A stretch of 64,000 nucleotides of DNA from Deltaproteobacteria bacterium (lineage in GTDB: Bacteria > Desulfobacterota > Binatia > UBA9968), in assembly GCA_009692615.1 (NCBI GenBank), contig SHYW01000004.1, positions 8,273-72,272 on the forward strand. Reading direction: 5' to 3'. Made by a program: the position numbers and the translations under genes. The stretch's first letter is position 1, and every line of letters begins with the position of its first letter. Shown one piece after another: positions 1 through 64,000 of this stretch. The notes under the pieces were generated by a model, which did no database searches, was not told the DNA's origin, and saw only the letters and a program-made list of their open reading frames with translations.

Positions 1-555
1 CTTCTTCGGGTCAAGAAACGTCAGCCGCTCCGCCATCGGAGTTTCGGGAAAAACATAGCCGCAAGATTTACAGGTGCGAAGTTTCACATCGCCATTGAAC
101 TCGTTGTAGACCGCCGAGACCTGCGACGGAATATCGCCCTGGTTCACTAATCGCGAAAGCACCAAGTCGTCGCACTGCTCACAGAACCAGGCGAACTCTT
201 CTTTTTCTTCCTGGCGGCGCTTGCGCTCGATCACCAAGCCCCAAGTGTTTTCAAAGCGCCGCGGCGAATGCGGCGTGCCGCCGGGCAAAACGAAGATCTC
301 GCCTTCCTGGATGCGAAAGGATTGCCGCCGCTCGCCTTCCGGCTTGACCACCAACTCCATCTCGCCTTCGACCTGATAAAAAAACTCGTCACCCGGCTGA
401 ATATGAAAATCGAGCCGAGTATTCGGCCCGCGCAGTATCATCACGAGAAAGTCTTTGTAATGCACCAGCAGGTGATTGGTTCGGATCGGTGGATTGAACA
501 ACTGCGCGTTGTCTTTAACCCACTTCTTTAAATGGTATGTCGAAAGTAATTCCAT
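1..555 (-). CDS. nbaC: 3-hydroxyanthranilate 3,4-dioxygenase (cupin); the 3' end runs off the window start
   Basis: Absent from the ORF track because there is no stop in the window. My minus-strand translation from the ATG at 553-555 reads MELLSTYHLKKWVKDNAQLFNPPIRTNHLLV..LDFHIQPGDEFFYQVEGEMELVV..GTPHSPRRFENTWGLVIERKR..FAWFCEQC..CKSCG. The cupin core plus C-terminal Cys pairs is typical of bacterial HAAO. Confidence 0.8.
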   Translation of the reverse strand, partial: MELLSTYHLKKWVKDNAQLFNPPIRTNHLLVHYKDFLVMILRGPNTRLDFHIQPGDEFFYQVEGEMELVVKPEGERRQSFRIQEGEIFVLPGGTPHSPRRFENTWGLVIERKRRQEEKEEFAWFCEQCDDLVLSRLVNQGDIPSQVSAVYNEFNGDVKLRTCKSCGYVFPETPMAERLTFLDPKK

Positions 556-566
556 AAGCTAGCTCG

Positions 567-1090
567 TTGGAGTATTGGAGTACTGGAGTGATGGGTATCG
601 GATGGCGCCACGACTACGTGTCAGTCTTCATTAACTTCCCGTAGTTTTCATTGCTTTCCTTTACGATAAGTGTGTCAACCCAATCTCCATTAAGTTTTTT
701 CCTCTCGAGTGTTTCAACAAGCTTCAGTAACCCGTTCTCGATCTTGAAGGCGAGTTTATTCAAAGTAACGAACTCCTCCTCGGTAATCTGTTCGGCCTCT
801 CGATACGCGTGAAATCCAGATACGTTCTCTCCAAGAGAGGCCAAAGCAATGGTTAGAAAGTTGAGGTATTCCCGAATCGACTTTCGACAATACCCCTCTG
901 CAATGTTGCGATGGACGGAATCGCTCGCCGCTATCGATTGTGAGCCGACTCGTTTCAATTCGTAAGGCAATTTACGAAACACTTGGCTAGTGAGCCGATA
1001 CAATTCGATTGAGTCTTGCCACACTCGCAGCTGTTGATAGCCGCGGTTTTTGTTCTTAAACACCCATCACTCCAGTATTCCAGAACTCCA
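567..1090. repeat. Imperfect ~29 bp inverted repeats (567-596 and 1062-1090) bracketing the four-helix-bundle gene
   Basis: The left arm is ttggagtattggagtactggagtgatgggt. The reverse complement of the right arm is tggagttctggaatactggagtgatgggt. They share a 16 nt perfect core, tactggagtgatgggt. The arms fill the spacer between the stop at 1091 and the nbaC start at 555. Confidence 0.8.
614..1063 (-). CDS. Four-helix-bundle protein (23S rRNA intervening-sequence protein family, TIGR02436/PF05635-like)
   Basis: 149 aa ORF with a GTG start. The motifs YQQLRVWQDSIELYRLTSQVFRKLP..SIAASDSVHRNIAEGYCRKS..EYLNFLTIALASLGE are characteristic of this family. Confidence 0.8.
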   Translation of the reverse strand: MFKNKNRGYQQLRVWQDSIELYRLTSQVFRKLPYELKRVGSQSIAASDSVHRNIAEGYCRKSIREYLNFLTIALASLGENVSGFHAYREAEQITEEEFVTLNKLAFKIENGLLKLVETLERKKLNGDWVDTLIVKESNENYGKLMKTDT

Positions 1091-1873
1091 TCACTCCATT
1101 TTTTTCAGCTTCTCGCACTCGCGGGCGACGCCGTCGGTGAGCGCCCACCAGATCGCCAGCCCTTTGCGCAGCGCTTTTATCACTCGCACTTGCAGCTCGT
1201 TGGTGGTGGCGAACTGTTCGATTAATTCATAGCCGATATTGCTGTGTTCGGTGTCGGCCTCGCCGTGCTCGGCGAAGAATTCAATATCATTCGGTTTCAA
1301 ACCGTAATGATCTCGAAAGCTTTTAAAAAAGCGCCCGCCGGTCAATTGGTTCGAATATTCGTTGCAGCAATTGGTCGAGGCCACCTGTTCGAGAATGTGA
1401 TTACTGCGCAGCGCGATATCCAACCAACCGACCCGCGCCAGCACCGTGGTCGGGAGAAAGTCCTCTTCTATCTCGCAGCGTTCCAATTCCTTGGCCGGTA
1501 TGCCGATCGCCTCGCCGTAGCGCAAGAACAAGGCGCGATGGCCGAGCACCGCGCGCGGCGAACCTTCGAAATAACTGTAGCCCACCTCGGAATGAATAAC
1601 ATCGACAAATTTTTTGTGAATCTCGGGATCGTGAATACCCGACAGTTGGCAACGCACGAGCTTGGCCGTGTTAATGGCGACGTTGTAAGCGAAAATACCC
1701 CAGGCCTCTTTGGCCCACACCCGCACCGCTTCGATGGCCAGCTTGCCTTCATAGAGGTCGAGATAAAACGGATGATAGAGCCGCGCGTGGCGCTGCTTGA
1801 CCTCGTTCATGAGGGCCTGACAAAACTCTTTCGTGGGCAGCGTCTTTCCACTTAGGACTGCTTCAACTGACAT
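1091..1873 (-). CDS. Heme-oxygenase-like fold, iron-containing redox enzyme family (TenA/PqqC-like)
   Basis: 260 aa ORF with an ATG start. It is all-helical, with HPFYLDLYEGKL..VWAKEAWGIFAY near the N-terminus and FFAEHGEADTEHS near the C-terminus, resembling PqqC/TenA/HDO-type proteins. Confidence 0.6.
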   Translation of the reverse strand: MSVEAVLSGKTLPTKEFCQALMNEVKQRHARLYHPFYLDLYEGKLAIEAVRVWAKEAWGIFAYNVAINTAKLVRCQLSGIHDPEIHKKFVDVIHSEVGYSYFEGSPRAVLGHRALFLRYGEAIGIPAKELERCEIEEDFLPTTVLARVGWLDIALRSNHILEQVASTNCCNEYSNQLTGGRFFKSFRDHYGLKPNDIEFFAEHGEADTEHSNIGYELIEQFATTNELQVRVIKALRKGLAIWWALTDGVARECEKLKKME

Positions 1874-1898
1874 GTTTCACCTCTACATGAATCTTGGA

Positions 1899-1983
1899 AG
1901 GGCGGGTTTTAAACCCGCCCCTACGAATCTCATTTCTTTTTTGCGTACTTTGCGTTCTTTGCGGTTAATTGTCCGAATTCCGC
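1899..1983. repeat. REP-like elements: hairpin agggcgggttttaaacccgcccctacg followed by ttttgcgtactttgcgttctttgcggttaattgtccgaattccg
   Basis: The first motif recurs at 43911-43935. The second recurs at 57419-57465 and partly at 47527-47560. Confidence 0.8.
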
Positions 1984-2421
1984 TTACGCCATCCGCTGCT
2001 TTCGATTGTCGAATTTAAATTTGTTGGCGTTGCAAGCGACCTCGACGCGGTTGCCGTCGGGATCGAGAAAACTCACCGAACGATTGCCCGCCACCACCAA
2101 AGTTTCCGGCCCGCTGACGACGGGAACCTTGCGCCGCTTTAGAAGCGGACACAGCTCATCGATAATTTCGTTGCGGTCGACGTAGATGCAGAAGTGATGC
2201 AGCTTCGCCATCCCCTTGCCGCCGACGTGCTTGGCGCCTTTGGGTAATGCTTGCAGCGCGATATCGTGATGCTCACGGCCGTAACTCAAAAACGTCATCT
2301 TGGTTTGCAAGTTGCGCGCCGAGACTTTCAAGCCGAGCACCGCGGTATAAAATCGCACCGACTTCTTGAGATCCGCGACATTGAGCACGATATGACCGAG
2401 GGCGCCATTTTTCACCAACAT
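1984..2421 (-). CDS. VOC (glyoxalase/extradiol dioxygenase) family protein
   Basis: The track ORF is 1984-2517. I prefer the internal ATG at 2421 (MLVKNGALGHIVLNVADLKKSVRFYTAVLGL..FLDPDGNRVEV), because the N-terminal extension looks non-coding. The start remains uncertain. Confidence 0.7.
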   Translation of the reverse strand: MLVKNGALGHIVLNVADLKKSVRFYTAVLGLKVSARNLQTKMTFLSYGREHHDIALQALPKGAKHVGGKGMAKLHHFCIYVDRNEIIDELCPLLKRRKVPVVSGPETLVVAGNRSVSFLDPDGNRVEVACNANKFKFDNRKQRMA

Positions 2422-2528
2422 GCTAGCAGCATTAATGACCGGAGGCAGAACTGTCAAGCGCCGCTCGGCGACGACAACAACGATTTTCCATGTTACAACA
2501 TCAGCAGTAATCACCAAGGAATGATTAA

Positions 2529-3254
2529 ATGATCAAGACTCTGTTGTATCTTCTCGCCAGCGGCAAGTTGGGGACAGTGCTGCTCACGGGCGGTACAATG
2601 CTGTTGTCGGTGTTCGTCTACGCATGGATATTCGGCCTGCCCTACGCCGTCGGCTTTGTCCTGTTGATCTTCCTCCACGAGATGGGTCATTACGCCGCCG
2701 CTCGCCAGTGCGGCCTCAAGGTCGGCGCGCCGACGTTCATCCCATTCGTCGGCGCCTGGATCGCGCTCAAAGACTTGCCACACAATGCCGAAACCGAAGC
2801 CTACATCGGCATCGCCGGTCCCGTGGCCGGCAGCGTCGCCGCTGTCGCTTGTTATTTTCTCGCCTTGAGCTACGACAGCCGCTTGCTGCTGGCATTGTCC
2901 TACTCCGGTTTTTTTATCAATCTGTTTAACCTGATTCCGCTGTCACCCTTCGACGGCGGCCGCATCACCGCGATCATCAGCCCGCGCCTCTGGCTCCTCG
3001 GCGTGCCGATATTGATGGCGGTATTTTTCTACACGCCCAGCCCGCTGCTAATCTACATGGCGTTACTCGCCTGGCCGCAGATCAAGCGCGCCTGGCACTA
3101 CGACCCGGCGGCGCCGGAGAACGCCTTCTACTATTCGGTCAGCCCAAGAAAACGAATTCAGTACTCCGTCTGTTACCTTGGCTTGGCGGCATTTCTCGCC
3201 GTCATGAGTCACGACGTTCACGAGATGTTGGAATTGTCCCGCAGCGCTCGATGA
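2529..3254 (+). CDS. Site-2 protease family (M50) membrane metalloprotease
   Basis: 241 aa polytopic membrane protein. It has HExxH in LIFLHEMGHYAAARQCG and NLIPLSPFDGGRI downstream. Confidence 0.75.
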   Translation: MIKTLLYLLASGKLGTVLLTGGTMLLSVFVYAWIFGLPYAVGFVLLIFLHEMGHYAAARQCGLKVGAPTFIPFVGAWIALKDLPHNAETEAYIGIAGPVAGSVAAVACYFLALSYDSRLLLALSYSGFFINLFNLIPLSPFDGGRITAIISPRLWLLGVPILMAVFFYTPSPLLIYMALLAWPQIKRAWHYDPAAPENAFYYSVSPRKRIQYSVCYLGLAAFLAVMSHDVHEMLELSRSAR

Positions 3255-3276
3255 AAATGTCGCATCGAACTGTGTC

Positions 3277-3344
3277 CTGTACGGGCGGGGCGCGACCCGC
3301 CCTTCCCATCCACCCCTGGATACCGGCCTACGCCGGTATGACGG
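3277..3344. repeat. Two REP-like palindromes (ctgtacgggcggggcgcgacccgcccttccc; cccctggataccggcctacgccggtatgacgg)
   Basis: Both are self-complementary. Related copies are at 9395, 15524, 57466, 59855 (first type) and at 26265 and 43881 (second type). Confidence 0.75.
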
Positions 3345-3449
3345 ATATAAAAAGTGCGTAAACCTGTCGAACCGAAACCAAGATCGCCATTGACAGCAGT
3401 TTAATCCATGGGCCATATATCGATTGCCATTCTTGTAACGAGGTAGAAG

Positions 3450-4157
3450 ATGAAAATCATGGTCGTCATGGGCGAGTATCCGTCCGAGGAAACCGAGCGG
3501 CGCCGCCAAGCGGTGCTGAAGTGCGCCACGCCGGGCACCGAGATCGGCTTCGGCGTCATCGGCGCGACCTTCTTTCGCCATTCCAATTCACAGGTCAATT
3601 CGCTTTCCGCCGGACCGCTGGTCGCCCAAGTAGCAATCAAAGCCGAAGCGGATGGCTATGACGCCGTCGTCCCCTTCGGCACGCTCGACGCCGGTGTCGA
3701 GCTGGCGCGCAATCTAGTGAAAATCCCCGTCGTCGGCGCCGGCCAATCCGTGCTTCACCTCGGCGCGCAACTGAGTAATCGTTTGGGCGTGATCGCCTAC
3801 GAAGACAAAAGCATTCCGTTCATGCGCAAACAGATGCACGCCTGGCGCGTCGCCGATTCGGTGGTCGGCATCCGCGGCATCGGCATTCCGCTGCCGGAGA
3901 GCACCAAGAATCGCGAAGCGATGCGTGGAAAGTTCCTCGAAGTCGCCCGCAGTCTGATCGCCGACTGCGACGCCGAAGTTATCGTGCCCATGGGCGTCAC
4001 CATGGTGCCGGTGCAATACTCGCCCGAGGAAATGGCCAAAGAGCTCGGCGTGCCGGTCATGGACGCCCTCAAGACCAGCATCCAAACCGCCGAGATGATG
4101 GTACGCATGGGGCTGACGCATAGCGTTAGAACTTATCCGCGGCCGCTGGAGAAATAG
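3450..4157 (+). CDS. Asp/Glu/hydantoin racemase family protein
   Basis: 235 aa, RBS gaggtag upstream. DAVVPFGTLDAGVELARNLVKIPVVGAGQS and AEVIVPMGVTM fit the hydantoin/allantoin racemase-type two-domain layout. Confidence 0.65.
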   Translation: MKIMVVMGEYPSEETERRRQAVLKCATPGTEIGFGVIGATFFRHSNSQVNSLSAGPLVAQVAIKAEADGYDAVVPFGTLDAGVELARNLVKIPVVGAGQSVLHLGAQLSNRLGVIAYEDKSIPFMRKQMHAWRVADSVVGIRGIGIPLPESTKNREAMRGKFLEVARSLIADCDAEVIVPMGVTMVPVQYSPEEMAKELGVPVMDALKTSIQTAEMMVRMGLTHSVRTYPRPLEK

Positions 4158-4200
4158 CGTTGAGCCTCGAGGTTTGAGGGCCGAGCAGCTGGGAATCGTA

Positions 4201-5070
4201 ATGAGAAACTTTGAATTAGTCGAACCGCGATCGCTAAACGAAGCCTGCGCGCTCCTCGCCAACGAGAGCGATGCCAAAGCAGTCGCCGGCGGCACGGCGC
4301 TCTTGACGATCATCAAGCAAGGCCTGCTTCTGCCGAAGTCATTGGTCAACTTGAAGAAGATCGGCGATGGATCGGCGATCGCGTTCGATCCAATCCACGG
4401 CATGCGCATCGGCGCTTTGGCGACGATCAACGAGATCGAAACCTGCGAAATTGTAAAGCAGCACTATCCTATTCTCGCCCAAGCCTGTCACGTCGTCGCC
4501 AACATTCGCATTCGTAACATGGCGACCATCGGCGGCAACCTCGCCCATGGCGATTATCAATCCGATCCGCCGACCGTGCTCGCTGCTTTGAATGCGCGCG
4601 TTGAAATCATGAGCGCGACAGGGATTCGTGAATTACCGCTCGGCGAATTCCAACGCGGCAGCTACGAAACGGCCCTCGAAGCCGGCGAGTTGATCTCCGC
4701 GGTGATCATGCCACCGCTGCCAAGCGGAATGCTGGGCCACTATGTAAAATTCACGACCGGCTCTTCGGAAGAGCGCCCCTGCGCCGGTGTCGCGGCGTTG
4801 GCGCGGTTTGAAAACGGGTTGTGCAAGGAACTGCGCCTCGCTGTCGGTGCCGTGTCGGCGAAGCCGTCGCGCATTGGCGCGGAAGCCCTCGCCAACGGCA
4901 AAGCGCTGACACCTGATTTGATCGCCACCATCGCCGCCGAGGCGGCGCGCGCCGTCGACCCGATCGACGATGTGCGCGGACCGGCCGATTACAAGCGCCA
5001 TCTGGTCGGCGTGTTAACCCGCCGCGCGATTCAAGCGCTCGCCAATGGCAAGACGGAGGCGACAACATGA
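4201..5070 (+). CDS. Molybdenum hydroxylase FAD-binding (medium, CoxM/XdhB-like) subunit
   Basis: The track ORF starts at a TTG at 4174. I prefer the ATG at 4201 (MRNFELVEPRSLNEA..AVAGGTALL..NMATIGGNLAHGD..RGPADYKRHL). Confidence 0.8.
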   Translation: MRNFELVEPRSLNEACALLANESDAKAVAGGTALLTIIKQGLLLPKSLVNLKKIGDGSAIAFDPIHGMRIGALATINEIETCEIVKQHYPILAQACHVVANIRIRNMATIGGNLAHGDYQSDPPTVLAALNARVEIMSATGIRELPLGEFQRGSYETALEAGELISAVIMPPLPSGMLGHYVKFTTGSSEERPCAGVAALARFENGLCKELRLAVGAVSAKPSRIGAEALANGKALTPDLIATIAAEAARAVDPIDDVRGPADYKRHLVGVLTRRAIQALANGKTEATT

Positions 5071-7343
5071 CCCTAGTCGGGACCAATGTCGAAATGGTCG
5101 GCGGCCGCGCCAAGGTTAGCGGCGCGGTGAGCTATGTCGCCGATATGGAATTCCCAGGCCAGCTTTACGCCAAGGCGCTGCGCAGCCCCTATCCGCACGC
5201 GAAATTGCTGCGCGTCACCGCCAGTAAAGCGGCGGCGCTGCCAGGAGTCCGCGCAGTGGTGACACGCGACGATTTAGCGGGGCTTAATCCTTACTTCGGC
5301 ACCGGCGTCGAAGATCAGCCGGTGGTCGTCATCGACAAAGTTCGCTGCGTCGGCGACATCGTCGCCGCGGTGGCCGCGGACTCAAAAGAAATCGCCGAAG
5401 AAGCGATCACGCTGATCGAAGCCGACTATGAAGAGCTGCCCGCCGCCACCGACATTCTCGCAGCCGCCAAGCCGGGCGCGCCGCTGGTGCAGGAGCAGCA
5501 TGTCGACAAAAACGCCGGCGGCAACATTCACGGCGTCTATCGCGCCGCCAGCGGTGACATCGAGCAGGGTTTCAAAGAATCCGATGAGATCATCGAAAAC
5601 ATTTATCACATTCCGCCCGTGCAGCATGGCCATATCGAACCTCACGTCGTGACGGCGCTGTGGGAGCCCAGCGGCAAGCTGATCGTGCATACGCCGAGCC
5701 AGACGCCGTCGCCGCTGCAAGAGCAGATCGCCAAGGTTTTTAAAATGCCCTTGAACCGCGTGCGCGTCATCGTGCCCTTCATCGGCGGTGGCTACGGCGG
5801 CAAGAACCACGCGCGCATCGAGCCGGTGGTGGCGTTGCTGGCGCGCAAAGCGCGCCGCCCGGTGCAGTGGATTCTCAGTCGCGAGGAAGTTTTTCTCACC
5901 GGCCGGCGCTTCGGCGCGGTGGTGAAAATAAAAACCGGCTTCAAGCGCGACGGCCGGCTATGGGCGCGCAAGGTCGAAGCCTGGTACGACATGGGCGCCT
6001 ACGCGCTGTCGGGTCCGGCGAACACGAAGAACGCGGCCATCATCGCGGGCGGCCCCTACAACATTCCCCATCGCGACTACACCACTTACGCGGTTTACAC
6101 CAACCTGCCGCCCGCCGGTCCCTACCGCGGCGTCGGCGCGTCCCATGTTTGCTGGGCCTATGAATCGGACCTCGACGACATCGCCCGGCGCTGCAACCTC
6201 GATCCGTTGGCAGTACGGCTGAAAAATCTAATTCAAGAGAACGACCGCTTCATCACCGGTGAAGCGATGATTTCCGTCGGGGTTTCGCAATGCGTCAAGC
6301 AGGTCGCGGAATCCATCGGCTGGCAAACGGGAGCGGAGCAGTCCTCGCGAAGCGATACGATTGTCCGAGGCAAAGGCCTCGCCGTCGCGATCAAGAGCAC
6401 TTCGACACCGAGCACCTCTGCCGCCAGCGTGCGGCTTAACGCCGACGGCTCGGCGGTCTTGCTCACCAGCACCTCCGACATGGGCCAGGGCGCGCAGACC
6501 GCGTTGGCACAGATCGTCGCCGATGAATTGGCGCTACCCTTCGAGCGCGTCACCGTGACTTTCCCCGATAGCGATATTACGCCCTACGACAAATCCACCA
6601 GCTCCAGCCGAGCGACCTTTCACATGGGCAAAGCGGCGCAGCTCGCCGTCGGCCAGATTCGCGATCAATTGTTTCAAGCGGGAGCCAAAGCCCTCGAAGC
6701 CCGGGTCGAAGACTTGGAGTTGCGCGATAGCCGATTGCAAGTAAAAGGCGTACCGGAAAGAAGTCTCACCTACCCGCAGCTCTTCAAAGCGATCTACGGA
6801 GAGGCCAGCGGCAGCCTATTTGGCAGCCATACATTGCGCACCGAAGGCGGCATCGATGCCCAGGGGCATGGCAAAGGTTCGTCGTTTTGGTTTTACTCCG
6901 CCGCCAGCGCCGAAGTCGAAGTAGACACCGAGACCGGCAAAGTCCGCGTCCTCCAAGTCGCCAGCGCCGTCGATGTCGGCAAAGCGGTGCATCCGATTCA
7001 ATGCGGCCTGCAAAACGAAGGCTCGGCGCTGGCCGGATTGGGCTCGGCGTTATTTGAAGAGATGCGCTACGACAACGGCCAGCCGATCAACAGCAGTTTT
7101 CTCGATTATCTCTTGCCGTCGATGCTCGATCATCCCGGTGAATTTAACTCGCTGCTCGTGGAAACGCCCCATCCCGACGGTCCCTACGGCGCCAAGGGCA
7201 TGGGCGAAGCGGCGCTACCACCGATGGCGCCGGCAATCGGTAACGCCATCGCGAACGCATTGAACGGCGTACGCGTGCGCGATCTGCCGGTGAAGCCAGA
7301 CAAGATCGTCGCCGCTTTGAGCGCGAGTAAAAAGAGAAGCTGA
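5067..7343 (+). CDS. Molybdopterin-binding large subunit of a xanthine dehydrogenase/aldehyde oxidase-family hydroxylase
   Basis: 758 aa, with an ATGA overlap onto the upstream gene. Motifs are GGGYGGKN, PPAGPYRGVGASH and C-terminal KGMGEAALPPMAPAIGNAI. It lacks the AYxCSFR motif of form I CO dehydrogenase. Confidence 0.85.
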   Translation: MTLVGTNVEMVGGRAKVSGAVSYVADMEFPGQLYAKALRSPYPHAKLLRVTASKAAALPGVRAVVTRDDLAGLNPYFGTGVEDQPVVVIDKVRCVGDIVAAVAADSKEIAEEAITLIEADYEELPAATDILAAAKPGAPLVQEQHVDKNAGGNIHGVYRAASGDIEQGFKESDEIIENIYHIPPVQHGHIEPHVVTALWEPSGKLIVHTPSQTPSPLQEQIAKVFKMPLNRVRVIVPFIGGGYGGKNHARIEPVVALLARKARRPVQWILSREEVFLTGRRFGAVVKIKTGFKRDGRLWARKVEAWYDMGAYALSGPANTKNAAIIAGGPYNIPHRDYTTYAVYTNLPPAGPYRGVGASHVCWAYESDLDDIARRCNLDPLAVRLKNLIQENDRFITGEAMISVGVSQCVKQVAESIGWQTGAEQSSRSDTIVRGKGLAVAIKSTSTPSTSAASVRLNADGSAVLLTSTSDMGQGAQTALAQIVADELALPFERVTVTFPDSDITPYDKSTSSSRATFHMGKAAQLAVGQIRDQLFQAGAKALEARVEDLELRDSRLQVKGVPERSLTYPQLFKAIYGEASGSLFGSHTLRTEGGIDAQGHGKGSSFWFYSAASAEVEVDTETGKVRVLQVASAVDVGKAVHPIQCGLQNEGSALAGLGSALFEEMRYDNGQPINSSFLDYLLPSMLDHPGEFNSLLVETPHPDGPYGAKGMGEAALPPMAPAIGNAIANALNGVRVRDLPVKPDKIVAALSASKKRS

Positions 7344-7344
7344 A

Positions 7345-7806
7345 ATGAAACTCTCTATCGCCACGACTATCAATGGCCACAGCCAAGAGTTTCAGGTCAA
7401 CGCAAACCAAACGCTCTTGGAGCTGCTGCGCGACAAACTGAAACTCAAAGGCGCCGTCGAAGGTTGCAGCGTCGGCGTCTGCGGTTCATGCACGGTGTTG
7501 ATCGACGGCAAACCGGTCAGCTCGTGTCTTACCCTGGCGAGCAATATCGAAGACAAACAGGTCATTACTATCGAAGGCCTGTCGCAAAACGGTGAACTCG
7601 ATCCCGTGCAGCAAGCGTTCCTGAAACACCAAGCCTTTCAATGCGGCTTCTGCACCACCGGCATGATCATGGCGGTGAAAGGTTTACTGAACTCCAATGC
7701 CCATCCGAATGAAGAACAAGCGCGAGATTATCTGTCGGGCAACCTTTGCCGCTGCGGCACTTACAAAGAAGTGTTGGCGGCGGTCAAAGAGTTGGCAAAT
7801 AGTTGA
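7345..7806 (+). CDS. (2Fe-2S)-binding small subunit of the molybdenum hydroxylase
   Basis: 153 aa with the two cluster motifs CSVGVCGSCTV and QCGFCTTGM..CRCGTY. Confidence 0.9.
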   Translation: MKLSIATTINGHSQEFQVNANQTLLELLRDKLKLKGAVEGCSVGVCGSCTVLIDGKPVSSCLTLASNIEDKQVITIEGLSQNGELDPVQQAFLKHQAFQCGFCTTGMIMAVKGLLNSNAHPNEEQARDYLSGNLCRCGTYKEVLAAVKELANS

Positions 7807-7838
7807 TAGAAACGGTCACTGGCAGGTTTGCATCTCGC

Positions 7839-7867
7839 TTGCCAACTTAACTCACCGAGTTTAAACT
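7839..7867 (+). promoter_or_regulatory. Putative sigma70-type promoter for mazE (ttgcca - 17 nt - taaact)
   Basis: The hexamers are read directly at 7839-7844 and 7862-7867. The RBS gaggaa at 7880-7885 precedes the ATG at 7891. Confidence 0.4.
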
Positions 7868-7890
7868 GCCAAAAGTTCGAGGAAGCTATT

Positions 7891-8142
7891 ATGAAAGCGC
7901 GCATCATTCAAATCGGCAAAGCAAAAGGCGTTCGACTTCCAAATAAATTGGTCAAAGTGGCCCATCTCAGGGAAGAGGTCGAACTCGCAGCGGCACCTGG
8001 GCATATCACTATTCACAGCGCCGCTCGGCCGCGCGCCGGATGGTCGGCCTCAGCCAAGCGCATGCGCGAGCGCGGCGAGGATCGGCTAGTCGCGCCGGTA
8101 CCAGCGACAAAATTCGACGAGGAAGAATGGCGGTGGCGCTAG
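7891..8142 (+). CDS. mazE: AbrB/MazE/SpoVT-family antitoxin
   Basis: The track ORF is 7828-8142. The internal ATG at 7891 has a good RBS. MKARIIQIGKAKGVRLPNKLVKVAHL is a SpoVT-AbrB swapped-hairpin motif. It overlaps the downstream toxin by 16 nt. Confidence 0.75.
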   Translation: MKARIIQIGKAKGVRLPNKLVKVAHLREEVELAAAPGHITIHSAARPRAGWSASAKRMRERGEDRLVAPVPATKFDEEEWRWR

Positions 8143-8468
8143 CTCAAACACCCGCACGCGGCGAAGTCTATTTAGTTCAGCTCGATCCAACGCGTGGAGT
8201 AGAGATCCGGAAAACCAGACCCTGCATCGTCATCTCACCCAATGAACTAAATCAACACCTGCGCACAGTAATTGTCGCGCCTTTGACCACGCAGAGTCAC
8301 GCCTATCCGTGGCGCCCACGCTGCCGATTTCAGGGCAAAGCCGGTTATGTTGTCATCGATCAGCTTCGTACCGTCGACGTCCAACGCTTGACCAAACGAC
8401 TGGGACAAATTCCGCAAAACACGCTTACTACGATACTGAACGTACTCCACGAGATGTTTGCATTTTAA
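8127..8468 (+). CDS. mazF: MazF/PemK-family endoribonuclease toxin
   Basis: Start taken at the ATG at 8127 within track ORF 8040-8468. RGEVYLVQLDPTRGVEIRKTRPCIVISP..VIVAPLTT..IDQLRTVD is a canonical PemK motif. Confidence 0.85.
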   Translation: MAVALAQTPARGEVYLVQLDPTRGVEIRKTRPCIVISPNELNQHLRTVIVAPLTTQSHAYPWRPRCRFQGKAGYVVIDQLRTVDVQRLTKRLGQIPQNTLTTILNVLHEMFAF

Positions 8469-8539
8469 GTCAGGCCCAAACCTGTCGTAACTTGGCCGTC
8501 GCAAAATTTTCTACAATTCAGTGAATCGCGAATAACTCC

Positions 8540-9343
8540 ATGCCCACCGACACCTGCTACTGGAAACACGAAATCCCCGCCGACCAAGCTTTTCCCTGCT
8601 ACGACGGCAAAAGCACAGTCTGTAGCCATTGCTGCGTCGAGCAGTGTCCCAAGGAAACGCCGCAATGGTTCGCCGCCTGCGCCCGCGCCGGCCATCCGAC
8701 CTGGCCTAGCGTCGATCAAGGCCAGCGCGTGTCGCGCAAACTGGTCGTGCTCGAATCTTACTGGGACAACCGTCTGTTTCAGACCATGTCGGTCAAAGGC
8801 TTCTTCGAATCCATGGGGCCGTTGCACGATCCGCCGTTGCAACTAGCGCACCGCTTCGTCGAATCCCAACGCGGCCTAGCACACTACACGCGATCGCCCG
8901 AAGGCCTTCTCTGGCGCGATCCCGCCGCCGCCGATGCGCCGATTTTCTACTTGGCATTTCACGGCGCGCCGAGCGAAGTCAAATCGGTCCTCGAATCCAT
9001 CGGCGCCCAAGAGCTGTGCGATGCCTTCCAAAACTTCGGCGTCAAACCCAACCTGGTTTACTTCGCCGCGTGCAGCGTGCTCAAAGGCCGCGCCGGCCGA
9101 CAGTTCGCCAAGAAATTTCTCGAAGCCTCCCGCTGCCGCGCGCTGCTCGGCTACACCACCAACGTCAACTGGATGCTCAGCCTGCTGACCGATATGCTTT
9201 TCCTACACCGCTTCTATCGCGACGACGATCCATGGAAAAACTTGCGCAAGATTTACCGCTCGGTGCTGAACGACTTCAAACCCGCCGAAGAAATTGGTTG
9301 GACATTAATCGAGAATCCGCGCAGCTTTAAGAAGCGCCGATAA
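8540..9343 (+). CDS. Uncharacterised protein: Cys-rich N-terminus plus a domain with a caspase/CHAT-like His-Cys arrangement
   Basis: 267 aa with GC3-rich codons from the first ATG. It has seven Cys within residues 6-47 (CSHCCVEQC). PIFYLAFHGAP (H141) and NLVYFAACSV (C178) each follow a hydrophobic strand. Confidence 0.6.
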   Translation: MPTDTCYWKHEIPADQAFPCYDGKSTVCSHCCVEQCPKETPQWFAACARAGHPTWPSVDQGQRVSRKLVVLESYWDNRLFQTMSVKGFFESMGPLHDPPLQLAHRFVESQRGLAHYTRSPEGLLWRDPAAADAPIFYLAFHGAPSEVKSVLESIGAQELCDAFQNFGVKPNLVYFAACSVLKGRAGRQFAKKFLEASRCRALLGYTTNVNWMLSLLTDMLFLHRFYRDDDPWKNLRKIYRSVLNDFKPAEEIGWTLIENPRSFKKRR

Positions 9344-9394
9344 CTTGCTAAAACTGACGACAGCTAGAAGCACACGAGGTCACGATATAATTTT

Positions 9395-9425
9395 CTGTAG
9401 GGGCAGACCTGCGTGTCTGCCCTTC
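9395..9425. repeat. REP-like palindrome ctgtaggggcagacctgcgtgtctgcccttc
   Basis: There is a near-identical copy at 59855-59885 (ctgtaggggccgacctgcgtgtcggccctc). Related gtaggggc..gccc hairpins occur at 15524 and 57466. Confidence 0.8.
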
Positions 9426-9448
9426 TCCATTCGAAGGACTGAATCATC

Positions 9449-10552
9449 ATGCTGAGAGCTGGAATCGTCGGTCTGCCCAACGTCGGCAAGTCGACACTGT
9501 TTAACGCCATCACGCGCACGCGCAAAGCCGAGGCGGCCAATTATCCCTTTTGCACCATCGATCCCAACGTCGGCATGGTCACCGTGCCGGACGCGCGGCT
9601 CTATGTCTTGCAGCAGATGGTCAAAACCAACGTGGTCATCCCGGCGGTGATCGAGTTCGTTGACATCGCTGGCCTGGTCAAAGGCGCCAGCCAAGGCGAA
9701 GGGCTCGGCAATAAATTTCTCACCCATATCCGCGAAGTCGACGCCATCGTCCAAGTTGTGCGCTGCTTCGAAGACGCCGACGTGCACCATGTCTCCGGCA
9801 ACATCGATCCGGTGCGCGACATCGAAGTCATCAACACCGAACTCATGCTCGCCGATCTCGAAACCGTGAAGAAGCGGCGCGAGCGCATCGCCAAGGAGAT
9901 CAAGCGCGGCGACAAAGCCGCCGCCGCCGAGGACGCCCTGCTGGTGAAAATCGAAACCGCCCTCGACGCTGGCAAGCCAGCTCTCACTGTCGAACTGACG
10001 CCGGAAGAACACGCCATGTCCGCGCAGTTTTTCCTGCTCTCCGACAAGCGCACGATCTTCGCCTGCAACGTCAAAGAGTCCGACTTGGCCACCGCCGATC
10101 AGAACAGCTACGTGCAAAAAGTGCGCGACTACGTGAAAACCCATCTCGCTTGCGAAGCGGTGGTGATCAGCGCGCAGATCGAGAGCGACCTCGTCGATCT
10201 CGAACCCGCCGACGCTGAAGCCTTTCTCAAAGAACTCGGCGTACAAGAAAGCGGCATCGGCGCGCTCATCCGCGCAACTTATCATCTGCTCGGGTTGCGG
10301 ACTTATCTCACCGCCGGCGAAAAAGAAGTGCGTGCCTGGACCATTCACGCCGGCGACACCGCCCCCAAAGCCGCCGGCGTCATCCACTCCGACTTCGAAC
10401 GCGGCTTCATCAAAGCCGAAACCGTTTCTTACGAGGACTTAGTTCAATGCGGCTCCGTCGCCGCGGCCCGTACGAAGGGCTTATATCGCATGGAAGGGAA
10501 AGAATACGTCGTGCAGGATGGGGATGTGATGTTGTTTAAGTTCAATGTTTAG
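9449..10552 (+). CDS. ychF: Redox-regulated ATPase YchF (Obg-family GTPase-like)
   Basis: 367 aa. It has the P-loop GIVGLPNVGKSTLFNAIT, the motif FVDIAGLVKGAS and a TGS-like C-terminus, EGKEYVVQDGDVMLFKFNV. Confidence 0.95.
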   Translation: MLRAGIVGLPNVGKSTLFNAITRTRKAEAANYPFCTIDPNVGMVTVPDARLYVLQQMVKTNVVIPAVIEFVDIAGLVKGASQGEGLGNKFLTHIREVDAIVQVVRCFEDADVHHVSGNIDPVRDIEVINTELMLADLETVKKRRERIAKEIKRGDKAAAAEDALLVKIETALDAGKPALTVELTPEEHAMSAQFFLLSDKRTIFACNVKESDLATADQNSYVQKVRDYVKTHLACEAVVISAQIESDLVDLEPADAEAFLKELGVQESGIGALIRATYHLLGLRTYLTAGEKEVRAWTIHAGDTAPKAAGVIHSDFERGFIKAETVSYEDLVQCGSVAAARTKGLYRMEGKEYVVQDGDVMLFKFNV

Positions 10553-10645
10553 TGAACAAGCTGAAAATGCGCAGCCGAAAGTAAATCCTGTTACGTTAAC
10601 CAGGGAGACCCATTAAGAATAGTCGCGTAAAGAAAGCAACAGAGC
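10453..10645 (+). repeat. Copy 1 of a composite direct repeat (ychF 3' end 10453-10547 plus DUF4926-3'-like segment 10590-10645)
   Basis: 10453-10547 matches 11120-11214 (95 nt, 9 mismatches by my count). gttacgttaaccagggagacccattaagaatagtcgcgtaaagaaag matches 11441-11488 with small indels. Confidence 0.85.
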
Positions 10646-10657
10646 CAAATTCAATCC

Positions 10658-11074
10658 ATGAAGATTGCGCCTCAGAGTTTCTATGCAGCTATCGCTGCTG
10701 GCTGCGCCACGGTTTTGCCCTTGGTCGGGGTGCAATTAGTCGTTGATTATTTCGATTCACCCGCTAAAGGTCCGGATCGGGCAACAATGGCAGTGATCTT
10801 CCTAACGCCCATTATCATCTTGGGATTTGCAGCCTACTTTGTTGGAGTCAGGATATTACTTTCATTGCTTCGGCTCGATTCGCTTCGTACGGCATTGATC
10901 GTAAGCGCGCTCACTGTCGGCGTTCTAATAAGCTGGATGATTTTCAACGACCCGTCATCAAGCCCGAATACGTTCTGGGGATTTGTCGGACCTTCTTGCA
11001 TAGTTCTTACATCCCTCGTCGCGGGAACTTTTGTGTACGAGTGGGCGCGTCAACGTATTCATCCGAACTGGTGA
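10658..11074 (+). CDS. Small integral membrane protein, unknown function
   Basis: 138 aa with about four hydrophobic segments. Its third codon positions are visibly AT-richer than the flanking core genes. It lies between the two composite repeat copies. Confidence 0.55.
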   Translation: MKIAPQSFYAAIAAGCATVLPLVGVQLVVDYFDSPAKGPDRATMAVIFLTPIIILGFAAYFVGVRILLSLLRLDSLRTALIVSALTVGVLISWMIFNDPSSSPNTFWGFVGPSCIVLTSLVAGTFVYEWARQRIHPNW

Positions 11075-11119
11075 AATAGACCACAATACACATGACCGCT
11101 CACGTAGCGATGAATGCGA

Positions 11120-11219
11120 CTCCGTCACCGCCGCGCGCACCAAGGGCTTGTGCCGCATGGAAGGGAAAGAATATGTCGTGCAGGATGGGGATGTGATGTT
11201 GTTTAAGTTCAATGGGTAG
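11120..11219 (+). pseudogene. Orphan duplicate of the last ~32 codons of ychF
   Basis: It encodes ..SVTAARTKGLCRMEGKEYVVQDGDVMLFKFNG*, against ychF ..SVAAARTKGLYRMEGKEYVVQDGDVMLFKFNV*. There is no upstream ychF body. Confidence 0.85.
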
Positions 11220-11249
11220 TGCGCGCCTCGGTCGCGAACGGAAACGAAG

Positions 11250-11477
11250 ATGAAACAACGAAAACTCAAACTATTGGAAACCATCGCACTGCTTCAAGAC
11301 ATACCATCCCGCAAGCTGAAACGCGGCGAAGTTGGCACGGTAGAAGAAATCCTTGCGCCCAATTTTTACGAAGTTGAATTCTGTGATGACGAAGGGCAAA
11401 CCTACGCCGAACTGGCGTTACGCGGCATACAGATCATCCCGTTACATAACCAGAGCCCATTAAGAATTGTCGCGTGA
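11250..11477 (+). CDS. DUF4926-like small protein
   Basis: 75 aa. LLETIALLQDIPSRKLKRGEVGTVEEILAPNFYEVEFCDDEGQTYAEL matches the DUF4926 pattern (SH3-like, ..yeVEF.d.dG.t) as I remember it. Confidence 0.65.
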   Translation: MKQRKLKLLETIALLQDIPSRKLKRGEVGTVEEILAPNFYEVEFCDDEGQTYAELALRGIQIIPLHNQSPLRIVA

Positions 11478-11574
11478 GCAAAGAGGCCCACGACAGCTCC
11501 AATCTATAGAATTGGTATTATGCCCCCGGACCTTTGTCTCTTTCATTTTCCAAAACTGTGGCTACAATAGGTCC

Positions 11575-11907
11575 GTGGCTCGAGCACTCTCCCCGGATGA
11601 TGTTCTCTTTGAAGTTTTGAGTCCGCTTGGATTTCGTGTACGCGTCACACGCGGCTACTGGGAAGTCATCGTTTCGATCAAGCATCCGGTCATGGCGGGA
11701 CATGAACAGGATGTCAAAGAAACGCTTGAAACTCCCAGCGAGATTCGATTGAGCAAGAACGATTCGACAGTTCACCTGTTTTACCGGCAGAAAGAGATCG
11801 GACGATGGGTATGTGCTGTGGCCAAGCGTCTCGATGGTGAAGGCTTTCTGATTACAGCTTACCCAACCGACGCGATCAAAGAAGGAGAACAGATATGGCC
11901 CAAGTGA
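11575..11907 (+). CDS. Conserved small protein of unknown function (candidate toxin-like partner of DUF2283)
   Basis: The track ORF is 11467-11907 with a TTG start. I prefer the GTG at 11575. Motifs are GFRVRVTRGYWEVIVSIKHPVMAGHEQDVKETLETPSEIRLSKNDSTVHLFYR..GFLITAYPTD. It overlaps the next gene by 13 nt. Confidence 0.5.
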   Translation: MARALSPDDVLFEVLSPLGFRVRVTRGYWEVIVSIKHPVMAGHEQDVKETLETPSEIRLSKNDSTVHLFYRQKEIGRWVCAVAKRLDGEGFLITAYPTDAIKEGEQIWPK

Positions 11908-12107
11908 AAGTTTTTTACGATGAAACCGGCAATACGCTCACCGTCTGGTTTGGCGATCCTGAGAGCGAGTACATCAGCGAGGAAACCGGTGAGGAAGTCA
12001 TCCTCATGAAGGACAAGGCTGGTCATGTCATCGGTTTTGAAAAGCTCAATTTCACGGTCGCCAAACCCAAGCATCTACAAGTGGCGTTCGAAACGGTAGG
12101 CGGCTAA
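11895..12107 (+). CDS. DUF2283-like small protein
   Basis: 70 aa. VFYDETGNTLTVWFGDPE..VILMKDKAGHVIGFEKLNF fits the YD.e.D.l.i.f ... G.ivGiE pattern of DUF2283. Confidence 0.7.
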   Translation: MAQVKVFYDETGNTLTVWFGDPESEYISEETGEEVILMKDKAGHVIGFEKLNFTVAKPKHLQVAFETVGG

Positions 12108-12332
12108 CGGAATTTTCACCCCGATGTGGTTCGCTACTGTCTCGTCTGTCAAGCCTGACACGGAATCAGTGGATGGCCGTATATCACTGCATGATCTTGC
12201 TTTAAGAATCACTAGAAACTTGTAGGTGCAAAAAATATAGACACGTCCGAACAGATACTCCGACAACTTCGTTGGATCAAGTGGTTAAACGCATTCATCG
12301 CGATCAGTTTCGCAGTAACTGCCGGCTCGTTT

Positions 12333-12647
12333 GTGTGGGTAAGCCTTGAGATGCCTCGCACCACATCCAACGCTGCTTATTCTGCCTCCTTTACGAACCA
12401 GGGCACAAACCTCTTAAACAAAGGCAAGGCAAAAGAAGTCATCCTGTTGGCAGAAGAACGCGAAAAGAAGTCTCCTATGGATCCGTACGTGTATTGGTTT
12501 CGGGGCAAAGCCTACTACCAATTAGGAGAGTATGATGCTGCGTTAAAAGATATACTTGTTGCGGACGAGATCTGCCCAGTGTGGCACGAAGAATATACCG
12601 GGCCTTTCATCAAGAGAATCAAAGAAAAACTTACTGAGAAGGGCTAG
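12333..12647 (+). CDS. TPR-like repeat protein, possibly 5'-truncated
   Basis: It contains YWFRGKAYYQLGEYDAALKDILVADEICP (a TPR motif). The frame is open from 12216 and encodes a TM-like LNAFIAISFAVTAGSFVWV, but there is no ATG/GTG/TTG before 12333. Confidence 0.45.
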   Translation: MWVSLEMPRTTSNAAYSASFTNQGTNLLNKGKAKEVILLAEEREKKSPMDPYVYWFRGKAYYQLGEYDAALKDILVADEICPVWHEEYTGPFIKRIKEKLTEKG

Positions 12648-12753
12648 GAACGACGTCGTTGCACGTAACATTTGCGTGGGGCGGATGCCACGCAAACTCG
12701 GGCTGTTTTTCGATACATCTGTAACGACTCCGCTCACGCTAACGTTAGTTTTG

Positions 12754-14325
12754 CTAACCTTTCAATTCAAACTTCCCATCCTTATCCTGACCGATTTTCT
12801 CTTCTTCATACAACCGCGCCAGCGCACTCGCGACGGTCTTGTAATCCGCCTTGGGAAACTTATCCAAGAGATCGGCGAAGAAACAGTGCGACTTGCCGAG
12901 AGCCGCGACGATCTTCTCAACCAGTAATTCCACTGTTTCTGCTGACGTTGCATTGGCTTTTGCCTTTACCGTGACATCGGAAACGCCGACGTAATCGCTC
13001 AACTTAACCTTGCCCTGATTGAAATAAATGATCCGCTGGTACCGCTCGGCCGGAATATTTTCCGGGATCGTCGCGTCGATGCCCATCTTCGCTGTCGTCG
13101 GAACTTTGCCGTACAATGGCAGCGGCAAAGATGGATCGAGCGGCTTAGAGCGCGCGTTGGAGACGATGACGACATCGCGGTCGGCTTGCACGCGGGTCGC
13201 GACGGCCCACTCCACGTCGATGGGATCAAACACGTCGATATCGTCGTCGACGATGGTCACGTGTTTGATATCGGCGATGGACAAGAGCGCCATGATCGCG
13301 TTCTTGCCGTCGCCGGGAACTTTTTTGATCGACGCAATGATATGCCAGTGGCAACAGCCGCCGGGCGTGACGTTGATCCCAACCGTCTGCACGCCCGCTT
13401 CAGCCAATACGCGGCGCGCCGCGGCTTCGTAGATCGGCGCCGACATCCAGATATTTTCCCAAGGCATCTGCAGCGCGTAGTACATAGCGTCCTTGCGGTG
13501 CATGATCGACTTGATGCGCACTCTTGGATTCATGTGCATGCCGCCCATCAGGCGATTGAATTCGCTGAACGGCCCTTCGCTGTGCACCCAGCCTTCGGGG
13601 AGAATTTCTCCCTCTAAAACAATTTCGGCGTCGGCGATGCACGGCACCGGCACGGTTTCGCCGTCGGCGAGACGCAGCGGTTCGTTACGCAAGCCACCGG
13701 CGAAGGTCAGTTCGTTGACGCCGAGGTTGGCTTTGAATGTCGACGCGACCAATTCATACGGATGAGTGCCGATGGAGATGGAGATCGGCAGCGGTTTCTT
13801 TTTTGCCAAGGCGCGTTCGGCGAACTTGCGCATGTTGTTGGGCGTGACGATGTCGATGCCGGTGATGTTGCGCTCCTTGAGCATCAAGCGGTAGATGCCG
13901 GCGTTGATGCCGAAATCCGGGTCCTCGGCGATCACCACGCCGGCGGTGATCATCGGCCCGCCATCCATGATCGAAAACACCGGCACCGGCAGGTCGTAGA
14001 GATTTACTTTCTTGCCGGTATGAATGACTTCCTTCACCGGCGCGTTGGCGACGCGCTTCGGTTGGATCGGTTTGTCCATCGCTTTGCCGAGCTTGGCGCC
14101 GATGTTTTCATAGTCGACGCCCATGCCGAGCGCGATGCGCTTGCGCGATTGCAGCAGACCGGAAACCACCGGCATCGAATAGCCGGGCAAATTCCTAAAC
14201 AGCAGCGCCTTCTCCGACTGCGCCACCAATGCCGCCACGTCGCGCAGATCAACAGGTTTGGAAATCTCCAACAGCTCGTCGTTTTTTCTTAGCGTGTCGA
14301 TGTAATCGCGAAAGCTCGCTTTCAT
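12754..14325 (-). CDS. UbiD-family (prenylated-FMN-dependent) decarboxylase with a C-terminal extension
   Basis: 523 aa with UbiD-wide similarity (GGPMITAGVVIAEDP..GIYRLM, EGPFSEFNRLMGG, VTIVDDDIDVFDPIDVEWAVATR). It carries about 75 extra C-terminal residues, ending ..LARLYEEEKIGQDKDGKFELKG. Confidence 0.85.
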   Translation of the reverse strand: MKASFRDYIDTLRKNDELLEISKPVDLRDVAALVAQSEKALLFRNLPGYSMPVVSGLLQSRKRIALGMGVDYENIGAKLGKAMDKPIQPKRVANAPVKEVIHTGKKVNLYDLPVPVFSIMDGGPMITAGVVIAEDPDFGINAGIYRLMLKERNITGIDIVTPNNMRKFAERALAKKKPLPISISIGTHPYELVASTFKANLGVNELTFAGGLRNEPLRLADGETVPVPCIADAEIVLEGEILPEGWVHSEGPFSEFNRLMGGMHMNPRVRIKSIMHRKDAMYYALQMPWENIWMSAPIYEAAARRVLAEAGVQTVGINVTPGGCCHWHIIASIKKVPGDGKNAIMALLSIADIKHVTIVDDDIDVFDPIDVEWAVATRVQADRDVVIVSNARSKPLDPSLPLPLYGKVPTTAKMGIDATIPENIPAERYQRIIYFNQGKVKLSDYVGVSDVTVKAKANATSAETVELLVEKIVAALGKSHCFFADLLDKFPKADYKTVASALARLYEEEKIGQDKDGKFELKG

Positions 14326-14468
14326 TATTTTTCTCCAGCGATAATTTCGACGAAACTTAACATGGCGACTAGGCTAATGCCATCGGTGACAGTGGGTCGG
14401 CAGGGGCGAAAACTCTTTCGCCCCTGCCCATGAATATGCGCCGAGATGTTTCGCCGTAATTCCCCTTA

Positions 14469-14477
14469 TGTTATAAT
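14469..14477 (+). promoter_or_regulatory. Extended -10 promoter element tgttataat upstream of the LLM oxidoreductase gene
   Basis: A perfect TGnTATAAT sits 35 nt before the ATG at 14512. No convincing -35 element is present. Confidence 0.45.
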
Positions 14478-14511
14478 CGCTACGATCTGGTCATTGTGAA
14501 AGGCTTTATCC

Positions 14512-15510
14512 ATGGCTTCATTCGGCCTCACACTAGCGAATCGCGGCGTCATCATCGGCGCCGTGACGATTCAGCAATTATTCGATATGGCCAAGCGTGG
14601 CGAAGACTCGGGCGCGTTCAACGCGGTTTGGGTCGGCGACAGTTTGCTGGCGAAACCGCGCTTGGAATCCATCGCGCTCTTGTCCGCATTGGCGGTGGTC
14701 ACTAAGAAAGTAAAACTCGCCGTCGGCTGCATGGCGACCTTTCCCCATCGCCATCCGGCGCTGCTCGCGCAGCAATGGGCGAGCTTGGATGTGATCTCCG
14801 GCGGCCGCTCGTGGTTGGCGGTCTGTCTCGGCGGACCCAACGAACAAAGCCCGGCGCAAGCGTTGGAACATAAAGTCATGGGCATCAAGGACACCGAACG
14901 GGTCGGCCGGCTTGAAGAGGGCATCACCATCCTGCGCAAATTTTTCCACGAGGAAAAGGCGTCATTCAAAGGACGCTTCTACGAATTCGAAGGCGTGACC
15001 ATCCAACCTCGCCCGATACAAAATCCCCTGCCAATTTGGATCGCCAGCAATCCCACCGGCCTCACTTGGAAAGACGGCGCCAGCGCGCCTTCGCCCGCAG
15101 TCGAAAAAGGCTTACGCCGTGTCGCTAAATACGCCGACGGCTGGATGACCAACAAAGTCACGCCGGAGGAATTCAAATCCCAATGGAAGCACATCCTCGA
15201 GATGGCCAAGGAAGAAGGCCGCGATCCAACGAAGATCGGCAGCTCGCTTTACCACAACATCAACATCAACGAGAACCGCCAAGCGGCGTTGGACGAGAGC
15301 AAAGCGTTTCTCGACAAGTATTACACGTCCAACTTCAGCATGAAGTTCGTCGAAGGCTTCACCACCGCGGGCAGTCCGGCGCAGTGCATCGAAGAACTGA
15401 AAGCCTACTTCGCCGCCGGTATCGAACATATCACGCTGCGCATGACTTCCTGGGATCAAACCGGCCAGCTCAAACGATTTCTCGATGAAGTTGCGCCGGC
15501 GTTTAATTAA
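14512..15510 (+). CDS. LLM-class (luciferase-like) flavin-dependent oxidoreductase
   Basis: 332 aa. FNAVWVGDSLLAKPRLESIALLSALA..LDVISGGR and the C-terminal CIEELKAYFAAGIEHITL are typical of LLM/F420- or FMN-dependent enzymes. Confidence 0.8.
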   Translation: MASFGLTLANRGVIIGAVTIQQLFDMAKRGEDSGAFNAVWVGDSLLAKPRLESIALLSALAVVTKKVKLAVGCMATFPHRHPALLAQQWASLDVISGGRSWLAVCLGGPNEQSPAQALEHKVMGIKDTERVGRLEEGITILRKFFHEEKASFKGRFYEFEGVTIQPRPIQNPLPIWIASNPTGLTWKDGASAPSPAVEKGLRRVAKYADGWMTNKVTPEEFKSQWKHILEMAKEEGRDPTKIGSSLYHNININENRQAALDESKAFLDKYYTSNFSMKFVEGFTTAGSPAQCIEELKAYFAAGIEHITLRMTSWDQTGQLKRFLDEVAPAFN

Positions 15511-15523
15511 AATTGATGAACAC

Positions 15524-15600
15524 GTGTAGGGGCGACCGGCGGTCGCCCTTGCCCTTACCCTCACCCCTGCCCTCTCCCATCGGAATGGGCGAGGGTGAAG
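15524..15600. repeat. Composite REP: gtgtaggggcgaccggcggtcgccc followed by ccctcacccctgccctctcccatcggaatgggcgagggtgaag
   Basis: Both halves are palindromic. The second motif recurs at 48711-48740 and 60951-60980. It contains the ATG (15585) that I use as the start of the next gene. Confidence 0.8.
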
Positions 15601-16607
15601 AAAAGAAGAACAGGCCGAGTAACTCCGTTGAGACCAACAAGAAGCGAAATTTATTTTTCTACCTTGTCGCCGCCACTTCGTTACTTTTCGGCACCGCGTC
15701 GCCGCAAGCGCAAACCGAGCGCGTCACGCTCGGTTACCCGGCGACCGCGATGAGCCACTTTCCCGCTTTCGTCGGCCGCGAGTTTGGGCAATTCAAAGAT
15801 GAAGGACTCGACGTCCAGCTCGTGCGGGTGTCGGGCAACGTCGTCGTCGCGGCGCTGCTCTCTGGCGAGCTCGGTTACACCACCTCCGGCGACGGCACCA
15901 TTCGCTCGGCGGTCTTGGGATTGCCGATCAAAATGCTCGCCGCCATCGGCGTCAAACCGTCCTTGTCATTGATCGTGCGACCGGAAATCAAAACCGTCGC
16001 CGACTTGAAAGGCAAAGCCATCGCGATTTCCACGCCGGGAACGACGACGGACTTCACCGCCCGCGAGATCGTCAAACATTACGGCTTGAATCCCGATCGC
16101 GACATCACGACCATTGGCATGGGCGATCAACCCCAACGCATGGCCGCCATGCAGAGCTGCACCGCCGCCGGCGCCATCGTCACGCCGCCCAACGATCTCA
16201 AGGCCGAAGCTCAAGGATTTCGATTATTAGTATTTTCCGGCGATATCATGGAGGACAGCATTCTCGGCGTGCTCGGCACCAGCGAGCGGCGCATCAAAGA
16301 ACGGCCCGACCAAGTCAAAAAAATGGTCCGCGCCATCGTCAGATCGCTGATCTTCATCCGCCAACAGCCCGAGAAGGTGATCAACTTCGCCCAACGCTTT
16401 TGGAAACTCGACCGCAAGCAGGCGGAAAAAAGCTACGAGCTGATCGTCAAAACCATGAGCCGCGACGGCAGCGCCACCGACGCGGCGATGCAGGCGGCGA
16501 TCTATCAAGCCAAGGTAACGAGCAAGATTCAGAAAGATATTTCGCCGGCCCAAGCGGTCGATTTCAGCTTCCTTCAGCAAGTTCAACAAGAACTCAAGCT
16601 TCGCTAA
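15585..16607 (+). CDS. NMT1/THI5-like (NitT/TauT-family) ABC substrate-binding protein
   Basis: The track ORF is 15513-16607. The first in-frame ATG after the REP-encoded junk is at 15585. It has a signal-like LFFYLVAATSLLFGTASPQAQ and the core LGYPATAMSHFPAFVGREFGQFKDEGLDVQLV. Confidence 0.75.
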   Translation: MGEGEEKKNRPSNSVETNKKRNLFFYLVAATSLLFGTASPQAQTERVTLGYPATAMSHFPAFVGREFGQFKDEGLDVQLVRVSGNVVVAALLSGELGYTTSGDGTIRSAVLGLPIKMLAAIGVKPSLSLIVRPEIKTVADLKGKAIAISTPGTTTDFTAREIVKHYGLNPDRDITTIGMGDQPQRMAAMQSCTAAGAIVTPPNDLKAEAQGFRLLVFSGDIMEDSILGVLGTSERRIKERPDQVKKMVRAIVRSLIFIRQQPEKVINFAQRFWKLDRKQAEKSYELIVKTMSRDGSATDAAMQAAIYQAKVTSKIQKDISPAQAVDFSFLQQVQQELKLR

Positions 16608-16651
16608 TCAGAAATTTACTTAACTACTATAAAGTCAGAAAGTTATTCCAA

Positions 16652-17422
16652 ATGATTCAAGGTATCGATCACCTGGTCATCGTGGTCAAAGATCTCGACC
16701 AAGCTGCGAGGGACTACCAGCAACTCGGCTTCACCGTGGTGCCCGGCGGGCAGCACCCGGTGGGCAGCCATAACGTCTTGATCTCCTTCGCCGATGGTTC
16801 CTATCTGGAAATCATCGCCTTCTATCGCGAGGCGATCGATCATCGTTGGTGGGATCCGCTGGCGAAGGGCGAACGGCTGGTCGACTTTTGTTTTCAAACC
16901 GACGACCTCGGCGGCGACACCAAGAAACTCCAAGACGCCGGCGCAGCGATCAACAACCCCGTGCCCTGGTCGCGCAAGCGGCCGGATGGTTTTGAATTGA
17001 AATGGCTCTTGTCGCTGGCCACTGGCAGCCATCGCGGTGTCGCGCCATTTTTGATCGAAGATGTCACCGCGCGCAGCGAACGGGTGCCCCAAGAGTTCCA
17101 ACATCAAAATGGCATCACCGGCATCGAAAAACTGATCGTCTCGGTGGGCGAACTCGGCCCGATCGAAAAGTGGTACGGCGCGCTGCTCGGCGCCAAGGGC
17201 CAAGCCGTGCGCAACGATGAGCTAAAAGCCGATGGCCTCGGCTTTCAAACCGGCGCGCAACGCATCGACTTTCTAACCCCAAATGACGTCTCCAGCCCGC
17301 TGGTAAATTGGCTGCGCGAGTTCGGTCCCTCGCCCTACGCTGCGCAATTGAAAACCAGCAACCCATCGGAGCAATCCTTCGACCTAGGTTTGACCCACGG
17401 CGCCAACTTGGTGGTTACCTAA
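16652..17422 (+). CDS. VOC family protein (glyoxalase-like domain, two modules)
   Basis: ATG at 16652 inside track ORF 16400-17422. MIQGIDHLVIVVKDLDQAARDYQQLGFTVVPGGQHP..GSYLEIIAF. Confidence 0.75.
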   Translation: MIQGIDHLVIVVKDLDQAARDYQQLGFTVVPGGQHPVGSHNVLISFADGSYLEIIAFYREAIDHRWWDPLAKGERLVDFCFQTDDLGGDTKKLQDAGAAINNPVPWSRKRPDGFELKWLLSLATGSHRGVAPFLIEDVTARSERVPQEFQHQNGITGIEKLIVSVGELGPIEKWYGALLGAKGQAVRNDELKADGLGFQTGAQRIDFLTPNDVSSPLVNWLREFGPSPYAAQLKTSNPSEQSFDLGLTHGANLVVT

Positions 17423-17495
17423 AGCCAGCCGATCGATTACAATCGTAGTTAAGATTCTTTACCGAACGGCGTCTAACTGGCAAGGAGGCAGGCAA

Positions 17496-17837
17496 ATGGC
17501 TAACAGAAATTACCGACAGTTCACCGGCAGTGCGCTGCTGATCGTTTCGCTCATGGTCGCGCTCGTCGGTTCCGTCGGTCCGGCATGGAGCAGTCACGAG
17601 CATATCCGCAATGAAATAAATCTATTTCACGACTTCTTGCTCAACCACCCAAAGGTTTCGGCCGAATTGCGCCACAACCCCAATCTCGCCAATAACAAGA
17701 AATATTTGGCCAAGCACGAAGATTTGGCGAAGTTCTTGAAACGTCACCCCGATGTCAAACGTGAGTTAATCAATCATCCGAGCCGGGTCTTCAGCCGCCA
17801 TCATAACGAAGAGTACGCCCGTTTGCGCCACCGTTAG
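17496..17837 (+). CDS. Small secreted protein with an internal duplicated FL..HP.V..EL...P motif
   Basis: 113 aa, RBS aaggagg. It has the signal peptide ALLIVSLMVALVGSVGPAWS, and the repeats FLLNHPKVSAELRHNPNL / FLKRHPDVKRELINHPSRV. Confidence 0.6.
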   Translation: MANRNYRQFTGSALLIVSLMVALVGSVGPAWSSHEHIRNEINLFHDFLLNHPKVSAELRHNPNLANNKKYLAKHEDLAKFLKRHPDVKRELINHPSRVFSRHHNEEYARLRHR

Positions 17838-17984
17838 AAAGCGACAAGCTTAACTCGACTGCACGAATCGTCGCGGCGTTTTTTCTCGTTCATCTCGCCG
17901 CGATTTGACAGCCTGTCAGCCTACCGTTACTGTGCCCCAATGCTTCGCCTCGTTGCGGACTGAGACAATCACTGGAGGACACCT

Positions 17985-18677
17985 ATGACGCTACCGGAAA
18001 AACTCGCGCTCGCCTGCCGCATACTCGCCATGCAGGGGCACAACGATATGATCTACGGCCACGTCTCAGCACTCACCGACAAGCCCAACGAATATTGGAT
18101 CAAGGGCTCGGGCATCGGCTTGGAAGAAGCCGTCGGCGACGACATGGTGCTGATCGATTTCGACGGCAACACGCTGGCCGGCAAGCGCAAACGCCACAAT
18201 GAGTTTCCCATCCACAGCGAAGTCTATCGGACCAACCCGGCGATCAAATGCGTCATCCACACCCATCCGACCTATTCGACGATCATCGCGTCGTCGGAAC
18301 ATCGGCTGTTGCCGATCACCAATTTGAGCTGCGCCTTTTATCCGCCGGCGATCAATAAATTCGAAGAGTCTTCCGACTTGATTGTCACCGCCGAGCAAGG
18401 CGCTTCGGTGGCGAAACTCTTGGGCGAACATAAAATTGTTCTCCTACGTAACCACGGCATCGTCGTCGCCGGCACATCCATCGAAGAAGCCTGCATCCGC
18501 GGCGTCCTGCTCGAATACAGCGCCAAAACCCAAGTCACCGCCGCCTCCATGGGCGCCTTCTCCTGGGCCACCGACACCGACGCATTATTGAAGAGAAAAA
18601 GAATCTATCGGCCCGATGCGATGTTGAATCTGTGGGATTATTACGTGCGCATGCTCGAGAAACATGAAAGCAAGTAA
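17985..18677 (+). CDS. Class II aldolase/adducin-family protein
   Basis: 230 aa. FPIHSEVYRTNPAIKCVIHTHPTYS and LLRNHGIVVAGTSIEEA are class II aldolase motifs. Confidence 0.8.
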   Translation: MTLPEKLALACRILAMQGHNDMIYGHVSALTDKPNEYWIKGSGIGLEEAVGDDMVLIDFDGNTLAGKRKRHNEFPIHSEVYRTNPAIKCVIHTHPTYSTIIASSEHRLLPITNLSCAFYPPAINKFEESSDLIVTAEQGASVAKLLGEHKIVLLRNHGIVVAGTSIEEACIRGVLLEYSAKTQVTAASMGAFSWATDTDALLKRKRIYRPDAMLNLWDYYVRMLEKHESK

Positions 18678-18681
18678 GCCT

Positions 18682-19869
18682 TCAACGGTGAATCGCCAAG
18701 AACGCAAAAACCTTGGCCGCGTCGAGCACGCTATTCAGCGGAACCAGATCATGATCGGTGTGCTGAAACTTAATATGCCGTGAGCCGTAGTTGATCGCCT
18801 GAATGCCGCGGTGATTGAACAAACCGGTGTCGTTGGCGGCGGTGGAATATGAAAACTTCGGCTCATGGTTGAGCATCGTGCGAATCCCCTGCTCCAAGAC
18901 CTGCACCACTTCGGCATCGCGCTTCACTTCACTGGGATACATAAAATCGCGCGGCGACACTTCGATCTCGTAGGGTTCGATGGTGCCGATGGCGTCGCGC
19001 ATCTGCTGCACCGCTTTGGCCGGATCGTCGCCGGGCAGTAAGCGGCGGTCGAACATGATGCGGCATTCGCTCTGAATCGTGTGCGTCGCCTTGGGAAAAC
19101 TCTCGATCGCATTGGTGGTCAAACTGACGTCGCCGAGATCGGCGTGGGATCGTTCTTCGGGAAACGGCATCAAGGGTTTCAACCGCTCCAACACAAGCAT
19201 GGCGCCCTCGATGGCGTTGACGCCCTCCCACGGCCGGCTGCTGTGCGCCTGCTTGCCTTTGACGGTCACCAGCACGTCGACTCTACCTTTGTTGCCCAGT
19301 TGAATTTCCGGCGGCCCGTCGATGATGCACCAGTCGGCCTCGACGCTGCCATGATCGAGCACGTAAGCGAGAGAATCATGCTTGCCGGTCTCGCCCGCGG
19401 TGCTGACGACGAAATAAAGATCGCTCGGCAGCTCGACTTTGTTGACGCCGAGAAAACGCACCGCCGCCATCATCGCCGCCAAACTACCCTTCTGCTCGCA
19501 GGCGCCGCGGCCCCAGACGCATTGGCCGGAAAGTTTGTAGGGCGTGCCGTCGATGACTTCACCCGAATAGGGATTCTCCATCGTACTCGGCGCCGCGCAC
19601 ATGGCATAGCCCACCAGCATCAAGCGGTCCTGGGAAGAGCGGCCGCGCAGCCGTAGTATCAGATTGCCCATCTTGTCGATGGCGGGATGAAGACCGGCCT
19701 GCTCAAGCTCCGGTTTGACCACATCGGTGATCAGCGCCAACACCTGCGGCTCGGCTTCGAGCAGCCGGGTCTGCGGACTGGCATGCTGGACGAGTTTAAC
19801 CGTGAGCCGTTTGACCTCATCGTAACTCAGATGCTTTTCGATTAATTTTTTCGCCGTGCCGTCATCCAT
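18682..19869 (-). CDS. M20-family metallopeptidase (ArgE/DapE/amidohydrolase-like)
   Basis: 395 aa. It contains GRGACEQKGS, VVSTAGETG and GKQAHSSRPWEGVNA, which are M20 catalytic and dimerisation-domain features. Confidence 0.75.
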   Translation of the reverse strand: MDDGTAKKLIEKHLSYDEVKRLTVKLVQHASPQTRLLEAEPQVLALITDVVKPELEQAGLHPAIDKMGNLILRLRGRSSQDRLMLVGYAMCAAPSTMENPYSGEVIDGTPYKLSGQCVWGRGACEQKGSLAAMMAAVRFLGVNKVELPSDLYFVVSTAGETGKHDSLAYVLDHGSVEADWCIIDGPPEIQLGNKGRVDVLVTVKGKQAHSSRPWEGVNAIEGAMLVLERLKPLMPFPEERSHADLGDVSLTTNAIESFPKATHTIQSECRIMFDRRLLPGDDPAKAVQQMRDAIGTIEPYEIEVSPRDFMYPSEVKRDAEVVQVLEQGIRTMLNHEPKFSYSTAANDTGLFNHRGIQAINYGSRHIKFQHTDHDLVPLNSVLDAAKVFAFLAIHR

Positions 19870-19900
19870 CCTACTCGTGCCTCACGCCTCAAGCCTAATT

Positions 19901-21619
19901 TTAATGCCCCTCGAAGGTGCCGGCGGCCTTGCCAACTTTTCGCGCGATCACCACCAGCACGATGCACACTACACTGACAATCAGCGCCAAGGAACACATG
20001 GGGCCGAGATTGCCATCGACGTAGAAATGGTAGAGCAGCGGTCCCAACGGTTCGGCGCCCGGCGAATAGAGAAAGACCGAGGTGCTGAACTCGCGCAAAA
20101 AAATCGTCGCCAGGATAATCCATCCGGCGATGAACCCCGGCCGTAGCAGCGGCAAGAGAATACGCCGAAAGGTCGTCAAAAAGCTCGCGCCGCAAGCCAT
20201 CGACGCCTGCTGCAAGTCGTCGTGCAATTGCACGATCGTACTGGTCATGGTGCGCAAACCGTAGGGCAAGAACCGGGTAATGTAACCGATCAGCAAGATC
20301 CACAAAGTGCCGTAAATCGGTAGCGGTATGTAAACGTAAGTCCAAAGCAGACCGATGCCCAATGCCGTGCCGGGAAACGCCCATGGAATAAACGTCATCG
20401 CTTCGATCAAACCGCGGCCTCTAGCTTTGCTCTTAGTCGTGACCCACGCCGTCAGAGCGGCGAGCAGCATGCACAAGGTCGCGCCACCGACCGAAAGCAT
20501 CAAGCTATTTTGCAAGGCCCGATAGGTGCGCGAGTCGGTGAAGTTGGCGCGATAGTTGTCGAGCGTCAAAAGCTCCCAGGTCTTGGCGCTCGGCACGTGG
20601 ATGTAAGAGATAAACGAAACATAGATCATCACCATGAACGGCAGCGCGACGATCAGCAGCAGGATCAAGCTCGCCACCAGCGATGCCGCCCAGCGCCACT
20701 TACCCAGATCGATGATCATCGGCCGATAGCCGCGGCCGGTCACCGTGACGTAGCGCTCAGAGCGCGCGGTCAAGCGGCGATAGAAATACACGAACAGCAT
20801 GGTGATGAACAGCAGCGACACGCCATAAGCGGCGGCGAGATTTTGATTGGGCGGAAAGGCGCCCACCGCTTCGCGATAAATTTTTGTCGTAAACACTTCG
20901 ATCCGCGCCGGTAACGCAATAATCGCCGGCGTGTCGAAGCTTTCGATAGCGCGGACGAAGTTGAGCATCGCCGAAGCCAACAACGCCGGCCGGACGATGG
21001 GAATCGTAATGCGCCAAGCGATCTGCAAATTGCTCGATCCAGCCACCCGCGCGGACTCTTCTAGCGAAGGGTCCATGGAGTATAGCGCCGCCGAAATCAT
21101 CAAAAACGCCAGCGGCACGGTGATCAAAGCTTCGACATACATCATGCCCCAAAGGGAATAGAGATTGAGCGGCGCTTGCGCGAGATCGAAGAGCTGCATT
21201 AGCAAACGGTTGATCAAGCCGGTGCGCGGGCTCAGCAACACGGTCCAGGAGACGGCCAACATCACCGGTGGAAAAATATTCGGTACGATGGCGGTCAACT
21301 CGAACAGTTTGCGAAACGGCGCATTGGTGCGGATCGAGATCCACGCCAGGATCGCCGCCAACGCTGTCGCCAATAGCGCCGAGCCGCCGGCGAAGATGAA
21401 GGAATTGAACAGCAACTGATAGGTTAACGGATCGGAATAAGCGCTAACGTAATGGGCCAGGGTAAAGCCGCCGGGCACACCCAACGGTTTATCGCGGAAG
21501 CTGCCATAGAATAGCATCAAGGTTGGCGACAGACTTAGATAAGCGATCACCAGACCGATGCCCCAAACCACGCCGAGCTGGGGATCGCGGCGAAACGCGC
21601 CAAGGAACCGGGAAATCAT
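19901..21619 (-). CDS. Fused two-domain ABC transporter permease (iron(III)/thiamine-type, FbpB-like)
   Basis: The track ORF runs to 21706 but would include a terminator hairpin. I prefer the ATG at 21619 with RBS gagggcagg. It has about 12 TM segments and two EAA-like loops (EESARVAGSS; QQASMACGAS). Confidence 0.8.
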   Translation of the reverse strand: MISRFLGAFRRDPQLGVVWGIGLVIAYLSLSPTLMLFYGSFRDKPLGVPGGFTLAHYVSAYSDPLTYQLLFNSFIFAGGSALLATALAAILAWISIRTNAPFRKLFELTAIVPNIFPPVMLAVSWTVLLSPRTGLINRLLMQLFDLAQAPLNLYSLWGMMYVEALITVPLAFLMISAALYSMDPSLEESARVAGSSNLQIAWRITIPIVRPALLASAMLNFVRAIESFDTPAIIALPARIEVFTTKIYREAVGAFPPNQNLAAAYGVSLLFITMLFVYFYRRLTARSERYVTVTGRGYRPMIIDLGKWRWAASLVASLILLLIVALPFMVMIYVSFISYIHVPSAKTWELLTLDNYRANFTDSRTYRALQNSLMLSVGGATLCMLLAALTAWVTTKSKARGRGLIEAMTFIPWAFPGTALGIGLLWTYVYIPLPIYGTLWILLIGYITRFLPYGLRTMTSTIVQLHDDLQQASMACGASFLTTFRRILLPLLRPGFIAGWIILATIFLREFSTSVFLYSPGAEPLGPLLYHFYVDGNLGPMCSLALIVSVVCIVLVVIARKVGKAAGTFEGH

Positions 21620-21660
21620 CGCCTGCCCTCGAGTTGCGCATGAATGTAGAGTTGCATAAC

Positions 21661-21700
21661 CAAAACTAAGAAGGGCCAGCGCTATGGCCGGCCCTTCTTT
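21661..21700 (-). terminator. Putative intrinsic terminator after the substrate-binding protein gene
   Basis: On the minus strand it reads aagaagggccggccatagcgctggcccttctt followed by agttttg. The stem is GC-rich and the U-tract is short. Confidence 0.45.
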
Positions 21701-21729
21701 ATTCACTAATCAATGGCGCTTTTCAACGA

Positions 21730-22743
21730 TTACTTTGCTGCGGCGAAGATGTCGCGAAAGGTGCCGCTCATGAGCTTCTTGAACTCGTCCTCTGAGGGAT
21801 TGTCCATGAACACCATGCGCGGCGCGACCTTTTCGGCGTCTTTAATCGGCGGATAAACGCCCGGCGCCAAGACAAATTCGCCATCCTCGGCGATTTCCTT
21901 TTGCCCTTCGACGGAGCAGGCAAAATCGATGTAGAGCTTAGCGGCATTAGCTCGTGTCGACTTGGCGCTAAGACTCAAGTAATTGGGATCGGTCAGATAC
22001 CTATCCATCGGGATGAAGTCCACCGGCCCTTTGTATTGCTTGATGTACTTGATGTAAGTGATGCCCAACGCGGCTTCGCCTTTGATCACGGTGGTGGTCA
22101 CTGGAGCCAGAGATTCGACTAGGATGGGATTCTGCTTGGCCAGCGCTTTCACATAATCCAACCACTTGTCGCCCTTGAATTCTTTGCGCCGCAGGTTCCA
22201 GAGAAATTGCGCCGTGGTGGTGTGGCGCGTCGGATCGGGAATGGAAATTTTGCCGCTCCATTTAGGATTTAACAAATCGTCGAACGTCTTGGGCAAGTCC
22301 GCCGCTTTAACCAACTCGGTGTTGAAGAGAATGCTGATCGGCAGCACCCGCCAGGGCGTGATCAAACCGTCTTTCTCTTTGTACTGAGCGGGAAATTTCT
22401 CCGACGACGGCGGCACGAACTTCTGAAAGAGACCCTCGCCTTTCATGATCAACTGCACGCCGCGGTTGCCCTCGGCGATATCGAAACCGGGCCGGCCGGC
22501 GCGCCACTCGGTCAGCGCGCGCTCGGACACTTGAGTCGATGAACCGCGCCAGTATTCAACGTCGATGCCGTATTTCTTTTTGAACGCTTGATGCAGCCCC
22601 TCCATCGCTTGTGGCACGACGGAGCCATAGACCACCACCTTGCCTTCCTTCTTGGCGGCGTCGAGGTTGGCGGGCTGCGCCGAAGCAGTTGCGATGCGCA
22701 ACAGCAGGAAAACCGAAAGTAATAATAGTTTAGTAAATTTCAT
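21730..22743 (-). CDS. Family-1 extracellular solute-binding protein (Fe3+/AfuA-like ABC SBP)
   Basis: ATG at 22743 with RBS ggagga. It has the signal MKFTKLLLLSVFLLLRIATASA, then AKKEGKVVVYGSVVPQAMEGL..KKYGIDVEYWRG. Confidence 0.8.
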   Translation of the reverse strand: MKFTKLLLLSVFLLLRIATASAQPANLDAAKKEGKVVVYGSVVPQAMEGLHQAFKKKYGIDVEYWRGSSTQVSERALTEWRAGRPGFDIAEGNRGVQLIMKGEGLFQKFVPPSSEKFPAQYKEKDGLITPWRVLPISILFNTELVKAADLPKTFDDLLNPKWSGKISIPDPTRHTTTAQFLWNLRRKEFKGDKWLDYVKALAKQNPILVESLAPVTTTVIKGEAALGITYIKYIKQYKGPVDFIPMDRYLTDPNYLSLSAKSTRANAAKLYIDFACSVEGQKEIAEDGEFVLAPGVYPPIKDAEKVAPRMVFMDNPSEDEFKKLMSGTFRDIFAAAK

Positions 22744-22930
22744 CGCATCCTCCGACTCAATCAACTCGGCATTTCGCGATCGGGGTATGAACCCCGCTCG
22801 CGACCAAAGGGGATGCTCGCCCCCTTTGGAAACCCCATTTAGTTGTGCCCGCCGCAAGCAGCGGGCAATATTAGATTTAAACAAAAAACTACCGACGCGC
22901 TCTGGCTAAGTCAAGCCGTCGGCTGAAAAG

Positions 22931-24022
22931 CTACTTGGCGATGAACAACTGGCGAAACTCGGCCTGGAGCTTTTGCAATTGTTCGGCGCTCGGATCTTCT
23001 AACAGTTGCAGATTAGCCATGATCCGCTCGGCGCCTTTGATCGCCGGAAAGACTCCCGGCGCTAAAACGAATTCGTAGGTCTCGGAAACTTTTTTCTGCC
23101 CCTCGGGCGAGCAGAGATAATCGATCAAGAAGCGCGCGGCATTAGGATTGACCGCCTTCGCGCTAATCGCCGCATCGCTCGGATCGGCGAACACTTGCTC
23201 GATGGGCGCGAAACCGATGGGCCCTTTGGTCTGCGGCACATATTGAATGTAAGAAATGCCGAGAGCGGCTTCGCCGCGGACGATGGCGTTGGGCACGGAC
23301 GAATAGGACTCAACCAGCAACGGCTTTTGTTTGGCGAGTGCGCGCACGAAGTCGAGCCACTTGTCGCCTTTGATTTTCTGCAGGTTCCATAAGAATGTCG
23401 CCGTGCTGGCGTGGCGCGAAGGATCGGGCAGAGAAATTTTTCCCAGCCACTTGGGATCTAGCAGGTCGTCCAAACTTTTCGGCACGTCGTTACCTTTCAC
23501 TAAATCGGTGTTGGTAAGAATGCCCACGGGTGTAACCCGCCAAGCGGTCAACTGACCGTCTTTATCCTTGAACTTGGCGGGAAAATTTGCCGCGCTCGCC
23601 GGCGTGAACTTCGCGTAAACGCCATCGGCCTTACCCAACGCCAACGGACCGCGGGCACCGATCACCATGTCGAAACCAGGTTTACCGGCGCGCCATTCGG
23701 TCAGCACGCGGTCGATGAGTTTGGTCGCGTCGCCGCGCCAGTACTCGATATTGACGCCGTACTTGGCTTCAAAGCCCTTCTCGATGAGCGACATCACCTG
23801 GGGAATGATGGTGCCGTAAACGTTGACCTTGCCTTCCTTCTTAGCCGCTTCATGGCTCACACCCTGAGCTGAAACCTGTGCCGTCGGACCAAGAAGAATG
23901 CAAAGCAAAAATAAAAATGCATAACGCCCAACTGGTTGTCGGAGCCAAGTTACCTTCCCCCTTTGAAAAAGGGGGATTGAGGAGAATTTTCCTTGCACGA
24001 TAACGAAATTTTTCATAAACAC
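22931..24022 (-). CDS. Family-1 extracellular solute-binding protein (paralog of 21730-22743)
   Basis: It contains AKKEGKVNVYGTIIPQVMSLIEKGFEAKYGVNIEYWRG. The start is uncertain because the 5' region crosses a small hairpin (ccccctttgaaaaaggggg). Confidence 0.7.
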   Translation of the reverse strand: MFMKNFVIVQGKFSSIPLFQRGKVTWLRQPVGRYAFLFLLCILLGPTAQVSAQGVSHEAAKKEGKVNVYGTIIPQVMSLIEKGFEAKYGVNIEYWRGDATKLIDRVLTEWRAGKPGFDMVIGARGPLALGKADGVYAKFTPASAANFPAKFKDKDGQLTAWRVTPVGILTNTDLVKGNDVPKSLDDLLDPKWLGKISLPDPSRHASTATFLWNLQKIKGDKWLDFVRALAKQKPLLVESYSSVPNAIVRGEAALGISYIQYVPQTKGPIGFAPIEQVFADPSDAAISAKAVNPNAARFLIDYLCSPEGQKKVSETYEFVLAPGVFPAIKGAERIMANLQLLEDPSAEQLQKLQAEFRQLFIAK

Positions 24023-24059
24023 CTCTTGGACTATCCAGTTAAAATTGACAATCTAATTC

Positions 24060-25043
24060 TCAGCCGACAATCTCACGCACCATGCGAACAACTTTCTTGC
24101 GCGCCTCTTGCGTCCCCGTCGGCAACACGATCGGCAGGTCGAGCCCGCCCTTGGTGAACGCTTCGAGCTGTTTGGCGCATTCATTCGGCGTCCCAGCCAC
24201 CGAGTGGGCGAAGACCACTTCATCGCTGATAAATTTCTTCGCCGTGTCCCAATCGCGCTTGCCCACCGCGGCGGCCAAACCTTCTTGATCGACCTTGCCG
24301 CCGCCCAAGCGGATATTCTCGGCGTGGTGCACGTTGCGAAAAATATATGCAAGAAAATGTTTATTCGCTTCGATGGCTTCCTTGGCGCTGTCCGAAACTG
24401 CAGCAGTGACGAAGCCGGCGACATCGACATTAGTCGCCGCCTTACCGCCCTTGCCTGCGCCAACAGCGATATCATCGGCGCATTTACGAATATAGCCCGG
24501 CGCGCAGCCCGCCGACAACAACACGCCGTCGCCGATCTCGCCGCCCAGTCGCAACATCAGCGAACGCACTGCGGTGATATACATCTTGATCGGCGCCGAG
24601 GGCACGAAGCCCATCTTTGCGCCGTTGACCTGAAACATCTTGCCTTGAAAATTCACCGTCTCGCCTTTGAGATAGCGGCGCAGGATGTCGACATACTCGC
24701 GCATGGTCTGCAACGGATGGGGCGACTCCATGCCGGCTTCTTTCAAAGCTGCGGCGTTGCCAGTACCCGGACTCGCGATCACCCGGCCGGGAGCAAACTC
24801 GTCCATGGTGGCGATCGACATGGCGGTGATGATCGGATTGCGCGAATACGGACTCATCGGCGCCGCCGCGACTTTGATTTTACTGGTTCGCGCCAACAGC
24901 GCCATCGAAGTGGTGAAGGAATCGCGAAAACAGAGATGATCCGACATCCAGATCGAGTCCATGCCGATTTCATCCGCCAGCTGAGCGAGTTCGATCATCT
25001 CTTGAATCGAATAAAAACCATCAAAGCACAGACCCACGCGCAT
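24060..25043 (-). CDS. LLM-class flavin/F420-dependent oxidoreductase
   Basis: 327 aa. MRVGLCFDG..LAQLADEIGMDSIWMSDHLCFRD..SPYSRNPIITAMSIATMDEFAPGR. Confidence 0.8.
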   Translation of the reverse strand: MRVGLCFDGFYSIQEMIELAQLADEIGMDSIWMSDHLCFRDSFTTSMALLARTSKIKVAAAPMSPYSRNPIITAMSIATMDEFAPGRVIASPGTGNAAALKEAGMESPHPLQTMREYVDILRRYLKGETVNFQGKMFQVNGAKMGFVPSAPIKMYITAVRSLMLRLGGEIGDGVLLSAGCAPGYIRKCADDIAVGAGKGGKAATNVDVAGFVTAAVSDSAKEAIEANKHFLAYIFRNVHHAENIRLGGGKVDQEGLAAAVGKRDWDTAKKFISDEVVFAHSVAGTPNECAKQLEAFTKGGLDLPIVLPTGTQEARKKVVRMVREIVG

Positions 25044-25053
25044 AATCTTGCTC

Positions 25054-26160
25054 CTAAAATCCTTCCGCTAAAATCTTACCGAGATTTTCCGGTGCAACGT
25101 TGGCCAAGCCCATCTTTCCCAACGTCAAACCTTCCGTGCGAAAATCGATGCCCAGCGCCGTCGACGCCAGCGTGATCAGCGCATCCATCACCGGAGTCGC
25201 AACGCCGAGCAGTGTGCCGATCGCCGCCATCGGCACCAGACCATAACCTACATCCTCACGAATGTAGCGGTGATCGAGTGCCGGCGGTGACTTGATCGTG
25301 AAATTCGCTTCGCTGTTGTGAATCGCCTCATAAGCCGATCCCGAATCCCGCGCCGCGCTCGTGGTCAAGCCAGCCTGATGAAAAATATCGACGAAGCGTA
25401 ACGGCGGAAGGCCGAGCAACTTGGCAATCGTCAAACGCTCCCGGTCCACAGCGTCGATCCACGCACCGATCGCCGGCGTGAGACCTTCGCGGTAATAGAG
25501 AAAATCTCCGCCAGTCTTTTCGATCCAGCCAGCGTTACCGAGAGTCCCCGCCGGATGCATGAGCGCATTGATATTCGACAACCCGGTTTCCAGCACGTTG
25601 GCGGCGGCAACGACATTAGGAAACACTTGCTGGATCTCGCTGACAAGCTCAGCCGAATGCTTCCCAGGAAACGCCGCGCAGCGCAAATTCGTCGTGCGCC
25701 GATAAACTTCCACGCGGCCGAATTGCGGCATGCGGCAGATATAAGTGAGCGTCACGGTCTCGCACAGCCGCACCGACGCTTTGCAGCCAAGCATACGCAA
25801 GAGATTGGCAAAATGCAGCGCGCCGCCGGTGTGGCCGGGGTTGAGCAGAATCCGCTGGCCGTCGGTGAGGTAATTGGCCAGGCCTTTCGCCAAATACTCA
25901 TGCCCCACTGCCGGCGTCGCGATGACGATCAGATCGACACCCTGCACCACCGGCGGCAAATGCGGACTCATGAAAAACGGCGCGGCCTTTTTGCTGACGC
26001 CGTTTTCAATCAGCTCGATTTCGCCAAGCTTGGCGAGTTTCGCGATCGTACTTTCCGAGCGCGCGAACAGCCGCACTTCGAAACCACGCAGCGTCAGGTC
26101 GGCAGCCGCGGCACAACCGCCGTTGCCTGCGCCCAGAATCGCGATTTTCTTGATGGTCAT
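25054..26160 (-). CDS. NAD(P)-dependent octopine/nopaline (opine) dehydrogenase-family protein
   Basis: ATG at 26160 within track ORF 25054-26631. The upstream part crosses a REP. It has MTIKKIAILGAGNGGCAAAADLTLRGFEV (Rossmann) and NINALMHPAGTLGNAGWIE (opine DH C-domain). Confidence 0.75.
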   Translation of the reverse strand: MTIKKIAILGAGNGGCAAAADLTLRGFEVRLFARSESTIAKLAKLGEIELIENGVSKKAAPFFMSPHLPPVVQGVDLIVIATPAVGHEYLAKGLANYLTDGQRILLNPGHTGGALHFANLLRMLGCKASVRLCETVTLTYICRMPQFGRVEVYRRTTNLRCAAFPGKHSAELVSEIQQVFPNVVAAANVLETGLSNINALMHPAGTLGNAGWIEKTGGDFLYYREGLTPAIGAWIDAVDRERLTIAKLLGLPPLRFVDIFHQAGLTTSAARDSGSAYEAIHNSEANFTIKSPPALDHRYIREDVGYGLVPMAAIGTLLGVATPVMDALITLASTALGIDFRTEGLTLGKMGLANVAPENLGKILAEGF

Positions 26161-26360
26161 GGCGATGTCTAAACCGGCGACAACTTGGAATTGTCCGCTG
26201 CGCTGGTTTTTCTTCGCGTCATAGCGGCGCAGGTCGGTATCCATCTTCCTTCGTTGCCAACGCACCACCACCCCTGGATGCCGGCCTGCGCCGGCATGAC
26301 CAATACGCGGATAACCACGCGACGTGTGCAATCCTTCATAATTTGAGACCGCGACAAGAA

Positions 26361-27515
26361 CTACGAAATCCGATAATGCTTGATCTTGTCTTCGTCCAAC
26401 TCGATGCCGAGCCCCGGCTTTGACGAAACGATCACCTCGCCGTCGGCGTATTCGAACGCTTCGGTGATGACATCGTCCGAATAATAAATCCCCGCGATGC
26501 CGCCATGGCCTTTGCCCTTGGGCGTCGACACCGGCACGACGCAGCCGTACGTTACGACGCCGGTCGACGCCGCGAGGTGAATATTCGCCGCGTTGCCGAC
26601 GCCGGTTTCCACAGAACCGTTGACATTGCACTTGAGCCCCGCCGCTTCCGCCACCGCGGCAACTTTTTTGCCTTTGAACATGCCGCCGGGTTTAGTCGTG
26701 TAGAGGGAAATCACATCGGCGGCTTTTTTCTGGATGATCTCGATCACGTCCTGCGCCGTCCAAGCGCTTTCATCCGCCATGATCGGCGTGTCGACTCGGC
26801 GCACTACTTCAGCCATCTGATCGATGCCCTCCACCGGCTGTTCCATGTAAAGCAGATTATATCTTTCCATCTCGCGAATGATTTTCACCGCGGCCTTCGC
26901 CGTCGGATAGCCTTGATTGGCGTCGACGCAAATACTTAGGTCGGGACCGATCGCCGTGCGAATCTGTCTGACTAACTCGACATCGCGTTTTTGCTCGACG
27001 CCGCCCTTGAGCTTGATCGTCTTCACGCCCTCAGCTTTAGCTTGCAACGCTTCCTCGACCGCCTTGTCAATTTCCATCAAGCCAAGACTATGAGCGATGG
27101 GAATCCGCTCGCGAAACAATCCGCCGAGCAATTGATACGCGGGGACGTTCAAGGCTTTGCCGACGACATCGTAAAGCGCCGCGTCGATGGCCGCTTTGCA
27201 ATAGGGATAGCCTTTCACCGCCTTATCCATCAGGCCGTGAATCGATTCGAATCGGCTCGGATCCTGGCCGCTCAGTGCCGGTGCGAGAATGTCGTTGATG
27301 ATATGCGCCGTGGTCTGCGGCGTCTCGCCGAAATATTTCCCATGATCGCCGCCCCAGTCTTTCAGCACCGGCGCTTCGCCGAGACCGATCAAGCCTTGGT
27401 CGGTGTAAAGTTTGATGATGACATAGACACCGATGGGCGTCGTCAAACTCGCCCACTGATGCACGCGTCGCGTCGGCAGGCGAATCGGAATAGTTTCAAT
27501 CTTGGTGATTTTCAT
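26361..27515 (-). CDS. Enolase-superfamily enzyme (mandelate racemase/muconate lactonizing family)
   Basis: 384 aa. The catalytic set is read as IKLKGG (KxK), CVDANQG, YMEQPV, IMADES. Confidence 0.85.
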   Translation of the reverse strand: MKITKIETIPIRLPTRRVHQWASLTTPIGVYVIIKLYTDQGLIGLGEAPVLKDWGGDHGKYFGETPQTTAHIINDILAPALSGQDPSRFESIHGLMDKAVKGYPYCKAAIDAALYDVVGKALNVPAYQLLGGLFRERIPIAHSLGLMEIDKAVEEALQAKAEGVKTIKLKGGVEQKRDVELVRQIRTAIGPDLSICVDANQGYPTAKAAVKIIREMERYNLLYMEQPVEGIDQMAEVVRRVDTPIMADESAWTAQDVIEIIQKKAADVISLYTTKPGGMFKGKKVAAVAEAAGLKCNVNGSVETGVGNAANIHLAASTGVVTYGCVVPVSTPKGKGHGGIAGIYYSDDVITEAFEYADGEVIVSSKPGLGIELDEDKIKHYRIS

Positions 27516-27596
27516 TTAAAGCGACAACCTCGGTAACGCATAGACATCTACTTCTGGATATCAGCACCAACAACCCACAGCGCTCTCCGAATCTTA

Positions 27597-27691
27597 CCTC
27601 CTCTCCCTTGACGGGAGAGGACAGAGGTGAGGGTGCCAGAATCTTTCAATACCCCTCACTCTAACTCTCTCCCGCAAGGGGAGAGAGAACC
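27597..27691. repeat. Paired REP hairpins (cctcctctcccttgacgggagagg...; ...ctctctcccgcaaggggagagag)
   Basis: Two short GC hairpins are separated by gtgagggtg / cctcactct, which are inverted copies of each other. The architecture matches 48643-48740, 60951-61034 and 62709-62808. Confidence 0.75.
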
Positions 27692-27721
27692 GGAATCGAT
27701 GCGCGAGCCACGGCCCGAAAA

Positions 27722-28834
27722 CTAACCCACTCTCAACAAACTATCCGTCGGCGTCACATCGGACAACAACTCGCAGCCCTTATCCGTCACGCAAAACATA
27801 TCCTTGTTCTGCATACCGAAGCGGCCGGGAATATAAACCAACGGCTCGAAGGCGCCGACCATGCCCGCTTCGACGATTTCATCGCCATATCGTCCCATGT
27901 ACGGCTCTTCATGCAAATGCAAGCCGATGCCGTGGGCGACGAAGCTGATCGGCTCAAATCCGAGCTCGCTGAACTTTGCCAAAAATTTACGGTAAACCTC
28001 CGGACAACAGGCGCCCGGCTTGATCAAATCCATGACTAAATATTTACACTCGATCAGGTTCGACCAAATCTTATACTGCTCCTCTGTCGCGTCGCCGACT
28101 ACCGCCGTACGGCACACGCCGGTCAAATAGCCGCTCTTCTGGCCGAAGATTTCCATGCGAATGATGTCGCCGTGCTTTAGCTTACGATCCGTCGGCCCGA
28201 CGTTGGGAAACTGGCTGCGCTCACCCGAGGCGATGATCATGAGTTTATAGCTCTCCGCGCCACCGCCAAACAAAGAAGTCAGCAAGGTCCCGGCCAGCTC
28301 CATCTCGCTCATGCCGACTTTCGCCGAGCGTAGCGCCGTACCCAACGCGTGATCGGTAAGTTTGCTCAGCGAGCGAAGCAGAGCCAGCTCCCCCGCCGTC
28401 TTGATCTGCCGCGCCTTATTGAAAATCCCATCGGCCGCTGACCAGTTGGTATGCGGCAAGCGTTTTTGCAGCGTCGTAAAATCCTTCGCCGGCAGAAACT
28501 CCAACTCGATGGCAACCTTGCCGCGATCTAATTTTAGATCAACCAACGCATCGGCCAGCTTATCCATCGGATCGTCGGAGAACTCCCGATAGATGCGCAA
28601 ATCGTCGATGCCGGCATGAGCCTTGACCGTGGTCGCCTCCATATCGATAGCAACCATAGAAATTTTTCCGTCCGCTGTCACAATACAAGCCGCATGGCGC
28701 CAGCGCATGAGCGACTGCGACGGCACCACGAAACCGGAAACGTAGGTTACGTTTTCTGGCGAAATCGCGACGATGGCGTCTAAACCTCCGGCGACGATTC
28801 GTTTCCTTAAGCGCGCGACAATTTCTTGATCCAT
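27722..28834 (-). CDS. M24-family metallopeptidase (Xaa-Pro peptidase/creatinase-like)
   Basis: 370 aa with a creatinase-like N-domain and a pita-bread domain (GDIIRMEIFG, HGIGLHLHEEPYM, GMVGAFEP). Confidence 0.8.
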   Translation of the reverse strand: MDQEIVARLRKRIVAGGLDAIVAISPENVTYVSGFVVPSQSLMRWRHAACIVTADGKISMVAIDMEATTVKAHAGIDDLRIYREFSDDPMDKLADALVDLKLDRGKVAIELEFLPAKDFTTLQKRLPHTNWSAADGIFNKARQIKTAGELALLRSLSKLTDHALGTALRSAKVGMSEMELAGTLLTSLFGGGAESYKLMIIASGERSQFPNVGPTDRKLKHGDIIRMEIFGQKSGYLTGVCRTAVVGDATEEQYKIWSNLIECKYLVMDLIKPGACCPEVYRKFLAKFSELGFEPISFVAHGIGLHLHEEPYMGRYGDEIVEAGMVGAFEPLVYIPGRFGMQNKDMFCVTDKGCELLSDVTPTDSLLRVG

Positions 28835-28910
28835 ATTGAATGGAAGCGAGAATATCGGCTGCTGCTCGGGGGGTCAAGCGAAACCGACTTGATAGCAATT
28901 GGAGCTTCGA

Positions 28911-29417
28911 TTAATGCGACTGCTCGCCCGCGGTATTTTTCTTCAAACTAAACTCTATCGGCTGCGTGCCACGATCATCCTGCACACGCATGTGAACTTG
29001 GCTATCTGCCAACTTACCCCAGGGATAGGTTTTATGTTCGCGATTAACATTTTCCGCGACTTCGACGTAGCGGATAAAAAGAGAAACAGCTGCGCCATTT
29101 ATCCGCCCTTCCTCCATGCCGTGCTTCAGGCCTAAATAACTCGCCGTGCCGAGGAGTGTTTCCCCTTCGGGTTGAAACATAAACCGCTCGGCATGTTTGC
29201 CGCGACCAGGATAATTCACCTCGCCTTGCCAAGATCCCGTGAGTTTCTGAGTCATCTGTGCGCTTACGACTACCGATTTGGCTAGACTGTCATTCTTTAC
29301 TTCCTGCCGCGACTGCCACCATGCGGCGAACGTCACCAACGCGATGATCAACGGCGCTTTCCAGATCAACCGCCGCATCAGTTTTTTGCGTAATTCTATT
29401 TGCTCGTTGCTAAGCAT
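28911..29417 (-). CDS. Membrane-anchored hypothetical protein
   Basis: 168 aa with a single N-terminal TM (LIWKAPLIIALVTFAAWW). I recognise no family motif. Confidence 0.5.
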   Translation of the reverse strand: MLSNEQIELRKKLMRRLIWKAPLIIALVTFAAWWQSRQEVKNDSLAKSVVVSAQMTQKLTGSWQGEVNYPGRGKHAERFMFQPEGETLLGTASYLGLKHGMEEGRINGAAVSLFIRYVEVAENVNREHKTYPWGKLADSQVHMRVQDDRGTQPIEFSLKKNTAGEQSH

Positions 29418-29433
29418 GATGGGTCAACAATGT

Positions 29434-30050
29434 TCACGCCCAATACGTCGTCCGGTCAACGGGAATATGCTGCAACACTTCGCCCGGCACGAAATCTTCC
29501 AAGCGAATGCGCGTCAGCGCTTCGTCGGGACATTTTGACACCGGCGATAACGGTCGATCTAATGGCTTCGTCGCATCGACGATCATCGCCGAAGTTTTGC
29601 GCGGGTCGACCATCGATGGATCGATCAAGCTACCGCGCATGATTTGCTTGATGATCGACACTTGCAGATGCGGTTGGACGCGAGTCGCCAGAGCCCAAAG
29701 AATTTCCGTCGGATTGTAAACGTCGATGTCTTCGTCGAAGACAAAAACACTCTTGCACCAATCCCAGGTCAGCACCGCGGCCGCGGCCCGGCCTGGATCG
29801 CCTTCGGAAAGTTTTTTCATCGAGATGAAAACGTTCAACAGCGCGTGGCGGCCGCTGGTGCAGACGGTTTCGACATTGGGCACAGCCTCCCGGGCGCGGC
29901 GCAAGTAGGCGCCTTCGGGCGCCAGGTCCATCCACGGTTTGTCACCTTCCGGTGTGAGTATCGAAGTGTGCTGCGCGTCGCACGCAGCCGCTTGGCGCAA
30001 ATGGATAGCGAAGGTCGCGGCGATGGGACACCGGACAAAGCGCTTGCACT
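29434..30050 (-). pseudogene. 5'-truncated UbiD-family decarboxylase remnant (C-terminal ~200 aa only)
   Basis: Within track ORF 29434-30198. FVFDEDIDVYNPTEILWALATRVQP and IDPSM align to VTIVDDDIDVFDPIDVEWAVATRVQA / LDPSL of the intact UbiD at 12754-14325. The N-terminal two-thirds is missing. Confidence 0.7.
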
Positions 30051-30089
30051 TCAACGGGACCTTGCCGACCAAAGTGACGTAAGAGGCCG

Positions 30090-30357
30090 ACAGCCACTGG
30101 CTAATCGTCTTTATGCAGGCACCGGAGTCGAAAAGAATCCTGCCGAAGCGGTTCGTTGGTATCGCGCCGCGGCTGAACAAGGAAATGCAAACGCGCACTT
30201 GACTGTAGGTCTAAGATTGGTCGACGGTATCGGCGCACCGAAAGACGAGAAGCAGGGAGTTGGCTGGTATCGCCGTGCAGCGGAACAGGAACATCCGCAA
30301 GCTCGATTCAGTATGGCGTGGCCCCTCGGAGCTGGGCAAGGCGCACTTAAAGTATAG
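30090..30357 (+). pseudogene. 5'-truncated Sel1-like repeat (SLR/TPR-like) protein remnant
   Basis: This is the last ~90 aa of track ORF 29644-30357: LYAGTGVEKNPAEAVRWYRAAAEQGNANAH..DGIGAPKDEKQGVGWYRRAAEQEHPQA. The upstream part of that ORF is only the antisense shadow of the UbiD remnant. Confidence 0.6.
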
Positions 30358-30492
30358 ACTTATACAAATAACCTAGAAGTCGAGATCTTTCGACTAAAGC
30401 CTGAGGATGACATCAACTACAGTCCCTACTGAGCGATGAGAAATTTTCCGCTATTCAATTCTCGCCAAGATTCGGTATCATTACCAGTCAAG

Positions 30493-31164
30493 ATGATCAG
30501 CACAGTTATTTTCGATCTCGATGGGCTCCTTGCCGACACCGAACCGCTCCATTGCCGAGCTTACCAGTTGGCGATGGTTGAGCACGGCGTCACGGTTAGC
30601 GACGATGACTACGCCGACCATTGGGTCAAGCATGGCTACGGTATCGTCGACTGGGTCAACTGGCACAAACTCGAACTCGATCCCCACGCTCTGCGTCAAC
30701 GCAAGTCGGAGCATTATCTAAAGCTGCTCGAAACCTCATTGCAGCCCATGGACGGCGCGCTTGAATTACTCGCCGGCTTAACCGGCAAAATCCGCATCGC
30801 CCTCGCTTCCTCATCCTATCGCGACGCCATCGACGGCGTCCTCGCCGGTCTGAAGATCGCGCACTACTTCGAGGCCGTCGTCAGCGGCCAAGATGTCGCC
30901 AAGGTCAAACCGGCGCCGGATATTTTTTTACAAACGGCCGAGCGCTTGGCCGTCACGCCGTCAGAATGCGTGGTGCTCGAAGACGCCGAGAAAGGCGTCG
31001 TCGCCGCGCGGCTCGCCGGCATGGCTTGCGTCGCGGTGCCAAATCCATGGACGCGCCACCACGACTTTTCCCAAGCTACACGAGTTTGCGGCTCCCTGAG
31101 AGAAATCGATTTGACTTTCTTGCGCGGCTTAGCGCCAGCGATAAACGAGAGACATTTGCCATGA
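30493..31164 (+). CDS. HAD-superfamily hydrolase (beta-phosphoglucomutase-like subfamily IA)
   Basis: ATG at 30493 (MISTVIFDLDGLLADTEPLH). Downstream are ALASSS and KVKPAPDIF..VVLEDAEKGVVAA. Confidence 0.8.
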   Translation: MISTVIFDLDGLLADTEPLHCRAYQLAMVEHGVTVSDDDYADHWVKHGYGIVDWVNWHKLELDPHALRQRKSEHYLKLLETSLQPMDGALELLAGLTGKIRIALASSSYRDAIDGVLAGLKIAHYFEAVVSGQDVAKVKPAPDIFLQTAERLAVTPSECVVLEDAEKGVVAARLAGMACVAVPNPWTRHHDFSQATRVCGSLREIDLTFLRGLAPAINERHLP

Positions 31165-31856
31165 CCGCATGGCTCGATCGGTATTACGGCTTCATTCTAG
31201 TCTTGGCGGTGCCCGCGCCATTGTGGTTCAGCGTCGCCCAAAACCCCGCGGACCTGCGTCTCGCCGCGCTCCACGATGCACTCATCTGGTGCGCTATTTT
31301 ACTGATCGGTTGGTTGATCGTCAGAAAACTACCGCGCTACCAAGTCCGCGGCGCATGGCGCCAACCGACGACGCAGGAATCCCGCCGTTATCTAAGATGG
31401 CTACTCGCCGTCTTGGTGATCGACTTCAGCTCCAAAGCGCTATTTTTCCGCTGGGACAACGCGCAGCGAATCGAGATCTTCAAAGACTTCGGCATCTACT
31501 CGATGTTTCACGTCACGCCGTTTGAATCCTTTCACGTCTACCTACTGCTCTATTTCGCTTATCTGTTTTTACTCGGACCCTGGTATTTTCGTTTCACCAA
31601 ACCGGTCCATGACCGCATCTGGGTGGCATCCAGCGCCACCGCCATGGGCGGCGTCATCGCCCTCACCGGCGAGCGCTGGCTCTTCGGCGGCGTCCACGAC
31701 TCGTTTTATTTCGCCGGACGATCCTTACTTTATGTCTGGACGCCGGCGGATTTTTTCGTTCATGCCAGGGTCTTACCGTTCATCGTTTTGCTCGCCTCAT
31801 ACGCCGGCCGGCACAGCGCTGAAACCAACCGTCTCTTGCAGGACCCTGCGCCGTGA
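31161..31856 (+). CDS. Integral membrane protein, unknown function
   Basis: ATG at 31161, with an ATGA overlap onto the HAD stop, within track ORF 30966-31856. 231 aa with about 6 TM segments. Confidence 0.55.
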   Translation: MTAWLDRYYGFILVLAVPAPLWFSVAQNPADLRLAALHDALIWCAILLIGWLIVRKLPRYQVRGAWRQPTTQESRRYLRWLLAVLVIDFSSKALFFRWDNAQRIEIFKDFGIYSMFHVTPFESFHVYLLLYFAYLFLLGPWYFRFTKPVHDRIWVASSATAMGGVIALTGERWLFGGVHDSFYFAGRSLLYVWTPADFFVHARVLPFIVLLASYAGRHSAETNRLLQDPAP

Positions 31857-31902
31857 CGTAACTTGGCAAGTGAAAATTCATTAGTCCAAGGAGCATTTCA
31901 TC

Positions 31903-32904
31903 ATGGCCTCAGCTGAATTGATCGTCGATGTGCACCACCACTACATGCCGGCGCAATTGTTCGATCGCCTGGCCGCCCAAGCCGGCGGTAAACGCATCGT
32001 CACCAAAGAAATTAGTCTAACCCTGCACCCGTCGCGCAAAGATCTCGACGCTCATATCAAAGCGATGGACGAAGCGGGCGTCACGGTCTCGATCCTCACG
32101 GACCAGGTCCAAGTCATGGGCGCGGATGTGGCTCGGGCGCTCAACGACGGTGTCGCCGAGGTGGAGAAGAAACATCCAAGCCGTTTTCGCAGCGCCATCC
32201 ACATGGCGATCCACGAGCCGGAAAGCGCCAAGCGCGAGCTCGAACGGGGTATCCACGAGCTCGGCTTGCGCTCCGTCGCCCTGCTCGCCTGCCACCTCGA
32301 CGTCCAGCTCGACAACCCGATCATGTTCCCGCTTTACGAGATCATTCAAAAAAACAATTTGCCGATCATCATCCATCCGCAGTCGAAACCCACGGGTTCG
32401 GAAACCACCTACAGTCTCGACCGCTGCGTGTTTCGCCCGCTGGAAACCACTCAAGCGATCGTGCGCATCATGAACGCCGTGCTGCCGCGCTTCCCCGAGC
32501 TGCGTTTCATCATTCCCCATCTCGGCGGCGCCGCGTCGTCGCTCAAAGGGCGCATGATGGCGTTTTTCGAAACCGACGACGCGCCGATTCCGGCGGAGAT
32601 GCGCGGCTATTTGAAAACTCAAAACGAACAGATAAAATTCGGCGTCACCGAACGGTTTGAAAATCTATTTCAACGGCTCTACTTCGACACCGCCGGCACC
32701 GGCGCCTGGGCGCCGTCCATGGCCGCGGCATTGAATATCACGACAGCCGACCGCATCATGTTCGGCAGCGACTATCCGTTGGAATGTAAAAGCGCCGCGA
32801 ACATCATCGAGTCCATCGACATGGTGCGCCAAGCGCCCTGCTCCACAGCCAACAAGTCGAACATCCTCGGCAACACCGCGGCGGGAGTTTTCAACTTACA
32901 ATAA
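31903..32904 (+). CDS. Amidohydrolase_2 family protein (ACMSD-like metal-dependent hydrolase/decarboxylase)
   Basis: 333 aa. It has the IVDVHHHYMP N-terminal metal motif, LPIIIHP, and FGSDYP near the C-terminus. Confidence 0.75.
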   Translation: MASAELIVDVHHHYMPAQLFDRLAAQAGGKRIVTKEISLTLHPSRKDLDAHIKAMDEAGVTVSILTDQVQVMGADVARALNDGVAEVEKKHPSRFRSAIHMAIHEPESAKRELERGIHELGLRSVALLACHLDVQLDNPIMFPLYEIIQKNNLPIIIHPQSKPTGSETTYSLDRCVFRPLETTQAIVRIMNAVLPRFPELRFIIPHLGGAASSLKGRMMAFFETDDAPIPAEMRGYLKTQNEQIKFGVTERFENLFQRLYFDTAGTGAWAPSMAAALNITTADRIMFGSDYPLECKSAANIIESIDMVRQAPCSTANKSNILGNTAAGVFNLQ

Positions 32905-32908
32905 GCCA

Positions 32909-33484
32909 ATGAAGAAGCTGCCTTCACTGCCGACCGCAGTATTGCTGCTGTCCGTCCTATTCCCCGCGACGGCATTGGCGGCGGAAGCGCCGGTGACGAA
33001 GCGCGCCGAGTTGGAACGCATTGAGCGCGCCCTCGGCGCCGATGTGCCGAAAGTGCTTTGCTTGGACGACAGTTTCACCACCGGCGCTCAGCCCACCGCC
33101 GAAGCCTATGGCAAGGCCGCCGCCAACGGCTTTCGCGCCGTGCTGAGCCTGCGCACCAATAGTGAAGGCATCGATCTCGTGCTCGAACGCGCCAGAGTCG
33201 AGAGCCAGCGCCTGCGCTATTTCAATATTCCGGTAAACGGCTCAGCGCCGCGGCCCGAACAGGCCGACGAATTTCTACGCATCGCGCGGGACAAAAGCAA
33301 TCATCCGATGCTGGTCAATTGCGCCAGCGCCAATCGCGTCGGCGCCTTCATGATGATCCTGCGAGTGGTCGATCAAAAATGGAGCGAGGGGAAAGCTCTG
33401 GAGGAAGCGATCAAAATCGGTCTCGCTAGCGAGGTTTTGCAGAAATTCGCCAAGGACTACATCGCGCTCCACAAAGCTCAGTGA
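32909..33484 (+). CDS. Secreted DUF442/TIGR01244-like phosphatase-fold protein
   Basis: It has the signal peptide LPTAVLLLSVLFPATALA. GFRAVLSLRTNSEG..YFNIPV and a Cys-loop, VNCASANRVGA (CX4R as in HCRSGTRS-type proteins), are present. Confidence 0.6.
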   Translation: MKKLPSLPTAVLLLSVLFPATALAAEAPVTKRAELERIERALGADVPKVLCLDDSFTTGAQPTAEAYGKAAANGFRAVLSLRTNSEGIDLVLERARVESQRLRYFNIPVNGSAPRPEQADEFLRIARDKSNHPMLVNCASANRVGAFMMILRVVDQKWSEGKALEEAIKIGLASEVLQKFAKDYIALHKAQ

Positions 33485-33501
33485 ATTGCGTGGTCTTTAG
33501 C

Positions 33502-34089
33502 ATGACGAAACGAAAAACACGGAACACGATCAAAGCTCTGCTCGCCTGGAGCGTGATTCTCTCGTGGCAAAGCGCAATCGCAGCCGAAACGCCGCGCCAA
33601 AGCCAGCGCCCCGCGACCGATGAATTTGACTCTCTGATCAAAGCCGCGGCGCCGATCGTGTTATGTATCGACGACAAGCCCTCAAGCGGCGGGCAGCCAT
33701 CCGGCGACGCCTATGCCAACGCTGCGGCCAACGGCTTTCGCGCGGTGCTGACGCTGCGCGCGCGCCAGGATGGTGTCGATACCTTGCGCGAGCGTTTCAT
33801 GGTCGAGCAAAATCAGCTGCGCTACTTCAATCTGCCGTTTCTGGATCATCTCCCAACCCACGAGCAAATCGATGAGTTCCTACGACTGGTGCGCGATAAA
33901 CGCAACCAACCGATGTTGGTCAACTGCGCGTTCGCCGAACGGGTCGCGCCCTACATGATGATCTTCCACGTCGTCGAGCAAGGCTGGAGCGAGACCAAAG
34001 CTGCCGATGAAGCGAGCCATGCCGGTCAGCGCCGGGCCGAACTGCAAAAATTCCTGCGCGCTTACCTCAAACCGCGCGGCACGAAATAG
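33502..34089 (+). CDS. Secreted DUF442/TIGR01244-like phosphatase-fold protein (tandem paralog)
   Basis: ATG at 33502 within track ORF 33481-34089. GFRAVLTLRARQDG..YFNLPF..VNCAFAERVAP runs parallel to the upstream paralog. Confidence 0.6.
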   Translation: MTKRKTRNTIKALLAWSVILSWQSAIAAETPRQSQRPATDEFDSLIKAAAPIVLCIDDKPSSGGQPSGDAYANAAANGFRAVLTLRARQDGVDTLRERFMVEQNQLRYFNLPFLDHLPTHEQIDEFLRLVRDKRNQPMLVNCAFAERVAPYMMIFHVVEQGWSETKAADEASHAGQRRAELQKFLRAYLKPRGTK

Positions 34090-34387
34090 AGGCGGGACCG
34101 GCTGTGGCAGCGCGTCGATCTGCCGCCACCGTCATCAAAACCGCTAAAGAACAGATTACAACCAGAGATCATCGGCGCTGCATCAAATTTCTTTAATCCA
34201 CCTAGCGCGGCACAAAACCCGCGCAACAATTCGCGCTACGGTGTGACAATTCCCGTTATTCACAGCCACGCCGCTGACATCGCCTTCTTACCTCAACTGT
34301 GCTCCGACGTAATCGATTTCCCGCGGCGGAAGTGGCATCTGCTTTGCTCAAAGCAGGAGTAGAATAACAAACCCCCAAGGAGGCAAA

Positions 34388-34717
34388 ATGATCAAAAACA
34401 ACCTCAAACCCTTAGCCTTGTCAGCCATGATGGCGCTGTCTGTGACGGTCGGCGCCGGCCACGCTAAAGCTAACGAAAGCGGCGTCATTTCCAAGCAGGC
34501 GAACGCCGATGGCACCTACTGCCACATCAAATATATGGCGTTCACCGCTGAATCCCTGCGCAACGGTTCGTTGGAATTCGAACCGTCCGACGTCATCGAC
34601 AGCTACGGCCCCTGCGATTTCGATCCCAAGAGCCAGCAGGAAGTGCGCAAACAATTGGCCGCCTCCAGTCGCGGTATTCACGGCGACGGCAGCAGCAGCG
34701 GCGACAGCGGCGACTAA
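34388..34717 (+). CDS. Small secreted protein, unknown function
   Basis: 109 aa with a strong RBS, aaggagg. It has the signal LALSAMMALSVTVGAGHAKA, two Cys and a Gly/Ser/Asp-rich tail. Confidence 0.6.
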   Translation: MIKNNLKPLALSAMMALSVTVGAGHAKANESGVISKQANADGTYCHIKYMAFTAESLRNGSLEFEPSDVIDSYGPCDFDPKSQQEVRKQLAASSRGIHGDGSSSGDSGD

Positions 34718-34750
34718 TCCCGATCGATCCTTATCCAATCGAACCGATCA

Positions 34751-34788
34751 GACTGGGAGAGTCACTCGCTCTCCCAGTCTTTTTTTTT
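34751..34788 (+). terminator. Rho-independent terminator
   Basis: The stem is gactgggagag / ctctcccagtc with a 7 nt loop, followed by a run of nine T. Confidence 0.8.
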
Positions 34789-35353
34789 AGCCTCGGCGTA
34801 AAGCCGGGTCGTGCATTTCCACGCACTCTCGCACCAATACGTCGGGATCGTGGTTGAAGATGACAACCGCCGAAGTTATTTTATTGCAAAAGCTAATTAT
34901 CTCTCGAAGATGATCGGCGACTCCGCCGCTACCGTCGAGGACACCGATGATCTTTCCTTCGTCGTAGGCGATGGTAAATTCGTTAAGCGTGCCGGTGGCG
35001 CCGCCAAAGATAATGACGATATCGGCCGAGCGGATATTGATGACATTGCGTCCCTTGTATCCGAAGCCGGTGTAGACGATGAGATCGGCGCCATCATCCG
35101 GCAACCCGAAGCGACTTACGTGTTCACGACGATTCTCCGCCGGTGAGATCCCCAACGCAAAACCGCCCCGTTTGCGAAACGCCTGGGCAACTTGATTCGG
35201 CATTCCGGTGGTAGCGCCGGTTAATAGAAAACAATCCGCGGCAGCGATCGCCGAGCCTAATTTTTCCGCCAGCTGTTGCAGGCGATTTTCTTCTGTTGCC
35301 GTGAGCCCATCGTTGGCCGACGCGCCCATCACGCCAATGACCGGTTTCGCCAT
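34787..35353 (-). CDS. LOG/TIGR00725-family Rossmann-like protein
   Basis: 188 aa. VIGVMGAS..LLTGATTGMPNQVAQAFRKRGGFALGISP..RNVINIRSADIVIIFGGATGTLNEF fits the TIGR00725/lysine-decarboxylase-like pattern. Confidence 0.65.
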   Translation of the reverse strand: MAKPVIGVMGASANDGLTATEENRLQQLAEKLGSAIAAADCFLLTGATTGMPNQVAQAFRKRGGFALGISPAENRREHVSRFGLPDDGADLIVYTGFGYKGRNVINIRSADIVIIFGGATGTLNEFTIAYDEGKIIGVLDGSGGVADHLREIISFCNKITSAVVIFNHDPDVLVRECVEMHDPALRRG

Positions 35354-35408
35354 CCCCGCCTCCTATTATTGTAATTGACTGACCCCAGCCTTTTTTTACT
35401 TTGCCCAC

Positions 35409-36416
35409 ATGGGAAGACACCTTTTCCCAATCATCCTAACAGCCGTTCTGCCATTCTCAACGAGTTTTGGCGCCGAACGCTCGCAATTGGATCGTGCCAA
35501 GCGTGAAGGAAAGCTGGTTGCCTATTTGGCGATGAACGCCGCCGACGCGGTCACCGTGCAAACCAGCTTCGAGAAAAAATATCCCCAGATCAAAGTCGAA
35601 CTGGTGCGCATGGGCGCGCCGGCGATCTTGCAGCGCATTCTCACCGAGCATCGCGGCGGCAAAGTATTTACCGACGTCGTGCTCGGCTTTGGCTTTGTCC
35701 ACTACGAGCTGGCGCAGCAAAAGCTCTTGGCCAAATACGAATCGCCGGAGCGAAACAACTATGTCGCGCAGTTCAAAGACACTGAAGGTTATTGGACCAA
35801 CGTCATGCCGATCGTCCACACCGTCGCCTACAACAGCAAAATGTTGTCGCCGGCGGAACTGCCGGCGCGCTACATCGACCCGCTGCAAGCCAAATGGAAA
35901 GGCCGGCTCGGTTTGAACAGCAACAATCTAATGTTCCTGGCCGCCATGACGACCCATTTCGGCAAGGAAGCCGGCAGGGACTTTTTGCAGAAACTCGCCG
36001 CCCAGTCGCCACAAGTTCGCGGCGGCGGCAGTTTACTCTTAACCCTCGTCGCCGCCGGGGAGTTTCCCTTGGGATTTTCGATCAACGAAAACAACGTCGA
36101 AAATCTAAAACTCAAAGGCGCGCCGGTGGATTGGTTAAAGCCGATCGATCCGCTCTACGGCGAGTTGGTGTCCATCGGCGTCACGGCGGGCGCGGCCCAT
36201 CCAAATGCCGCGAGGTTATTTATCGATTACGTCTTATCGAAGGACGGCCAAGAGCTGTTTCGCAATCTGGGAAAAATTCCCGCGCGCAGCGATGTCACGC
36301 CCAAGATCAGCATTGATCGCGACAAGATCCGCATGATCCCGCCCGAAGAAGCGGCGCGCACCCAATACTACGCCAAACTGTTCGACTATCTATTCGTGAA
36401 ACGGGCGGCTAAATAA
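35409..36416 (+). CDS. Family-1 extracellular solute-binding protein (Fe3+-type ABC SBP)
   Basis: 335 aa with a signal peptide. AKREGKLVAYLAMNAADAVTVQTSFEKKYPQIKVELVR is parallel to the other three family-1 SBPs in the window. Confidence 0.75.
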   Translation: MGRHLFPIILTAVLPFSTSFGAERSQLDRAKREGKLVAYLAMNAADAVTVQTSFEKKYPQIKVELVRMGAPAILQRILTEHRGGKVFTDVVLGFGFVHYELAQQKLLAKYESPERNNYVAQFKDTEGYWTNVMPIVHTVAYNSKMLSPAELPARYIDPLQAKWKGRLGLNSNNLMFLAAMTTHFGKEAGRDFLQKLAAQSPQVRGGGSLLLTLVAAGEFPLGFSINENNVENLKLKGAPVDWLKPIDPLYGELVSIGVTAGAAHPNAARLFIDYVLSKDGQELFRNLGKIPARSDVTPKISIDRDKIRMIPPEEAARTQYYAKLFDYLFVKRAAK

Positions 36417-37614
36417 CTTTTTCGCGCTTGAGCGCTTCGATAGCGGCGCCGTCGTAGCCAAGCTCGGCGAGAATCGCCTCATTGTTTTCACCGAGCCCAG
36501 GAATCCGATCGTAGCGCGCCTCGCTTTTCGACATCTTGAGCGCGTTGGCGATCACTGGAACTTTGCCTACCGGCGATTCGGCTTCACGGATGAGTTTGCG
36601 CGCGATCACTTGGGGATGGGCTAACACTTGGGCAATGCCACGCACGATACCGTGCGGCAACTCGGCTTTCTTCAGTTGCTCAAGCCAAAATTTGTGGTCG
36701 CGGGCGGAAAAAATATCCTCGATCGTCTCTTCCAGCAGACCCCGGTTTGTCCGCCGATCTTGAACCGTGGCAAAACGCGCGTCGGTAAGCATCTCGGGTT
36801 TTTCAATGACGACTTTGCAGAAGACATTCCAATCCGCCGGACTTGCCACCGCCAGGTTGACGTATTCGCCGTCCCCCGCCAGATACGGCCCGTAGGGACA
36901 AACATAATGATGACGCATGCCGACGCGCCCAGGCTCTTCGCCGGCGTGCCAGTAGTGATGGGGAAAATATCCGAGCCACGAGACAATGGAATCGAGCATG
37001 GACACGTCGACCCATTGTCCCTCGCCGGTCTTCTCGCGCTGGTACAAAGCGAGCAGTAGACCGATCGCCGCATACATGCCGGAAGCGATGTCGGCGATGG
37101 CGATGCCCGCTTTCGCCGGCTTGTCGGGATAGCCGGTGGTGGCAATGATCCCGCCCTCGCCTTGAATCAAAAGATCGTAAGCCTTCACATCGCGATACGG
37201 CCCGTCTTGGCCATAACCGGACAGCGAACAATAGATCAGCCGCGGATTGAGTTCTGAAAGCTTTTCATAGCCGAGTCCAAGCCGGCCGGCGACGCCAGGC
37301 GCATAATTCTCGAAGAAAATATCCGAGCGCTTGGCTAACTCTTGCAGAATCTCGCGCCCCTTTTCTTTTTTAACATTGACCGTCAAACTGCGCTTGTTGC
37401 GATTCAACCAAACGTAACCGGAAGACAATCCTTTCACGACCGAATCCCAGGAACGAATCACATCGCCGACACCGGGCCGCTCGACTTTGATCACTTCCGC
37501 GCCCATATCGGCGAGCAAGCAAGTTGCAAACGGGCCGGAGAGCACCTGCTCGAATGCGAGTATCTTCACGCCATCTAATGCCCGCGTAGGTTTCGAATTA
37601 CTTGCCACAGCCAC
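36409..37614 (-). CDS. Family III CoA-transferase (CaiB/BaiF)
   Basis: 401 aa. LDGVKILAFEQVLSGPFATCLLADMGAEVIKVERPGVGD and GIAIADIASG are present. Confidence 0.85.
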   Translation of the reverse strand: MAVASNSKPTRALDGVKILAFEQVLSGPFATCLLADMGAEVIKVERPGVGDVIRSWDSVVKGLSSGYVWLNRNKRSLTVNVKKEKGREILQELAKRSDIFFENYAPGVAGRLGLGYEKLSELNPRLIYCSLSGYGQDGPYRDVKAYDLLIQGEGGIIATTGYPDKPAKAGIAIADIASGMYAAIGLLLALYQREKTGEGQWVDVSMLDSIVSWLGYFPHHYWHAGEEPGRVGMRHHYVCPYGPYLAGDGEYVNLAVASPADWNVFCKVVIEKPEMLTDARFATVQDRRTNRGLLEETIEDIFSARDHKFWLEQLKKAELPHGIVRGIAQVLAHPQVIARKLIREAESPVGKVPVIANALKMSKSEARYDRIPGLGENNEAILAELGYDGAAIEALKREKVI

Positions 37615-37634
37615 CCCTTAAGTATTGAACAGAA

Positions 37635-38144
37635 TTACTTCTTGTCTTCTTTGATTTCCGGAAACAAATCGTTCTTCGGCGCGAACGCTTTCTTCCACAC
37701 CATCACGCTACGCGCGTAGTCGATGACGACTTTGCCTTCTTGCTGAATGCCGCGGGTGCGCACTTTGATAATGCCCCACTGCGGCTTGGAACTGGACTCG
37801 CGCTTTTCAAGCACTTCCGATTCGGAATAAAGGGTATCGCCGGCGAACAGCGGATTGGGTAGTTTGATGCCGTCCCAGCCCAGCGCGAAGCCATTCTCGC
37901 TCACATCCGCCACGCCCATGCCGGCGACGATGGCAAGAGTCAAAGCGCTGTTGATCAGACATTTACCGAACTCGGTGCGCTTGCCGTACTCGTTGTTGAA
38001 ATGAATCTGATTGGTGTTGTTGGTGAGCAATGTGAACCAAATGTTATCCGCTTCGGTGACCGTCCGTCCCAAGCGGCAGCGATAGACGTCGCCGATTTCA
38101 AAGTCCTCAAAAAAACGCCCTTCCCAACCCGGCTTAATCGCCAT
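37635..38144 (-). CDS. MaoC-like (R)-specific enoyl-CoA hydratase, mesaconyl/itaconyl-CoA hydratase-like
   Basis: 169 aa, single hot-dog fold. GRFFEDFEIGDVYRCRLGRTVTEADNIWFTLLTNNTNQIHFNNEY..FGKCLINSALTLAIVAG. Confidence 0.75.
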   Translation of the reverse strand: MAIKPGWEGRFFEDFEIGDVYRCRLGRTVTEADNIWFTLLTNNTNQIHFNNEYGKRTEFGKCLINSALTLAIVAGMGVADVSENGFALGWDGIKLPNPLFAGDTLYSESEVLEKRESSSKPQWGIIKVRTRGIQQEGKVVIDYARSVMVWKKAFAPKNDLFPEIKEDKK

Positions 38145-38209
38145 GACGCGCCTCCTGTTTAAGCAAAAACAACATTACGCTATAGTCTAGGTAATTATAG
38201 GGGGAAGTA

Positions 38210-39370
38210 ATGGATTTCAACCTGACCACCGAGCAGCAGCAGATTCGCGACGAGATTAAAAAAGTCTGCAAAGAATTTCCCGACGCCTACTGGCGCAAGA
38301 TCGACAGCGAAAAAGCCTATCCTGATACATTCGTGAAAAAACTTAGCGATCTCGGCTGGCTGGCGGCGCTGATCCCCGAAGAATTTGGCGGCACCGGACT
38401 GGGCATCACCGAAGCGAGCATCATCTTGGAAGAGATCAACCACTCCGGCGGCGTCGCCACCGCATGTCATGCGCAGATGTATACGATGGGCACACTGCTG
38501 CGCCACGGCAACGACGAACAGAAGAAACGCTACCTACCGAAAATCGCCACCGGCGAGCTACGCCTGCAAGCCTTCGGCGTCACCGAGCCCAACGCCGGCT
38601 CGGAGTCGACGCGCATTCAAACCATGGCGGTGAAAAAAGGCGACCGCTACTTGATCAACGGCGAGAAAATTTTTATCTCACGCGTGCTGCAATCCGACTT
38701 GATGCTGCTGCTTGCCCGCACCACGCCGTATAACGAACTGAAGGACAAAACCCGCGGCCTGTCGGTCTTCATCGTCGATTTGAAAGCCAATCGAGAAAAA
38801 CTCGACGTAAAACCACTCGACCTGATGATCAACCATCACACCAACGCGCTGTTCTTCGATAATGTCGAAGTGCCGGTGGAGAATTTAATCGGCGAAGAAG
38901 GCATGGGTTTTCGCTACATCATCGACGGCTGGAACGCGGAAAGAATTCTCGTCGCCGCCGAAGCGGTTGGCGACGGCCGCTGGTTCGTTGAGCGCGCCGC
39001 CAAGTACGCTAGCGAGAGAAATGTCTTCGGCAAAGCCATCGGCTCGAATCAGGGCATCCAATTTCCCATCGCCAAAGCTTACGCCAATATCGAGGCAGCT
39101 GACTTAGTACGCTACCAAGCCGCGACCAAATTCGATCGCAAGGAAAAATGCGGCGCCGAAGCGAACCTGGCCAAGTATCTAGCGAGCGAAGCGGCTTGGG
39201 AAGCGGCGAATGCCTGTCTGACCACCCATGGCGGCTACGGCTTCGCGGCGGAATACGATGTCGAAAGAAAATTTCGCGAGACGCGTTTGCTAACCATCGC
39301 GCCGGTGAGCAACAATCTTGTGCTGGCTTATCTCGGACAACATGTGCTCGGCATGCCTAAGTCGTACTAA
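38210..39370 (+). CDS. Acyl-CoA dehydrogenase
   Basis: 386 aa. FGVTEPNAGSES and GGYGFAAEYDVERKFRETRL carry the catalytic-base context typical of ACADs. Confidence 0.85.
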   Translation: MDFNLTTEQQQIRDEIKKVCKEFPDAYWRKIDSEKAYPDTFVKKLSDLGWLAALIPEEFGGTGLGITEASIILEEINHSGGVATACHAQMYTMGTLLRHGNDEQKKRYLPKIATGELRLQAFGVTEPNAGSESTRIQTMAVKKGDRYLINGEKIFISRVLQSDLMLLLARTTPYNELKDKTRGLSVFIVDLKANREKLDVKPLDLMINHHTNALFFDNVEVPVENLIGEEGMGFRYIIDGWNAERILVAAEAVGDGRWFVERAAKYASERNVFGKAIGSNQGIQFPIAKAYANIEAADLVRYQAATKFDRKEKCGAEANLAKYLASEAAWEAANACLTTHGGYGFAAEYDVERKFRETRLLTIAPVSNNLVLAYLGQHVLGMPKSY

Positions 39371-39454
39371 AAAAATGGAGCGCGGACATTGGAGCTCGGA
39401 CACTCCTGTCCGCGTATTTTCCTGAGCGGGTTAGAAAACCCGCGCTCCTTTAAC

Positions 39455-40657
39455 TCAAGATGCAAGACTCTTGGAATTTTCCCTCTTGCTCATCCTTCGC
39501 AACCACACCACACCGATAAGAAACAGCACTGTTGACCCCAACGAGCCAACCACGAACACGCTGGCGATGCCGGTGGCGTGAGCGATGAAGCCGCCGATGG
39601 ATGGACCGAGAATATTGCCCAGATCGCCGGCGGCGTTGTAAACACCCGAAGCCAAACCGCGGCGGACTTTCGATTCCGGTACGTCTTGGACTAAACCGAC
39701 CGCGTTCGCGACAAACACGATAGCGCGCATGAAACCCGACGCGACGTAGACGACGATGATCGTGCCGAAAGTAGAAAACAGCGGCACCAGCATCAAGATC
39801 AACGCTTGCAGCGGCAAACCGAGATAGGACAAGCCTTTGTGGCCGACTTTGTTGACCACATGGCCGCTGATTGGCCGGGTCACCGCATTGCAGCCGGCGT
39901 AGGCGGCGCGGATGATGCCGATTTGGGTCAGACTCATGCCGACCCCCAAGCCGTAGAGCGAAATGAACACGCCGCCCATTTGATGCAATAAATTTAAAAA
40001 CAACGCGACCAACACGACGAATGCCAACTCGGGTTCGAGCAAAGCTTTGAGTGAATCTTTAGAAGTCAGCTTCGCCGTTTCCTTAGCTTTCGCCACGCTC
40101 TCGCCGATCGCCTCAGGGCCATGGAGCAGCCACAAAAGCGCCACCGCCACCAACGACAAGAACGCCCCCAATTGAAACGTCCAGCCATAACCCCAATGAT
40201 CGGCGATCAAGCCGCCGAAAAAATTTCCCGTCGAGTAACCCAACGCCAGGGTGCCGACGTAGTAGCCCATGGCGTGGTTGCGGTTTTCATCGGGGGATAA
40301 AGAATCGACGTAGAACGCCATGTAAAGCGTAGTCACCGCACTGTAGGCAAAACCGTTGAGGCAATGGACGATGGCGAAGGTCCAGCTGCTGAGCGCGAAG
40401 CTATAGCAATAATTGGTCACGCCCATCGCCAGCACCGCCAGGGAAACCAGCAGCCGTGCTCTGTTCCGAACGTAGAGCATGCCCACCGGCAGGCGCGCCA
40501 TCAACGCGAAGATCGGCCCGAGGGAGATCAACGTGCCGATCAACGCCACTGGAATATGCATATGATCGAGATAAGGCGGGATCACCGTCGATGCCGAATT
40601 GCTTTGAATCGTCACCGCGACGATCGGCACCAGAAGTTTGACCGTGCTGAGCTTCAT
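39455..40657 (-). CDS. MFS transporter
   Basis: 400 aa with about 12 TM segments. There is an MFS-like loop, PVGMLYVRNRARL, between TM2 and TM3. Confidence 0.8.
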   Translation of the reverse strand: MKLSTVKLLVPIVAVTIQSNSASTVIPPYLDHMHIPVALIGTLISLGPIFALMARLPVGMLYVRNRARLLVSLAVLAMGVTNYCYSFALSSWTFAIVHCLNGFAYSAVTTLYMAFYVDSLSPDENRNHAMGYYVGTLALGYSTGNFFGGLIADHWGYGWTFQLGAFLSLVAVALLWLLHGPEAIGESVAKAKETAKLTSKDSLKALLEPELAFVVLVALFLNLLHQMGGVFISLYGLGVGMSLTQIGIIRAAYAGCNAVTRPISGHVVNKVGHKGLSYLGLPLQALILMLVPLFSTFGTIIVVYVASGFMRAIVFVANAVGLVQDVPESKVRRGLASGVYNAAGDLGNILGPSIGGFIAHATGIASVFVVGSLGSTVLFLIGVVWLRRMSKRENSKSLAS

Positions 40658-40727
40658 ATCCCAACAGTTATTCTCTAAAACTTTCCCGTCTTCAAGCGAA
40701 CGGCGGGAAAGATTTCTCCCAGGGGTC

Positions 40728-40790
40728 GAAATGACAGATGAGTCTTATTCAACTTCTGTCATCTCGAACGAAGTGAGAGATCTCGTCCTC
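40728..40790. repeat. REP-like inverted repeat (gaaatgacagatgag...ctgtcatctcgaacgaagtgagagatctc)
   Basis: It lies in the 220 nt spacer that the track ORF 40638-41762 wrongly reads through. Confidence 0.55.
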
Positions 40791-40877
40791 AAAGGCAAAA
40801 CGGTCACTCAGCCAACCGACGACGTTAGACATTCGCCGCCCCTTCAGGTAAAAATTTCCGCCAAGGAGATTTTTCCC

Positions 40878-41762
40878 ATGGATTTGATCCGCTCGTGGAT
40901 GTTCGTGCCGGGACACCGGCAAAAGATGATCGACAAAGCGTTCGGCTTGAACGCCGACGCGATCATGCTCGATATCGAAGACGGCGTCGCGCCCAATGAA
41001 AAAGACGCCGCGCGCAAAAATATCGGCGAATCCTTGGGCCGCGCCAAAGTTCCCGTCTCCCCCGCCCGCTACGTGCGCATCAACTCCATCGGCCACCAGT
41101 GGATGGACGCCGACTTGGCCGCGGTTGTTCGTCCCGGTCTCGAAGGATTAGTCTGTCCGAAAGTCGACACCGTCGACGATGTGCGCAAAGTCGATGCGCT
41201 TTTGAACGAAATGGAACCGAAGAACCAAATCGCCAAGGGCAGCGTACGATTATTGATCGCCATCGAGAGCCCAAAGGGGCTATTCAATGCGCCGGCCATC
41301 GCCGCCGCGTCATCGCGCATCGTCGGGATCATTTTTGGCGCCGAGGACTTCGGCCGCGAGATCGGCCTACCCGCCGTACGGGAAGGCGAAGCACGAGATC
41401 TAATCTACGCCCGCTCAGCCATCGTCGTCGCCGCTGCAGCGGCTCACGTCCAAGCGGTGGACGGCGTCTGGGTCGATTTGAACGACACAGCAGGCCTGCA
41501 CGGCTTCGCCAAGCAGTCGCGCCAACTCGGCTTCTCAGCCATGTCGTGCATTCATCCCTCGCAAGTCGACGCGATCAATACGGTCTTCAGTCCGACCGCG
41601 ACGGAAATCGACTACTGTCAAAAAGTCCTGCAAGCGTTTGGAGAAGCGAACGCGCGCGGCGACGGCTCCATCGCTTTTGGCGGCCAACTCATCGACCGCC
41701 CCATCGTCGAGCGCGCCCGGCGCACCATCGACATGGCGAAGTCGTTGGGCATGATCCAATAA
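40878..41762 (+). CDS. HpcH/HpaI aldolase-citrate lyase beta (CitE)-like acyl-CoA lyase (malyl/citramalyl-CoA lyase-like)
   Basis: ATG at 40878 with RBS aaggag. MDLIRSWMFVPGHRQKMIDKAFGLNADAIMLDIEDGVAP..IESPKG..GAEDF. Confidence 0.8.
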   Translation: MDLIRSWMFVPGHRQKMIDKAFGLNADAIMLDIEDGVAPNEKDAARKNIGESLGRAKVPVSPARYVRINSIGHQWMDADLAAVVRPGLEGLVCPKVDTVDDVRKVDALLNEMEPKNQIAKGSVRLLIAIESPKGLFNAPAIAAASSRIVGIIFGAEDFGREIGLPAVREGEARDLIYARSAIVVAAAAAHVQAVDGVWVDLNDTAGLHGFAKQSRQLGFSAMSCIHPSQVDAINTVFSPTATEIDYCQKVLQAFGEANARGDGSIAFGGQLIDRPIVERARRTIDMAKSLGMIQ

Positions 41763-41791
41763 ACTGATGCAACATCAAAGGAAGTAGGCCA

Positions 41792-42724
41792 ATGAAATTC
41801 AAATTGCCATTGTTGCTCGCCGCCGTCAGTCTCTTCACCATGGGCGCTGCCGCGCCGGTGCGCCTGACGCCGGTGAAAATCGCCGACAACGTTTATCTGA
41901 TGCAGCATTCCGGCGGGTCGGGCAATTCTACCGTAGTGTTCACCAACGACGGCGTGGTCGTGCTCGACTTCGCCATCGACAGCGCCGACCAAACCCTGGC
42001 GTTCATCCGGAAAACCACCGACAAAAAAATAAGATTTCTCATCACCTCTCACAGCGCCGGCGACCATGCGACTGGCTCCATGCACTTCCGTGAAGACAAA
42101 CCGATCTGGATCGGCAGCAAAAATCAGATCCACGATTTTCAAATGCAGGAGCTGAAAGATTTCAACGAGCGAAAAAATTCCGCCGACCCGCGCTTCGCGG
42201 CTTACAAAAAAGGCGACCTGGGCCAGCCCGATATCGGCATCGAAGCGCCGACGACGATTTACTTGGGGGGCCTGACGTTTCAGATCACTCCCGAGGGTCG
42301 CGGCCACAGCACCGGGGATTTGACCGTCTACATTCCGCAGAAACGCGTCATGCTCATGGGCGATCTGCTCGACACCGAGATTCATCCCGGCCAAGGCGAG
42401 TCGGGAGAAATTTTTTATTCCAACGTCAAAGGCTGGATTCAGATTCTCGACAACATCATGGCGCGCAATCTGCCGGTGGAGACGTTTGTTCCGGGCCACG
42501 GCCCCGCTCACTTGGGCAGAGGCGTAAAGGATTTAGAAGAGCAGAAACGCTATTTCGTCGTCATGCGCGACGAGGTGGCCAAGATGATCGCCGCGGGCAA
42601 GAGCCTGGAGCAAATCGAAAAAGAATTCAAAATTCCCCAAGAGTTCGCACACTATACTCGGCCCGAACGGCTGCGTTCGTTCTACAAACTTTTTTACAAT
42701 CAGTTGATGGAAACCGGTTATTAG
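41792..42724 (+). CDS. Secreted MBL-fold metallo-hydrolase-like protein with a degenerate metal motif
   Basis: 310 aa with a signal peptide. LITSHSAGDHATGS replaces the canonical HxHxDH motif. Later come GHSTGDL and VPGHGP. Confidence 0.55.
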   Translation: MKFKLPLLLAAVSLFTMGAAAPVRLTPVKIADNVYLMQHSGGSGNSTVVFTNDGVVVLDFAIDSADQTLAFIRKTTDKKIRFLITSHSAGDHATGSMHFREDKPIWIGSKNQIHDFQMQELKDFNERKNSADPRFAAYKKGDLGQPDIGIEAPTTIYLGGLTFQITPEGRGHSTGDLTVYIPQKRVMLMGDLLDTEIHPGQGESGEIFYSNVKGWIQILDNIMARNLPVETFVPGHGPAHLGRGVKDLEEQKRYFVVMRDEVAKMIAAGKSLEQIEKEFKIPQEFAHYTRPERLRSFYKLFYNQLMETGY

Positions 42725-42737
42725 GGAGAGGGAATCA

Positions 42738-43784
42738 ATGAAACCCATCGTCGCAACAGTTCTCGTCACGTTAAGCATCGCCGGTTCGGCTTGGGCCCAG
42801 GGCAAGATGACCACCGAACAACTGGCCGCCTACGACAAACCCGACCGCGAGAAAGTGCTCTACGCCGGCGCTAAAGCCGAAGGCAAAGTCACTTGGTACA
42901 CCTCCCTGGCTGGCGATTCCTATAAAAAACTCGCCGCCGCGTACGAAGCGCGCTATCCCGGCGTGGCGGTGGAATCCTACCGCGCCACGCGCCAGGAGAT
43001 GAGCGCGCGCATCCTGGCCGAGTCCCAGGCCAAGCGCTACATCGCCGACACCATGGAGACGACGATTCCACTGTTAAAACTATTGAAGGACAACAACTGG
43101 CTGGTGCCTTATTATTTCTCGACCATCGCCAAGTATCCCGATAATGTCAAAGAAAAGGCGCCCAAGGGTTTGGTCTACTGGGCCATCGATCGCGAATCCC
43201 ACATCGGCCTCGCCTACAATAAAAATATCATCCCGCAGAAAATCGCGCCGCGAAACTACGAAGGACTGTTGCGCCCGGAATTCAAGGACAAGATCTCCTT
43301 CGCCGGTAGCGACACCGGCGTCACCGTCACCGGCGCCATGCTCAAGTTCAAAGGCGAGGAGTATGTCAGAAAGCTCAGAGCCTTAAATCCTTCGGTGCAC
43401 AACGTCTCCGGCCGCGCCTTGCTCGACATGGTGATCTCCGGCGAAGTTGGCGTCTCGCCGACGACGTTTCGCAATCACGTCGAAGTCTCGCTCAAAGCCG
43501 GCGCGCCCATCGAATGGATTCCCATGGACGTGGTGCCGTCCAACTCCGGCTCCACCGCGGTCCTCGCCAAGTCGCCTCATCCCAATGCCGCGTTGCTGTT
43601 GGCCGACTTCATCCTCGGACCGGGCGGGCAGAAAGTTCTCGAAGAGTACGAATACGGCAACCCGACCAAGGACTACGGCTTCAAGCGCTGGTATCCAGAA
43701 ACAGGCATGAGCGCCGAACAGATCGACAACCTCGAGAGCAAGTGGCGCACGATCATGCGCGACCTAACGCGACGGTCTTTCTAG
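42738..43784 (+). CDS. Family-1 extracellular solute-binding protein (Fe3+-type ABC SBP)
   Basis: 348 aa with a signal peptide. AKAEGKVTWYTSLAGDSYKKLAAAYEARYPGVAVESYR. Confidence 0.75.
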   Translation: MKPIVATVLVTLSIAGSAWAQGKMTTEQLAAYDKPDREKVLYAGAKAEGKVTWYTSLAGDSYKKLAAAYEARYPGVAVESYRATRQEMSARILAESQAKRYIADTMETTIPLLKLLKDNNWLVPYYFSTIAKYPDNVKEKAPKGLVYWAIDRESHIGLAYNKNIIPQKIAPRNYEGLLRPEFKDKISFAGSDTGVTVTGAMLKFKGEEYVRKLRALNPSVHNVSGRALLDMVISGEVGVSPTTFRNHVEVSLKAGAPIEWIPMDVVPSNSGSTAVLAKSPHPNAALLLADFILGPGGQKVLEEYEYGNPTKDYGFKRWYPETGMSAEQIDNLESKWRTIMRDLTRRSF

Positions 43785-43878
43785 TTTCTCCGGGAATTTG
43801 AATCCACGATAACGAAACTCCTTAGACTTCAAGCCGAAGGGTTTTGAGTGTGTCAACTGGAAGTCGCCTTGTTCCCAT

Positions 43879-43974
43879 CCGTCATTCCCGTGACAACGGG
43901 AATCCAGGGAGGGCGGGTTTTAAACCCGCCCCTACGGCGAATCACCTGGATTTCCGCGTGCGCGGGAATGACGG
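43879..43974. repeat. Nested composite REP: two inverted gtcattcccg..cgggaatcc hairpins flanking the ggcgggttttaaacccgcc hairpin
   Basis: ccgtcattcccgtgacaacgggaatccaggg + agggcgggttttaaacccgcccctacg + cctggatttccgcgtgcgcgggaatgacgg. The outer units are reverse complements of each other. Confidence 0.85.
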
Positions 43975-44107
43975 ACTTTCGCCGCGATTGGCGCATGTCC
44001 TGTCAGCCGTGGAAAAGGCAAGTGACGCCTATCATCGCCGCTCTGGTTTTTATTTGCCCTGCCGGATATATCATTGAACCAAAATCACCAGCGAGAGCGA
44101 GGTCATC

Positions 44108-45577
44108 ATGAACACCGGTTCATTTGTCGACGGCAAATGGTTTCACCCGAAGTCGAATCGATTGGTGCGTAATATTAACCCGGCGGATACCGATGAAGTA
44201 ATCGCCGAGTTTCCCGCCGCAACCGCCGAGGATGTCGCGCGCGCGATCGACGCGGCGCAAGCGGCATTTCGCGGTTGGAAGAAAACTCCCGGCCCCGAGC
44301 GCGGTCGGGTGCTGTGGCGCGCCGCTGACATCGCGCGCCAACGCGCTGACGAAATCGCCCGCACGCTCACCCGCGAAGAAGGAAAAATTCTCAAAGAAGC
44401 CAAAGGCGAAGTGATGAAAGGCATCTCGCTGTTGGAATTCTACGCCGGCGAGGGTTTTCGCATGCACGGCATGACGCTGCCGTCCGAAGCGCGCGATACG
44501 TTTACTTACACGATTCGCCGTCCGCTCGGCGTCGTCGGCCTGATAGCACCGTGGAATTTTCCCTGGGCGATTCCGGTGTGGAAATCCGCTCCTGCGCTGG
44601 CCGCGGGCAACTGTGTGATTTTCAAACCCGCTGAACTGACGCCCGCCACCGCCGCTCTGCTTACCGAGATTTACACAGAAGCCGGATTGCCTCCCGGAGT
44701 ATTCAACATGCTGGTCGGCGCCGGCTCGGTGGTTGGCGAAGCGATGGTTCACTCGCCGGTGCTGCGCGCGATCTCATTCACCGGATCGAACGAAGTCGGT
44801 GGCGCGCTCTACGCCAAGGCGGCCCAGCGCGGCGCTAAAGTAACCTGTGAAATGGGCGGCAAGAACGCGGTCATCGTCATGGCCGACGCCGATCTCGACA
44901 AGGCGGCCATCGCCATCCACGGCGGCGCCTTCGGCTCCACCGGCCAACGCTGCACGGCGACTTCGCGCGTGATCGCGGCGCCCGCCGTCAAAGACGCGCT
45001 GGTCGAACGACTGGTGGCGGCGGCGAAAAACATCACAGTGGGTCCCGGTCTCGACGAGTCGGTCGATATGGGTCCGGCGGTCGACAACAAACAATGGAAA
45101 ACCGATCTCGATTACATCGCCATCGGCCAGCAAGAAGGCGCGCGTCTGCTGCTCGGCGGCAAAGCGCCGCAAGAGCTTGGCAAAGGTTATTTCGTCGAGC
45201 CGACGATATTCGACAACGTCACGCCGGCCATGCGCATCTTCAAAGAAGAAATCTTCGGCCCGGTGCTCGCAGTCACCACGGCGAACAATCTCGACGAAGC
45301 GCTCAGCTACGCCAACGGCGTCGAGTATGGCCTGACGACGTCGATCTTCACGGAAAATATCGACACGATCATGAACTTCGTCGAGGAAGTGGAAACCGGC
45401 ATGGTGCACGTCAACGAACCGACGATTGGCGGCGAAGCTCAACTACCCTTCGGCGGCACTAAGGCCACCGGCGTCGGCGAGCGCGAGATGGCGGTCGAGG
45501 GACTGAACTTTTTCACTGAGTTGAAAACCGTGTTTATCAACTACTCCGGCAAGGCGGAGAGGTTGATGATTCGGTGA
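44108..45577 (+). CDS. NAD(P)-dependent aldehyde dehydrogenase
   Basis: 489 aa. It has [20 protein letters not shown] and GQRCTA (catalytic Cys). Confidence 0.9.
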
Positions 45578-45676
45578 AGTAAACAAGCAGAGATATCACC
45601 GCCGAGACGCGGAGCATCCAGAGATAAGAGATTTGTATTAACTCTCTGCGAACTCAGCGCCTCTGCGATGAAAGTC

Positions 45677-45713
45677 CCGTAGGTCGGGTACGCTGCGCTA
45701 ACCCGACCTACGG
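45677..45713. repeat. REP-like palindrome ccgtaggtcgggtacgctgcgctaacccgacctacgg
   Basis: Family members are at 46511-46545, 46866-46896 and 47414-47452 (taggtcgggtta..taacccgac). All four copies cluster within 1.8 kb. Confidence 0.8.
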
Positions 45714-45902
45714 GCTTCTGCTGGTAGAAATTGTCAGTAGCGCTGCCGAAGTGGCTTTGATACAATACAACCACGATGAGCAAGGCTACAGAGACATCTT
45801 CGAAAATCATCGAATCGCTTCCGCAAGCCACACAAAACGAGTTGTCGAAGAACTACGGGCTTTAACTCTATCGAGTCTTTAGGACACCTACCCAAACTAA
45901 CG

Positions 45903-46094
45903 ATGGAAAAAATCGTCCGCAAGTTCCGATCTTTTGACGCGCAAGAAGAGGCCGAATACGAAGAATACCGGCATCTTTCGGGCGATGAAAAACTTCAACG
46001 CCTCCTCGACTTGATTATGCCGGAGAATCCCGATGCAGCAACTATCGACCGATCTGCGCGAGTTCATCCGCTTGCTGACCACGAAGAATGTTAG
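45903..46094 (+). CDS. Small conserved protein, putative partner of the downstream nucleotidyltransferase-fold gene
   Basis: 63 aa. KFRSFDAQEEAEYEEYRHLSGDEKLQRLLDLI. It overlaps the next gene by 62 nt. Confidence 0.45.
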   Translation: MEKIVRKFRSFDAQEEAEYEEYRHLSGDEKLQRLLDLIMPENPDAATIDRSARVHPLADHEEC

Positions 46095-46497
46095 GTACGT
46101 TATCGTCGGCGCCTGGGCCCTCGCCTTTCACGGTCGGCCGCGCTACACGGGCGATCTTGATGTCTTTGTCGCGCGGGATGAGCAAAATGCTGACAATTTA
46201 ATCCAGGTTATCGATGCATTTGGATTTGCCCAACTCGGCATCAAACGTGAAGATTTTTTACAAGTGGATTACGTCATTCAACTCGGGCGAGAACCTAACC
46301 GTATAGATATTTTAACTGGAATCAGTGGTGTGACCTTCGAAGAAGCGTGGGCGAACCGAAATCAAGGCAACCTATCCGGGCTCCCAGCATTTTTCCTGAG
46401 TCGAGATCTCTTAATCAAGAATAAACGCGCAGCCAACCGGGACAAAGACCTCGGTGATATTAAACTCCTAGAAAAAACCCGACCCACCCGATCCTAA
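46033..46497 (+). CDS. Nucleotidyltransferase-fold protein (MNT/AbiEii-like superfamily; TA-type accessory gene)
   Basis: 154 aa. LREFIRLLTTKNVRYVIVGAWALAFHGRPRYTGDLDVFV..QLGREPNRIDILT..NKRAANRDKDLGDIKLL. Confidence 0.6.
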   Translation: MQQLSTDLREFIRLLTTKNVRYVIVGAWALAFHGRPRYTGDLDVFVARDEQNADNLIQVIDAFGFAQLGIKREDFLQVDYVIQLGREPNRIDILTGISGVTFEEAWANRNQGNLSGLPAFFLSRDLLIKNKRAANRDKDLGDIKLLEKTRPTRS

Positions 46498-46780
46498 GCA
46501 TTCAAAACATTAGGTCGGGTTAGCAAGCGTAACCCGACATCCGCTCTACTCACTGACCAACCGAGCCAGGTCACATCCTCAGTGGCGATGTCGAGCAAGA
46601 CGTTCGTATCGAAAAGGATTCCGCTCATTCCTCACCACGAGTGAGGGCCATCACGTCCGGCAGAGCGTCGCCCCGCGCCCGCTTGAGTCAGGCTTCGGCA
46701 GCCAGCGACGCGGCGAGTTCGTCCACTTGCGGTGTCGGTAAATGCTCAATAGCGGTTTCAATTTCAGCGATAGTGCTCAT
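46494..46780 (-). pseudogene. Decayed VapBC-like pair: antitoxin with an in-frame TGA (46625-46780) and a PIN toxin truncated after ~26 codons (46494-46628)
   Basis: My translation is MSTIAEIETAIEHLPTPQVDELAASLAAEA*LKRARGDALPDVMALTRGEE*. After an ATGA overlap comes MSGILFDTNVLLDIATEDVTWLGWSV, and the frame then runs into a REP copy. Confidence 0.65.
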
Positions 46781-46899
46781 AGGCAAAAGTCTAGCATCGC
46801 ATCGGAGAAACCGTCAACAAGCCCGGCCTCTGCGCCGCGATGTTGCATCGCGGTTAGCGCAGGCGTCGGCTTACGCTGCGCTAACCCGACCTACCGGCT

Positions 46900-47330
46900 T
46901 TACTCTTCTACCAGCGTGATATTTACCAACCACTGATGCGCATCGCTGGCTTCTCCACGAGAGGTGGTGACAGCTAAACCGACAGCGGTGGCCGGCCCTT
47001 GCTCAAATGTCTCGTTGCCGTGGTTCGATGCATGGACTTTCCATTGTTGGGTGTGTATGCCCGTGCAGTTGAACAGCGTGCGGCCCTCTGCCACGGCCCC
47101 AGTTGAACGCTGAGTTACCGCCACTCGTAGAGACGCCCTCTCCCCCTTAGTGCACTCAATTGGCCCGGTCACAATGATATGGCGACCGTTGTCAGTCATA
47201 ATGGCGACCGGGTCGATGGTGTTATATGTAACCCTTGCGAAGACTAGAGATGCGCCCCCCCCGCAAAGGTCAGGACGATGGCAGCCGACATGAGACGGTT
47301 CATGCGCTTTTGGGTTGGTTGAGCAAACAT
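46900..47330 (-). pseudogene. Secreted small protein split by a C8/G8 homopolymer (47255-47262): the signal peptide and mature domain are in different frames
   Basis: The upstream frame reads MFAQPTQKRMNRLMSAAIVLTFAGGAHL*. The track ORF 46900-47199 encodes the rest. Adding one G to the run gives a continuous frame ..LTFAGGGASLVFARVTYNTIDPVAIMTDNGRHIIVTGP.. Confidence 0.6.
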
Positions 47331-47589
47331 GGTTAGTGTTCCATTCTGTCGATGTTGAAGTCGAACGTGTAGCGCCTTTATCGCCAACGGCTAGCGGTAG
47401 TCAAGAGCCGTACCGTAGGTCGGTTATGCTGAACGCTAACCCGACCCACGACGGTGGGAGAGCAAGGCTGGTGTGCTCATCGACGAAAAAAAAGGGCGCA
47501 GCATGCTGCGCCCTTACAACCCTGATATTTGTTCCGACCCTTTGCGTACTTTGCGCCCCGATCGCCCTGAGCATCGTCGAAGGATGCGG

Positions 47590-47967
47590 CTAATTTTTCT
47601 TCTCTTCCACCGGCGCCGCGCCCTGCCAGTGGCCGACATCGACGATAATGCCCTCCGGCCCTTTATATTTATCTTCGTAGTAGGCTGTGCCGAGATTCAC
47701 CGCGCCAGCTTTTTCCGCGCCCGCCGCTTCTAACGCCTTAAACTACTCCTGATCGTTGTCCGTGGAGAAGCCGATGTGGTCGATGCCGGCTTGGCCGCCC
47801 GTACCGGCGGCGAGCGGAAGAACCGTGATGTTGACCGAACCGTCGCTCAGATCGATGGCGTTGTTCTTGCGCTTCTGGATCAACTTCATGCCCATGGCGT
47901 CGACAAAAAAATTAGCCATCGCGTCCACGTCCACCGCACGGTAAGCAATGTGTCTGATTTTAGCCAT
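47590..47967 (-). pseudogene. VOC/glyoxalase-family gene interrupted by an in-frame TAG at 47743-47745
   Basis: ATG at 47967 with RBS ggagg. MAKIRHIAYRAVDVDAMANFF..IDHIGFSTDNDQE * FKALEAAGAEKAGAVNLGTAYYEDKYKGPEGIIVDVGHW. Both halves are in the same frame and together make one ~125 aa VOC domain. Confidence 0.7.
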
Positions 47968-48032
47968 GATCGGCCTCCAAAAAAATATTTGGCGTCTAAG
48001 GTTCAACTCTCGACGCTAGACTCGGAATAATT

Positions 48033-48536
48033 CTATCCGCCGTAGAAGACTTTGTCGCCCAAATCGCGCATCGCCAAGATCGCATCGTCAGGCCGCCCGG
48101 CTGGCGCCACAGCAACGCCGGCATCTTTCACTTCGCCGACAAAGATCGAGTGATCGCCCATCTCGACGGTGTTGACCAGCGTGCACTCAACGAACGCCGG
48201 CGCCTTCTCCAAGATCGGCGCGCCCAACGAACCTTTGCGGAACGCTTCGCCGCCAATCGTGTTGCCGTCCCGCTCAAGCGGTTTGAAAAAAGTAAAAGCC
48301 TGACCCTTCTGATCTTTGCCCAACATGTTGAGGGCAAAGACCTTCGACTCTTTGATCAGCGCGTGCGCACCCGAGTCGGTCTTCACAGCGACCACCACCA
48401 GCGGCGGCGCAAACGCCGTCTGGGTCACCCAGTTGACCGTCGAAGCGGCCACCTTGCCGTCTTTTCCTTCAGCGGTAAGAACGTAAATCCCGTAGGGGAT
48501 CATCCGCAACGCGGTTTTCTTCGCATCAGCATCCAT
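48033..48536 (-). CDS. Flavin reductase-like FMN-binding (split-barrel) protein
   Basis: 167 aa. YGIYVLTAEGKDGKVAASTVNWVTQTAFAPPLVVVAV..HSIFVGEV. Confidence 0.8.
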   Translation of the reverse strand: MDADAKKTALRMIPYGIYVLTAEGKDGKVAASTVNWVTQTAFAPPLVVVAVKTDSGAHALIKESKVFALNMLGKDQKGQAFTFFKPLERDGNTIGGEAFRKGSLGAPILEKAPAFVECTLVNTVEMGDHSIFVGEVKDAGVAVAPAGRPDDAILAMRDLGDKVFYGG

Positions 48537-48642
48537 AATTTTATCCTTTCAATTTCGATCTGCCGAATCGGCGAAGCGATTCTATGGGAGAGTAACCGAT
48601 TGCGCAAGCGCAAGCCGCGTCATGTCGCATTTTGAACCTTCG

Positions 48643-48740
48643 AATTCCCTCGCCCTCTGGGAGAGGGCTAGGGTGAGGGCGTACGAAAAATTCAAACCCT
48701 CACCCCCCGCCCTCTCCCATCGGAATGGGCGAGGGAGCCG
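48643..48740. repeat. Paired REP hairpins (ccctcgccctctgggagagggctagggtgaggg ... ccctcaccccccgccctctcccatcggaatgggcgagggag)
   Basis: The motif ccctctcccatcggaatgggcgaggg is shared with 15571-15598 and 60951-60978. Confidence 0.8.
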
Positions 48741-48770
48741 GGAAAAGCATCGCTGGCTGGTTCTATTGGC

Positions 48771-49328
48771 CTACAAACGAAACGCCACGGTGGCGAAAAC
48801 ATTACCGTTGACCTCGAAGCTCCCGACATCGGTCATCCCCAAACCCGCGACGTGGGCATCCATCGAGTGTTGGTTGGCGCGTGCGATCAGCGCGACGCCG
48901 ACTTCGAACCGCCCTGCCAGGTCTCGTTTCTGCGCTTCGAACAAGCCGCGCAAAAGTCCTTGGCGCCGATGAACGCGGTCGATGCACACCGGACCGTAGG
49001 CATAGGATTTGTAAGTATTGAGCAGCTGGCCGTCAAAGCGCAGGCGATCGTAGGATTCGATCATCTTGGCGACCACGGGCGAACCATGGTTGAATTCGTT
49101 GCGAAAGGCGCAGAGAAATCCGGCGAGCTGGCCATCGACAATCGCCACCGTCGTGCCCAAATCTTCCGCCATGGCGGCGGTCTGATCCAACGTAAATACC
49201 GCCGAGAGAAATCCATCCGCGCGCTCATCGGCGGCAAGATTGGTGATGAAGTTGGCGGCGTTGAGCTGCACGATGGCCGGATAATCCGCCGGCAACGCGC
49301 GGCGATAATCAGTAGCACCCATAATCAT
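48771..49328 (-). CDS. GNAT-family N-acetyltransferase
   Basis: ATG at 49328 overlaps the upstream stop (ATGA). VCIDRVHRRQGLLRGLFEA is an acetyl-CoA binding motif A-like segment (R/Q-x-x-G-x-G/A). Confidence 0.7.
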   Translation of the reverse strand: MIMGATDYRRALPADYPAIVQLNAANFITNLAADERADGFLSAVFTLDQTAAMAEDLGTTVAIVDGQLAGFLCAFRNEFNHGSPVVAKMIESYDRLRFDGQLLNTYKSYAYGPVCIDRVHRRQGLLRGLFEAQKRDLAGRFEVGVALIARANQHSMDAHVAGLGMTDVGSFEVNGNVFATVAFRL

Positions 49329-49705
49329 CTCGCTCGGAACAAAGCTATCAGCCAAAACACCGCACCGTAGGCGACTCCGGTAATCAGGGGTAATGCCCAC
49401 TGCATGACTTGAAAGACAACGCGGCCATTCGCCTCGACAGTATTTCTACTATTGAACACGATGTCCCAAATTGACTGGATACAGTAAGCTACAATACCCG
49501 AAACAATACATGAGAGCAGCGTCCATCCGAAAATAGATCGGCATAACAGAAATACCGGCACAGGGATAAATAGAACCCAGTAATCAAATGACAGCGCACC
49601 TATCCCGTCAGAAAAGCTGAAGCAAACAAGGGCTAACGAACTAGAAATAATCAAAGCCAGTAGCGGTGACATTACAAACGCTAGTATGATTCGAATCCAG
49701 GTCAT
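49325..49705 (-). CDS. Small integral membrane protein, unknown function
   Basis: ATG at 49705 within track ORF 49325-49993. MTWIRIILAFVMSPLLALIISSSLALV.. with about 4 TM segments. It is AT-richer than its neighbours. Confidence 0.5.
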   Translation of the reverse strand: MTWIRIILAFVMSPLLALIISSSLALVCFSFSDGIGALSFDYWVLFIPVPVFLLCRSIFGWTLLSCIVSGIVAYCIQSIWDIVFNSRNTVEANGRVVFQVMQWALPLITGVAYGAVFWLIALFRAR

Positions 49706-49754
49706 TACCTTCTCCAGAAATACTCGCGTGAACTCAGGAGCAATCACTCCATGA

Positions 49755-50096
49755 CTACGCCGCGTCATCAGGCGGTCCCTGCCGTGAACGCCTACCGACC
49801 GCCGCGGTAAAACTTGGCCGCTTCGGTATCGGCATCGCCAACGCGCCGCCATAGGGCCCGCCGTTCCACCAGCCGCTTTCGCGCAGATACCATTCCGCCT
49901 CGGCCTGAAACTTCCTCGCTTTCCCGCCGGCACCGCGCCGCCTGTAACAATCGGCCAAGCGCCAGCAACGATCGCCGAGATAATAGCAAACATCTGCGTT
50001 GGGTTCGCCGCTCCTGCCGGCTTTAGCGATGACTAAAAGCAAGTGAGCCACCATGATATCGATCCATAACCGTAGAGCCGTCGAAAGTTCTTTCAT
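49755..50096 (-). CDS. Hypothetical helical protein
   Basis: 113 aa. YYLGDRCWRLADCYRRRGAGGKARKFQAEAEWYLRESGW..PYGGALAMPIP. No family is recognised with confidence. Confidence 0.45.
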   Translation of the reverse strand: MKELSTALRLWIDIMVAHLLLVIAKAGRSGEPNADVCYYLGDRCWRLADCYRRRGAGGKARKFQAEAEWYLRESGWWNGGPYGGALAMPIPKRPSFTAAVGRRSRQGPPDDAA

Positions 50097-50129
50097 ACGC
50101 ACTCCTACGTCCCAGCTATCCCAACTAAA

Positions 50130-50639
50130 TTATTTCGGAACGGGCCGCTCCGGCGAACCCTCGCCAGTCCCACCGCTGAACCACTTAAATAGCTCCGCGC
50201 ATAAGCCACCGAGCAGGCCGGCGGGGATCAGTGCGGCAAGTGACAAACCGATGAACCATTCGGGCATATCGCTTTCCTTGGCGATGAGCTGCATGAATAG
50301 GCCGAACAGCACCGACCCGACGGCGACCAAGCCGCCATGTTTCATCTCAAGCACTCCCGCCTTATAAGCCGCGTAAAAACCGCCGATTGCCGTACCCAAG
50401 CAACCGAGCAGCAGACTCGCCAACAAACCTTCGCTGGTGAGTAAATAGGCGGCCATCGCTTGCTCATTGGTCGCTGCCCCCTTGCCGATAGCAAAGGCAA
50501 AGTAGAGTTCGAACAAGACATAGCTTGAGATGGTGTCGAGCATCACGCCGGTGACCACTGGGCGTAGTTGAATGCCGGTGAAAAAGCCAGTGGGTTCGAT
50601 GGCGGCGGGGGCTTCGGATTGGCGCGGATCGTATTGCAT
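50130..50639 (-). CDS. Integral membrane protein, unknown function
   Basis: 169 aa with about 4-5 TM segments and Gly-rich helices (LGCLGTAIGGFYAAYKAG). Confidence 0.5.
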   Translation of the reverse strand: MQYDPRQSEAPAAIEPTGFFTGIQLRPVVTGVMLDTISSYVLFELYFAFAIGKGAATNEQAMAAYLLTSEGLLASLLLGCLGTAIGGFYAAYKAGVLEMKHGGLVAVGSVLFGLFMQLIAKESDMPEWFIGLSLAALIPAGLLGGLCAELFKWFSGGTGEGSPERPVPK

Positions 50640-50800
50640 GAGGTGCTAGTTCTTTCTGCGATCGAGGTTGCGATTAAATGATTGCGCGGTCCGACCGATA
50701 TTCTGAATTAGGAAGCAGCATGATGTCATCGGCAAAAATCCTCAAGCCCGATACGCCGCCCAAACGACGCGCGCCGCACTTCCCGGCGCTGCGTTCTCGA

Positions 50801-51214
50801 CTACGCCTTTGGCTGTTTCCAGCGCGGCACCTTCTTGCGATTTGGCATGCCGTCGCCAAGCAGCGTCCGGCCGCCGAGCGGAAACTTTTTCGGCGGCACC
50901 GCGCCTAGGATCATAAAGACCACGTCTTTTTTCGAATCGTTGCCGATGGCGCACCAGACAGTGGCCGCCACCCGCACCGCCGTTCCCTCCGGCATTTTGA
51001 TCCGTTTACCGTTGAGTATTATCGTGCCGTCGCCTTTGAGGGCGATGAAAACTTCTTCCTGAACCTTGTGGCGGTGCACGTAGGTCGCGCCCTGGCCGGG
51101 CTTGATGCGCACGTAACTAAAGCCCACGCCTTTGCAGCCCATGGGTCTGGAAAGAAATTCCTTCTCGACCACTTTGCCGATGGGCATGAAGATCTTGCTG
51201 TAACCGGTTGCCAT
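50801..51214 (-). CDS. Cupin-domain protein
   Basis: 137 aa. GQGATYVHRHKVQEEVFIALKGDGTIILNG..GTAVRV is a cupin motif 1/2 arrangement. Confidence 0.7.
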   Translation of the reverse strand: MATGYSKIFMPIGKVVEKEFLSRPMGCKGVGFSYVRIKPGQGATYVHRHKVQEEVFIALKGDGTIILNGKRIKMPEGTAVRVAATVWCAIGNDSKKDVVFMILGAVPPKKFPLGGRTLLGDGMPNRKKVPRWKQPKA

Positions 51215-51313
51215 ACTTCCTCCTCGCCCGCGATATTGTCGGCGCGGTTGACTTGCACCCGACTATCAGGAAAATAACTTTTCACAGGGGCGAAAGGCAA
51301 CCGATCCCGCGAA

Positions 51314-51751
51314 ATGTTTCATCGCTACGACTACGAAGCGGAGTTTTACCCGGACTTGAGCCGCTTGCCGCTCGATTTGCGCCGCAAGCTCGATGTCACC
51401 GGCGTCAAGCTTGGGCTCAAAGATTGGCTGGCGCTGAGCTTCGAAGAGCGCAGCGTGCTTTGCCATCTGCCCTGCGACAACGCGGAAGAATGTCAAGTCT
51501 TCGCCAACTATCTCGACTTTCTGTCGCACAAATATCGCAATGAACCAATCAGCCGCATCGCGCCCAGCGATCCTGCGCTGTGGAGTGAATTATCGGTGCC
51601 GCATGCGGTACGCGAACGGAGCGACGCCGTCACCGTCGATCGCTGGCGCGGCTGGCCGTCTCATGATCGCTATGCGCTCTACAAAACCGCAACATCCAAA
51701 AGCCAACCCGATGCCTTCGAGCTGGTCTTGAAGCAACTCTCTGGCAACTAA
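51314..51751 (+). CDS. Nitrate reductase-associated protein family (TIGR02664-like)
   Basis: 145 aa. YEAEFYPDLSRLPLDLRRKLDVTGVKLGLKDWLALSFEERSVLCHLPCDNAEE matches my memory of this family (FEADF..IP..VR.KLD..G.KL.L..W..L...ER..L...PC). Confidence 0.6.
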   Translation: MFHRYDYEAEFYPDLSRLPLDLRRKLDVTGVKLGLKDWLALSFEERSVLCHLPCDNAEECQVFANYLDFLSHKYRNEPISRIAPSDPALWSELSVPHAVRERSDAVTVDRWRGWPSHDRYALYKTATSKSQPDAFELVLKQLSGN

Positions 51752-51949
51752 CGCCTACCAACTAAAAACTGCCGTGAAATCCAACGACACGCTGCTCTGG
51801 CGCATCGTTCCCTGCGATCTCAAACGTGTTAATTTAGCGCCGCGACAATCCGGTCTTCAGCGAACCGGACTACAATGCCGAAGTGTGACTAAAAAGGCGT
51901 GAGAAAATTTCGAGAATTGTCGCTGGGGAATTGCTATAGTAAGCTCACT

Positions 51950-52093
51950 TGGTCGCAGCGAGTCGATTCAAAATTTGCCGATCAACCAGTCTGCGTGCTG
52001 TCTAGAGAACTCTTGATCAAAAACAAGCTGACAGCGGCAAGACCGCAGGACCTAGCCGATGTCGAAAGATTAAAAAGAAAAATCACCTCATAA
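51950..52093 (+). pseudogene. C-terminal remnant of a paralog of the nucleotidyltransferase-fold gene at 46033-46497
   Basis: VCVLSRELLIKNKLTAARPQDLADVERLKRK compares with AFFLSRDLLIKNKRAANRDKDLGDIKLLEK. The N-terminal NTase core is absent. Confidence 0.6.
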
Positions 52094-52107
52094 CGAAAGA
52101 CTGACCT

Positions 52108-52551
52108 TTGTCGCTAACGATTTTTTTCATAATGGTCGCCGCGGCCGCACTGAGCGGCGCACAATTTGGTCCAGGCCCATGGTACATGGCGTTGCACAAA
52201 CCCGCTTGGACTCCACCGAACTGGCTCTTCGCACCGGTTTGGACGGCGCTGTATATCGCCATTGCCGTTGCCGGTTGGTCTCTGTGGCGTTCCAAAGCTA
52301 TTAGCATCACCAAACCCATCCTGATTTGGTTACTGCAGTTGATTCTAAACGCTCTCTGGTCATGGCTCTTCTTTGGACTGCACCGCCCAGATCTCGCATT
52401 GATCGATATCATCGCGTTGCTGGCGGCGATCTGCTGCTTTATCGCGACGGCCCACAAAGCTAGCCAAACCGCCGCGTGGCTATTTCTTCCCTATGCCCTT
52501 TGGGTGGCAATTGCCGCGGCGCTAAATTTGGCGATCTGGCGGCTGAACTAA
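52108..52551 (+). CDS. tspO: TspO/MBR family tryptophan-rich sensory protein
   Basis: 147 aa, with a TTG start at 52108 or an ATG at 52132. WYMALHKPAWTPPNWLFAPVWTALYIAIAVAGW..LILNALWSWLFF. Confidence 0.85.
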   Translation: MSLTIFFIMVAAAALSGAQFGPGPWYMALHKPAWTPPNWLFAPVWTALYIAIAVAGWSLWRSKAISITKPILIWLLQLILNALWSWLFFGLHRPDLALIDIIALLAAICCFIATAHKASQTAAWLFLPYALWVAIAAALNLAIWRLN

Positions 52552-52584
52552 CAAACATTCAGTGACACATGGCAGAGGTTTCAA

Positions 52585-53733
52585 ATGACTGAAATGCTTT
52601 TCCCGCGCTTCTCGGAAACTGAATACGGGCGCCGTTACGACGCCATCCGCGATGCCATGAAAAGAGAAAACCTCGACGCACTGTTGATCTCCGGTGCGCG
52701 CGGCTCGTCGGAGGTCGCCTATCTCTCGAACTACCAAGCGCAGTCGCCCTGCTGGATGATATTTCCGCGCGAAGGCGATGCCACGGTCTTGATCCATTAT
52801 TTCAATCATCAACCTTGCGCCAAAGCGCAGTCGATCGTCGACGATGTCCGATGGTACGGGCCGACGCCGATGCCGACGTTGGTCGAAGAGATTCGCAAGC
52901 GCGGACTGAGCAAAAGCAAAATCGGCCTGGTCAGCATGCGCGCCATGGCGTACGGCAGCGTGACCGAATTGCTGCGCCAGTTTCCAGAAGCGGATTTCGT
53001 CGAGTTCGGCCCGCAGTTCGGCAGAATACGCCGCGTGCGCAGCGAAGCAGAGCTGGTCTATCTTCGCAAAAGCGGCTATCTCACCGACCTCGCTTGCGAA
53101 GCGTTGGAAAACAACCTACGGCCCGGCCTGACGGAACAAGATGTTCTCTCGATCGTCTACAACGCCTACGTGAAAAACGGCGGCGATCCGGGCATCCACT
53201 TCATCGCGTCAACGAACATGGACAACCCCGACCGCTTCGTCCCCTGGCAGCGTCAGACATCACGCGTGCTCGAAAAAGGTAGCATCGTCATCACCGAACT
53301 CACCGTCAGTTACTGGGGCTACTCGACGCAAATCCATCGCCCCTTCGCGATCGGCAAAGAACCTGCGCCGATTTACCGCAAACTCTTCGACGCCGCCTAC
53401 GAATGCTACGAAAGCGTGCGCAAAGTTTGCAAACCCGGCACCACTAGCGAACAGATCGTCGCGGCAACATCAGCCATCGAAGATAACGGATTCACCAGCT
53501 ATGACAGCGTCTTTCACGGCGAAGCCGGTAAATCTCCCGAGCTTGGCACGAAATCAGCAACTCATCCGCTAGAAAAATGGACGCTCGAAGAAAACATGGT
53601 TCATGTCATTCAACCCAATCCGGTCACCAAAGATTTTACGGCGGGCTTGCAGCTCGGCGCCGCCGTCGTGGTAAAACCGAATGGCGGCGAGGCGCTGCAC
53701 GACTATCCGTTTAAATTTTCCGTATGCGGGTGA
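52585..53733 (+). CDS. M24-family metallopeptidase (creatinase/prolidase-like)
   Basis: 382 aa with a creatinase-type N-domain plus a pita-bread domain (GSIVITELTVSYWGY, VFHGEAG, MVHVIQPN). Confidence 0.7.
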   Translation: MTEMLFPRFSETEYGRRYDAIRDAMKRENLDALLISGARGSSEVAYLSNYQAQSPCWMIFPREGDATVLIHYFNHQPCAKAQSIVDDVRWYGPTPMPTLVEEIRKRGLSKSKIGLVSMRAMAYGSVTELLRQFPEADFVEFGPQFGRIRRVRSEAELVYLRKSGYLTDLACEALENNLRPGLTEQDVLSIVYNAYVKNGGDPGIHFIASTNMDNPDRFVPWQRQTSRVLEKGSIVITELTVSYWGYSTQIHRPFAIGKEPAPIYRKLFDAAYECYESVRKVCKPGTTSEQIVAATSAIEDNGFTSYDSVFHGEAGKSPELGTKSATHPLEKWTLEENMVHVIQPNPVTKDFTAGLQLGAAVVVKPNGGEALHDYPFKFSVCG

Positions 53734-53755
53734 AATCGATTTATGAAAAAACGTA

Positions 53756-54400
53756 ATGACTGAACCAACCGTCGAAATTCTCGCCTTCGACGTTTTCGGC
53801 GCCGTCGTCGATTGGCGCTCAAGCGTAATCGCCGAAATCGAACAGCTCGCCAAAGCCAAAGGTCTCGACATCGACTGTGCCGCCTTCGCTGACGCTTGGC
53901 GGGCGATTTATCGGCCCTACATGGACAAAGTGCAGAACGGCGAACTGCCGTGGACGAAGTTGGACGATCTCCATCGCATGATGCTCGCCGAGACGCTGAA
54001 AAAGTTCGACATACTGAAACTCAGCGATGACGAGAAAGAAAATCTCAATCGCGTCTGGCATCGGCTCAACCCCTGGCCGGATTCCGTGCCGGGACTGCAA
54101 CGGCTGAAATCGAGATTCGTCATCACGACGCTGTCCAACGGTAATATTTCGCTATTAACAAACATGGCCAAACACGCCGGCCTGCCGTGGGATTGCATCC
54201 TATCGGCGGAAAACGTGCGCCGCTACAAACCGGCGCCGGAAGTCTATCTATTACCGCTCCGACTCTTCGATCTCAAACCCGAAGAGGTCATGATGGTCGC
54301 CGCGCATGAACATGATCTGCAATCCGCGAGTAAACATGGACTGCGCACGGCATATGTACATCGGCGGATGGACCGTGGACAGGGAAAAGAATCGGCCTAG
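53756..54400 (+). CDS. Haloacid dehalogenase type II-like HAD hydrolase
   Basis: 214 aa. LAFDVFGAVVDW (nucleophile Asp), TTLSNGN, RYKPAPEVY, MVAAHEHDL. Confidence 0.7.
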   Translation: MTEPTVEILAFDVFGAVVDWRSSVIAEIEQLAKAKGLDIDCAAFADAWRAIYRPYMDKVQNGELPWTKLDDLHRMMLAETLKKFDILKLSDDEKENLNRVWHRLNPWPDSVPGLQRLKSRFVITTLSNGNISLLTNMAKHAGLPWDCILSAENVRRYKPAPEVYLLPLRLFDLKPEEVMMVAAHEHDLQSASKHGLRTAYVHRRMDRGQGKESA

Positions 54401-54483
54401 CCCCCGGCAGGAAGATTCGACATCTTAACCGCTGACTTTTTAGATCTTGCCAAGCAACTTGGCGTTTAACCGAAGGAGCTATC

Positions 54484-55479
54484 TTGTTTGCACGAGCTTT
54501 GACAATCGTTTTAATTCTAGCTTTCTCCGTCCTCGGACTAGGCCGCGCAGAAGCCCAGCGCCTGCGCGCCGCCAGCGGCGGGCTTTCGGTGATCCATTCG
54601 CTGCTCTGGGTCACCTACGACCAGAAGCTTTTGAAAAAGTACGGATTCGATTTGGAATACATCGCCATCGAGAACGGCACGGTGGGCATGCAGGCATTGA
54701 TTGCCAACGAAGCGCAGTTTCTTTTTTCCACCTCGTCCCTCGCCGTGAGCGCCAACCTACGAGGCTCGGACATCGCCGTGGTCGGCGGCGGATTGAACTT
54801 CATTCCCGACAAACTGATCGTCCGACCGGAGATCAAGCAGCCGGAAGATCTCGCCGGCAAACGTTTGGCGATCAGCCGCTTCGGCTCGTCGTCCGAAGTC
54901 AGCGCCAAGCTCACGCTGGAAAAAGTCGGCGTCAAACCGGAAAGTGTTTCGTTGATTCAGCTAGGCGGCGTTTCCACGCGCCAAGCGGCATTGATGGCCG
55001 GCCAAGTCCAAGCGACGATTTTGAGCGATCCCCAGGCGACGGCGGCGGTCAATGCCGGCATGAAACTTTGGGTCGACTTATCCGAGAGCAAATGGGGCCT
55101 GCCGCGCTTTTGCTTCAACTGCTTCATGGCGAAGCGGAGCTTTCTCGAATCGAATCGCGCCGCCGCCATCGGCTTTCTCAAGGCGGTGATCGAAGGACTC
55201 TATCTGCTTAAAAAAGACAAACCTCTCGGCGTACGGCTGATCAAGAAATATTTGCGTCTGAACGACGAAGCGGCGTCCATCGGTTACGACTTCTATATCG
55301 CCAAACATGGCGAAGGTCTGCTCAGTCTGCCGGAGCGCAAGGGAATGGAATTTGTCATCGCCGAAACCGCCAAAACCAATCCCGCCGCGGCCAAGGCGAC
55401 GCCGGAAAGTCAGCGCCTGGTGGAAGGAAGCTTGCTAGATGAGATTAAAGCCAGCGGCTTTGTCGAGCGCTTCAAGTAA
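54484..55479 (+). CDS. NMT1/THI5-like (NitT/TauT-family) ABC substrate-binding protein
   Basis: TTG start with RBS aaggag 6 nt upstream. It has the signal ALTIVLILAFSVLGLGRAEA and the core LKKYGFDLEYIAIENGTVGMQALIANEAQF. Confidence 0.75.
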   Translation: MFARALTIVLILAFSVLGLGRAEAQRLRAASGGLSVIHSLLWVTYDQKLLKKYGFDLEYIAIENGTVGMQALIANEAQFLFSTSSLAVSANLRGSDIAVVGGGLNFIPDKLIVRPEIKQPEDLAGKRLAISRFGSSSEVSAKLTLEKVGVKPESVSLIQLGGVSTRQAALMAGQVQATILSDPQATAAVNAGMKLWVDLSESKWGLPRFCFNCFMAKRSFLESNRAAAIGFLKAVIEGLYLLKKDKPLGVRLIKKYLRLNDEAASIGYDFYIAKHGEGLLSLPERKGMEFVIAETAKTNPAAAKATPESQRLVEGSLLDEIKASGFVERFK

Positions 55480-55588
55480 TCGATCCAAGCGAAAAGCAGA
55501 TGGCAAATCACCGACTCTTTCACCCAGCGATCCCTACAAATAGAGAAGTCTGCGCGCCATTGTCGGTAGAACCAAGAAAGGTGGGCGC

Positions 55589-56902
55589 ATGCAGTTGAAT
55601 CGAGAATCGCTCAAAGATATCTTGATCACCGTCGTCCTGCCGCTGCTCGCGGTGACCGGCGCATTCTGGGTCGCCGCCAAATTCGTCAAGCCCGCGCCGC
55701 CCGATAGTTTTGTTATGACTACCGGTGCCGATGGCGGCGCTTATCATCTGTTCGCGCAACGCTACCGCGACATTCTCAAACGGGAAAAGATCACGGTTAC
55801 GCTGAAACCGTCGGCGGGCTCCATCGACAATTTGCAGCGCTTACAGAAGAGCGACAGCGGTTTTGACGTTGGCTTGATTCAGGCCGGCGTCGTTCTCGGT
55901 GAACCGCCCGCGGGCCTGCGTTCCCTCGGCGCGGTGGCTTACGAACCGTTGTGGATTTTTTATCGCGGCAAAGAAGACCTCGACAAACTGAGTCAGCTCG
56001 CCGGCAAGCGCGTCGCCGTCGGCGCCGAAGGCAGCGGCACCCGCGCCCTCGCGCTGCAATTATTAAAAATTAGCGGCATCGACGGCTCGACCAGCGAACT
56101 GTTACCGATTGGCGGCAATGAAGCGGTAAGCGCGCTCATCGAAGAATCGGTCGACGCCGCGCTGTTGGTCGCGTCAGCCGACGCGCCCACAGTGCAAACC
56201 TTGGCCAAAGCCAAAGACATCAAGCTGGCAAATTTAATCCAGGCCGAAGCGTTCACGCGCCGCTTCCCTTATCTGACCTCCATGCAGTTGCCGCGCGGAG
56301 CCGTCGACATCGCCGCCGACTTGCCGGCGCGCGACGTCACCTTGATCGCCACCACCGCCAACTTGATCGTCAAAGAAGATTTTCACCCGGCGTTGGGCTA
56401 CTTGCTGCTGCAAGCCGCCAGCGAAGTCCACGGCCGCTCCGGCATGCTGCAAAAGGCCGGCGACTTTCCCGCCGCCAAGGAAATTGAATTCGTTCTCGCC
56501 GACGAAGCCAAGCGCTTTTACAAAACCGGCACGCCGTTCTTGCAGCGCTACTTGCCCTTCTGGGTGGCGAATTTAATCGAACGCATGGCAGTGTTGTTGC
56601 TGCCGCTGGTCGCCGTGCTCTTGCCGCTGTTTAAAATTCTGCCGGCGCTGATCCAATGGCGCAACAAATCGCGCCTGTTCAAATGGTACGGCGAGTTGAA
56701 ATATTTGGAAGCCCAGGCCGCGGCCGACCCCGAGGTCGCGCAACTCGGCAACTATCTCCATCGTCTCGACGATATCGAAATCGGCATCAACAATACCCGG
56801 GTGAGCGCAAACTATTCCGACTACGTTTACAACCTGCGTCTCCATGTCAACCTCGTGCGTGATCGGCTGCACAGGATTACCCAACAAAGCCAAACCGGCT
56901 AG
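55589..56902 (+). CDS. TAXI-family TRAP-type solute-binding protein with N- and C-terminal membrane anchors
   Basis: 437 aa. FVMTTGADGGAYHLFAQRYRDIL..SAGSIDNLQRL. The C-terminal TM block is FWVANLIERMAVLLLPLVAVLLPLFKILPALI. Confidence 0.7.
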   Translation: MQLNRESLKDILITVVLPLLAVTGAFWVAAKFVKPAPPDSFVMTTGADGGAYHLFAQRYRDILKREKITVTLKPSAGSIDNLQRLQKSDSGFDVGLIQAGVVLGEPPAGLRSLGAVAYEPLWIFYRGKEDLDKLSQLAGKRVAVGAEGSGTRALALQLLKISGIDGSTSELLPIGGNEAVSALIEESVDAALLVASADAPTVQTLAKAKDIKLANLIQAEAFTRRFPYLTSMQLPRGAVDIAADLPARDVTLIATTANLIVKEDFHPALGYLLLQAASEVHGRSGMLQKAGDFPAAKEIEFVLADEAKRFYKTGTPFLQRYLPFWVANLIERMAVLLLPLVAVLLPLFKILPALIQWRNKSRLFKWYGELKYLEAQAAADPEVAQLGNYLHRLDDIEIGINNTRVSANYSDYVYNLRLHVNLVRDRLHRITQQSQTG

Positions 56903-56915
56903 GGAGAAATACGCC

Positions 56916-57395
56916 ATGATCAAAGGACTGCATCACAGCGCCTACCGTTGCCGCGACTCGGAACAGACGCGCAAGTTCTACGAAGATTTTCTCGGCTTGA
57001 AATTGGTCGGGTCCCTGGCGATCAAAGACCGGCCGAAACTTGCCAAGAGCAACGTGCTGCACACCTTCTTTCAGATGGACGACGGATCGTGCTTGGCATT
57101 TTTCGAAGCTCTGGACATGCCCTTCGAGTTCAAAGCGCAACAAGATTTCGACTTGCACATCGCCTTGGAAGTCGACGAACCGACGCTGCACGCGATGTTC
57201 GCCAAGGGAAAAGAACAGGGCATCGATACCCGCGGCATCGCCGACCACGGCATGGTGCACTCGATTTACTTCCGCGATCCCAACGGCTACGTCGTCGAGC
57301 TAACGACAAAAATGCCAAGCCACGACGAAGCGATGAATCCGGCAACGAACAAGGCCCGCGCGATCCTCGACGACTGGCAGCAAATGAAAGCGTAA
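56916..57395 (+). CDS. VOC (glyoxalase/extradiol dioxygenase) family protein
   Basis: ATG at 56916 inside track ORF 56844-57395. MIKGLHHSAYRCRDSEQTRKFYEDFLGL..HSIYFRDPNGYVVEL. Confidence 0.8.
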   Translation: MIKGLHHSAYRCRDSEQTRKFYEDFLGLKLVGSLAIKDRPKLAKSNVLHTFFQMDDGSCLAFFEALDMPFEFKAQQDFDLHIALEVDEPTLHAMFAKGKEQGIDTRGIADHGMVHSIYFRDPNGYVVELTTKMPSHDEAMNPATNKARAILDDWQQMKA

Positions 57396-57418
57396 AGCGG
57401 TATAGCATTCGAATTCTG

Positions 57419-57492
57419 CTTTTGCGTCCCTTTGCGTTCTTTGCGGCCAATCCTCCGATTCCGGTAGGGGACGGTCGCGACCGTCCCCTACA
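57419..57492. repeat. REP pair: cttttgcgtccctttgcgttctttgcggccaatcctccgattccg + perfect palindrome gtaggggacggtcgcgaccgtcccctac
   Basis: The first half is homologous to 1939-1983. The second belongs to the gtagggg..cccctac hairpin family. Confidence 0.8.
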
Positions 57493-57502
57493 TCGAAGCA
57501 AC

Positions 57503-58719
57503 CTATTCCGCCAAACGCTTAAGGCGCGCGCCGAGGAAGATGTAACCGACCAGCGCCAAGACGATCGCACCCGCGGCGATGGCGATGGGCGCGCTGGTCC
57601 ATTCGGCGACGAATCCTGCTTGCATGCCGCCCAACTCGCGCAAGCCGCCGCCGGTGAGACCGTAAAATCCCGACACTCGCCCACGATACGATTCCTCGAC
57701 GCGTAACTGAATCGATGTATTGAGCAAGGTTTCGAACACCGTGCTGAGCGCGCCGACGACGACCAACGTGGCAAACGCAAGCCAAGCAACCGTGTTAAGC
57801 GCGAAGAAGCACAGGCAGATCGAAAACGCCAACAACAGCGCAACCAAGATCGGTCGGCGTGATCGCACGCGGCCGACTGACGCCAAGGTCAATGAACCGA
57901 TGATCGTGCCAAGGCCGGGACCGGCGGAGATGAAACCGAATCCCGACGCGCCGACGTGCAGAACTTCCTTGGCGACCACCGGCAGCAAAGTAATGTAGGA
58001 GCGGCCAAAAATATTGAACAGCGCCGATACCGAGAGAAAAGTCATGATGATGCGCTCGCCGCGCACGTAGGTAAACGCCGGCTCAAACTCTCCAACACGC
58101 TGGACTTCGGCGCCTCGACATTTTTCGGGACATGCATGCGCAGCAGCGCGCCGATGACCGCGAGATAGCTGATAACGTTGGCGTAGAAACAGCCGTCGAT
58201 GCCGATGTAAGCGACGGAAACGCCGACCAGACTCGGACCGATCAATCCCGCGCCGTTCCAAGTGAGTGCGTTTAAAGCGATGGCATTGACCAACACGTCG
58301 CGATCGACCAACTGCGGCAGCAGCGCTTGGCGCACCGGCTGTTCGAAGGCCCAGGTCGTCGAAGTGATCGCGCCAAGCACGAAGATATGCCAGACGCGGA
58401 TCGAATCGGTCGAGATCAGCAGCGCCAACACCAGCGCGGTCAGCGCGGCGATGATTTGAATCGCCAGCAACACCTTGCGCCGGTCGATACGATCGGACAT
58501 GACGCCGCCGAGAATAAAAAAGCTCAGCAGCAAGACCATGCGCAGCGAACTGAACAGACCAAGATAAAGCGGCGACGCGGTGAGATCGAAGAGCAGCCAG
58601 CCCATGGCGATGCTCTGCATCCATGAGCCGACGTTGGAGACGAAGTAGCTCGACCAAAACCAAAAATAGTTGGGATAACTGAGTGCGCGAAAGGCGCCGG
58701 AGCTGCGATCGAATTTCAA
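57503..58719 (-). pseudogene. MFS transporter (EntS/MFS_3-like) disrupted by a frameshift near 58075-58100
   Basis: The N-half is track ORF 58042-58719 (..SNVGSWMQSIAMGWLLFDLT..). The C-half sits in another frame of ORF 57503-58663 (..AFTYVRGERIIMTFLSVSALFNIFG..). The junction reads ..SSVLESLSRRL vs VGEFEPAFTYVRG. Confidence 0.7.
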
Positions 58720-58782
58720 ATCATTGCCAGATCAAGTGGATTGTTTAAGTGAAAGCCCGGAACATCGAACTCGATACACGCG

Positions 58783-59757
58783 TCACGGAACCTTGTAGCC
58801 CAACTCCTTCGCCACTTCTCGGGCGATGCGGTCGTCGGCGATCTCGTCGAAGGCGACCTTGCGATCGGTGAATTGACCGGCGGCTTGGAGCGACTTCATA
58901 ATCAAGTCCATCCCCTCGTGCGTCGGCACGCCGCTACCGCTGACGGTCTTTTTAAGAGCGTCGTAAGTGTCCTCCGCCGCCTCTTTATCGACCTGCAAGT
59001 ATTTCAACATCAGCGCCGTGGCTTTTTCCTTGGAGCGCAGCACTTCTTGCTTGGCCAATTGCAGCGAGCGCAGCACGCGCTTTACTTCGTCGGGACGGTT
59101 GCGGAGCGTCGACACCATGGTGGTCAAGCCGCCCAGCGGCATTTTTACTTTCGAGCCGACATCGAGCACTTCGCGAAAACGTTTCTTCTTAGCGTAAAAA
59201 TCGAAGGGCGGGCTGAACATCGCCGCCTCGACAGTGCCGGTTTCCAACGCCGGCAGCATCTGCGCCGCACCGAGCACGACGTAAACGAAATTCTTCGGAT
59301 TCTCCCCGGCGGCTTCGAGGGCGATCTGCAGGGCGACATGTGACGTGCCGCCGAGCCCCGTGATACCGATTTTCTTGCCGCGCAGATCGCGCAGATTCGG
59401 TATCTCGGGGCGGGCCATCAGGGAATAAATCAACTGGTCCGAGGCAAACCACACGCCGCGCGACTGCATGCCGCGCAAAGTGGCGGTTACGGAAGCCGGC
59501 CCGACGCCGGTGAAATATTGAATCTCGTTGGCCATCATCGCCATATTGCCGATCTGCGAACGGATCTGCACGATCTCGACATGCAACCCGTTCTCCTCGA
59601 AAATCTTCCATTGAATTCCGCCGTACAAAGCCAAACAGCAAATACCGCCGCTCGGATAGGCGACACGGATTTTACGCAGCTCCTGCGCGCTCGCCGCCGC
59701 GGCGAACCCGCCAAGCAAGGCGATGACGATCGCCCGACGAAACAATTTTCTGTGCAT
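58783..59757 (-). CDS. NMT1/THI5-like (NitT/TauT-family) ABC substrate-binding protein
   Basis: 324 aa with the signal AIVIALLGGFAAAASA. IRVAYPSGGICCLALYGGIQWKIFEENGLHVEIVQI. Confidence 0.75.
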   Translation of the reverse strand: MHRKLFRRAIVIALLGGFAAAASAQELRKIRVAYPSGGICCLALYGGIQWKIFEENGLHVEIVQIRSQIGNMAMMANEIQYFTGVGPASVTATLRGMQSRGVWFASDQLIYSLMARPEIPNLRDLRGKKIGITGLGGTSHVALQIALEAAGENPKNFVYVVLGAAQMLPALETGTVEAAMFSPPFDFYAKKKRFREVLDVGSKVKMPLGGLTTMVSTLRNRPDEVKRVLRSLQLAKQEVLRSKEKATALMLKYLQVDKEAAEDTYDALKKTVSGSGVPTHEGMDLIMKSLQAAGQFTDRKVAFDEIADDRIAREVAKELGYKVP

Positions 59758-59854
59758 AGTGCGCTCCCTGCCTCCGGTTTATGCCATCGTTGTAAGTCCG
59801 TCAAATGATCCGCCTTTGGGGTGTGTTTCATTTTGTTTTTAACATCGCATCTCA

Positions 59855-59915
59855 CTGTAGGGGCCGACCTGCGTGTCGGCCCTCTGAACGGGCGGACACA
59901 TAGGTCCGCCTCTAC
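59855..59915. repeat. REP pair ctgtaggggccgacctgcgtgtcggccctc + gggcggacacataggtccgcctctac
   Basis: The first hairpin is near-identical to 9395-9425. Confidence 0.8.
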
Positions 59916-59993
59916 AAATTCAGGCGAAACTGAATCACTACCCGCCTTTGGCATTAGTTGACAGTCTCCTCACGCCCATGTTTAGTGACCGTC

Positions 59994-60944
59994 ATGCGCA
60001 GCAAGATTTTCTTTCTGGCCCTGCTCCTGCTCTTTGACAGTTCCCCAGCGTTCGCCCAACTGAAAAAAGTTCGCTTCTCGGTGAGCGCCGCATCCATCGC
60101 CGAACTGCCCTTTCGCATCGCCCATGTCAAAGGCTTCTATCGCGAAGAAGGGCTCGACGTCGAAGTGATCTTCATTCGCGGCGCGGTGGGCATGCAGGCG
60201 TTGCTCGGCGGCTCGGTGGATTTCACCTCGGCGTCGGGCTCGACCATCGCGGCGGCTGTGCGCGGTATCCCAGTGAAATTAGTTTTCATCGCCTCGGCCA
60301 AACCGCAGTTCGACATGGTCGCGCAAAAAGAGATTCGCTCGATGAACGACCTCAAAGGCAAATTCGTCGGCATCTCGTCGCGCGGCGGCGCCATCGATTT
60401 GCTTACTCAACTGATGGTCCAGAAACATGGCTTAACGCCGAACAAAGACGTCACCAGCCTGGTCATCGGCGGGCAAGAAGACACGGTGCTGGCGCTGCGC
60501 GCCGGCCGCATCGCCGCGGCGTTATTGACTCCGCCCCGGCCGTTGATATTGCAGCGCGAAGGTTTTAACCGCATCGGCTATTCCGGCGACTACATGCCGA
60601 CCTACCCGAGCGGCGGCATCGGCGTCACCGATGAGACGATCAAGAGCAAAACGCCGGAACTGCAAGCCTTCGTCAAAGCCAGCGTGCGCGGCTTGCAATA
60701 CGCCCGGCAAAATCGCGCCGACGCGAAAAAGCTCGTCGCCGATTATTTCGCCATCAAAGACGCCGCCCTGGCCGAGCAATTTTTCGACTTGTACTTGAGC
60801 CGCCTGCCGGTGAACGGTTCCGCCGACGAAGCCTGGATGAAAGGCGCCATCGAGTTCACTCAAAAGAGTTTAGGCGACGCATCCAAGGAAGCGAGCATGA
60901 GTCAAGTTTTCGATTTCAGTTTCGTGAATCGTGCGGTGCGATAA
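59994..60944 (+). CDS. NMT1/THI5-like (NitT/TauT-family) ABC substrate-binding protein
   Basis: ATG at 59994 (MRSKIFFLALLLLFDSSPAFA) within track ORF 59958-60944. The core is VRFSVSAASIAELPFRIAHVKGFYREEGLDVEVIFI. Confidence 0.75.
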   Translation: MRSKIFFLALLLLFDSSPAFAQLKKVRFSVSAASIAELPFRIAHVKGFYREEGLDVEVIFIRGAVGMQALLGGSVDFTSASGSTIAAAVRGIPVKLVFIASAKPQFDMVAQKEIRSMNDLKGKFVGISSRGGAIDLLTQLMVQKHGLTPNKDVTSLVIGGQEDTVLALRAGRIAAALLTPPRPLILQREGFNRIGYSGDYMPTYPSGGIGVTDETIKSKTPELQAFVKASVRGLQYARQNRADAKKLVADYFAIKDAALAEQFFDLYLSRLPVNGSADEAWMKGAIEFTQKSLGDASKEASMSQVFDFSFVNRAVR

Positions 60945-60950
60945 AGATTG

Positions 60951-61034
60951 CCCTCTCCCATCGGAATGGGCGAGGGAGTCGGAATCGATTTTGTTCCCTC
61001 GACCGCAACGCGGGAGAGGGTTAGGGTGAGGGCA
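60951..61034. repeat. Paired REP hairpins (ccctctcccatcggaatgggcgagggag ... ccctcgaccgcaacgcgggagagggttagggtgaggg)
   Basis: The motif set is the same as at 15553-15600 and 48643-48740. Confidence 0.8.
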
Positions 61035-61054
61035 GCAAAATAAAGATTCTGAGT

Positions 61055-62674
61055 ATGCCAACCAGCCCCACACACACTCCCGTTCTCATCGCCGGCGCCG
61101 GCCCAGTTGGTCTCGCCCTCGCCAGTGAACTCGCTTATCGAAATATTCGCTGCTTAGTCGTCGAACAAACCGACGGCAGCGTCGACTTTCCGACGACCAA
61201 CTTGGCCAACACCCGCACCGTCGAACACCTGCGCCGCTGGGGCCTCGCCGATCGTATGCGCTACCAATCCGGCTATCCCACCGACTATCCGCGCAATTAT
61301 TTATTCGTCACGCGCATGGATGGCCATCTGATCGCCCGCTTCGATCATCCGGCCAACGGCGCGCCCGACGCGCGTTCGCCCTACAGCCCCGAAGGCCGGT
61401 TGTGGATTTCCAAACCCTACTTCGATCCGGTTTTGCGCGCCCATGTCGCGACGCTGCCGCAGGTCGAAGTGCGCTACGAGACTTCGTTCGAATCGTTTCA
61501 GCAAAACGACAACGGCGTCAGTGCCAAAGTCCTCGACAAAAAAACCGGTAGGAGCGAAATCATCGAAGCCGATTATCTCGTCGGCTGCGACGGCGGCCGG
61601 AGCAACATTCGCCGCGCCATCGAGATAAAATACGCCGGAGTTTTTTCCCAAGGCATGAACGTCGCCGTGCTGTTTCGCTCGCCGTTGTTGAAATTAATTA
61701 CCCACGGCCCGGCGGTGCAGTATCAAATCATCAACGCCCAGTTGAACGGCGCCATCGCCGCCGTCGACGGCAAAGAACTTTGGCGTTTGAACATCCGCAA
61801 CGTCAAACAAGAGCAGATCGATGGCTTGAACGCGCCGGAAAAACTGAGCTTCGCCCTCGGGCCGGACATTCCGTTTGAGTTGCTCGCCGTGCGCCCCTGG
61901 ACCGGCCACTGCGTGGTCGCCGACAGTTACCAAAAAGGCCGAGTCTTTCTCGCCGGCGACGCGGCGCATTTGAACTGGCCCGCCGGCGGCTTCGGCATGA
62001 ACACCGGCGTCGGCGACGCCGTCGACATCGGCTGGAAGCTCGCCGCCGTGCTCCAAGGCTGGGGCGGCGCGAATTTGTTAAATAGCTACACCGCGGAAAG
62101 AAAACCCATCGCCATGATCAACGTCAACGAAGCCGCCGAAATGCGCGCCAGCTTCGACAACCAAACGCCCTTCGCGCCGCAAATCGGCGACGACAGCGAC
62201 GAAGGTCAAGCGCTGCGCGAAAAAGCCCGCGCCGCGATCATGCGCACCCGGGCGAAAGAATTTCAGCACGACTCGGTCGGCATCGAACTCGGCTACCGCT
62301 ACGAGAACTCACCGATCTGCGTCGCCGACGGCACGCCCGCGCCGGAACTCGACCACGGCCTCTACGTCGCATCAACTTGGCCCGGCGCCCGCGCGCCCCA
62401 CGTCCAACTAAAAGACGGCCGCTCGACGCTAGATCTTTATGGCAAAACTTTTGTTCTGTTGAATTTCTCCGCCACGAACACGACCACGATCACGAACAGC
62501 GCCAAGCAAGTCGGCTTGCCGCTGGAAGTAATAGCCATCGATGAACCGACGGTACGCGAAATCTACGAACACGATTTAGTCCTAGTCCGCCCCGACGGCC
62601 ACGTCGCCTGGCGAGGCAATTCAATTCTAGCGAACCTCACCAAAATCATCGACAAAGTCCGCGGCGTAATATGA
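61055..62674 (+). CDS. FAD-dependent aromatic-ring monooxygenase (PheA/TfdB-type flavoprotein hydroxylase)
   Basis: 539 aa. It has VLIAGAGPVGLALASELAYRNIRCLVVEQ (GxGxxG), DYLVGCDGGRSNIR, and FLAGDAAHLNWPAGGFGMNTGVGDAVDIGWKL. Confidence 0.85.
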   Translation: MPTSPTHTPVLIAGAGPVGLALASELAYRNIRCLVVEQTDGSVDFPTTNLANTRTVEHLRRWGLADRMRYQSGYPTDYPRNYLFVTRMDGHLIARFDHPANGAPDARSPYSPEGRLWISKPYFDPVLRAHVATLPQVEVRYETSFESFQQNDNGVSAKVLDKKTGRSEIIEADYLVGCDGGRSNIRRAIEIKYAGVFSQGMNVAVLFRSPLLKLITHGPAVQYQIINAQLNGAIAAVDGKELWRLNIRNVKQEQIDGLNAPEKLSFALGPDIPFELLAVRPWTGHCVVADSYQKGRVFLAGDAAHLNWPAGGFGMNTGVGDAVDIGWKLAAVLQGWGGANLLNSYTAERKPIAMINVNEAAEMRASFDNQTPFAPQIGDDSDEGQALREKARAAIMRTRAKEFQHDSVGIELGYRYENSPICVADGTPAPELDHGLYVASTWPGARAPHVQLKDGRSTLDLYGKTFVLLNFSATNTTTITNSAKQVGLPLEVIAIDEPTVREIYEHDLVLVRPDGHVAWRGNSILANLTKIIDKVRGVI

Positions 62675-62708
62675 GCGTCATAGTTTTCATCCTAATCCGA
62701 TCCGACGT

Positions 62709-62808
62709 CCTTCCCCTTGACGGGGAAGGAATGAGCAAGGGGTGCGCAAAATATTTTAATAGCTTGCGCAGCACCCCTATCCTAACCTTCCACCGTCGAG
62801 GGGGAAGG
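62709..62808. repeat. Paired REP hairpins (ccttccccttgacggggaagg ... ccttccaccgtcgagggggaagg)
   Basis: The architecture is the same as at 27597-27691, with a variant stem sequence. Confidence 0.7.
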
Positions 62809-62825
62809 AATAAGATTCGAAATCA

Positions 62826-63824
62826 ATGAACAAACATATTCAAAACTTTTTACGGATCACGCTACTGCTCGGCGCCTTCGCATCTTCAACACACGCGGCG
62901 ACAAAAGTTTCTTTCCCCTTTACACCCATCAGCGCCGCCAGTTTGCCCTGGTGGATGGCCAAGGAATCGCACTTCTACGAAAAATACGGCCTCGACGTGG
63001 ACATGATCTACGTCGGCGCGTCGCCGGTGATCATCCAAGCGATGCTCGGCGGCCAAGCCTTCATCGGCGCCGGCGGCGGACCGCCGTTGGTCGGCAATGT
63101 TTTGCAAGGCGGCGACATCGTCCAGGTCGCCACCACCGTGCCCTACGCGATTCAATCGCTGATCGTCAAAGCGGAAATCAAAACGCCCACCGATTTGGCC
63201 GGTAAACGAATCGCCATCAGCCGCCTCGGCGCGATTCCCCATTTCACGCTCCAAGCGATCGTCAAAATGCACAACGTTCAAGGTATCAACATCGTACAAA
63301 CCGGCACGACCACGCAGGCGATCGCGAGTTTGTCCCAAGGCCTGGTCGACGGCATGATCACCTCGGCGCCGTTCACGTTTCGCATGATGAAAGATGGCTA
63401 TAGAGAACTGGTCGGACCAAAAGATTTCAAAAAAGCCGGCGTGGAATTTTTGATCCAAGGATTGGTCGCGCGCAAATCCATCGCCGCGAAAAACCGTGAA
63501 GCGACCGTCGCCATGATCAAAGCGACCATGGAAGGAATCAAACAAATCTTCGTCAACGAGAAGCTGACCAAGTCCGTGCTCGCCAAATACACCCGCCAAA
63601 CCGACCCAGAAATCCTCGATCAAACCTACAAATTCGCCCTCGATATTTTCGTCAAAGACCCAACCGTCACGCCCAGCTCGATCCAACCGATCGTGCAGCA
63701 GTCCGCGCAGTTCAACCTCGTCGACGCCAAAGCAGCCAACAGCACGCCGCTGAGCGCCTACTACGACAACGGCTATATCGAAGAGATAAAACGGAGCGGA
63801 TGGTTGGCGGAATTGTGGCGGTGA
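62826..63824 (+). CDS. NMT1/THI5-like (NitT/TauT-family) ABC substrate-binding protein
   Basis: 332 aa with the signal ITLLLGAFASSTHA. SLPWWMAKESHFYEKYGLDVDMIYVGASPVIIQAMLGG. Confidence 0.75.
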   Translation: MNKHIQNFLRITLLLGAFASSTHAATKVSFPFTPISAASLPWWMAKESHFYEKYGLDVDMIYVGASPVIIQAMLGGQAFIGAGGGPPLVGNVLQGGDIVQVATTVPYAIQSLIVKAEIKTPTDLAGKRIAISRLGAIPHFTLQAIVKMHNVQGINIVQTGTTTQAIASLSQGLVDGMITSAPFTFRMMKDGYRELVGPKDFKKAGVEFLIQGLVARKSIAAKNREATVAMIKATMEGIKQIFVNEKLTKSVLAKYTRQTDPEILDQTYKFALDIFVKDPTVTPSSIQPIVQQSAQFNLVDAKAANSTPLSAYYDNGYIEEIKRSGWLAELWR

Positions 63825-64000
63825 ACCAACCATTGCTGAACAGATCCCGCGTTGACCAAGTCGGCAGCCTGCTCCGCCCGCAAGCTCTGAAGGACGCATA
63901 CGTCCGCCACGGCAATGGCGAAATGGGCGACGACGAATTGACGCAAGTTCAAGACGAGTCGGTCAAAGAGTTAATCGCCAAGCAAGACGCTCAGGGCCTT
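63821..64000 (+). CDS. Cobalamin-independent methionine synthase (MetE C-terminal domain)-like protein, 5' part only
   Basis: Absent from the track because it runs off the window. The GTG at 63821 overlaps the upstream stop (GTGA). VNQPLLNRSRVDQVGSLLRPQALKDAY..ELTQVQDESVKELIAKQDAQGL matches the ..VGSllRP..l......el....d.av...i..Qe.aGl pattern. Confidence 0.6.
   Translation, partial: MNQPLLNRSRVDQVGSLLRPQALKDAYVRHGNGEMGDDELTQVQDESVKELIAKQDAQGL

What the first reader, a model, noticed from the sequence alone, without database searches (positions are those of the whole stretch)
7807..9448. Candidate three-gene accessory module: mazE-mazF followed by a Cys-rich protein with a caspase/CHAT-like His-Cys dyad
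A 1.6 kb islet sits between the Mo-enzyme operon and ychF. It contains a classical MazEF pair with its own promoter-like element. 71 nt downstream, on the same strand, is a 267 aa protein with no recognisable annotated function.

Its first ~50 residues carry seven Cys and three His (C6, C20, C28, C31, C32, C36, C47), which suggests metal binding. The core shows two hydrophobic strands, each ending in a potential catalytic residue: PIFYLAFHG (H141) and NLVYFAACS (C178). That is the signature geometry of clan CD (caspase/CHAT/gingipain) peptidases. From memory the core resembles an uncharacterised family annotated as DUF6642, but I cannot verify that here.

A protease-fold effector coupled to an RNase TA pair would be an undescribed arrangement. 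It is my top candidate for a novel system, although co-location could be coincidental.
Basis: inference. Interest (0 to 1): 0.6.

Follow-up and report, generated by a model that had tools for sequence, protein, structure and literature searches.

The report
MazEF cassette beside unrelated caspase-fold gene
The three genes are real, but they are not one system: a mobile MazEF toxin-antitoxin pair has landed just upstream of a resident gene for a small, uncharacterised caspase-like (CHAT-like) cysteine protease carrying an undescribed cysteine-rich metal-binding module.

Summary
Nearly every sequence observation holds. MazE (7891-8142) overlaps MazF (8127-8468). The 267-aa ORF starts 71 nt later (8540-9343) and matches Pfam DUF6642. 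It has seven Cys and three His in its first 52 residues, and H141 and C178 are conserved.

The three-gene module is not supported. None of 97 loci carrying a family member encodes a MazE- or MazF-like ORF. The closest relatives (76-86% identity) keep the same neighbourhood (Asp/Glu racemase, Mo-enzyme genes, DUF6642, then ychF or an NMT1-family binding protein) without MazEF. In L003 only 78 nt sit where the window has the cassette.

GC3 agrees: DUF6642 0.74 and YchF 0.75, against MazE 0.61 and MazF 0.54.

Neighbours of homologs are mostly metabolic genes. Only two loci adjoin defence genes.

Best reading: an ordinary MazEF insertion beside a native, probably active, minimal clan-CD peptidase of unknown substrate. 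The Cys7His module also occurs in tandem on a Ser/Thr kinase and matches no Pfam model.

The parts
7839..7867 (+). Promoter-like site (TTGCCA, 17 nt, TAAACT) 24 nt upstream of mazE, with a GAGGA Shine-Dalgarno at about 7879-7883
   Evidence: Consensus scan. It matches 9 of 12 positions and is not above shuffle expectation, so it is weak evidence. The sequence was read.
7891..8142 (+). mazE-like antitoxin, 83 aa, AbrB/MazE/SpoVT type
   Evidence: No Pfam or NCBIfam hit. tblastn finds 71 plasmid records, up to 52% identity, where the match lies on genes annotated AbrB/MazE/SpoVT that overlap PemK/MazF toxin genes. GC3 is 0.61.
8127..8468 (+). mazF (PemK/MazF-family endoribonuclease toxin), 113 aa, overlapping mazE by 16 nt
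   Evidence: PF02452 at 1.6e-28, covering profile positions 2-109 of 109. Kid/MazF PDB chains match at 8.5e-11 and weaker. GC3 is 0.54, against 0.75 for the host genes.
8540..9343 (+). 267-aa two-domain protein: a Cys7His module plus a DUF6642 caspase-fold domain. It is a native chromosomal gene.
   Evidence: PF20347 at 27.3 bits. There are 519 homologs. The gene is syntenic in L003-L007 and L092. GC3 is 0.74.
8540..8713 (+). N-terminal Cys-rich module, residues 1-58. Pattern: C-x3-H-x9-C-x-D-x5-C-x2-C-C-x3-C-x10-C, then P-x-W.
   Evidence: Invariant C6, H10, C20, D22, C28, C31, C32, C36, C47, P53 and W55 in alignment A4. The module is absent from the roughly 200-aa short form. It occurs in tandem in the kinase P0225 and in P0195. 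It has no Pfam match. Model confidence is low, pLDDT 46-79.
8723..9325 (+). Caspase-hemoglobinase-fold core, residues 62-262. E72 is codon 8753-8755, H141-G142 starts at 8960, and C178 is codon 9071-9073.

Best explanation
Two independent entities lie side by side.

(1) A self-contained type II toxin-antitoxin cassette. MazE is an AbrB-type antitoxin and likely autorepressor. MazF is a PemK-family endoribonuclease. The cassette was acquired horizontally and inserted into the short spacer between the Mo-enzyme small-subunit gene and the next gene.

(2) A resident, vertically inherited gene for a cytoplasmic two-domain protein. Its C-terminal 200 residues form a minimal caspase-hemoglobinase (clan CD, CHAT-like) fold, Pfam DUF6642. 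His141-Gly142 ends strand 3, Cys178 follows strand 4, and an invariant Glu72 ends strand 1. The most likely function is a cysteine endopeptidase that uses the His-Cys dyad. By inference only, Glu72 sits where other clan CD enzymes build the S1 pocket, so it may select a basic P1 residue.

The N-terminal 58 residues form a separate module with eight invariant ligand-type residues (7 Cys and 1 His). This most likely binds two Zn ions, with Fe-S as an alternative, and serves as a regulatory or targeting domain.

Shown here: gene identities, the fold, residue conservation, the absence of MazEF in relatives, and the compositional contrast.

Inferred: catalytic activity, metal binding, P1 preference and the regulatory role. 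The substrate is unknown.
For: Gene identities:
- MazF and MazE are confirmed.
- Homologous MazEF pairs sit on plasmids with unrelated downstream genes.

No linkage between MazEF and the DUF6642 gene:
- tblastn of the window's MazE and MazF found 0 hits in 79 genome loci.
- phmmer with three MazE/MazF pairs against all six-frame ORFs of 97 loci gave no hit at E <= 0.01.
- In L003 (84% identity), coding sequence aligns up to the Fer2 stop codon and again from the DUF6642 ATG. Only 78 nt lie between, where the window has 733 nt.
- L004-L007 carry an MBL-fold gene in or next to that slot instead.
- P0002, P0008 and P0019 (76-85% identity) also lack MazEF.
- GC3 is 0.74 for DUF6642, 0.75 for YchF and 0.75 for the Mo-enzyme large subunit. 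It is 0.61 for MazE and 0.54 for MazF.

Fold and conserved residues:
- The model has mean pLDDT 83.7.
- E72, H141, G142 and C178 are invariant.
- H141 closes strand 135-143 and C178 follows strand 172-175. By established knowledge of clan CD, these are the positions of the catalytic dyad.

Precedent and the N-terminal module:
- Small standalone clan-CD-like proteins can act through the Cys. Tce2 toxicity in yeast is lost in the C115S mutant (PMC13323088).
- The N-terminal module is autonomous. It occurs twice on a Ser/Thr kinase and twice in P0195.
Against: - No terminator-like site lies between mazF and the 267-aa gene. Read-through co-transcription in this genome cannot be excluded, and in that case expression would be incidentally coupled.
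- There is no sequence-level match to CHAT, Peptidase_C14 or any solved structure. The protease assignment therefore rests on fold plus motif conservation.
- The N-terminal module is modelled with low confidence. Metal binding is inferred from the residue pattern alone.
- The Pfam summary of neighbours lists only the 25 most frequent of 81 families. Single TA neighbours of other families could have been missed.
Confidence: 0.75

Rival explanations
1. MazE, MazF and the caspase-like protein form one three-gene system. For example, the protease cleaves MazE, or a MazF-linked partner, to release the RNase, or it acts as a second effector.
For: - The three genes are on the same strand, with a 71-nt gap and no terminator-like site between them.
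- A dedicated protease paired with a MazF-fold protein has precedent. The CRISPR-Lon protease CalpL cleaves the MazF-like CalpT (bioRxiv 10.1101/2021.12.06.471393).
Against: - There were 0 MazE/MazF-like ORFs in 97 loci.
- The nearest relatives keep the DUF6642 gene in the same place without MazEF.
- Codon composition is discordant between MazEF and the DUF6642 gene.
- MazEF homologs on plasmids have other downstream genes.
- No PADLOC model matches any of the three proteins.
Confidence: 0.06
2. The DUF6642 protein is a stand-alone defence or conflict effector, either anti-phage or, in phage-borne relatives, anti-defence. It is unrelated to MazEF.
For: - In L020 the homolog lies directly after the BREX genes PglZ and BrxL and a SIR2-like gene.
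- In L087 it lies next to a GmrSD-like type IV restriction gene and an IS element.
- The distant member P0223 sits in a phage replication/recombination module with RecT, RusA, an exonuclease and DnaB.
- P0130 sits among DUF5131, HU and small unknown genes.
- The closest solved folds include the defence proteases SAVED-CHAT and Craspase.
Against: - Only 2 of about 97 loci adjoin recognisable defence genes.
- The dominant neighbours are metabolic: ILVD_EDD dehydratase in 13, MFS in 7, TctC in 5, then cupin, enoyl-CoA hydratase and enolase.
- The window's subfamily is stably syntenic with catabolic genes and has host-like composition.
- There is no sensor domain such as SAVED, TPR or CARF.
Confidence: 0.12
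3. The caspase-fold domain is not a peptidase. It could be a scaffold or pseudo-enzyme, or it could use the Cys for other chemistry such as transpeptidation, ligation or thiol-based redox sensing together with the Cys-rich module.
For: - Non-proteolytic members of the fold exist among the structural hits: Raptor, CFAP46/FAP46 and c-FLIP.
- Legumain-type ligases (OaAEP1) and the GPI transamidase are also hits.
- There is no sequence-level match to any characterised peptidase family.
Against: Pseudo-enzymes normally lose the dyad. Here H141-G142 and C178 are the most conserved positions across relatives at 20-47% identity. This is the pattern expected of a catalytic site.
Confidence: 0.15

Closest known systems
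CHAT-domain proteases (SAVED-CHAT, PDB 8tl0; TPR-CHAT/Csx29 of type III-E Craspase; anti-sigma factor DdvA)
   Same: - They share the caspase-like sheet, with His-Gly after strand 3 and Ala-Cys after strand 4.
   Different: - Sequence identity is only about 10%, and there is no Pfam CHAT hit.
- The core is about 200 residues, with no SAVED, TPR or transmembrane sensor.
- It is not encoded with CRISPR or CBASS genes.
- It carries a Cys7His module instead.
Tce1/Tce2 (DUF4347) T6SS putative cysteine protease effectors of P. aeruginosa (PDB 9qpe; PMC13323088)
   Same: - Small clan-CD-like domains of similar size (Tce2 is 190 aa).
- They have a His/Cys dyad, and Tce2 toxicity depends on the Cys.
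   Different: - There is no T6SS or Hcp context here.
- It is a different Pfam family.
- It is a cytoplasmic resident gene rather than a secreted effector.
Caspases, metacaspases, gingipains, legumain, clostripain and separase (MEROPS clan CD)
   Different: - There is no recognisable sequence similarity.
- It has no prodomain or intersubunit linker of the caspase type.
- Its specificity is unknown.
Canonical chromosomal or plasmid MazEF (PemIK/ChpA-type) type II TA pairs
   Same: - The antitoxin-toxin order is the same, with overlapping reading frames.
- The toxin has a PemK domain and the antitoxin is homologous to AbrB/MazE genes.
   Different: Nothing notable. NCBIfam equivalog scores fall below the cutoffs for E. 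coli MazF or ChpB, so it is a generic family member.
CalpL-CalpT (CRISPR-Lon protease with a MazF-fold partner), and the E. coli mazEFG operon (the latter from my own knowledge)
   Same: These are known cases in which a MazF-type protein is functionally tied to a third protein or a dedicated protease.
   Different: In those cases the partner is conserved next to the MazF-like gene. Here co-occurrence is seen in one genome only. CalpL is a Lon-type protease, not a caspase-type one.

Membership tests
PemK/MazF toxin (PF02452) | Full-length match to the family profile above the curated cutoff | tested here: met
   99.5 bits against a cutoff of 23.1, covering profile positions 2-109 of 109. Kid/MazF PDB chains match at 1e-10 to 1e-4.
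PemK/MazF toxin (PF02452) | Preceded by, and overlapping, a small antitoxin gene | tested here: met
   There is a 16-nt overlap with the 83-aa ORF. The same arrangement occurs in the plasmid homologs L080 and L081.
PemK/MazF toxin (PF02452) | Sequence-specific endoribonuclease activity neutralised by the antitoxin | not testable with these tools
   This needs toxicity/rescue and RNA cleavage assays.
MazE/AbrB/SpoVT antitoxin | Match to a curated family profile | tested here: not met
   No Pfam or NCBIfam family matched at E <= 1, and no PDB sequence hit was found.
MazE/AbrB/SpoVT antitoxin | Homology to annotated antitoxins that pair with MazF toxins | tested here: met
   71 plasmid records cover at least 80% of the query at E down to 2e-16. 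The matched genes are annotated AbrB/MazE/SpoVT and are adjacent to PemK/MazF genes.
DUF6642 (PF20347) | Score at or above the Pfam gathering threshold | tested here: met
   27.3 bits against 27.0, which is marginal. Support comes from the PF20347 labels on most close homologs. A profile of the subfamily also reaches canonical DUF6642 proteins; for example P0228 scores 70.4 bits against PF20347.
Clan CD cysteine peptidases (caspase-hemoglobinase fold) | Alpha/beta/alpha sandwich with the caspase-type central sheet | tested here: met
   [not shown]
Clan CD cysteine peptidases (caspase-hemoglobinase fold) | Conserved His (usually His-Gly) after strand 3 and Cys after strand 4 | tested here: met
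   H141-G142 ends strand 135-143 and C178 follows strand 172-175. Both are invariant and 96% conserved in 80 representatives.
Clan CD cysteine peptidases (caspase-hemoglobinase fold) | His and Cys side chains within catalytic distance, and superposition on a known dyad | not testable with these tools
   Model coordinates and residue-level structural alignments are not returned.
Clan CD cysteine peptidases (caspase-hemoglobinase fold) | Peptidase activity dependent on the Cys | not testable with these tools
   This requires biochemistry.
CHAT domain (PF12770) | Sequence match to the CHAT profile | tested here: not met
   DUF6642 was the only Pfam family matched at E <= 1. The resemblance to CHAT is structural only.
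Known anti-phage defence systems (PADLOC-DB v2) | Match of any of the three proteins to a defence-system model | tested here: not met
   0 families matched MazE, MazF or the 267-aa protein at E <= 1.
Proposed MazE-MazF-DUF6642 three-gene system | Recurrent co-occurrence of the three genes in independent genomes | tested here: not met
   0 of 79 loci by tblastn. 0 of 97 loci by phmmer. Syntenic relatives lack MazEF.

The most novel reading that the evidence does not exclude
The long-form DUF6642 proteins may define an undescribed class of minimal, sensor-coupled caspase-like proteases. In this reading a new Cys7His metal or redox module, shared with Ser/Thr kinases, gates a CHAT-like catalytic core. 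Phage-borne short forms of the same family would act in virus-host conflict. In this one genome, read-through from the MazEF promoter could additionally tie its expression to TA activation.
Probability: 0.15. Interest if true: 0.55.

Novelty: new member of a known kind. Interest (0 to 1): 0.28.

Why it matters
The proposed new system, a TA pair with a caspase-like effector, does not exist as a conserved unit, so it should not be carried forward as a candidate defence system.

Some modest points remain of value:
- DUF6642 is a sizeable uncharacterised family, with 787 clusters at 50% identity. It can now be assigned with good confidence to the caspase/CHAT fold, with a conserved Glu-His-Cys signature.
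- One subfamily carries a Cys7His module that matched no Pfam model searched here. The same module decorates a Ser/Thr kinase.
- Some distant members are phage-borne.

Together these give concrete handles (H141, C178, E72 and the Cys ligands) for anyone studying bacterial caspase-like proteases.

Tried and rejected
- Sequence searches of the 267-aa protein and of its family profile against PDB sequences gave only chance-level hits.
- NCBIfam, PADLOC and PHROGs gave nothing for the 267-aa protein.
- A literature search for DUF6642 and PF20347 found 0 papers.
- The afdb50 fold library was unavailable.
- A word-indexed homolog search with the Cys-rich module alignment returned only 5 fragments and no new architectures.
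- Scans of IMG/VR viral contigs with A1 and with P0223 found no confirmed relative. The divergent alignment A5 was too variable to scan with.
- tblastn against GenBank phages found nothing.
- My first greedy ORF caller produced many spurious Arg-rich antisense ORFs in the high-GC loci. I replaced it with a GC3-filtered caller.
- I considered that the 71-nt spacer holds the 267-aa gene's own promoter. TACAAT lies at 8512-8517, but the best -35-like hexamer is only 14 nt away, so I left this open.
- I considered Fe-S rather than Zn for the Cys module. The two cannot be told apart from sequence.

Full report
**Observation**

The ORF map and sequence show the following genes on the + strand:
- the Mo-enzyme large subunit (5067-7343) and its [2Fe-2S] small subunit (7345-7806);
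- an 83-aa ORF (7891-8142) that overlaps a 113-aa ORF (8127-8468) by 16 nt;
- a 71-nt gap;
- a 267-aa ORF (8540-9343);
- ychF (9449-10552).

The 113-aa protein is a full-length PemK/MazF toxin (PF02452, 1.6e-28). It also matches solved Kid and MazF chains.

The 83-aa protein hits no curated profile. However, tblastn finds it in 71 plasmid records. There the matched gene is annotated AbrB/MazE/SpoVT and overlaps a PemK/MazF toxin gene. The MazEF pair is therefore real and ordinary.

The promoter-like site at 7839-7867 is a single 9-of-12 match and is not above shuffle expectation.

Its recalled DUF6642 resemblance is also confirmed: PF20347 scores 27.3 bits against a cutoff of 27.0. Most close homologs carry the same precomputed label.

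**What the 267-aa protein is**

It has 519 homologs in the word-indexed search. These come from MAGs of Binatia/'Deltaproteobacteria', Burkholderiales, Methylomirabilota, Anaerolineae and others. An exhaustive profile search finds 787 cluster representatives at E <= 1e-3.

A long form of about 260 aa carries the Cys-rich N-terminus. A short form of about 200 aa, mostly from Burkholderiales, lacks it.

An AlphaFold2 model built on 30 sequences has mean pLDDT 83.7. The core, residues 62-262, scores mostly 81-97, while the N-terminal 60 residues score 46-79.

H141-G142 closes the strand at 135-143, and C178 follows the strand at 172-175. From established knowledge of clan CD, these are the positions of the catalytic His and Cys.

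In 29 divergent relatives (20-47% identity to the query), the only invariant columns are E72, H141, G142 and C178. In 80 representatives with a median identity of 24%, these positions are 95-96% conserved.

Sequence-level membership of CHAT or Peptidase_C14 is not supported.

**The Cys-rich module**

An alignment of eleven copies shows invariant C6, H10, C20, D22, C28, C31, C32, C36, C47, P41, P53 and W55. That gives eight ligand-type residues, enough for two tetrahedral metal sites. This is an inference.

The module is autonomous. It occurs twice in tandem at the C-terminus of a 693-aa Ser/Thr kinase with a weak TPR match (P0225), and twice in the 202-aa protein P0195. No Pfam model matches it.

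**Is it a three-gene module? No**

- tblastn of the window's MazE and MazF against 79 genome loci carrying a homolog found nothing.
- phmmer with three MazE/MazF pairs against all six-frame ORFs of 97 loci found nothing at E <= 0.01.
- The closest relatives share the window's neighbourhood but lack MazEF. In L003 (84% identity), coding sequence aligns up to the Fer2 stop codon and again from the DUF6642 ATG. Only 78 nt lie between, against 733 nt in the window.
- L004-L007 carry an MBL-fold gene in or next to that slot.
- P0002 (85% identity) follows the Mo-enzyme gene directly.
- P0008 and P0019 follow an Asp/Glu-racemase-family gene and precede an NMT1-type binding protein.
- GC3 is 0.74 for the 267-aa gene, the same as YchF and the Mo-enzyme large subunit (0.75). 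It is 0.61 for MazE and 0.54 for MazF, close to the other small accessory genes downstream of ychF.
- MazEF homologs on plasmids have unrelated downstream genes.

Among 124 immediate neighbours of homologs, the commonest Pfam families are ILVD_EDD dehydratases (13), MFS (7), TctC (5), cupins, enoyl-CoA hydratases, enolase-superfamily enzymes and MarR/LuxR regulators. No TA family appears among the 25 commonest families.

PADLOC found essentially one defence neighbour. I traced it to L020, where the homolog follows BREX PglZ-BrxL. One further locus (L087) has a GmrSD-like gene and an IS element next door. Two defence-adjacent loci out of about 97 is not a recurrent association.

**Mechanism**

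The best-supported reading is a mobile MazEF cassette inserted upstream of a native gene for a minimal CHAT-like cysteine peptidase.

Catalysis by H141 and C178, a role for E72 in the S1 pocket, and metal binding by the N-terminal module are all inferences.

Because no terminator-like site separates mazF from the gene, incidental co-transcription in this genome remains possible.

A dedicated protease paired with a MazF-fold protein is not without precedent: CalpL cleaves CalpT. In that case, however, the partners are conserved together, which is not so here.

Small standalone clan-CD-like proteins that act through their Cys are known. Tce2 is an example (PMC13323088).

**Wider family**

A canonical DUF6642 member, P0223, lies inside a phage replication/recombination module with RecT, RusA, exonucleases, a replication initiator and DnaB. 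Another member, P0130, lies among DUF5131, HU and small unknown genes. The family is therefore not confined to chromosomal metabolic contexts. No relative was found in GenBank phages or IMG/VR with the available scans.

**Verdict**

The sequence observations and the fold and dyad inference are right. The proposed novel three-gene system is not supported. What remains is an ordinary TA insertion next to a new, reasonably well-defined member of an uncharacterised caspase-fold family with an undescribed Cys7His accessory module. Interest is low to moderate.

Noticed in passing
window 10446-10554 and 11113-11221: The last 109 nt of ychF are repeated 667 nt downstream at 89% identity. Between the copies lies a low-GC stretch (0.48-0.51) with a 138-aa hydrophobic ORF (10658-11074) that has no Pfam hit. 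This looks like an insertion at the ychF 3' end that duplicated its target.
   Followed up: partly
window 11250-12107: A cluster of small low-GC3 genes lies downstream of the ychF repeat: DUF4926 (11250-11477), an unknown 146-aa ORF (11467-11907) and DUF2283 (11895-12107). They overlap each other and resemble TA or addiction modules. The ychF surroundings therefore seem to collect small mobile cassettes.
   Followed up: partly
P0225 (693 aa) residues about 555-665; P0195 (202 aa): The Cys7His module of the 267-aa protein occurs as two tandem copies at the C-terminus of a Ser/Thr protein kinase that also has a weak TPR match (P0225). It also occurs as two tandem copies in a small stand-alone protein (P0195). 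No Pfam model matches it.
   Followed up: partly
L082-L086 (Logan contigs carrying P0223): A canonical 193-aa DUF6642 protein is encoded among tightly packed co-directional genes of a phage replication/recombination module: RecT-like, RusA-like, exonucleases, a replication initiator and a DnaB helicase.
   Followed up: partly
L020 10-6800; L087 2500-6831: In a Bacteroidales MAG (L020) the long-form homolog sits directly after BREX PglZ and BrxL and a SIR2-like gene. In L087 it sits after a 1072-aa Mrr_N/GmrSD_N protein and an IS element. These are isolated cases.
   Followed up: partly
L004 5085-5975, L005 1326-2213, L006 5091-5975, L007 3117-3995: The slot that holds MazEF in the window, between the Fer2 small-subunit gene and the DUF6642 gene, holds a roughly 295-aa gene in L004-L006. 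That gene has an N-terminal hydrophobic leader, and two such neighbours match Lactamase_B_3 in Pfam. L007 has the same gene just upstream of the Fer2 gene instead. L003 has nothing in the slot, so it is a variable position in this lineage.
   Followed up: partly
window 9386-9422: A TATAAT hexamer (9386-9391) is followed by a perfect 8-bp hairpin, GGGCAGAC / GTCTGCCC (9401-9408 / 9415-9422, 6-nt loop). The hairpin lies just upstream of ychF. It has no T-tract, so the scan did not call it as a terminator.
   Followed up: no
window about 1-7806 and loci L093-L099: The conserved neighbourhood of the long-form gene resembles an aromatic or N-heterocycle catabolic cluster. It includes an Asp/Glu-racemase-family gene, a three-subunit xanthine-dehydrogenase-family Mo enzyme, a 3-HAO cupin, a glyoxalase, a haem-oxygenase-like protein, UbiD, an amidase and an NMT1 binding protein. 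A functional link to the protease was not examined.
   Followed up: no
L022-L073 (Burkholderiales short-form loci): In about 13 Burkholderiales loci the short-form gene directly follows an ILVD_EDD-family dehydratase. In L034 the two genes overlap by 4 nt. FAD monooxygenases lie upstream, and TctC/Bug binding proteins or enoyl-CoA hydratases lie downstream. This is lineage-specific synteny of unknown meaning.
   Followed up: partly

Follow-up and report, generated by a model that had tools for sequence, protein, structure and literature searches.

Proteins of the DUF4258 family appear in a review of RelE/ParE toxins as toxin–antitoxin (TA) toxins of the BECR fold, the target being unknown and no reference being given (PMC11980606). 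The same fold is found among contact-dependent toxins, and the CdiA-CT structure 7m5f is described by its depositors as a BECR-fold RNase (PMC8616854). On the antitoxin side, DUF2283 (YuzE) proteins have been cited as predicted antitoxins (PMC12521503), and a DUF2283 domain is also present in FseA (an activator) and QseM (an anti-activator), which are regulators of the integrative element ICEMlSym (PMC4755241). In the literature we found no experimentally shown toxin partner or mechanism for any DUF2283 protein.

The window, by which we mean the whole stretch of 64,000 nt that was analysed, contains a variable islet of low GC3 with ychF on one side and a UbiD-family gene on the other. The ORF listing gives three ORFs here on the + strand, at 11250–11477 (75 aa), 11467/11575–11907 and 11895–12107 (70 aa). 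An earlier interpretation based upon the DNA letters (the sequence-only reading) had described three small co-directional genes of these sizes, and had grouped them as a TA-like triad of a DUF4926 protein, a protein of no nameable family and a DUF2283 protein. The three genes are present, and since close homologues of each number in the hundreds to thousands they are not chance ORFs. The grouping is different. The locus comprises a predicted TA pair that is intact, an orphan gene of antitoxin-like type and the scars of rearrangement, and is not a three-gene system. We read the pair as a self-contained type II TA cassette lying beside an unrelated orphan DUF4926 gene in a variable islet, and assign this reading a probability of about 0.75. 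The features of the locus are itemized in Table 1.

The islet had been suggested to be compositionally foreign, and this is borne out by the base composition. GC3 is 0.50–0.62 in five islet genes (10658–12647) vs 0.72–0.75 in ychF, the UbiD gene and other neighbours, and the regional GC content drops to 0.46–0.51 over ~10400–13000. RNA gene scans of the islet and its vicinity gave neither a tRNA nor an Rfam match, and a Pfam scan found no integrase or recognised defence gene within or adjoining it. For the proteins of the locus, no meaningful matches were obtained with PADLOC, PHROGs or NCBIfam.

Table 1. Features of the islet, with positions numbered from the first nucleotide of the window
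Feature	Position	Strand	Description
DUF4926 3′-end remnant	10609-10636	+	28 nt, ending ...PLRIVA and stop; 86% identical to 11456-11483; repeat D4
Degenerate second copy of ychF 3′ end	11113-11221	+	109 nt, 89% identical to 10446-10554; repeat D1
Orphan DUF4926 gene	11250-11477	+	75 aa; downstream half of a separate DUF6883–DUF4926 module
Two-gene TA cassette (predicted)	~11535-12167	+	promoter region, toxin, antitoxin and ~60 nt 3′ tail; limits of homology with L089/L090
−10-like hexamer TACAAT	11563-11568	+	ends 6 nt before toxin GTG; read from the sequence
Putative toxin, candidate BECR-fold (DUF4258/PBECR-like) RNase	11575-11907	+	110 aa, GTG start; from homologues, profiles and model
Antitoxin Shine–Dalgarno AAGGAG	11882-11887	+	within toxin codons K102-E103-G104-E105, 7 nt before ATG 11895
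Putative antitoxin, DUF2283/YuzE	11895-12107	+	70 aa, pI 4.66 (acidic); Pfam match; starts inside toxin 3′ end by 13 nt

The middle gene encodes the putative toxin. Nearly all of its >2,000 homologues are ~110 aa long and the homology of the cassette (described below) begins at ~11535, and for these reasons the GTG at 11575 is preferred as the start codon over the TTG at 11467. An independent gene call on the identical short contig L081 also starts the gene at this GTG. The 146-aa version of the ORF that would begin at the TTG was rejected. The protein belongs to a large family, with 2,294 homologues in 90%-identity clusters, reducing to 1,179 cluster representatives at 50% identity (464 of these with E ≤ 1e-10).

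The middle ORF has no Pfam match above threshold, with only a sub-threshold match to DUF7778, and the 110-aa protein does not match PF14076 (DUF4258; cutoff 25 bits) at either E ≤ 1 or E ≤ 10. Nor is there a precomputed Pfam domain on any of the 120 closest homologues listed (of 2,294). The relationship to DUF4258 is seen in other members of the family. At least two of the 120 homologues listed (one assigned to Nitrososphaera, one to Nitrospirae) are labelled ‘DUF4258 domain-containing protein’ by NCBI. When 27 close family members were scanned one by one against Pfam, 20 matched PF14076 at E ≤ 10 (the best at 1.7e-4, still sub-threshold) and one matched PBECR2. In a scan of 43 sequences, comprising the window protein and 42 more distant relatives, matches with E ≤ 0.01 were obtained to DUF4258 in 9, to PBECR2 in 2 and to PBECR3 in 2. 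A family profile aligned by hhalign with a bona fide DUF4258 protein (L124, 4503–4733, Pfam 7.7e-19) gives E = 0.0033, with an alignment that covers the second helix as well as the strand carrying ‘ITAY’ at the C-terminus. Judged from sequence the link between the family and DUF4258 is thus marginal, with E about 1e-4 to 1e-3. As it fails the gathering threshold of PF14076, the 110-aa protein is classed as a relative of DUF4258 and not as a member of the model. Where the sequence-only reading could offer no family, the sub-threshold profile matches and the fold now point to a divergent relative of DUF4258 and PBECR. Comparison of the toxin profiles, DUF2283, DUF4926 and DUF6883 with PDB sequences gave nothing significant.

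The AlphaFold model of the 110-aa protein, calculated from a 27-sequence alignment, is confident (pLDDT 86.9, pTM 0.80). Its architecture consists of an N-terminal β-hairpin, two helices and a five-stranded sheet. The top Foldseek match is 7m5f_C (probability 1.00, TM 0.58), followed by HigB-type toxins, and the structural neighbours are BECR-fold RNase toxins, i.e. CdiA-CT, BrnT, colicin D and RelE. The model therefore has both the helices on a four- to five-stranded antiparallel sheet and the BECR RNase neighbours by which the BECR fold is recognised, in agreement with the earlier suggestion of a RelE/Barnase/EndoU-like fold. K36-H37-P38, R58, S60, Y70, T94, Y96 and K102 are conserved in the family, and W29, K36, H37, P54, S60, Y70, T94, Y96, K102 and G104 are kept even among representatives that are 36–62% identical. 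Metal-independent BECR RNases use a set of residues of the Lys/His/Ser/Tyr type, and by their conservation K36, H37, S60, Y70, Y96 and K102 are candidates for catalytic residues. On the basis of the model the 110-aa protein is predicted to be a BECR RNase-type toxin, distantly related to DUF4258 and PBECR.

The downstream gene encodes a protein that matches DUF2283 (PF10049) with 39.7 bits (cutoff 23) and E 5.5e-10, and PF10049 is precomputed on all 120 of the closest homologues listed for it. The association of the two genes was analysed in a scan with one genome per species that yielded 369 toxin relatives, of which the best 80 loci were studied. These best 80 of 369 are mostly from Chloroflexota, with toxin proteins 60–75% identical, and include loci from Planctomycetota, Acidobacteriota, Omnitrophota, Desulfobacterota, Verrucomicrobiota and other phyla. 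A DUF2283 gene lies immediately 3′ of the toxin gene on the same strand in every one of the best 80 (80/80), and in 78/80 it starts with an ATG inside the toxin gene, giving an overlap of exactly 13 nt up to and including the stop codon of the toxin. This is the geometry of the window, with the ATG at 11895 and the toxin stop ending at 11907. The 13-nt overlap is also found in the intact metagenome loci and in L125/126 (which were found from the antitoxin side), and the two genes are paired likewise in the contigs of 91%- and 77%-identical toxin relatives. We thus find two small, adjacent, co-directional genes with a pairing conserved across genomes, as in a TA module. The sequence-only reading had noted the 13-nt overlap, had named DUF2283 as the partner of the middle gene and had taken the two as TA-like and probably translationally coupled; the coordinates confirm the overlap, the partnership holds in 80/80 of these loci, and the strict pairing and shared overlap support the rest. 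We regard the pair as an intact and typical example of a widespread, predicted BECR-toxin/DUF2283-antitoxin module.

The AlphaFold monomer of the DUF2283 protein has five short strands and a low pLDDT of 52.9. The low-confidence model is compatible with a fold that depends upon the partner, and is too poor to support any mode of binding. Pfam identifies no HTH, RHH, AbrB or other recognised DNA-binding domain in the 70-aa protein.

Decayed copies of the cassette suggest which of the two proteins is harmful. The toxin gene is frameshifted in L115–L117 (three samples with one common lesion) and in L122/L123 (two assemblies), is cut down to its last ~20 codons in L118–L121, and is N-terminally truncated in L124. 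The DUF2283 gene beside it is (mostly) kept in each of these. No intact toxin gene lacking DUF2283 was found among the loci examined. From this asymmetry we infer that the 110-aa protein is the poison and DUF2283 the antidote.

The signals for expression of the two genes differ. A TANNNT sequence ending 4–9 nt before the toxin start is present in 41/79 loci vs 5–9/79 in control windows, and the stricter TANAAT occurs at the same place in 33/79 loci vs 1–4 in controls. An SD-like motif precedes the toxin start in only 13/79 loci. The toxin mRNA is probably leaderless, a reading drawn solely from the positional enrichment of the −10-like motif; a strict consensus scan of the islet called neither promoters nor terminators on the + strand, leaving TACAAT at 11563–11568 uncalled. 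A GTG start is unusual on a leaderless mRNA. For the antitoxin an SD-like 4-mer lies 4–12 nt before the ATG in 72/80 sequences (79 loci plus the window), and its consensus AAAGAAGGAGA is made by the invariant toxin codons K102-E103-G104-E. A leaderless toxin, an antitoxin SD embedded in the toxin gene and the 13-nt overlap would together constitute a layout that favours an excess of antitoxin.

We propose the following mechanism. The 110-aa toxin would arrest translation through metal-independent cleavage of cellular RNA (tRNA or mRNA), with a putative active site of the His/Lys/Arg/Tyr type (K36-H37, R58, S60, Y70, Y96, K102). The acidic 70-aa DUF2283/YuzE protein would bind the toxin and neutralise it. 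If the toxin mRNA is leaderless it would be poorly translated, while the antitoxin with its strong SD in the KEGE codons would be translated well.

The extent of the cassette is defined by comparison with L089 and L090, metagenome loci that are 89% identical and located at a different genomic site. Homology runs from ~11535 to ~12167, giving a cassette of ~630 nt that starts ~57 nt past the DUF4926 stop codon. Downstream of the antitoxin the loci are unrelated in sequence, and many end in ordinary terminators. The insertion sites are mutually unrelated; in L122, for example, the cassette lies between Dak1 and Dak2. No terminal repeats or other mobility signature of the cassette were seen across the compared loci. 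L090 contains an exact 57-nt repeat of the 3′ end of the flanking gene. In a speculative reading taken up below, this repeat and the duplicated ychF 3′ end of the window are hints of insertion at the 3′ ends of genes with duplication of the target.

The DUF4926 gene lies outside this unit. Its 75-aa product matches DUF4926 (PF16277) over profile positions 1–56 of 57, with 69.6 bits (cutoff 29.1) and E 1.5e-19, and its homologues are highly conserved small genes. The usual neighbour of DUF4926 is an upstream DUF6883 gene, with stop and start codons that overlap (L084, L086, L087 and L088; Pfam 1.6e-26). The DUF4926 members of such modules are 72–88% identical to that of the window. In L085, a close relative with the same DUF6642–ychF neighbourhood, a module stands at the same position after ychF, with the order ychF–DUF6883 (4.2e-27)–DUF4926. 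In the window no DUF6883 is left directly upstream with an overlapping start, or elsewhere, and the ~375-nt gene of L085 is missing. The second copy of the ychF 3′ end (YchF-GTPase_C match of 7.4e-10 on a 62-aa ORF) is separated from the DUF4926 start by a gap of 28 nt. What the window retains of the module is the orphan DUF4926 gene and the 28-nt DUF4926 remnant. Because DUF6883 has been lost from the window, its DUF4926 is considered the orphan of an older and separate module; a DUF6883–DUF4926 module would once have stood after ychF, with the DUF6883 half lost since. The islet bears the scars of repeated rearrangement. An hhalign comparison of DUF6883 with the 110-aa toxin family found no relationship. 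DUF4926 adjoins the pair in L090 as well as in the window, and some loose linkage within TA islands is possible.

Several other explanations of the locus may be weighed against a two-gene cassette. DUF4926 might be the third partner of a three-component module, as a regulator, chaperone or second antitoxin. The three genes are indeed co-directional and adjacent in the window, and in L090, one of 33 metagenome loci, an 88%-identical DUF4926 lies within ~100 nt of the 89%-identical pair. There it is located downstream of the pair, however, in an order opposite to that of the window. A 120-sequence HMM finds no DUF4926 ≤4 kb from the pair in any of the best 80 of 369 genome loci, and L089 lacks DUF4926 too, as do the contigs that carry the 91%- and 77%-identical toxin relatives. 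DUF4926 moreover has a conserved partner of its own in DUF6883, and the cassette homology begins beyond its stop codon. With 0/80 of these genome loci and 1/33 metagenome loci the triad of the sequence-only reading is largely refuted, and the co-occurrence of the three families expected in other genomes is replaced by that of DUF4926 with DUF6883; we consider a three-component module extremely unlikely. The best structural matches of the model, CdiA-CT toxin domains and colicin D, would also suit a secreted polymorphic-toxin effector (of the CDI, T6SS or bacteriocin type) with its immunity protein, and the sequence-only reading had named an immunity/effector module as one of its options. Yet the 110-aa protein is a stand-alone domain without an N-terminal trafficking or pre-toxin region, nearly all of its >2,000 homologues are equally short, and the ORF listing and Pfam reveal no secretion genes nearby. 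A small overlapping gene pair and pseudogenisation of the toxin are typical of TA modules, and a secreted effector is very improbable.

The occurrence of DUF2283 in FseA and QseM (PMC4755241) raises another reading, in which DUF2283 is a transcription factor and the 110-aa protein a non-toxic partner in RNA processing or regulation. The near-neutral pI of the latter (6.29, computed) is in keeping with this. Against it, the fold resembles toxins specifically, and it is the 110-aa gene that decays repeatedly while DUF2283 stays, the reverse being never seen. The cassette is also patchy across phyla at 60–75% identity and occupies unrelated sites (such as Dak1/Dak2), a spread that suits a selfish module better than a regulator belonging to the host. 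We think the regulatory reading quite unlikely. A role mainly in abortive-infection defence against phage would refine the TA interpretation and is compatible with it. Defence is a role of many BECR-toxin modules of type II according to the review (PMC11980606), and the cassette is found in a variable islet beside other TA remnants; set against this, PADLOC and PHROGs gave no match and none of the genes immediately around the cassette was recognised as a defence gene. Such a role has a small chance of being the main one. Lastly, the pair could represent a distinct clade of BECR TA systems, outside the coverage of existing models, with a hard-wired ratio of the two proteins, a DUF2283 that also serves as a transcription factor in the manner of FseA, and a 0.6-kb unit that spreads via the 3′ ends of genes. 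The ratio would be set by the leaderless toxin mRNA and the antitoxin SD within the invariant KEGE codons, and the minimal unit, sometimes accompanied by an orphan DUF4926, would duplicate its target at gene 3′ ends as it spreads. This is speculative, and we consider it rather unlikely as a whole. We retain the self-contained type II TA cassette as the preferred interpretation.

The practical result is a corrected annotation of the locus. If our reading is true, the pair adds a defined toxin–antitoxin pairing to the BECR catalogue, which would not surprise specialists in TA systems. The family of the 110-aa protein is large, is distributed across bacterial phyla and lacks a Pfam model, and at least one member (P0040) is assigned by NCBI to the archaeon Nitrososphaera. 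Functional data on the pair would inform three ‘DUF’ families at once.

Among the known systems, the CdiA-CT domains (that of Serratia marcescens BWH57 in 7m5f, and the tRNases of Escherichia coli NC101 and Klebsiella pneumoniae 342) have just 10–14% sequence identity with the window toxin. Each forms the C-terminal part of a large, secreted CdiA protein and has an unrelated immunity protein (CdiI), whereas the window protein stands alone. [quoted passage not shown] Its antitoxin BrnA is of the ribbon-helix-helix type, and that of the window is DUF2283 instead. Many RelE-type toxins are basic, whereas the window toxin has a pI of 6.3. The 70-aa protein lies above the Pfam threshold for DUF2283/YuzE (COG5428), and its relatives are called YuzE by JGI. 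Its predicted role as an antitoxin is unlike that of FseA and QseM, which regulate transcription in ICEs. The DUF4258 toxins (PF14076) are likewise small, stand-alone, BECR-type proteins encoded next to another small gene, and their C-terminal strand motif of hydrophobic residues, ITAY and P/D is also present in the window protein. They are ~75 aa in length, compared with 110 aa for the window protein with its additional N-terminal β-hairpin. In L124 the DUF4258 protein lies beside an MqsA-like zinc-ribbon protein, whereas the partner of the window toxin is DUF2283. The review notes DUF4258–MqsA fusions and a gene order of antitoxin before toxin (PMC11980606), and in the window pair the toxin comes first.

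The low-GC3 islet is bounded on the left by ychF, the last 109 nt of which are present twice, the copies lying 667 nt apart with 89% identity. The second is a non-functional remnant, in which the coding for TKGLCRMEGKEYVVQDGDVMLFKFNG and its stop nevertheless persists. The doubled end points to recombination or duplication at the 3′ boundary of ychF. The two copies flank a 138-aa ORF whose hydrophobic segments are probably transmembrane, and which has no family match in Pfam, NCBIfam, PADLOC or PHROGs. Directly upstream of this ORF lies a 28-nt remnant of the 3′ end of a DUF4926 gene, so that of a second copy of DUF4926 nearly everything has been deleted. A further ORF of 98 aa follows the predicted toxin–antitoxin pair and precedes the UbiD-family gene, and is also predicted by gene callers on identical contigs. 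Upstream of ychF a DUF6642-like gene is present both in the window and in the close relative L085, and appears to belong to the conserved core neighbourhood. In L085 ychF itself occupies two overlapping reading frames (306 and 145 aa), the cause being a frameshift or else a misassembly.

Features of the islet, its surroundings and the compared loci
Sequence	Feature	Position	Strand	Remarks
Window	DUF6642-like protein	8540-9343	+	267 aa; borderline Pfam, 27.3 bits
Window	ychF 3′ end, two copies	10446-10554; 11113-11221
Window	DUF4926 3′-end remnant	10609-10636		PLRIVA and stop; 86% identical to 11456-11483
Window	138-aa ORF	10658-11074	+	several hydrophobic segments; GC3 0.52 (low)
Window	Antisense ORF across DUF2283 gene	11859-12074	-	71 aa
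Window	98-aa ORF	12351-12647	+	one sub-threshold TPR-like repeat; GC3 0.54 (low)
L085	DUF6642-like gene	114-824
L085	ychF, split	991-2095
L090	Direct repeat	57-113; 1198-1254
L122	Cassette locus	1140-3392
L124	Canonical DUF4258 and MqsA-like genes	4503-4961		DUF4258 76 aa, 7.7e-19
P0010 contig	Genes	160-783; 845-1377

The pair is found in other settings. In locus L090 it is enclosed, together with an orphan DUF4926, by a direct repeat in which 57 nt from the 3′ region of the flanking gene recur exactly, and which extends into the contig end. The repeat may be a duplication, in tandem or of the target, resembling that of ychF; alternatively, it may be an artefact of a circular or looped assembly. 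In L122, and also in L123, the cassette lies between the dihydroxyacetone-kinase genes Dak1 and Dak2, with a frameshift in the toxin and an intact antitoxin. On the contig of the toxin homologue P0010 (JGI 3300056388) a copy of the pair with 77% identity is directly preceded by the gene for a 207-aa protein with a Barstar domain, an RNase inhibitor family.

The ORF antisense to the DUF2283 gene owes its conservation solely to that of the sense genes. In loci L127 and L128 a gene caller selected its 131-aa equivalent and left DUF2283 uncalled; some metagenome catalogues may therefore carry wrong annotations for this family.

A canonical DUF4258 gene is present in L124, and 4 nt after it begins that of a 74-aa MqsA-like zinc-ribbon protein (8.8e-05); at a distance of 2 kb from the two lies a copy of the predicted 110-aa toxin family that is truncated at its N terminus. 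The partner of canonical DUF4258 in L124 is an MqsA-like zinc-ribbon protein, whereas that of the 110-aa family in the window is DUF2283, so the two employ different types of predicted antitoxin.

Follow-up and report, generated by a model that had tools for sequence, protein, structure and literature searches.

Solute-binding proteins outnumber translocators in the catabolic gene clusters of a Binatia-lineage bacterium

Genes for solute-binding proteins (SBPs) are placed in many clusters of breakdown enzymes of the Binatia lineage, with few pumps and no ATP motor beside them, and this is a real, lineage-wide layout. We analysed a 64-kb stretch of DNA (the window) from an uncultured soil bacterium of this lineage, whose metagenome-assembled genomes (MAGs) are labelled "Deltaproteobacteria"; it is an ordinary, largely syntenic chromosomal stretch. 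A receptor-rich layout is already known in kind from other bacteria, with several or orphan SBPs per translocator and an ATPase encoded in trans, and the place where the window is cut probably accounts for some of the "missing pump" effect. The explanation that we favour, and consider reasonably probable, is that the ABC importers are modular: receptors are encoded inside catabolic operons, while the membrane and ATPase modules are few, separate and shared.

The sequence-only reading had listed ten SBPs (five of the NMT1 type, four of the Fe3+ type and one TAXI protein), one fused permease, and neither an ABC ATPase nor a TRAP membrane gene, and this inventory was borne out within the 64 kb (Table 1). 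All ten SBP genes gave Pfam matches above the gathering scores, the five NMT1 proteins with 46-87 bits (PF09084, cutoff 20.5) and the four SBP_bac_6 proteins with 56-82 bits (PF13343, cutoff 24.6). Both the NMT1/SsuA-like and the Fe3+/PotD-like families are classical families of ABC receptors. Ten of approximately 62 genes in the window, i.e. about one in six, thus encode an SBP.

Table 1. Positions of the genes and gene groups in the 64-kb window
Feature	Position	Strand	Evidence
LLM1, luciferase-like monooxygenase, directly upstream of NMT1_a	14512-15510	+	Pfam Bac_luciferase, 157 bits
NMT1_a, NMT1/SsuA-like periplasmic SBP	15585-16607 (ORF from 15513)	+	Pfam NMT1, 76 bits
VOC (Glyoxalase_3) protein, downstream of NMT1_a	16400-17422	+	Pfam, 130 bits
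Operon: M24 peptidase, MR/MLE enolase, opine dehydrogenase (ODH), LLM2, SBP6_b, SBP6_a, fused permease, M20 peptidase	18682-28834	-	Pfam
Fused ABC importer permease, two BPD_transp_1 domains	19901-21619	-	Pfam, EAA loops
SBP6_a, Fe3+/PotD-type SBP	21730-22884	-	Pfam SBP_bac_6, 75 bits
SBP6_b	22931-24022	-	Pfam SBP_bac_6 (PF13343)
SBP6_c, Fe3+/PotD-type SBP, monocistronic	35409-36416	+	Pfam SBP_bac_6 (PF13343)
MFS_a, MFS transporter	39455-40657	-	Pfam MFS_1, 168 bits
Unit: HpcH/CitE-like lyase, periplasmic MBL-fold hydrolase (41792-42724), SBP6_d	40638-43784	+	Pfam
SBP6_d	42738-43784	+	Pfam SBP_bac_6 (PF13343)
Co-directional run: M24_b, HAD_b, NMT1_b	52585-55479	+	Pfam
NMT1_b	54484-55479	+	Pfam NMT1 (PF09084)
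TAXI-domain membrane protein	55589-56902	+	Pfam NMT1_3, 79 bits; NCBIfam TRAP_TAXI
MFS_b, MFS gene, split	57503-58719	-	Pfam
NMT1_c, NMT1-like SBP	58783-59757	-	Pfam NMT1 (PF09084)
Unit: NMT1_d, FAD aromatic-ring hydroxylase (61055-62674), NMT1_e	59994-63824	+	Pfam and synteny in metagenome loci
NMT1_d	59994-60944 (ORF from 59958)	+	Pfam NMT1 (PF09084)
NMT1_e	62826-63824	+	Pfam NMT1 (PF09084)
Meth_synt_2 (MetE-like) gene start, cut by window end	63821-64000	+	blastn and blastp

The starts first proposed at 15585, 59994 and 21619 (the last for the permease) are in-frame ATGs directly followed by a signal peptide; SBP6_a likely starts at 22743. Sec signal peptides, judged by eye from the N-terminal sequence, are present on nine of the ten SBPs, i.e. 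on all those of the ABC type. As their N-termini consist of a hydrophobic core followed by an AxA-like site, these nine proteins were considered periplasmic. In the NMT1-type SBPs the cores end in AQA, AEA, SAQ, AFA or THA (in NMT1_a, ...SPQAQ/TE) and no lipobox cysteine is present.

With the exception of SBP6_a and SBP6_b (52%), the SBPs of the window share only 23-30% identity with each other and are therefore old paralogues and not the products of a recent tandem amplification. None reached an NCBIfam equivalog cutoff: the NMT1 proteins scored 54-102 bits against SsuA_fam (cutoff 163.5) and far below the cutoffs of TauA and SaoX, and the SBP_bac_6 proteins 52-83 bits against PhnS and PhnS2 (cutoff 393). 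Among solved structures, the latter come closest to proteins that bind Fe3+ or pyridoxal-5-phosphate (E = 1e-15 to 1e-12).

The only BPD_transp_1 protein in the window is encoded by the minus-strand ORF 19901-21706 and carries two such domains. No ABC ATPase was found among the approximately 70 window ORFs by Pfam, among the complete set of ORFs ≥60 aa by an ATPase HMM, or in a six-frame scan of the window for Walker A and LSGGQ motifs; DctQ/DctM (TRAP membrane) matches were likewise absent from the window. None of the five NMT1 SBPs is adjoined within the window by a permease and an ATPase, and the SBP_bac_6 proteins lack a complete cis set, with a permease alone for SBP6_a and SBP6_b. Of the two MFS genes, MFS_b comprises two ORFs (58719-58042 and 58045-57503) overlapping by ATGA, and it is also called as a split gene in the ENA assembly.

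The fused permease belongs to an operon whose gene order, M24-MR_MLE-ODH-LLM2-(SBP6_b)-SBP6_a-permease-M20, is found in about 65 Binatia-like species with 65-95% amino-acid identity; for the permease itself, identities to ~65 species-level MAGs, most of them bearing the label Binatia or Deltaproteobacteria, are 75-88%. NCBI assigns the TAXI protein of the window to a MAG of a Deltaproteobacteria bacterium. The core receptor of this operon is SBP6_a, which virtually every related locus has; SBP6_b is an accessory second receptor that behaves as a clean indel of ~1.1 kb and was found in 21 of the 44 related species. Motif and HMM searches of 70 loci (946 kb in total) revealed no importer ATPase adjoining the operon, and none was present within ±10 kb in any Binatia-like locus reaching that far. 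An orphan fused permease (L079, from the same MAG as L011) is accompanied by neither an SBP nor an ATPase. In outgroup homologues from Burkholderiales and Tectomicrobia (~60% identity), 9/9 have the arrangement ATPase (ABC_tran+TOBE_2)-SBP-permease. The two EAA loops of the permease (LEESARVAGS...ITIPIVRPAL and LQQASMACGAS...RRILLPLLRPG) are almost unchanged between Binatia and this ATPase-linked outgroup. The fused permease thus looks still ATPase-dependent, and from the conservation of both coupling loops we infer an ATPase encoded elsewhere.

At the right-hand end of the window, the FAD monooxygenase gene is immediately followed by NMT1_e in 33 of 50 evaluable loci and immediately preceded by NMT1_d in 19 of 53; orthologues of NMT1_e are 70-89% identical, and those of NMT1_c 89-95% identical in L080, L081, L090 and L169. 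The start of a MetE-like gene overlaps the stop codon of NMT1_e (GTGA), and the window ends 180 bp into this gene and 176 bp past the last SBP gene. By blastn and blastp, this start matches genes at 10844-12019 of L083 and 10001-11152 of L169. In four relatives (L169, L083, L090 and L081), Pfam confirmed NMT1_c and the series NMT1_d-FAD monooxygenase-NMT1_e-(MetE-like), followed by permB-ATPase-permA-SBPx. The complete NitT/TauT ABC cassette comes after the MetE-like gene in L083, L081 and L169, a position corresponding in these nearest syntenic relatives to ~1.3 kb past the window end. It occurs in all three evaluable loci bearing NMT1_c, and in the relatives it is flanked by four NMT1-type SBPs (NMT1_c, NMT1_d, NMT1_e and its own SBP). 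The cassette is absent from L084, L088, L094, L104 and about 30 other loci, in which the FAD monooxygenase-NMT1_e pair is kept. As a complete cassette lies beyond the same point in the four syntenic relatives, the "zero ATPases" count for the right-hand cluster probably reflects where the window ends, and gene order would assign four or five SBPs to one translocator. The earlier proposal of many receptors sharing few translocators thus fits these four loci, and the lack of ATPases on which it drew is, for this cluster, probably a matter of the window edge.

The SBP calls hold and the proteins are exported; their genes lie within catabolic clusters, as had been claimed, and several pairs with enzymes, whose conservation the sequence-only reading had proposed to check, were indeed kept as units. 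Besides NMT1_d-FAD monooxygenase-NMT1_e, this concerns HpcH-MBL-SBP6_d, which is kept in L165-L168 together with the divergently oriented MFS_a. The MBL-fold partner is itself periplasmic, with the signal peptide MKFKLPLLLAAVSLFTMGAAA, and SBP6_d orthologues are abundant (76-93% identity). The pairing of SBP6_c with a CoA-transferase gene did not hold: the two genes are convergent, and in L165, L167 and L168 SBP6_c is missing between the LOG-like gene and the CoA-transferase gene. NMT1_a is likewise accessory, its orthologue being a clean insertion of ~1 kb in 6 of 29 related species; the adjacent LLM1 is 73-95% identical in related loci. The Glyoxalase_3 domain of the VOC protein begins at residue 89, and the true start of the gene is probably near 16660. 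NMT1_b has an orthologue in L168 (86% identity) in a similar neighbourhood. The window also contains a UbiD_C fragment (29434-30198) and a flavin reductase gene (48033-48536).

The tenth SBP differs in architecture. It scored 86.3 against TIGR02122 (TRAP_TAXI, cutoff 84.35), and hydropathy indicates an uncleaved transmembrane helix at residues ~7-30, a periplasmic TAXI domain, a second helix at ~322-350 and a cytoplasmic C-terminal tail of ~90 aa, in a total of 437 aa. More than 3000 homologues of 435-490 aa align over the full length, so the extra length is conserved. No TRAP membrane gene was found within ±8 kb of the homologues in three contexts (L162, L163 and L164). TAXI-TRAP receptors are soluble, lipoproteins or N-terminally anchored, with 300-350 aa, and TAXI SBPs are able to use a non-TRAP carrier in TAXI-GltS systems (PMC12344293). 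The protein described here resembles them in its TAXI domain and, like BP0403, in having no adjoining TRAP membrane genes (PMC12344293), but differs in its length, in the helices on both sides of the domain and in its tail; moreover, no GltS or other carrier is consistently found beside it.

In 610 kb of related DNA, NMT1-like ORFs numbered 121, NitT-type permease ORFs 5 and importer-type ATPases 2, counts that are biased and not independent, as the loci were picked around SBP-linked genes and are mutually syntenic, and that were made with permease HMMs which may miss divergent BPD_transp_1 proteins. The excess of SBPs over translocators recurs in ~1.5 Mb of related DNA, and no stand-alone importer-type ATPase was seen in the ~1.6 Mb sampled.

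Multiple SBPs per ABC translocator are known from HisJ/LAO with HisQMP and from the Aap/Bra systems of Rhizobium. Similarly, according to PMC4206461, DppA1-A5 of Pseudomonas aeruginosa serve the single translocator DppBCDF. As in these systems, one permease/ATPase set has several divergent receptors of the same family, with genes close to it or distant, and L169, L083 and L090 have four NMT1-type SBPs around one NitT/TauT cassette. In contrast, the Binatia receptors show only 23-30% identity and are distributed over separate catabolic operons rather than one transporter locus; they are of the NitT/TauT and Fe3+/PotD families, the hosts are uncultured, and sharing is deduced from gene order. 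The suggested resemblance to the orphan Bug/TctC receptors of Bordetella, which belong to the TTT family (review: PMC5812351; for Bug27/Bug69 see PMC11452294), stands as an organisational analogy, since in both cases receptors are in large excess over membrane components and the ligands of most are unknown. It does not extend to the proteins: no TctC (Bug) domain was matched by Pfam or NCBIfam in any of the ten SBPs, and coupling would be to ABC rather than secondary TTT transporters.

Multitask ATPases encoded in trans, such as MsiK of Streptomyces and MsmX of Bacillus subtilis, are a precedent for a conserved SBP-permease operon without an ATPase gene whose permease keeps its EAA loops, and UspABC of Mycobacterium tuberculosis also lacks its own ATPase gene (for multitask ATPases see also PMC8603345). 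However, the examples known so far are sugar importers of the CUT1 family in monoderm bacteria, whereas the Binatia permease is a fused Fe3+/PotD/thiamine-type protein that falls, like its SBPs, in the Fe3+/PotD/PhnS-like group and not in CUT1, its outgroup has a cis ABC_tran+TOBE_2 ATPase, and no trans ATPase for it was found in the sampled DNA. The sulfonate systems ssuEADCB and tauABCD combine an SsuA-like SBP with an LLM monooxygenase and a flavin reductase. LLM1-NMT1_a recalls this arrangement, an NMT1/SsuA-family SBP adjoining a luciferase-like monooxygenase, with the flavin reductase elsewhere in the window. Since the SsuA_fam scores are below cutoff, no SsuC/SsuB is nearby and NMT1_a is an optional insertion, the substrates are probably not alkanesulfonates.

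The imbalance might instead be a sampling artefact, with a normal complement of translocators, one dedicated set per SBP, lying elsewhere. The window does stop short of the cassette position in L169, L083 and L081, and in L030, L033, L035 and L037 the permease operon has a complete NitT/TauT set ~8-9 kb away. We nevertheless regard this as unlikely, since the imbalance is repeated over ~1.5 Mb, the fused-permease operon has no ATPase within ±10 kb in any Binatia-like locus reaching so far, the cassette, where present, has four flanking SBPs and not one, and SBPs are gained and lost independently of any translocator gene. Decay, by which the orphan SBPs and the ATPase-less operon would be non-functional remnants of degraded ABC systems, is hardly credible, even though MFS_b is split and a UbiD_C fragment is present: all SBP ORFs are intact and carry signal peptides, and orthologues, including the permease, SBP6_d and NMT1_e, are 70-95% identical over dozens of species, which indicates purifying selection.

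Roles outside transport, i.e. as periplasmic sensors, ligand buffers or chaperones, would suit the TAXI protein, which is sensor-like in topology (a helix, a periplasmic domain, a helix and a tail) and never beside transporter genes, as well as SBP6_c, SBP6_d, NMT1_a and NMT1_b, which have no translocator in reach in any locus examined. Yet no histidine kinase, chemoreceptor or transcription factor was recognisable in the window, and for the nine ABC-type SBPs the suggestion of sensing or chaperoning found nothing in its support. The soluble SBPs are operonic with cytoplasmic enzymes that need their substrate inside the cell, NMT1_c, NMT1_d and NMT1_e adjoin a translocator in relatives, and both families are classical ABC receptors, so that such roles appear improbable for most of the set. 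Still less probable is a switch of partner, in which the MFS proteins nearby, or other secondary carriers, would take over substrates from SBPs, by analogy with TAXI-GltS, in which TAXI SBPs serve a carrier outside the TRAP family (PMC12344293). MFS_a is conserved beside HpcH-MBL-SBP6_d, and MFS_b immediately follows NMT1_c in the same orientation; however, MFS_a is transcribed divergently from the unit and suits the CoA-ester pathway next to it. MFS_b is split or frameshifted, its adjacency to NMT1_c is not kept in L080, and in L169 hydantoinase genes take this place. We are also not aware of any MFS transporter that depends on an SBP.

Based on these observations, we suggest that modular importers serve the catabolic clusters of this lineage. 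NMT1_c, NMT1_d, NMT1_e and probably the fourth SBP of the cassette would use one NitT/TauT translocator (two permeases and one ATPase), located just past the window end in the closest relatives and presumably present in this genome as well. The fused permease, which would be powered by an ATPase from another part of the genome, may receive from SBP6_a and SBP6_b a substrate that is opine-like or derived from an amino acid, and SBP6_c, SBP6_d, NMT1_a and NMT1_b most likely dock on the same or other distant translocators of their families. The NMT1/SsuA-like and Fe3+/PotD-like receptors would thereby be encoded in the very operons whose substrates they presumably capture.

The ORFs of the window were listed and about 70 of them were run against Pfam, which upheld all ten solute-binding proteins (SBPs) called in the sequence-only reading: five NMT1/SsuA-like proteins, four SBP_bac_6 proteins of the Fe3+/PotD type and one TAXI protein. 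Its count of one permease, zero ABC ATPases and no TRAP membrane component was likewise borne out for the window. The sole binding-protein-dependent permease is a fused two-domain protein, Pfam, a six-frame scan for Walker A and LSGGQ motifs and an ATPase HMM all gave no ABC ATPase in the window, and no TRAP membrane protein is present in it; two genes encode MFS carriers. The nine ABC-type SBPs have Sec-type signal peptides with AxA-like ends and no lipobox, which indicates that they are periplasmic proteins of a diderm cell. Pairwise identity is 23-30% among the NMT1 paralogues and 25-29% among the SBP6 paralogues, with the exception of SBP6_a and SBP6_b (52%). The paralogues are old, and no window SBP reaches the NCBIfam equivalog cutoffs of SsuA, TauA, PhnS and similar families.

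Coordinates of the features discussed (in the window, unless a related locus is named)
Feature	Position	Strand	Basis
23S rRNA intervening-sequence protein	614-1063	-	
MazF/PemK toxin	8040-8468	+	
UbiD, full-length	12754-14325	-	
NMT1_a (NMT1/SsuA-like SBP)	start 15585		Pfam
Fused two-domain permease	19901-21619	-	Pfam
SBP6_a (SBP_bac_6 SBP)	21730	-	Pfam
SBP6_b (SBP_bac_6 SBP)	22931	-	Pfam
Opine dehydrogenase, longest ORF	25054-26631	-	
MR/MLE enolase	26361-27515	-	
UbiD_C-only ORF (254 aa), then 168-aa ORF	28911-30198	-	
Two phosphatase-like genes	32909-34089	+	
SBP6_c (SBP_bac_6 SBP)	35409		Pfam
MBL-fold protein	41792-42724	+	
SBP6_d (SBP_bac_6 SBP)	42738		Pfam
DUF6036 nucleotidyltransferase	46033-47600		
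NMT1_b (NMT1/SsuA-like SBP)	start 54484		Pfam
TAXI protein	55589-56902	+	Pfam
MFS_b (MFS gene, split)	57503-58719	-	
NMT1_c (NMT1/SsuA-like SBP)	start 58783	-	Pfam
NMT1_d (NMT1/SsuA-like SBP)	start 59994		Pfam
FAD aromatic-ring hydroxylase	61055-62674		
NMT1_e (NMT1/SsuA-like SBP)	start 62826		Pfam
Meth_synt_2 (MetE-like) gene, beginning	63821-64000		
Second fused ABC permease	L079, 6217-7980		
TAXI homologue	L162, 8001-9341		
TAXI homologue	L163, 8001-9446		

The fused permease belongs to an operon whose order in related loci is M24 peptidase, MR/MLE enolase, opine dehydrogenase, luciferase-like monooxygenase LLM2, SBP6_b (where present), SBP6_a, fused permease and M20 peptidase, followed on the opposite strand by class II aldolase, VOC, NMT1_a (where present) and LLM1, and then UbiD. 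The gene order of the operon recurs in these loci at 65-95% amino-acid identity. No importer-type ATPase adjoins it in any of 70 Binatia-like loci (946 kb), whereas the order is the canonical ATPase (ABC_tran+TOBE_2)-SBP-permease in all nine more distant homologues (~60% identity), which come from Burkholderiales, Betaproteobacteria and Tectomicrobia. This contrast marks the loss of the cis ATPase as a derived, lineage-conserved trait. The two EAA coupling loops of the permease hardly differ between Binatia and the ATPase-linked outgroup, and the conservation of the whole permease argues for purifying selection; from these features we infer that the permease would still dock an ATPase encoded elsewhere in the genome. 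No such trans ATPase was found in the DNA sampled. A 362-aa ATPase located ~5 kb from the permease in three loci (L038, L039 and L071) was considered as the missing partner and dropped, since it shares ~30% identity with the outgroup operon ATPase and has a small permease of its own; it was judged to be ModBC-like. Judging by the enzyme set, the substrate of the operon is probably an N-modified amino acid, a dipeptide or an opine-like compound. In its longest ORF the opine dehydrogenase shares ~270 bp with the MR/MLE gene. The Pfam domains of this ORF are found only from residue 162 onwards, and the protein probably starts near 26350.

A different situation is met at the right-hand end, where NMT1_c, NMT1_d, the hydroxylase and NMT1_e are clustered and the last 180 bases are the beginning of the MetE-like gene, which overlaps the NMT1_e stop codon. 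In two related loci (L083 and L081) an operon on the minus strand, made up of NMT1 SBP, permease, ATPase and permease, lies ~30-200 bp beyond the MetE-like gene, each part of this NitT/TauT cassette being confirmed by Pfam, and in L090 the same cassette stands directly after NMT1_e, with no MetE-like gene. A 1.16-Mb contig (L169), whose MAG also holds the best-matching permease locus, has the order NMT1_c (89%) / NMT1_d (90%) - hydroxylase (85%) - NMT1_e (86%) - MetE-like / permease - ATPase - permease - SBP. The cassette is found in all three evaluable loci carrying NMT1_c and also in L083; it is absent from L084, L088, L094, L104 and ~30 more distant loci, in which hydroxylase-NMT1_e is retained. 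Judging from these relatives, the cassette probably follows the window end in this genome too. Exact copies of the window's aldehyde dehydrogenase, NMT1_e and TAXI protein were met only on contigs of 2-10 kb from the same samples, and among the homologues listed for the L083 MetE-like protein there was no orthologue from the window organism. The claim of zero ATPases stands within the window; for the right-hand cluster it is probably a product of the point at which the window stops, as the cassette comes after the MetE-like gene or NMT1_e in relatives. Where it is present, four divergent SBPs are arranged around one NitT/TauT translocator, which gives direct support to the earlier suggestion that many receptors share few translocators.

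Of the pairings of SBPs with catabolic enzymes, some proved to be conserved as units. In a metagenome scan centred on the hydroxylase (80 loci), an NMT1_e orthologue lies directly downstream of this gene in 33 of 50 evaluable loci and an NMT1_d orthologue directly upstream in 19 of 53. HpcH-MBL-SBP6_d is kept in four further contigs, and SBP6_d orthologues (76-93% identity) are very common. As the MBL-fold protein adjoining SBP6_d has its own Sec signal peptide, this arrangement looks like a periplasmic hydrolase together with a receptor for its product. On the other hand, SBP6_c and the CoA-transferase are not a unit, since their genes are convergent and no SBP6_c lies between the LOG-like and CoA-transferase genes of L165, L167 and L168. 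In 6 of 29 species LLM1 and the VOC gene are separated by NMT1_a, as a clean ~1 kb insertion, and SBP6_b was found in 21 of 44; these two and SBP6_c are accessory SBPs. The enzymes neighbouring SBPs, other than the periplasmic MBL-fold protein, appear to be cytoplasmic.

Receptor excess also extends beyond the window. With HMMs built from window and cassette proteins, 121 NMT1-like ORFs, 5 NitT-type permease ORFs and 19 ATPases (2 of them importer-type, the others in FtsX or ABC-2 exporter sets) were counted in 610 kb of hydroxylase-centred loci, which is a tendency and not a genome-wide ratio, since an SBP-linked gene served to select these loci and their syntenies overlap. ATPases near the hydroxylase were also considered as importer motors and rejected, most being part of 228-aa/FtsX-type or ABC-2 exporter sets. 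The second fused permease (L079), which is 35% identical to that of the window and comes from the same MAG as locus L011, sits between VOC and amidohydrolase (Amidohydro_2) genes, with an enoyl-CoA hydratase gene also flanking it, and has no SBP or ATPase within 17.6 kb. This points to a general dispersal of ABC parts in these genomes.

Binatia are abundant, uncultured bacteria of soil and sediment, to our knowledge represented by MAGs only. Permease homologues with 75-88% identity occur in ~65 species-representative MAGs, labelled mostly Candidatus Binatia or "Deltaproteobacteria bacterium", and much of the window is syntenic with these genomes; it is core chromosome and not a mobile island. 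An origin in SAR202/Chloroflexi, which the enzyme families had brought to mind, was discarded in view of the AxA signal peptides and the matches in Binatia and Deltaproteobacteria. Near-identical copies of the Binatia operon (permease ~75-85%) were also seen, mostly on short contigs, in MAGs labelled Chloroflexota, Verrucomicrobiota, Eisenbacteria, Udaeobacter, Bryobacteraceae and Acidiferrales (L003, L006, L007, L024, L030, L045, L061, L067), which points to errors of binning or labelling, with horizontal transfer as a further possibility.

Several other features of the window were recorded. The MazF/PemK toxin, the 23S rRNA intervening-sequence protein, the DUF6036 gene and a number of small ORFs with no annotation break up the catabolic clusters and are probably toxin-antitoxin-like accessory genes. 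One ORF of 254 aa has the UbiD C-terminal domain as its sole match, and the 168-aa ORF after it carries a membrane helix at its N-terminus and matches nothing in Pfam; both are kept in several relatives (e.g. L004 and L046), and a full-length UbiD is encoded separately. Genes for an amidohydrolase and a LOG/SLOG-family protein enclose two tandem dual-specificity phosphatase-like genes (PTP-NADK family matches), an arrangement kept in L165 and L167. MFS_b is split: one ORF (225 aa) covers the N-terminal half and another (180 aa) the C-terminal half, with an ATGA overlap, and gene calls in an independent ENA assembly from the same organism show this split too. A frameshift, a pseudogene or an MFS truly made by two genes could account for it. 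The MFS gene of L162 is split as well and is not orthologous to MFS_b. The lack of any match to a transcription factor, a histidine kinase or a chemoreceptor among the ~70 ORFs scanned is unusual for 64 kb of DNA so dense in catabolic operons.

The TAXI protein is the part of the finding that is explained least. A membrane helix (residues ~7-30) precedes its TAXI domain, another helix (~322-350) comes after it, and the protein ends in a cytoplasmic tail (~90 residues). Usual TAXI receptors have 300-350 aa and are soluble or anchored (PMC12344293); the window protein is longer, its periplasmic domain is flanked by a helix at either end, and its tail is conserved. More than 3000 homologues of 435-490 aa match it with full-length coverage. 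Those at 72% and 57% identity stand alone in unrelated neighbourhoods, and no TRAP membrane genes lie beside the protein or its homologues in three different contexts. It may act as a sensor or regulator with an SBP domain, and not as the receptor of a transporter, with the possibility that two-helix TAXI proteins constitute an undescribed class of SBP-domain membrane sensors.

The notion that the imbalance between SBPs and translocators is purely an artefact of sampling is contradicted by its recurrence in related loci and by the operon without an ATPase, and gene decay is excluded by the conservation of orthologues. Sensing or chaperoning roles of the SBPs, raised in the sequence-only reading as an alternative to shared translocators, lack support, as no transcription factor, histidine kinase or chemoreceptor was matched among the ~70 ORFs scanned or is recognisable in the 64 kb. 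Delivery by SBPs to MFS carriers has its sole known precedent in the TAXI-GltS system (PMC12344293), and SBP-MFS adjacencies are not conserved. The one considered as a coupling, NMT1_c-MFS_b, is not kept in relatives.

MsiK and MsmX are multitask ATPases encoded in trans, and the organisation of the window may be analogous to theirs. It is also similar to ABC translocators served by several SBPs, such as DppA1-A5 (PMC4206461), and to the orphan receptor expansions of Bug/TTT proteins (PMC5812351, PMC11452294). In contrast to these three known situations, other protein families and another lineage are involved, and the receptors are embedded in catabolic operons. Nothing specific was found in the literature on Binatia transporters or NMT1 orphan expansions. 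We put forward, as a tentative and rather doubtful reading, that ABC import in Binatia is decoupled genome-wide, with dozens of pathway-embedded receptors and stand-alone permeases (such as the fused permease of the window and the L079 orphan) that draw their energy from very few trans-encoded multitask ATPases.

Current models of ABC transport are not overturned by these results. If true, decoupled import would carry the MsiK/MsmX principle beyond CUT1 sugar importers, to systems of the Fe3+/PotD and NitT/TauT types, in a diderm lineage. If receptors travel with catabolic operons and translocators are shared, annotation that derives transport capacity from complete ABC operons would underestimate the substrate range of Binatia, the class-wide loss of the cis ATPase in Binatia versus Burkholderiales would offer a clean comparative case for the evolution of ATPase sharing outside sugar importers, and NMT1_d-FAD hydroxylase-NMT1_e and the periplasmic MBL-SBP6_d pair would serve as handles for substrate discovery, e.g. 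by SBP ligand screening.
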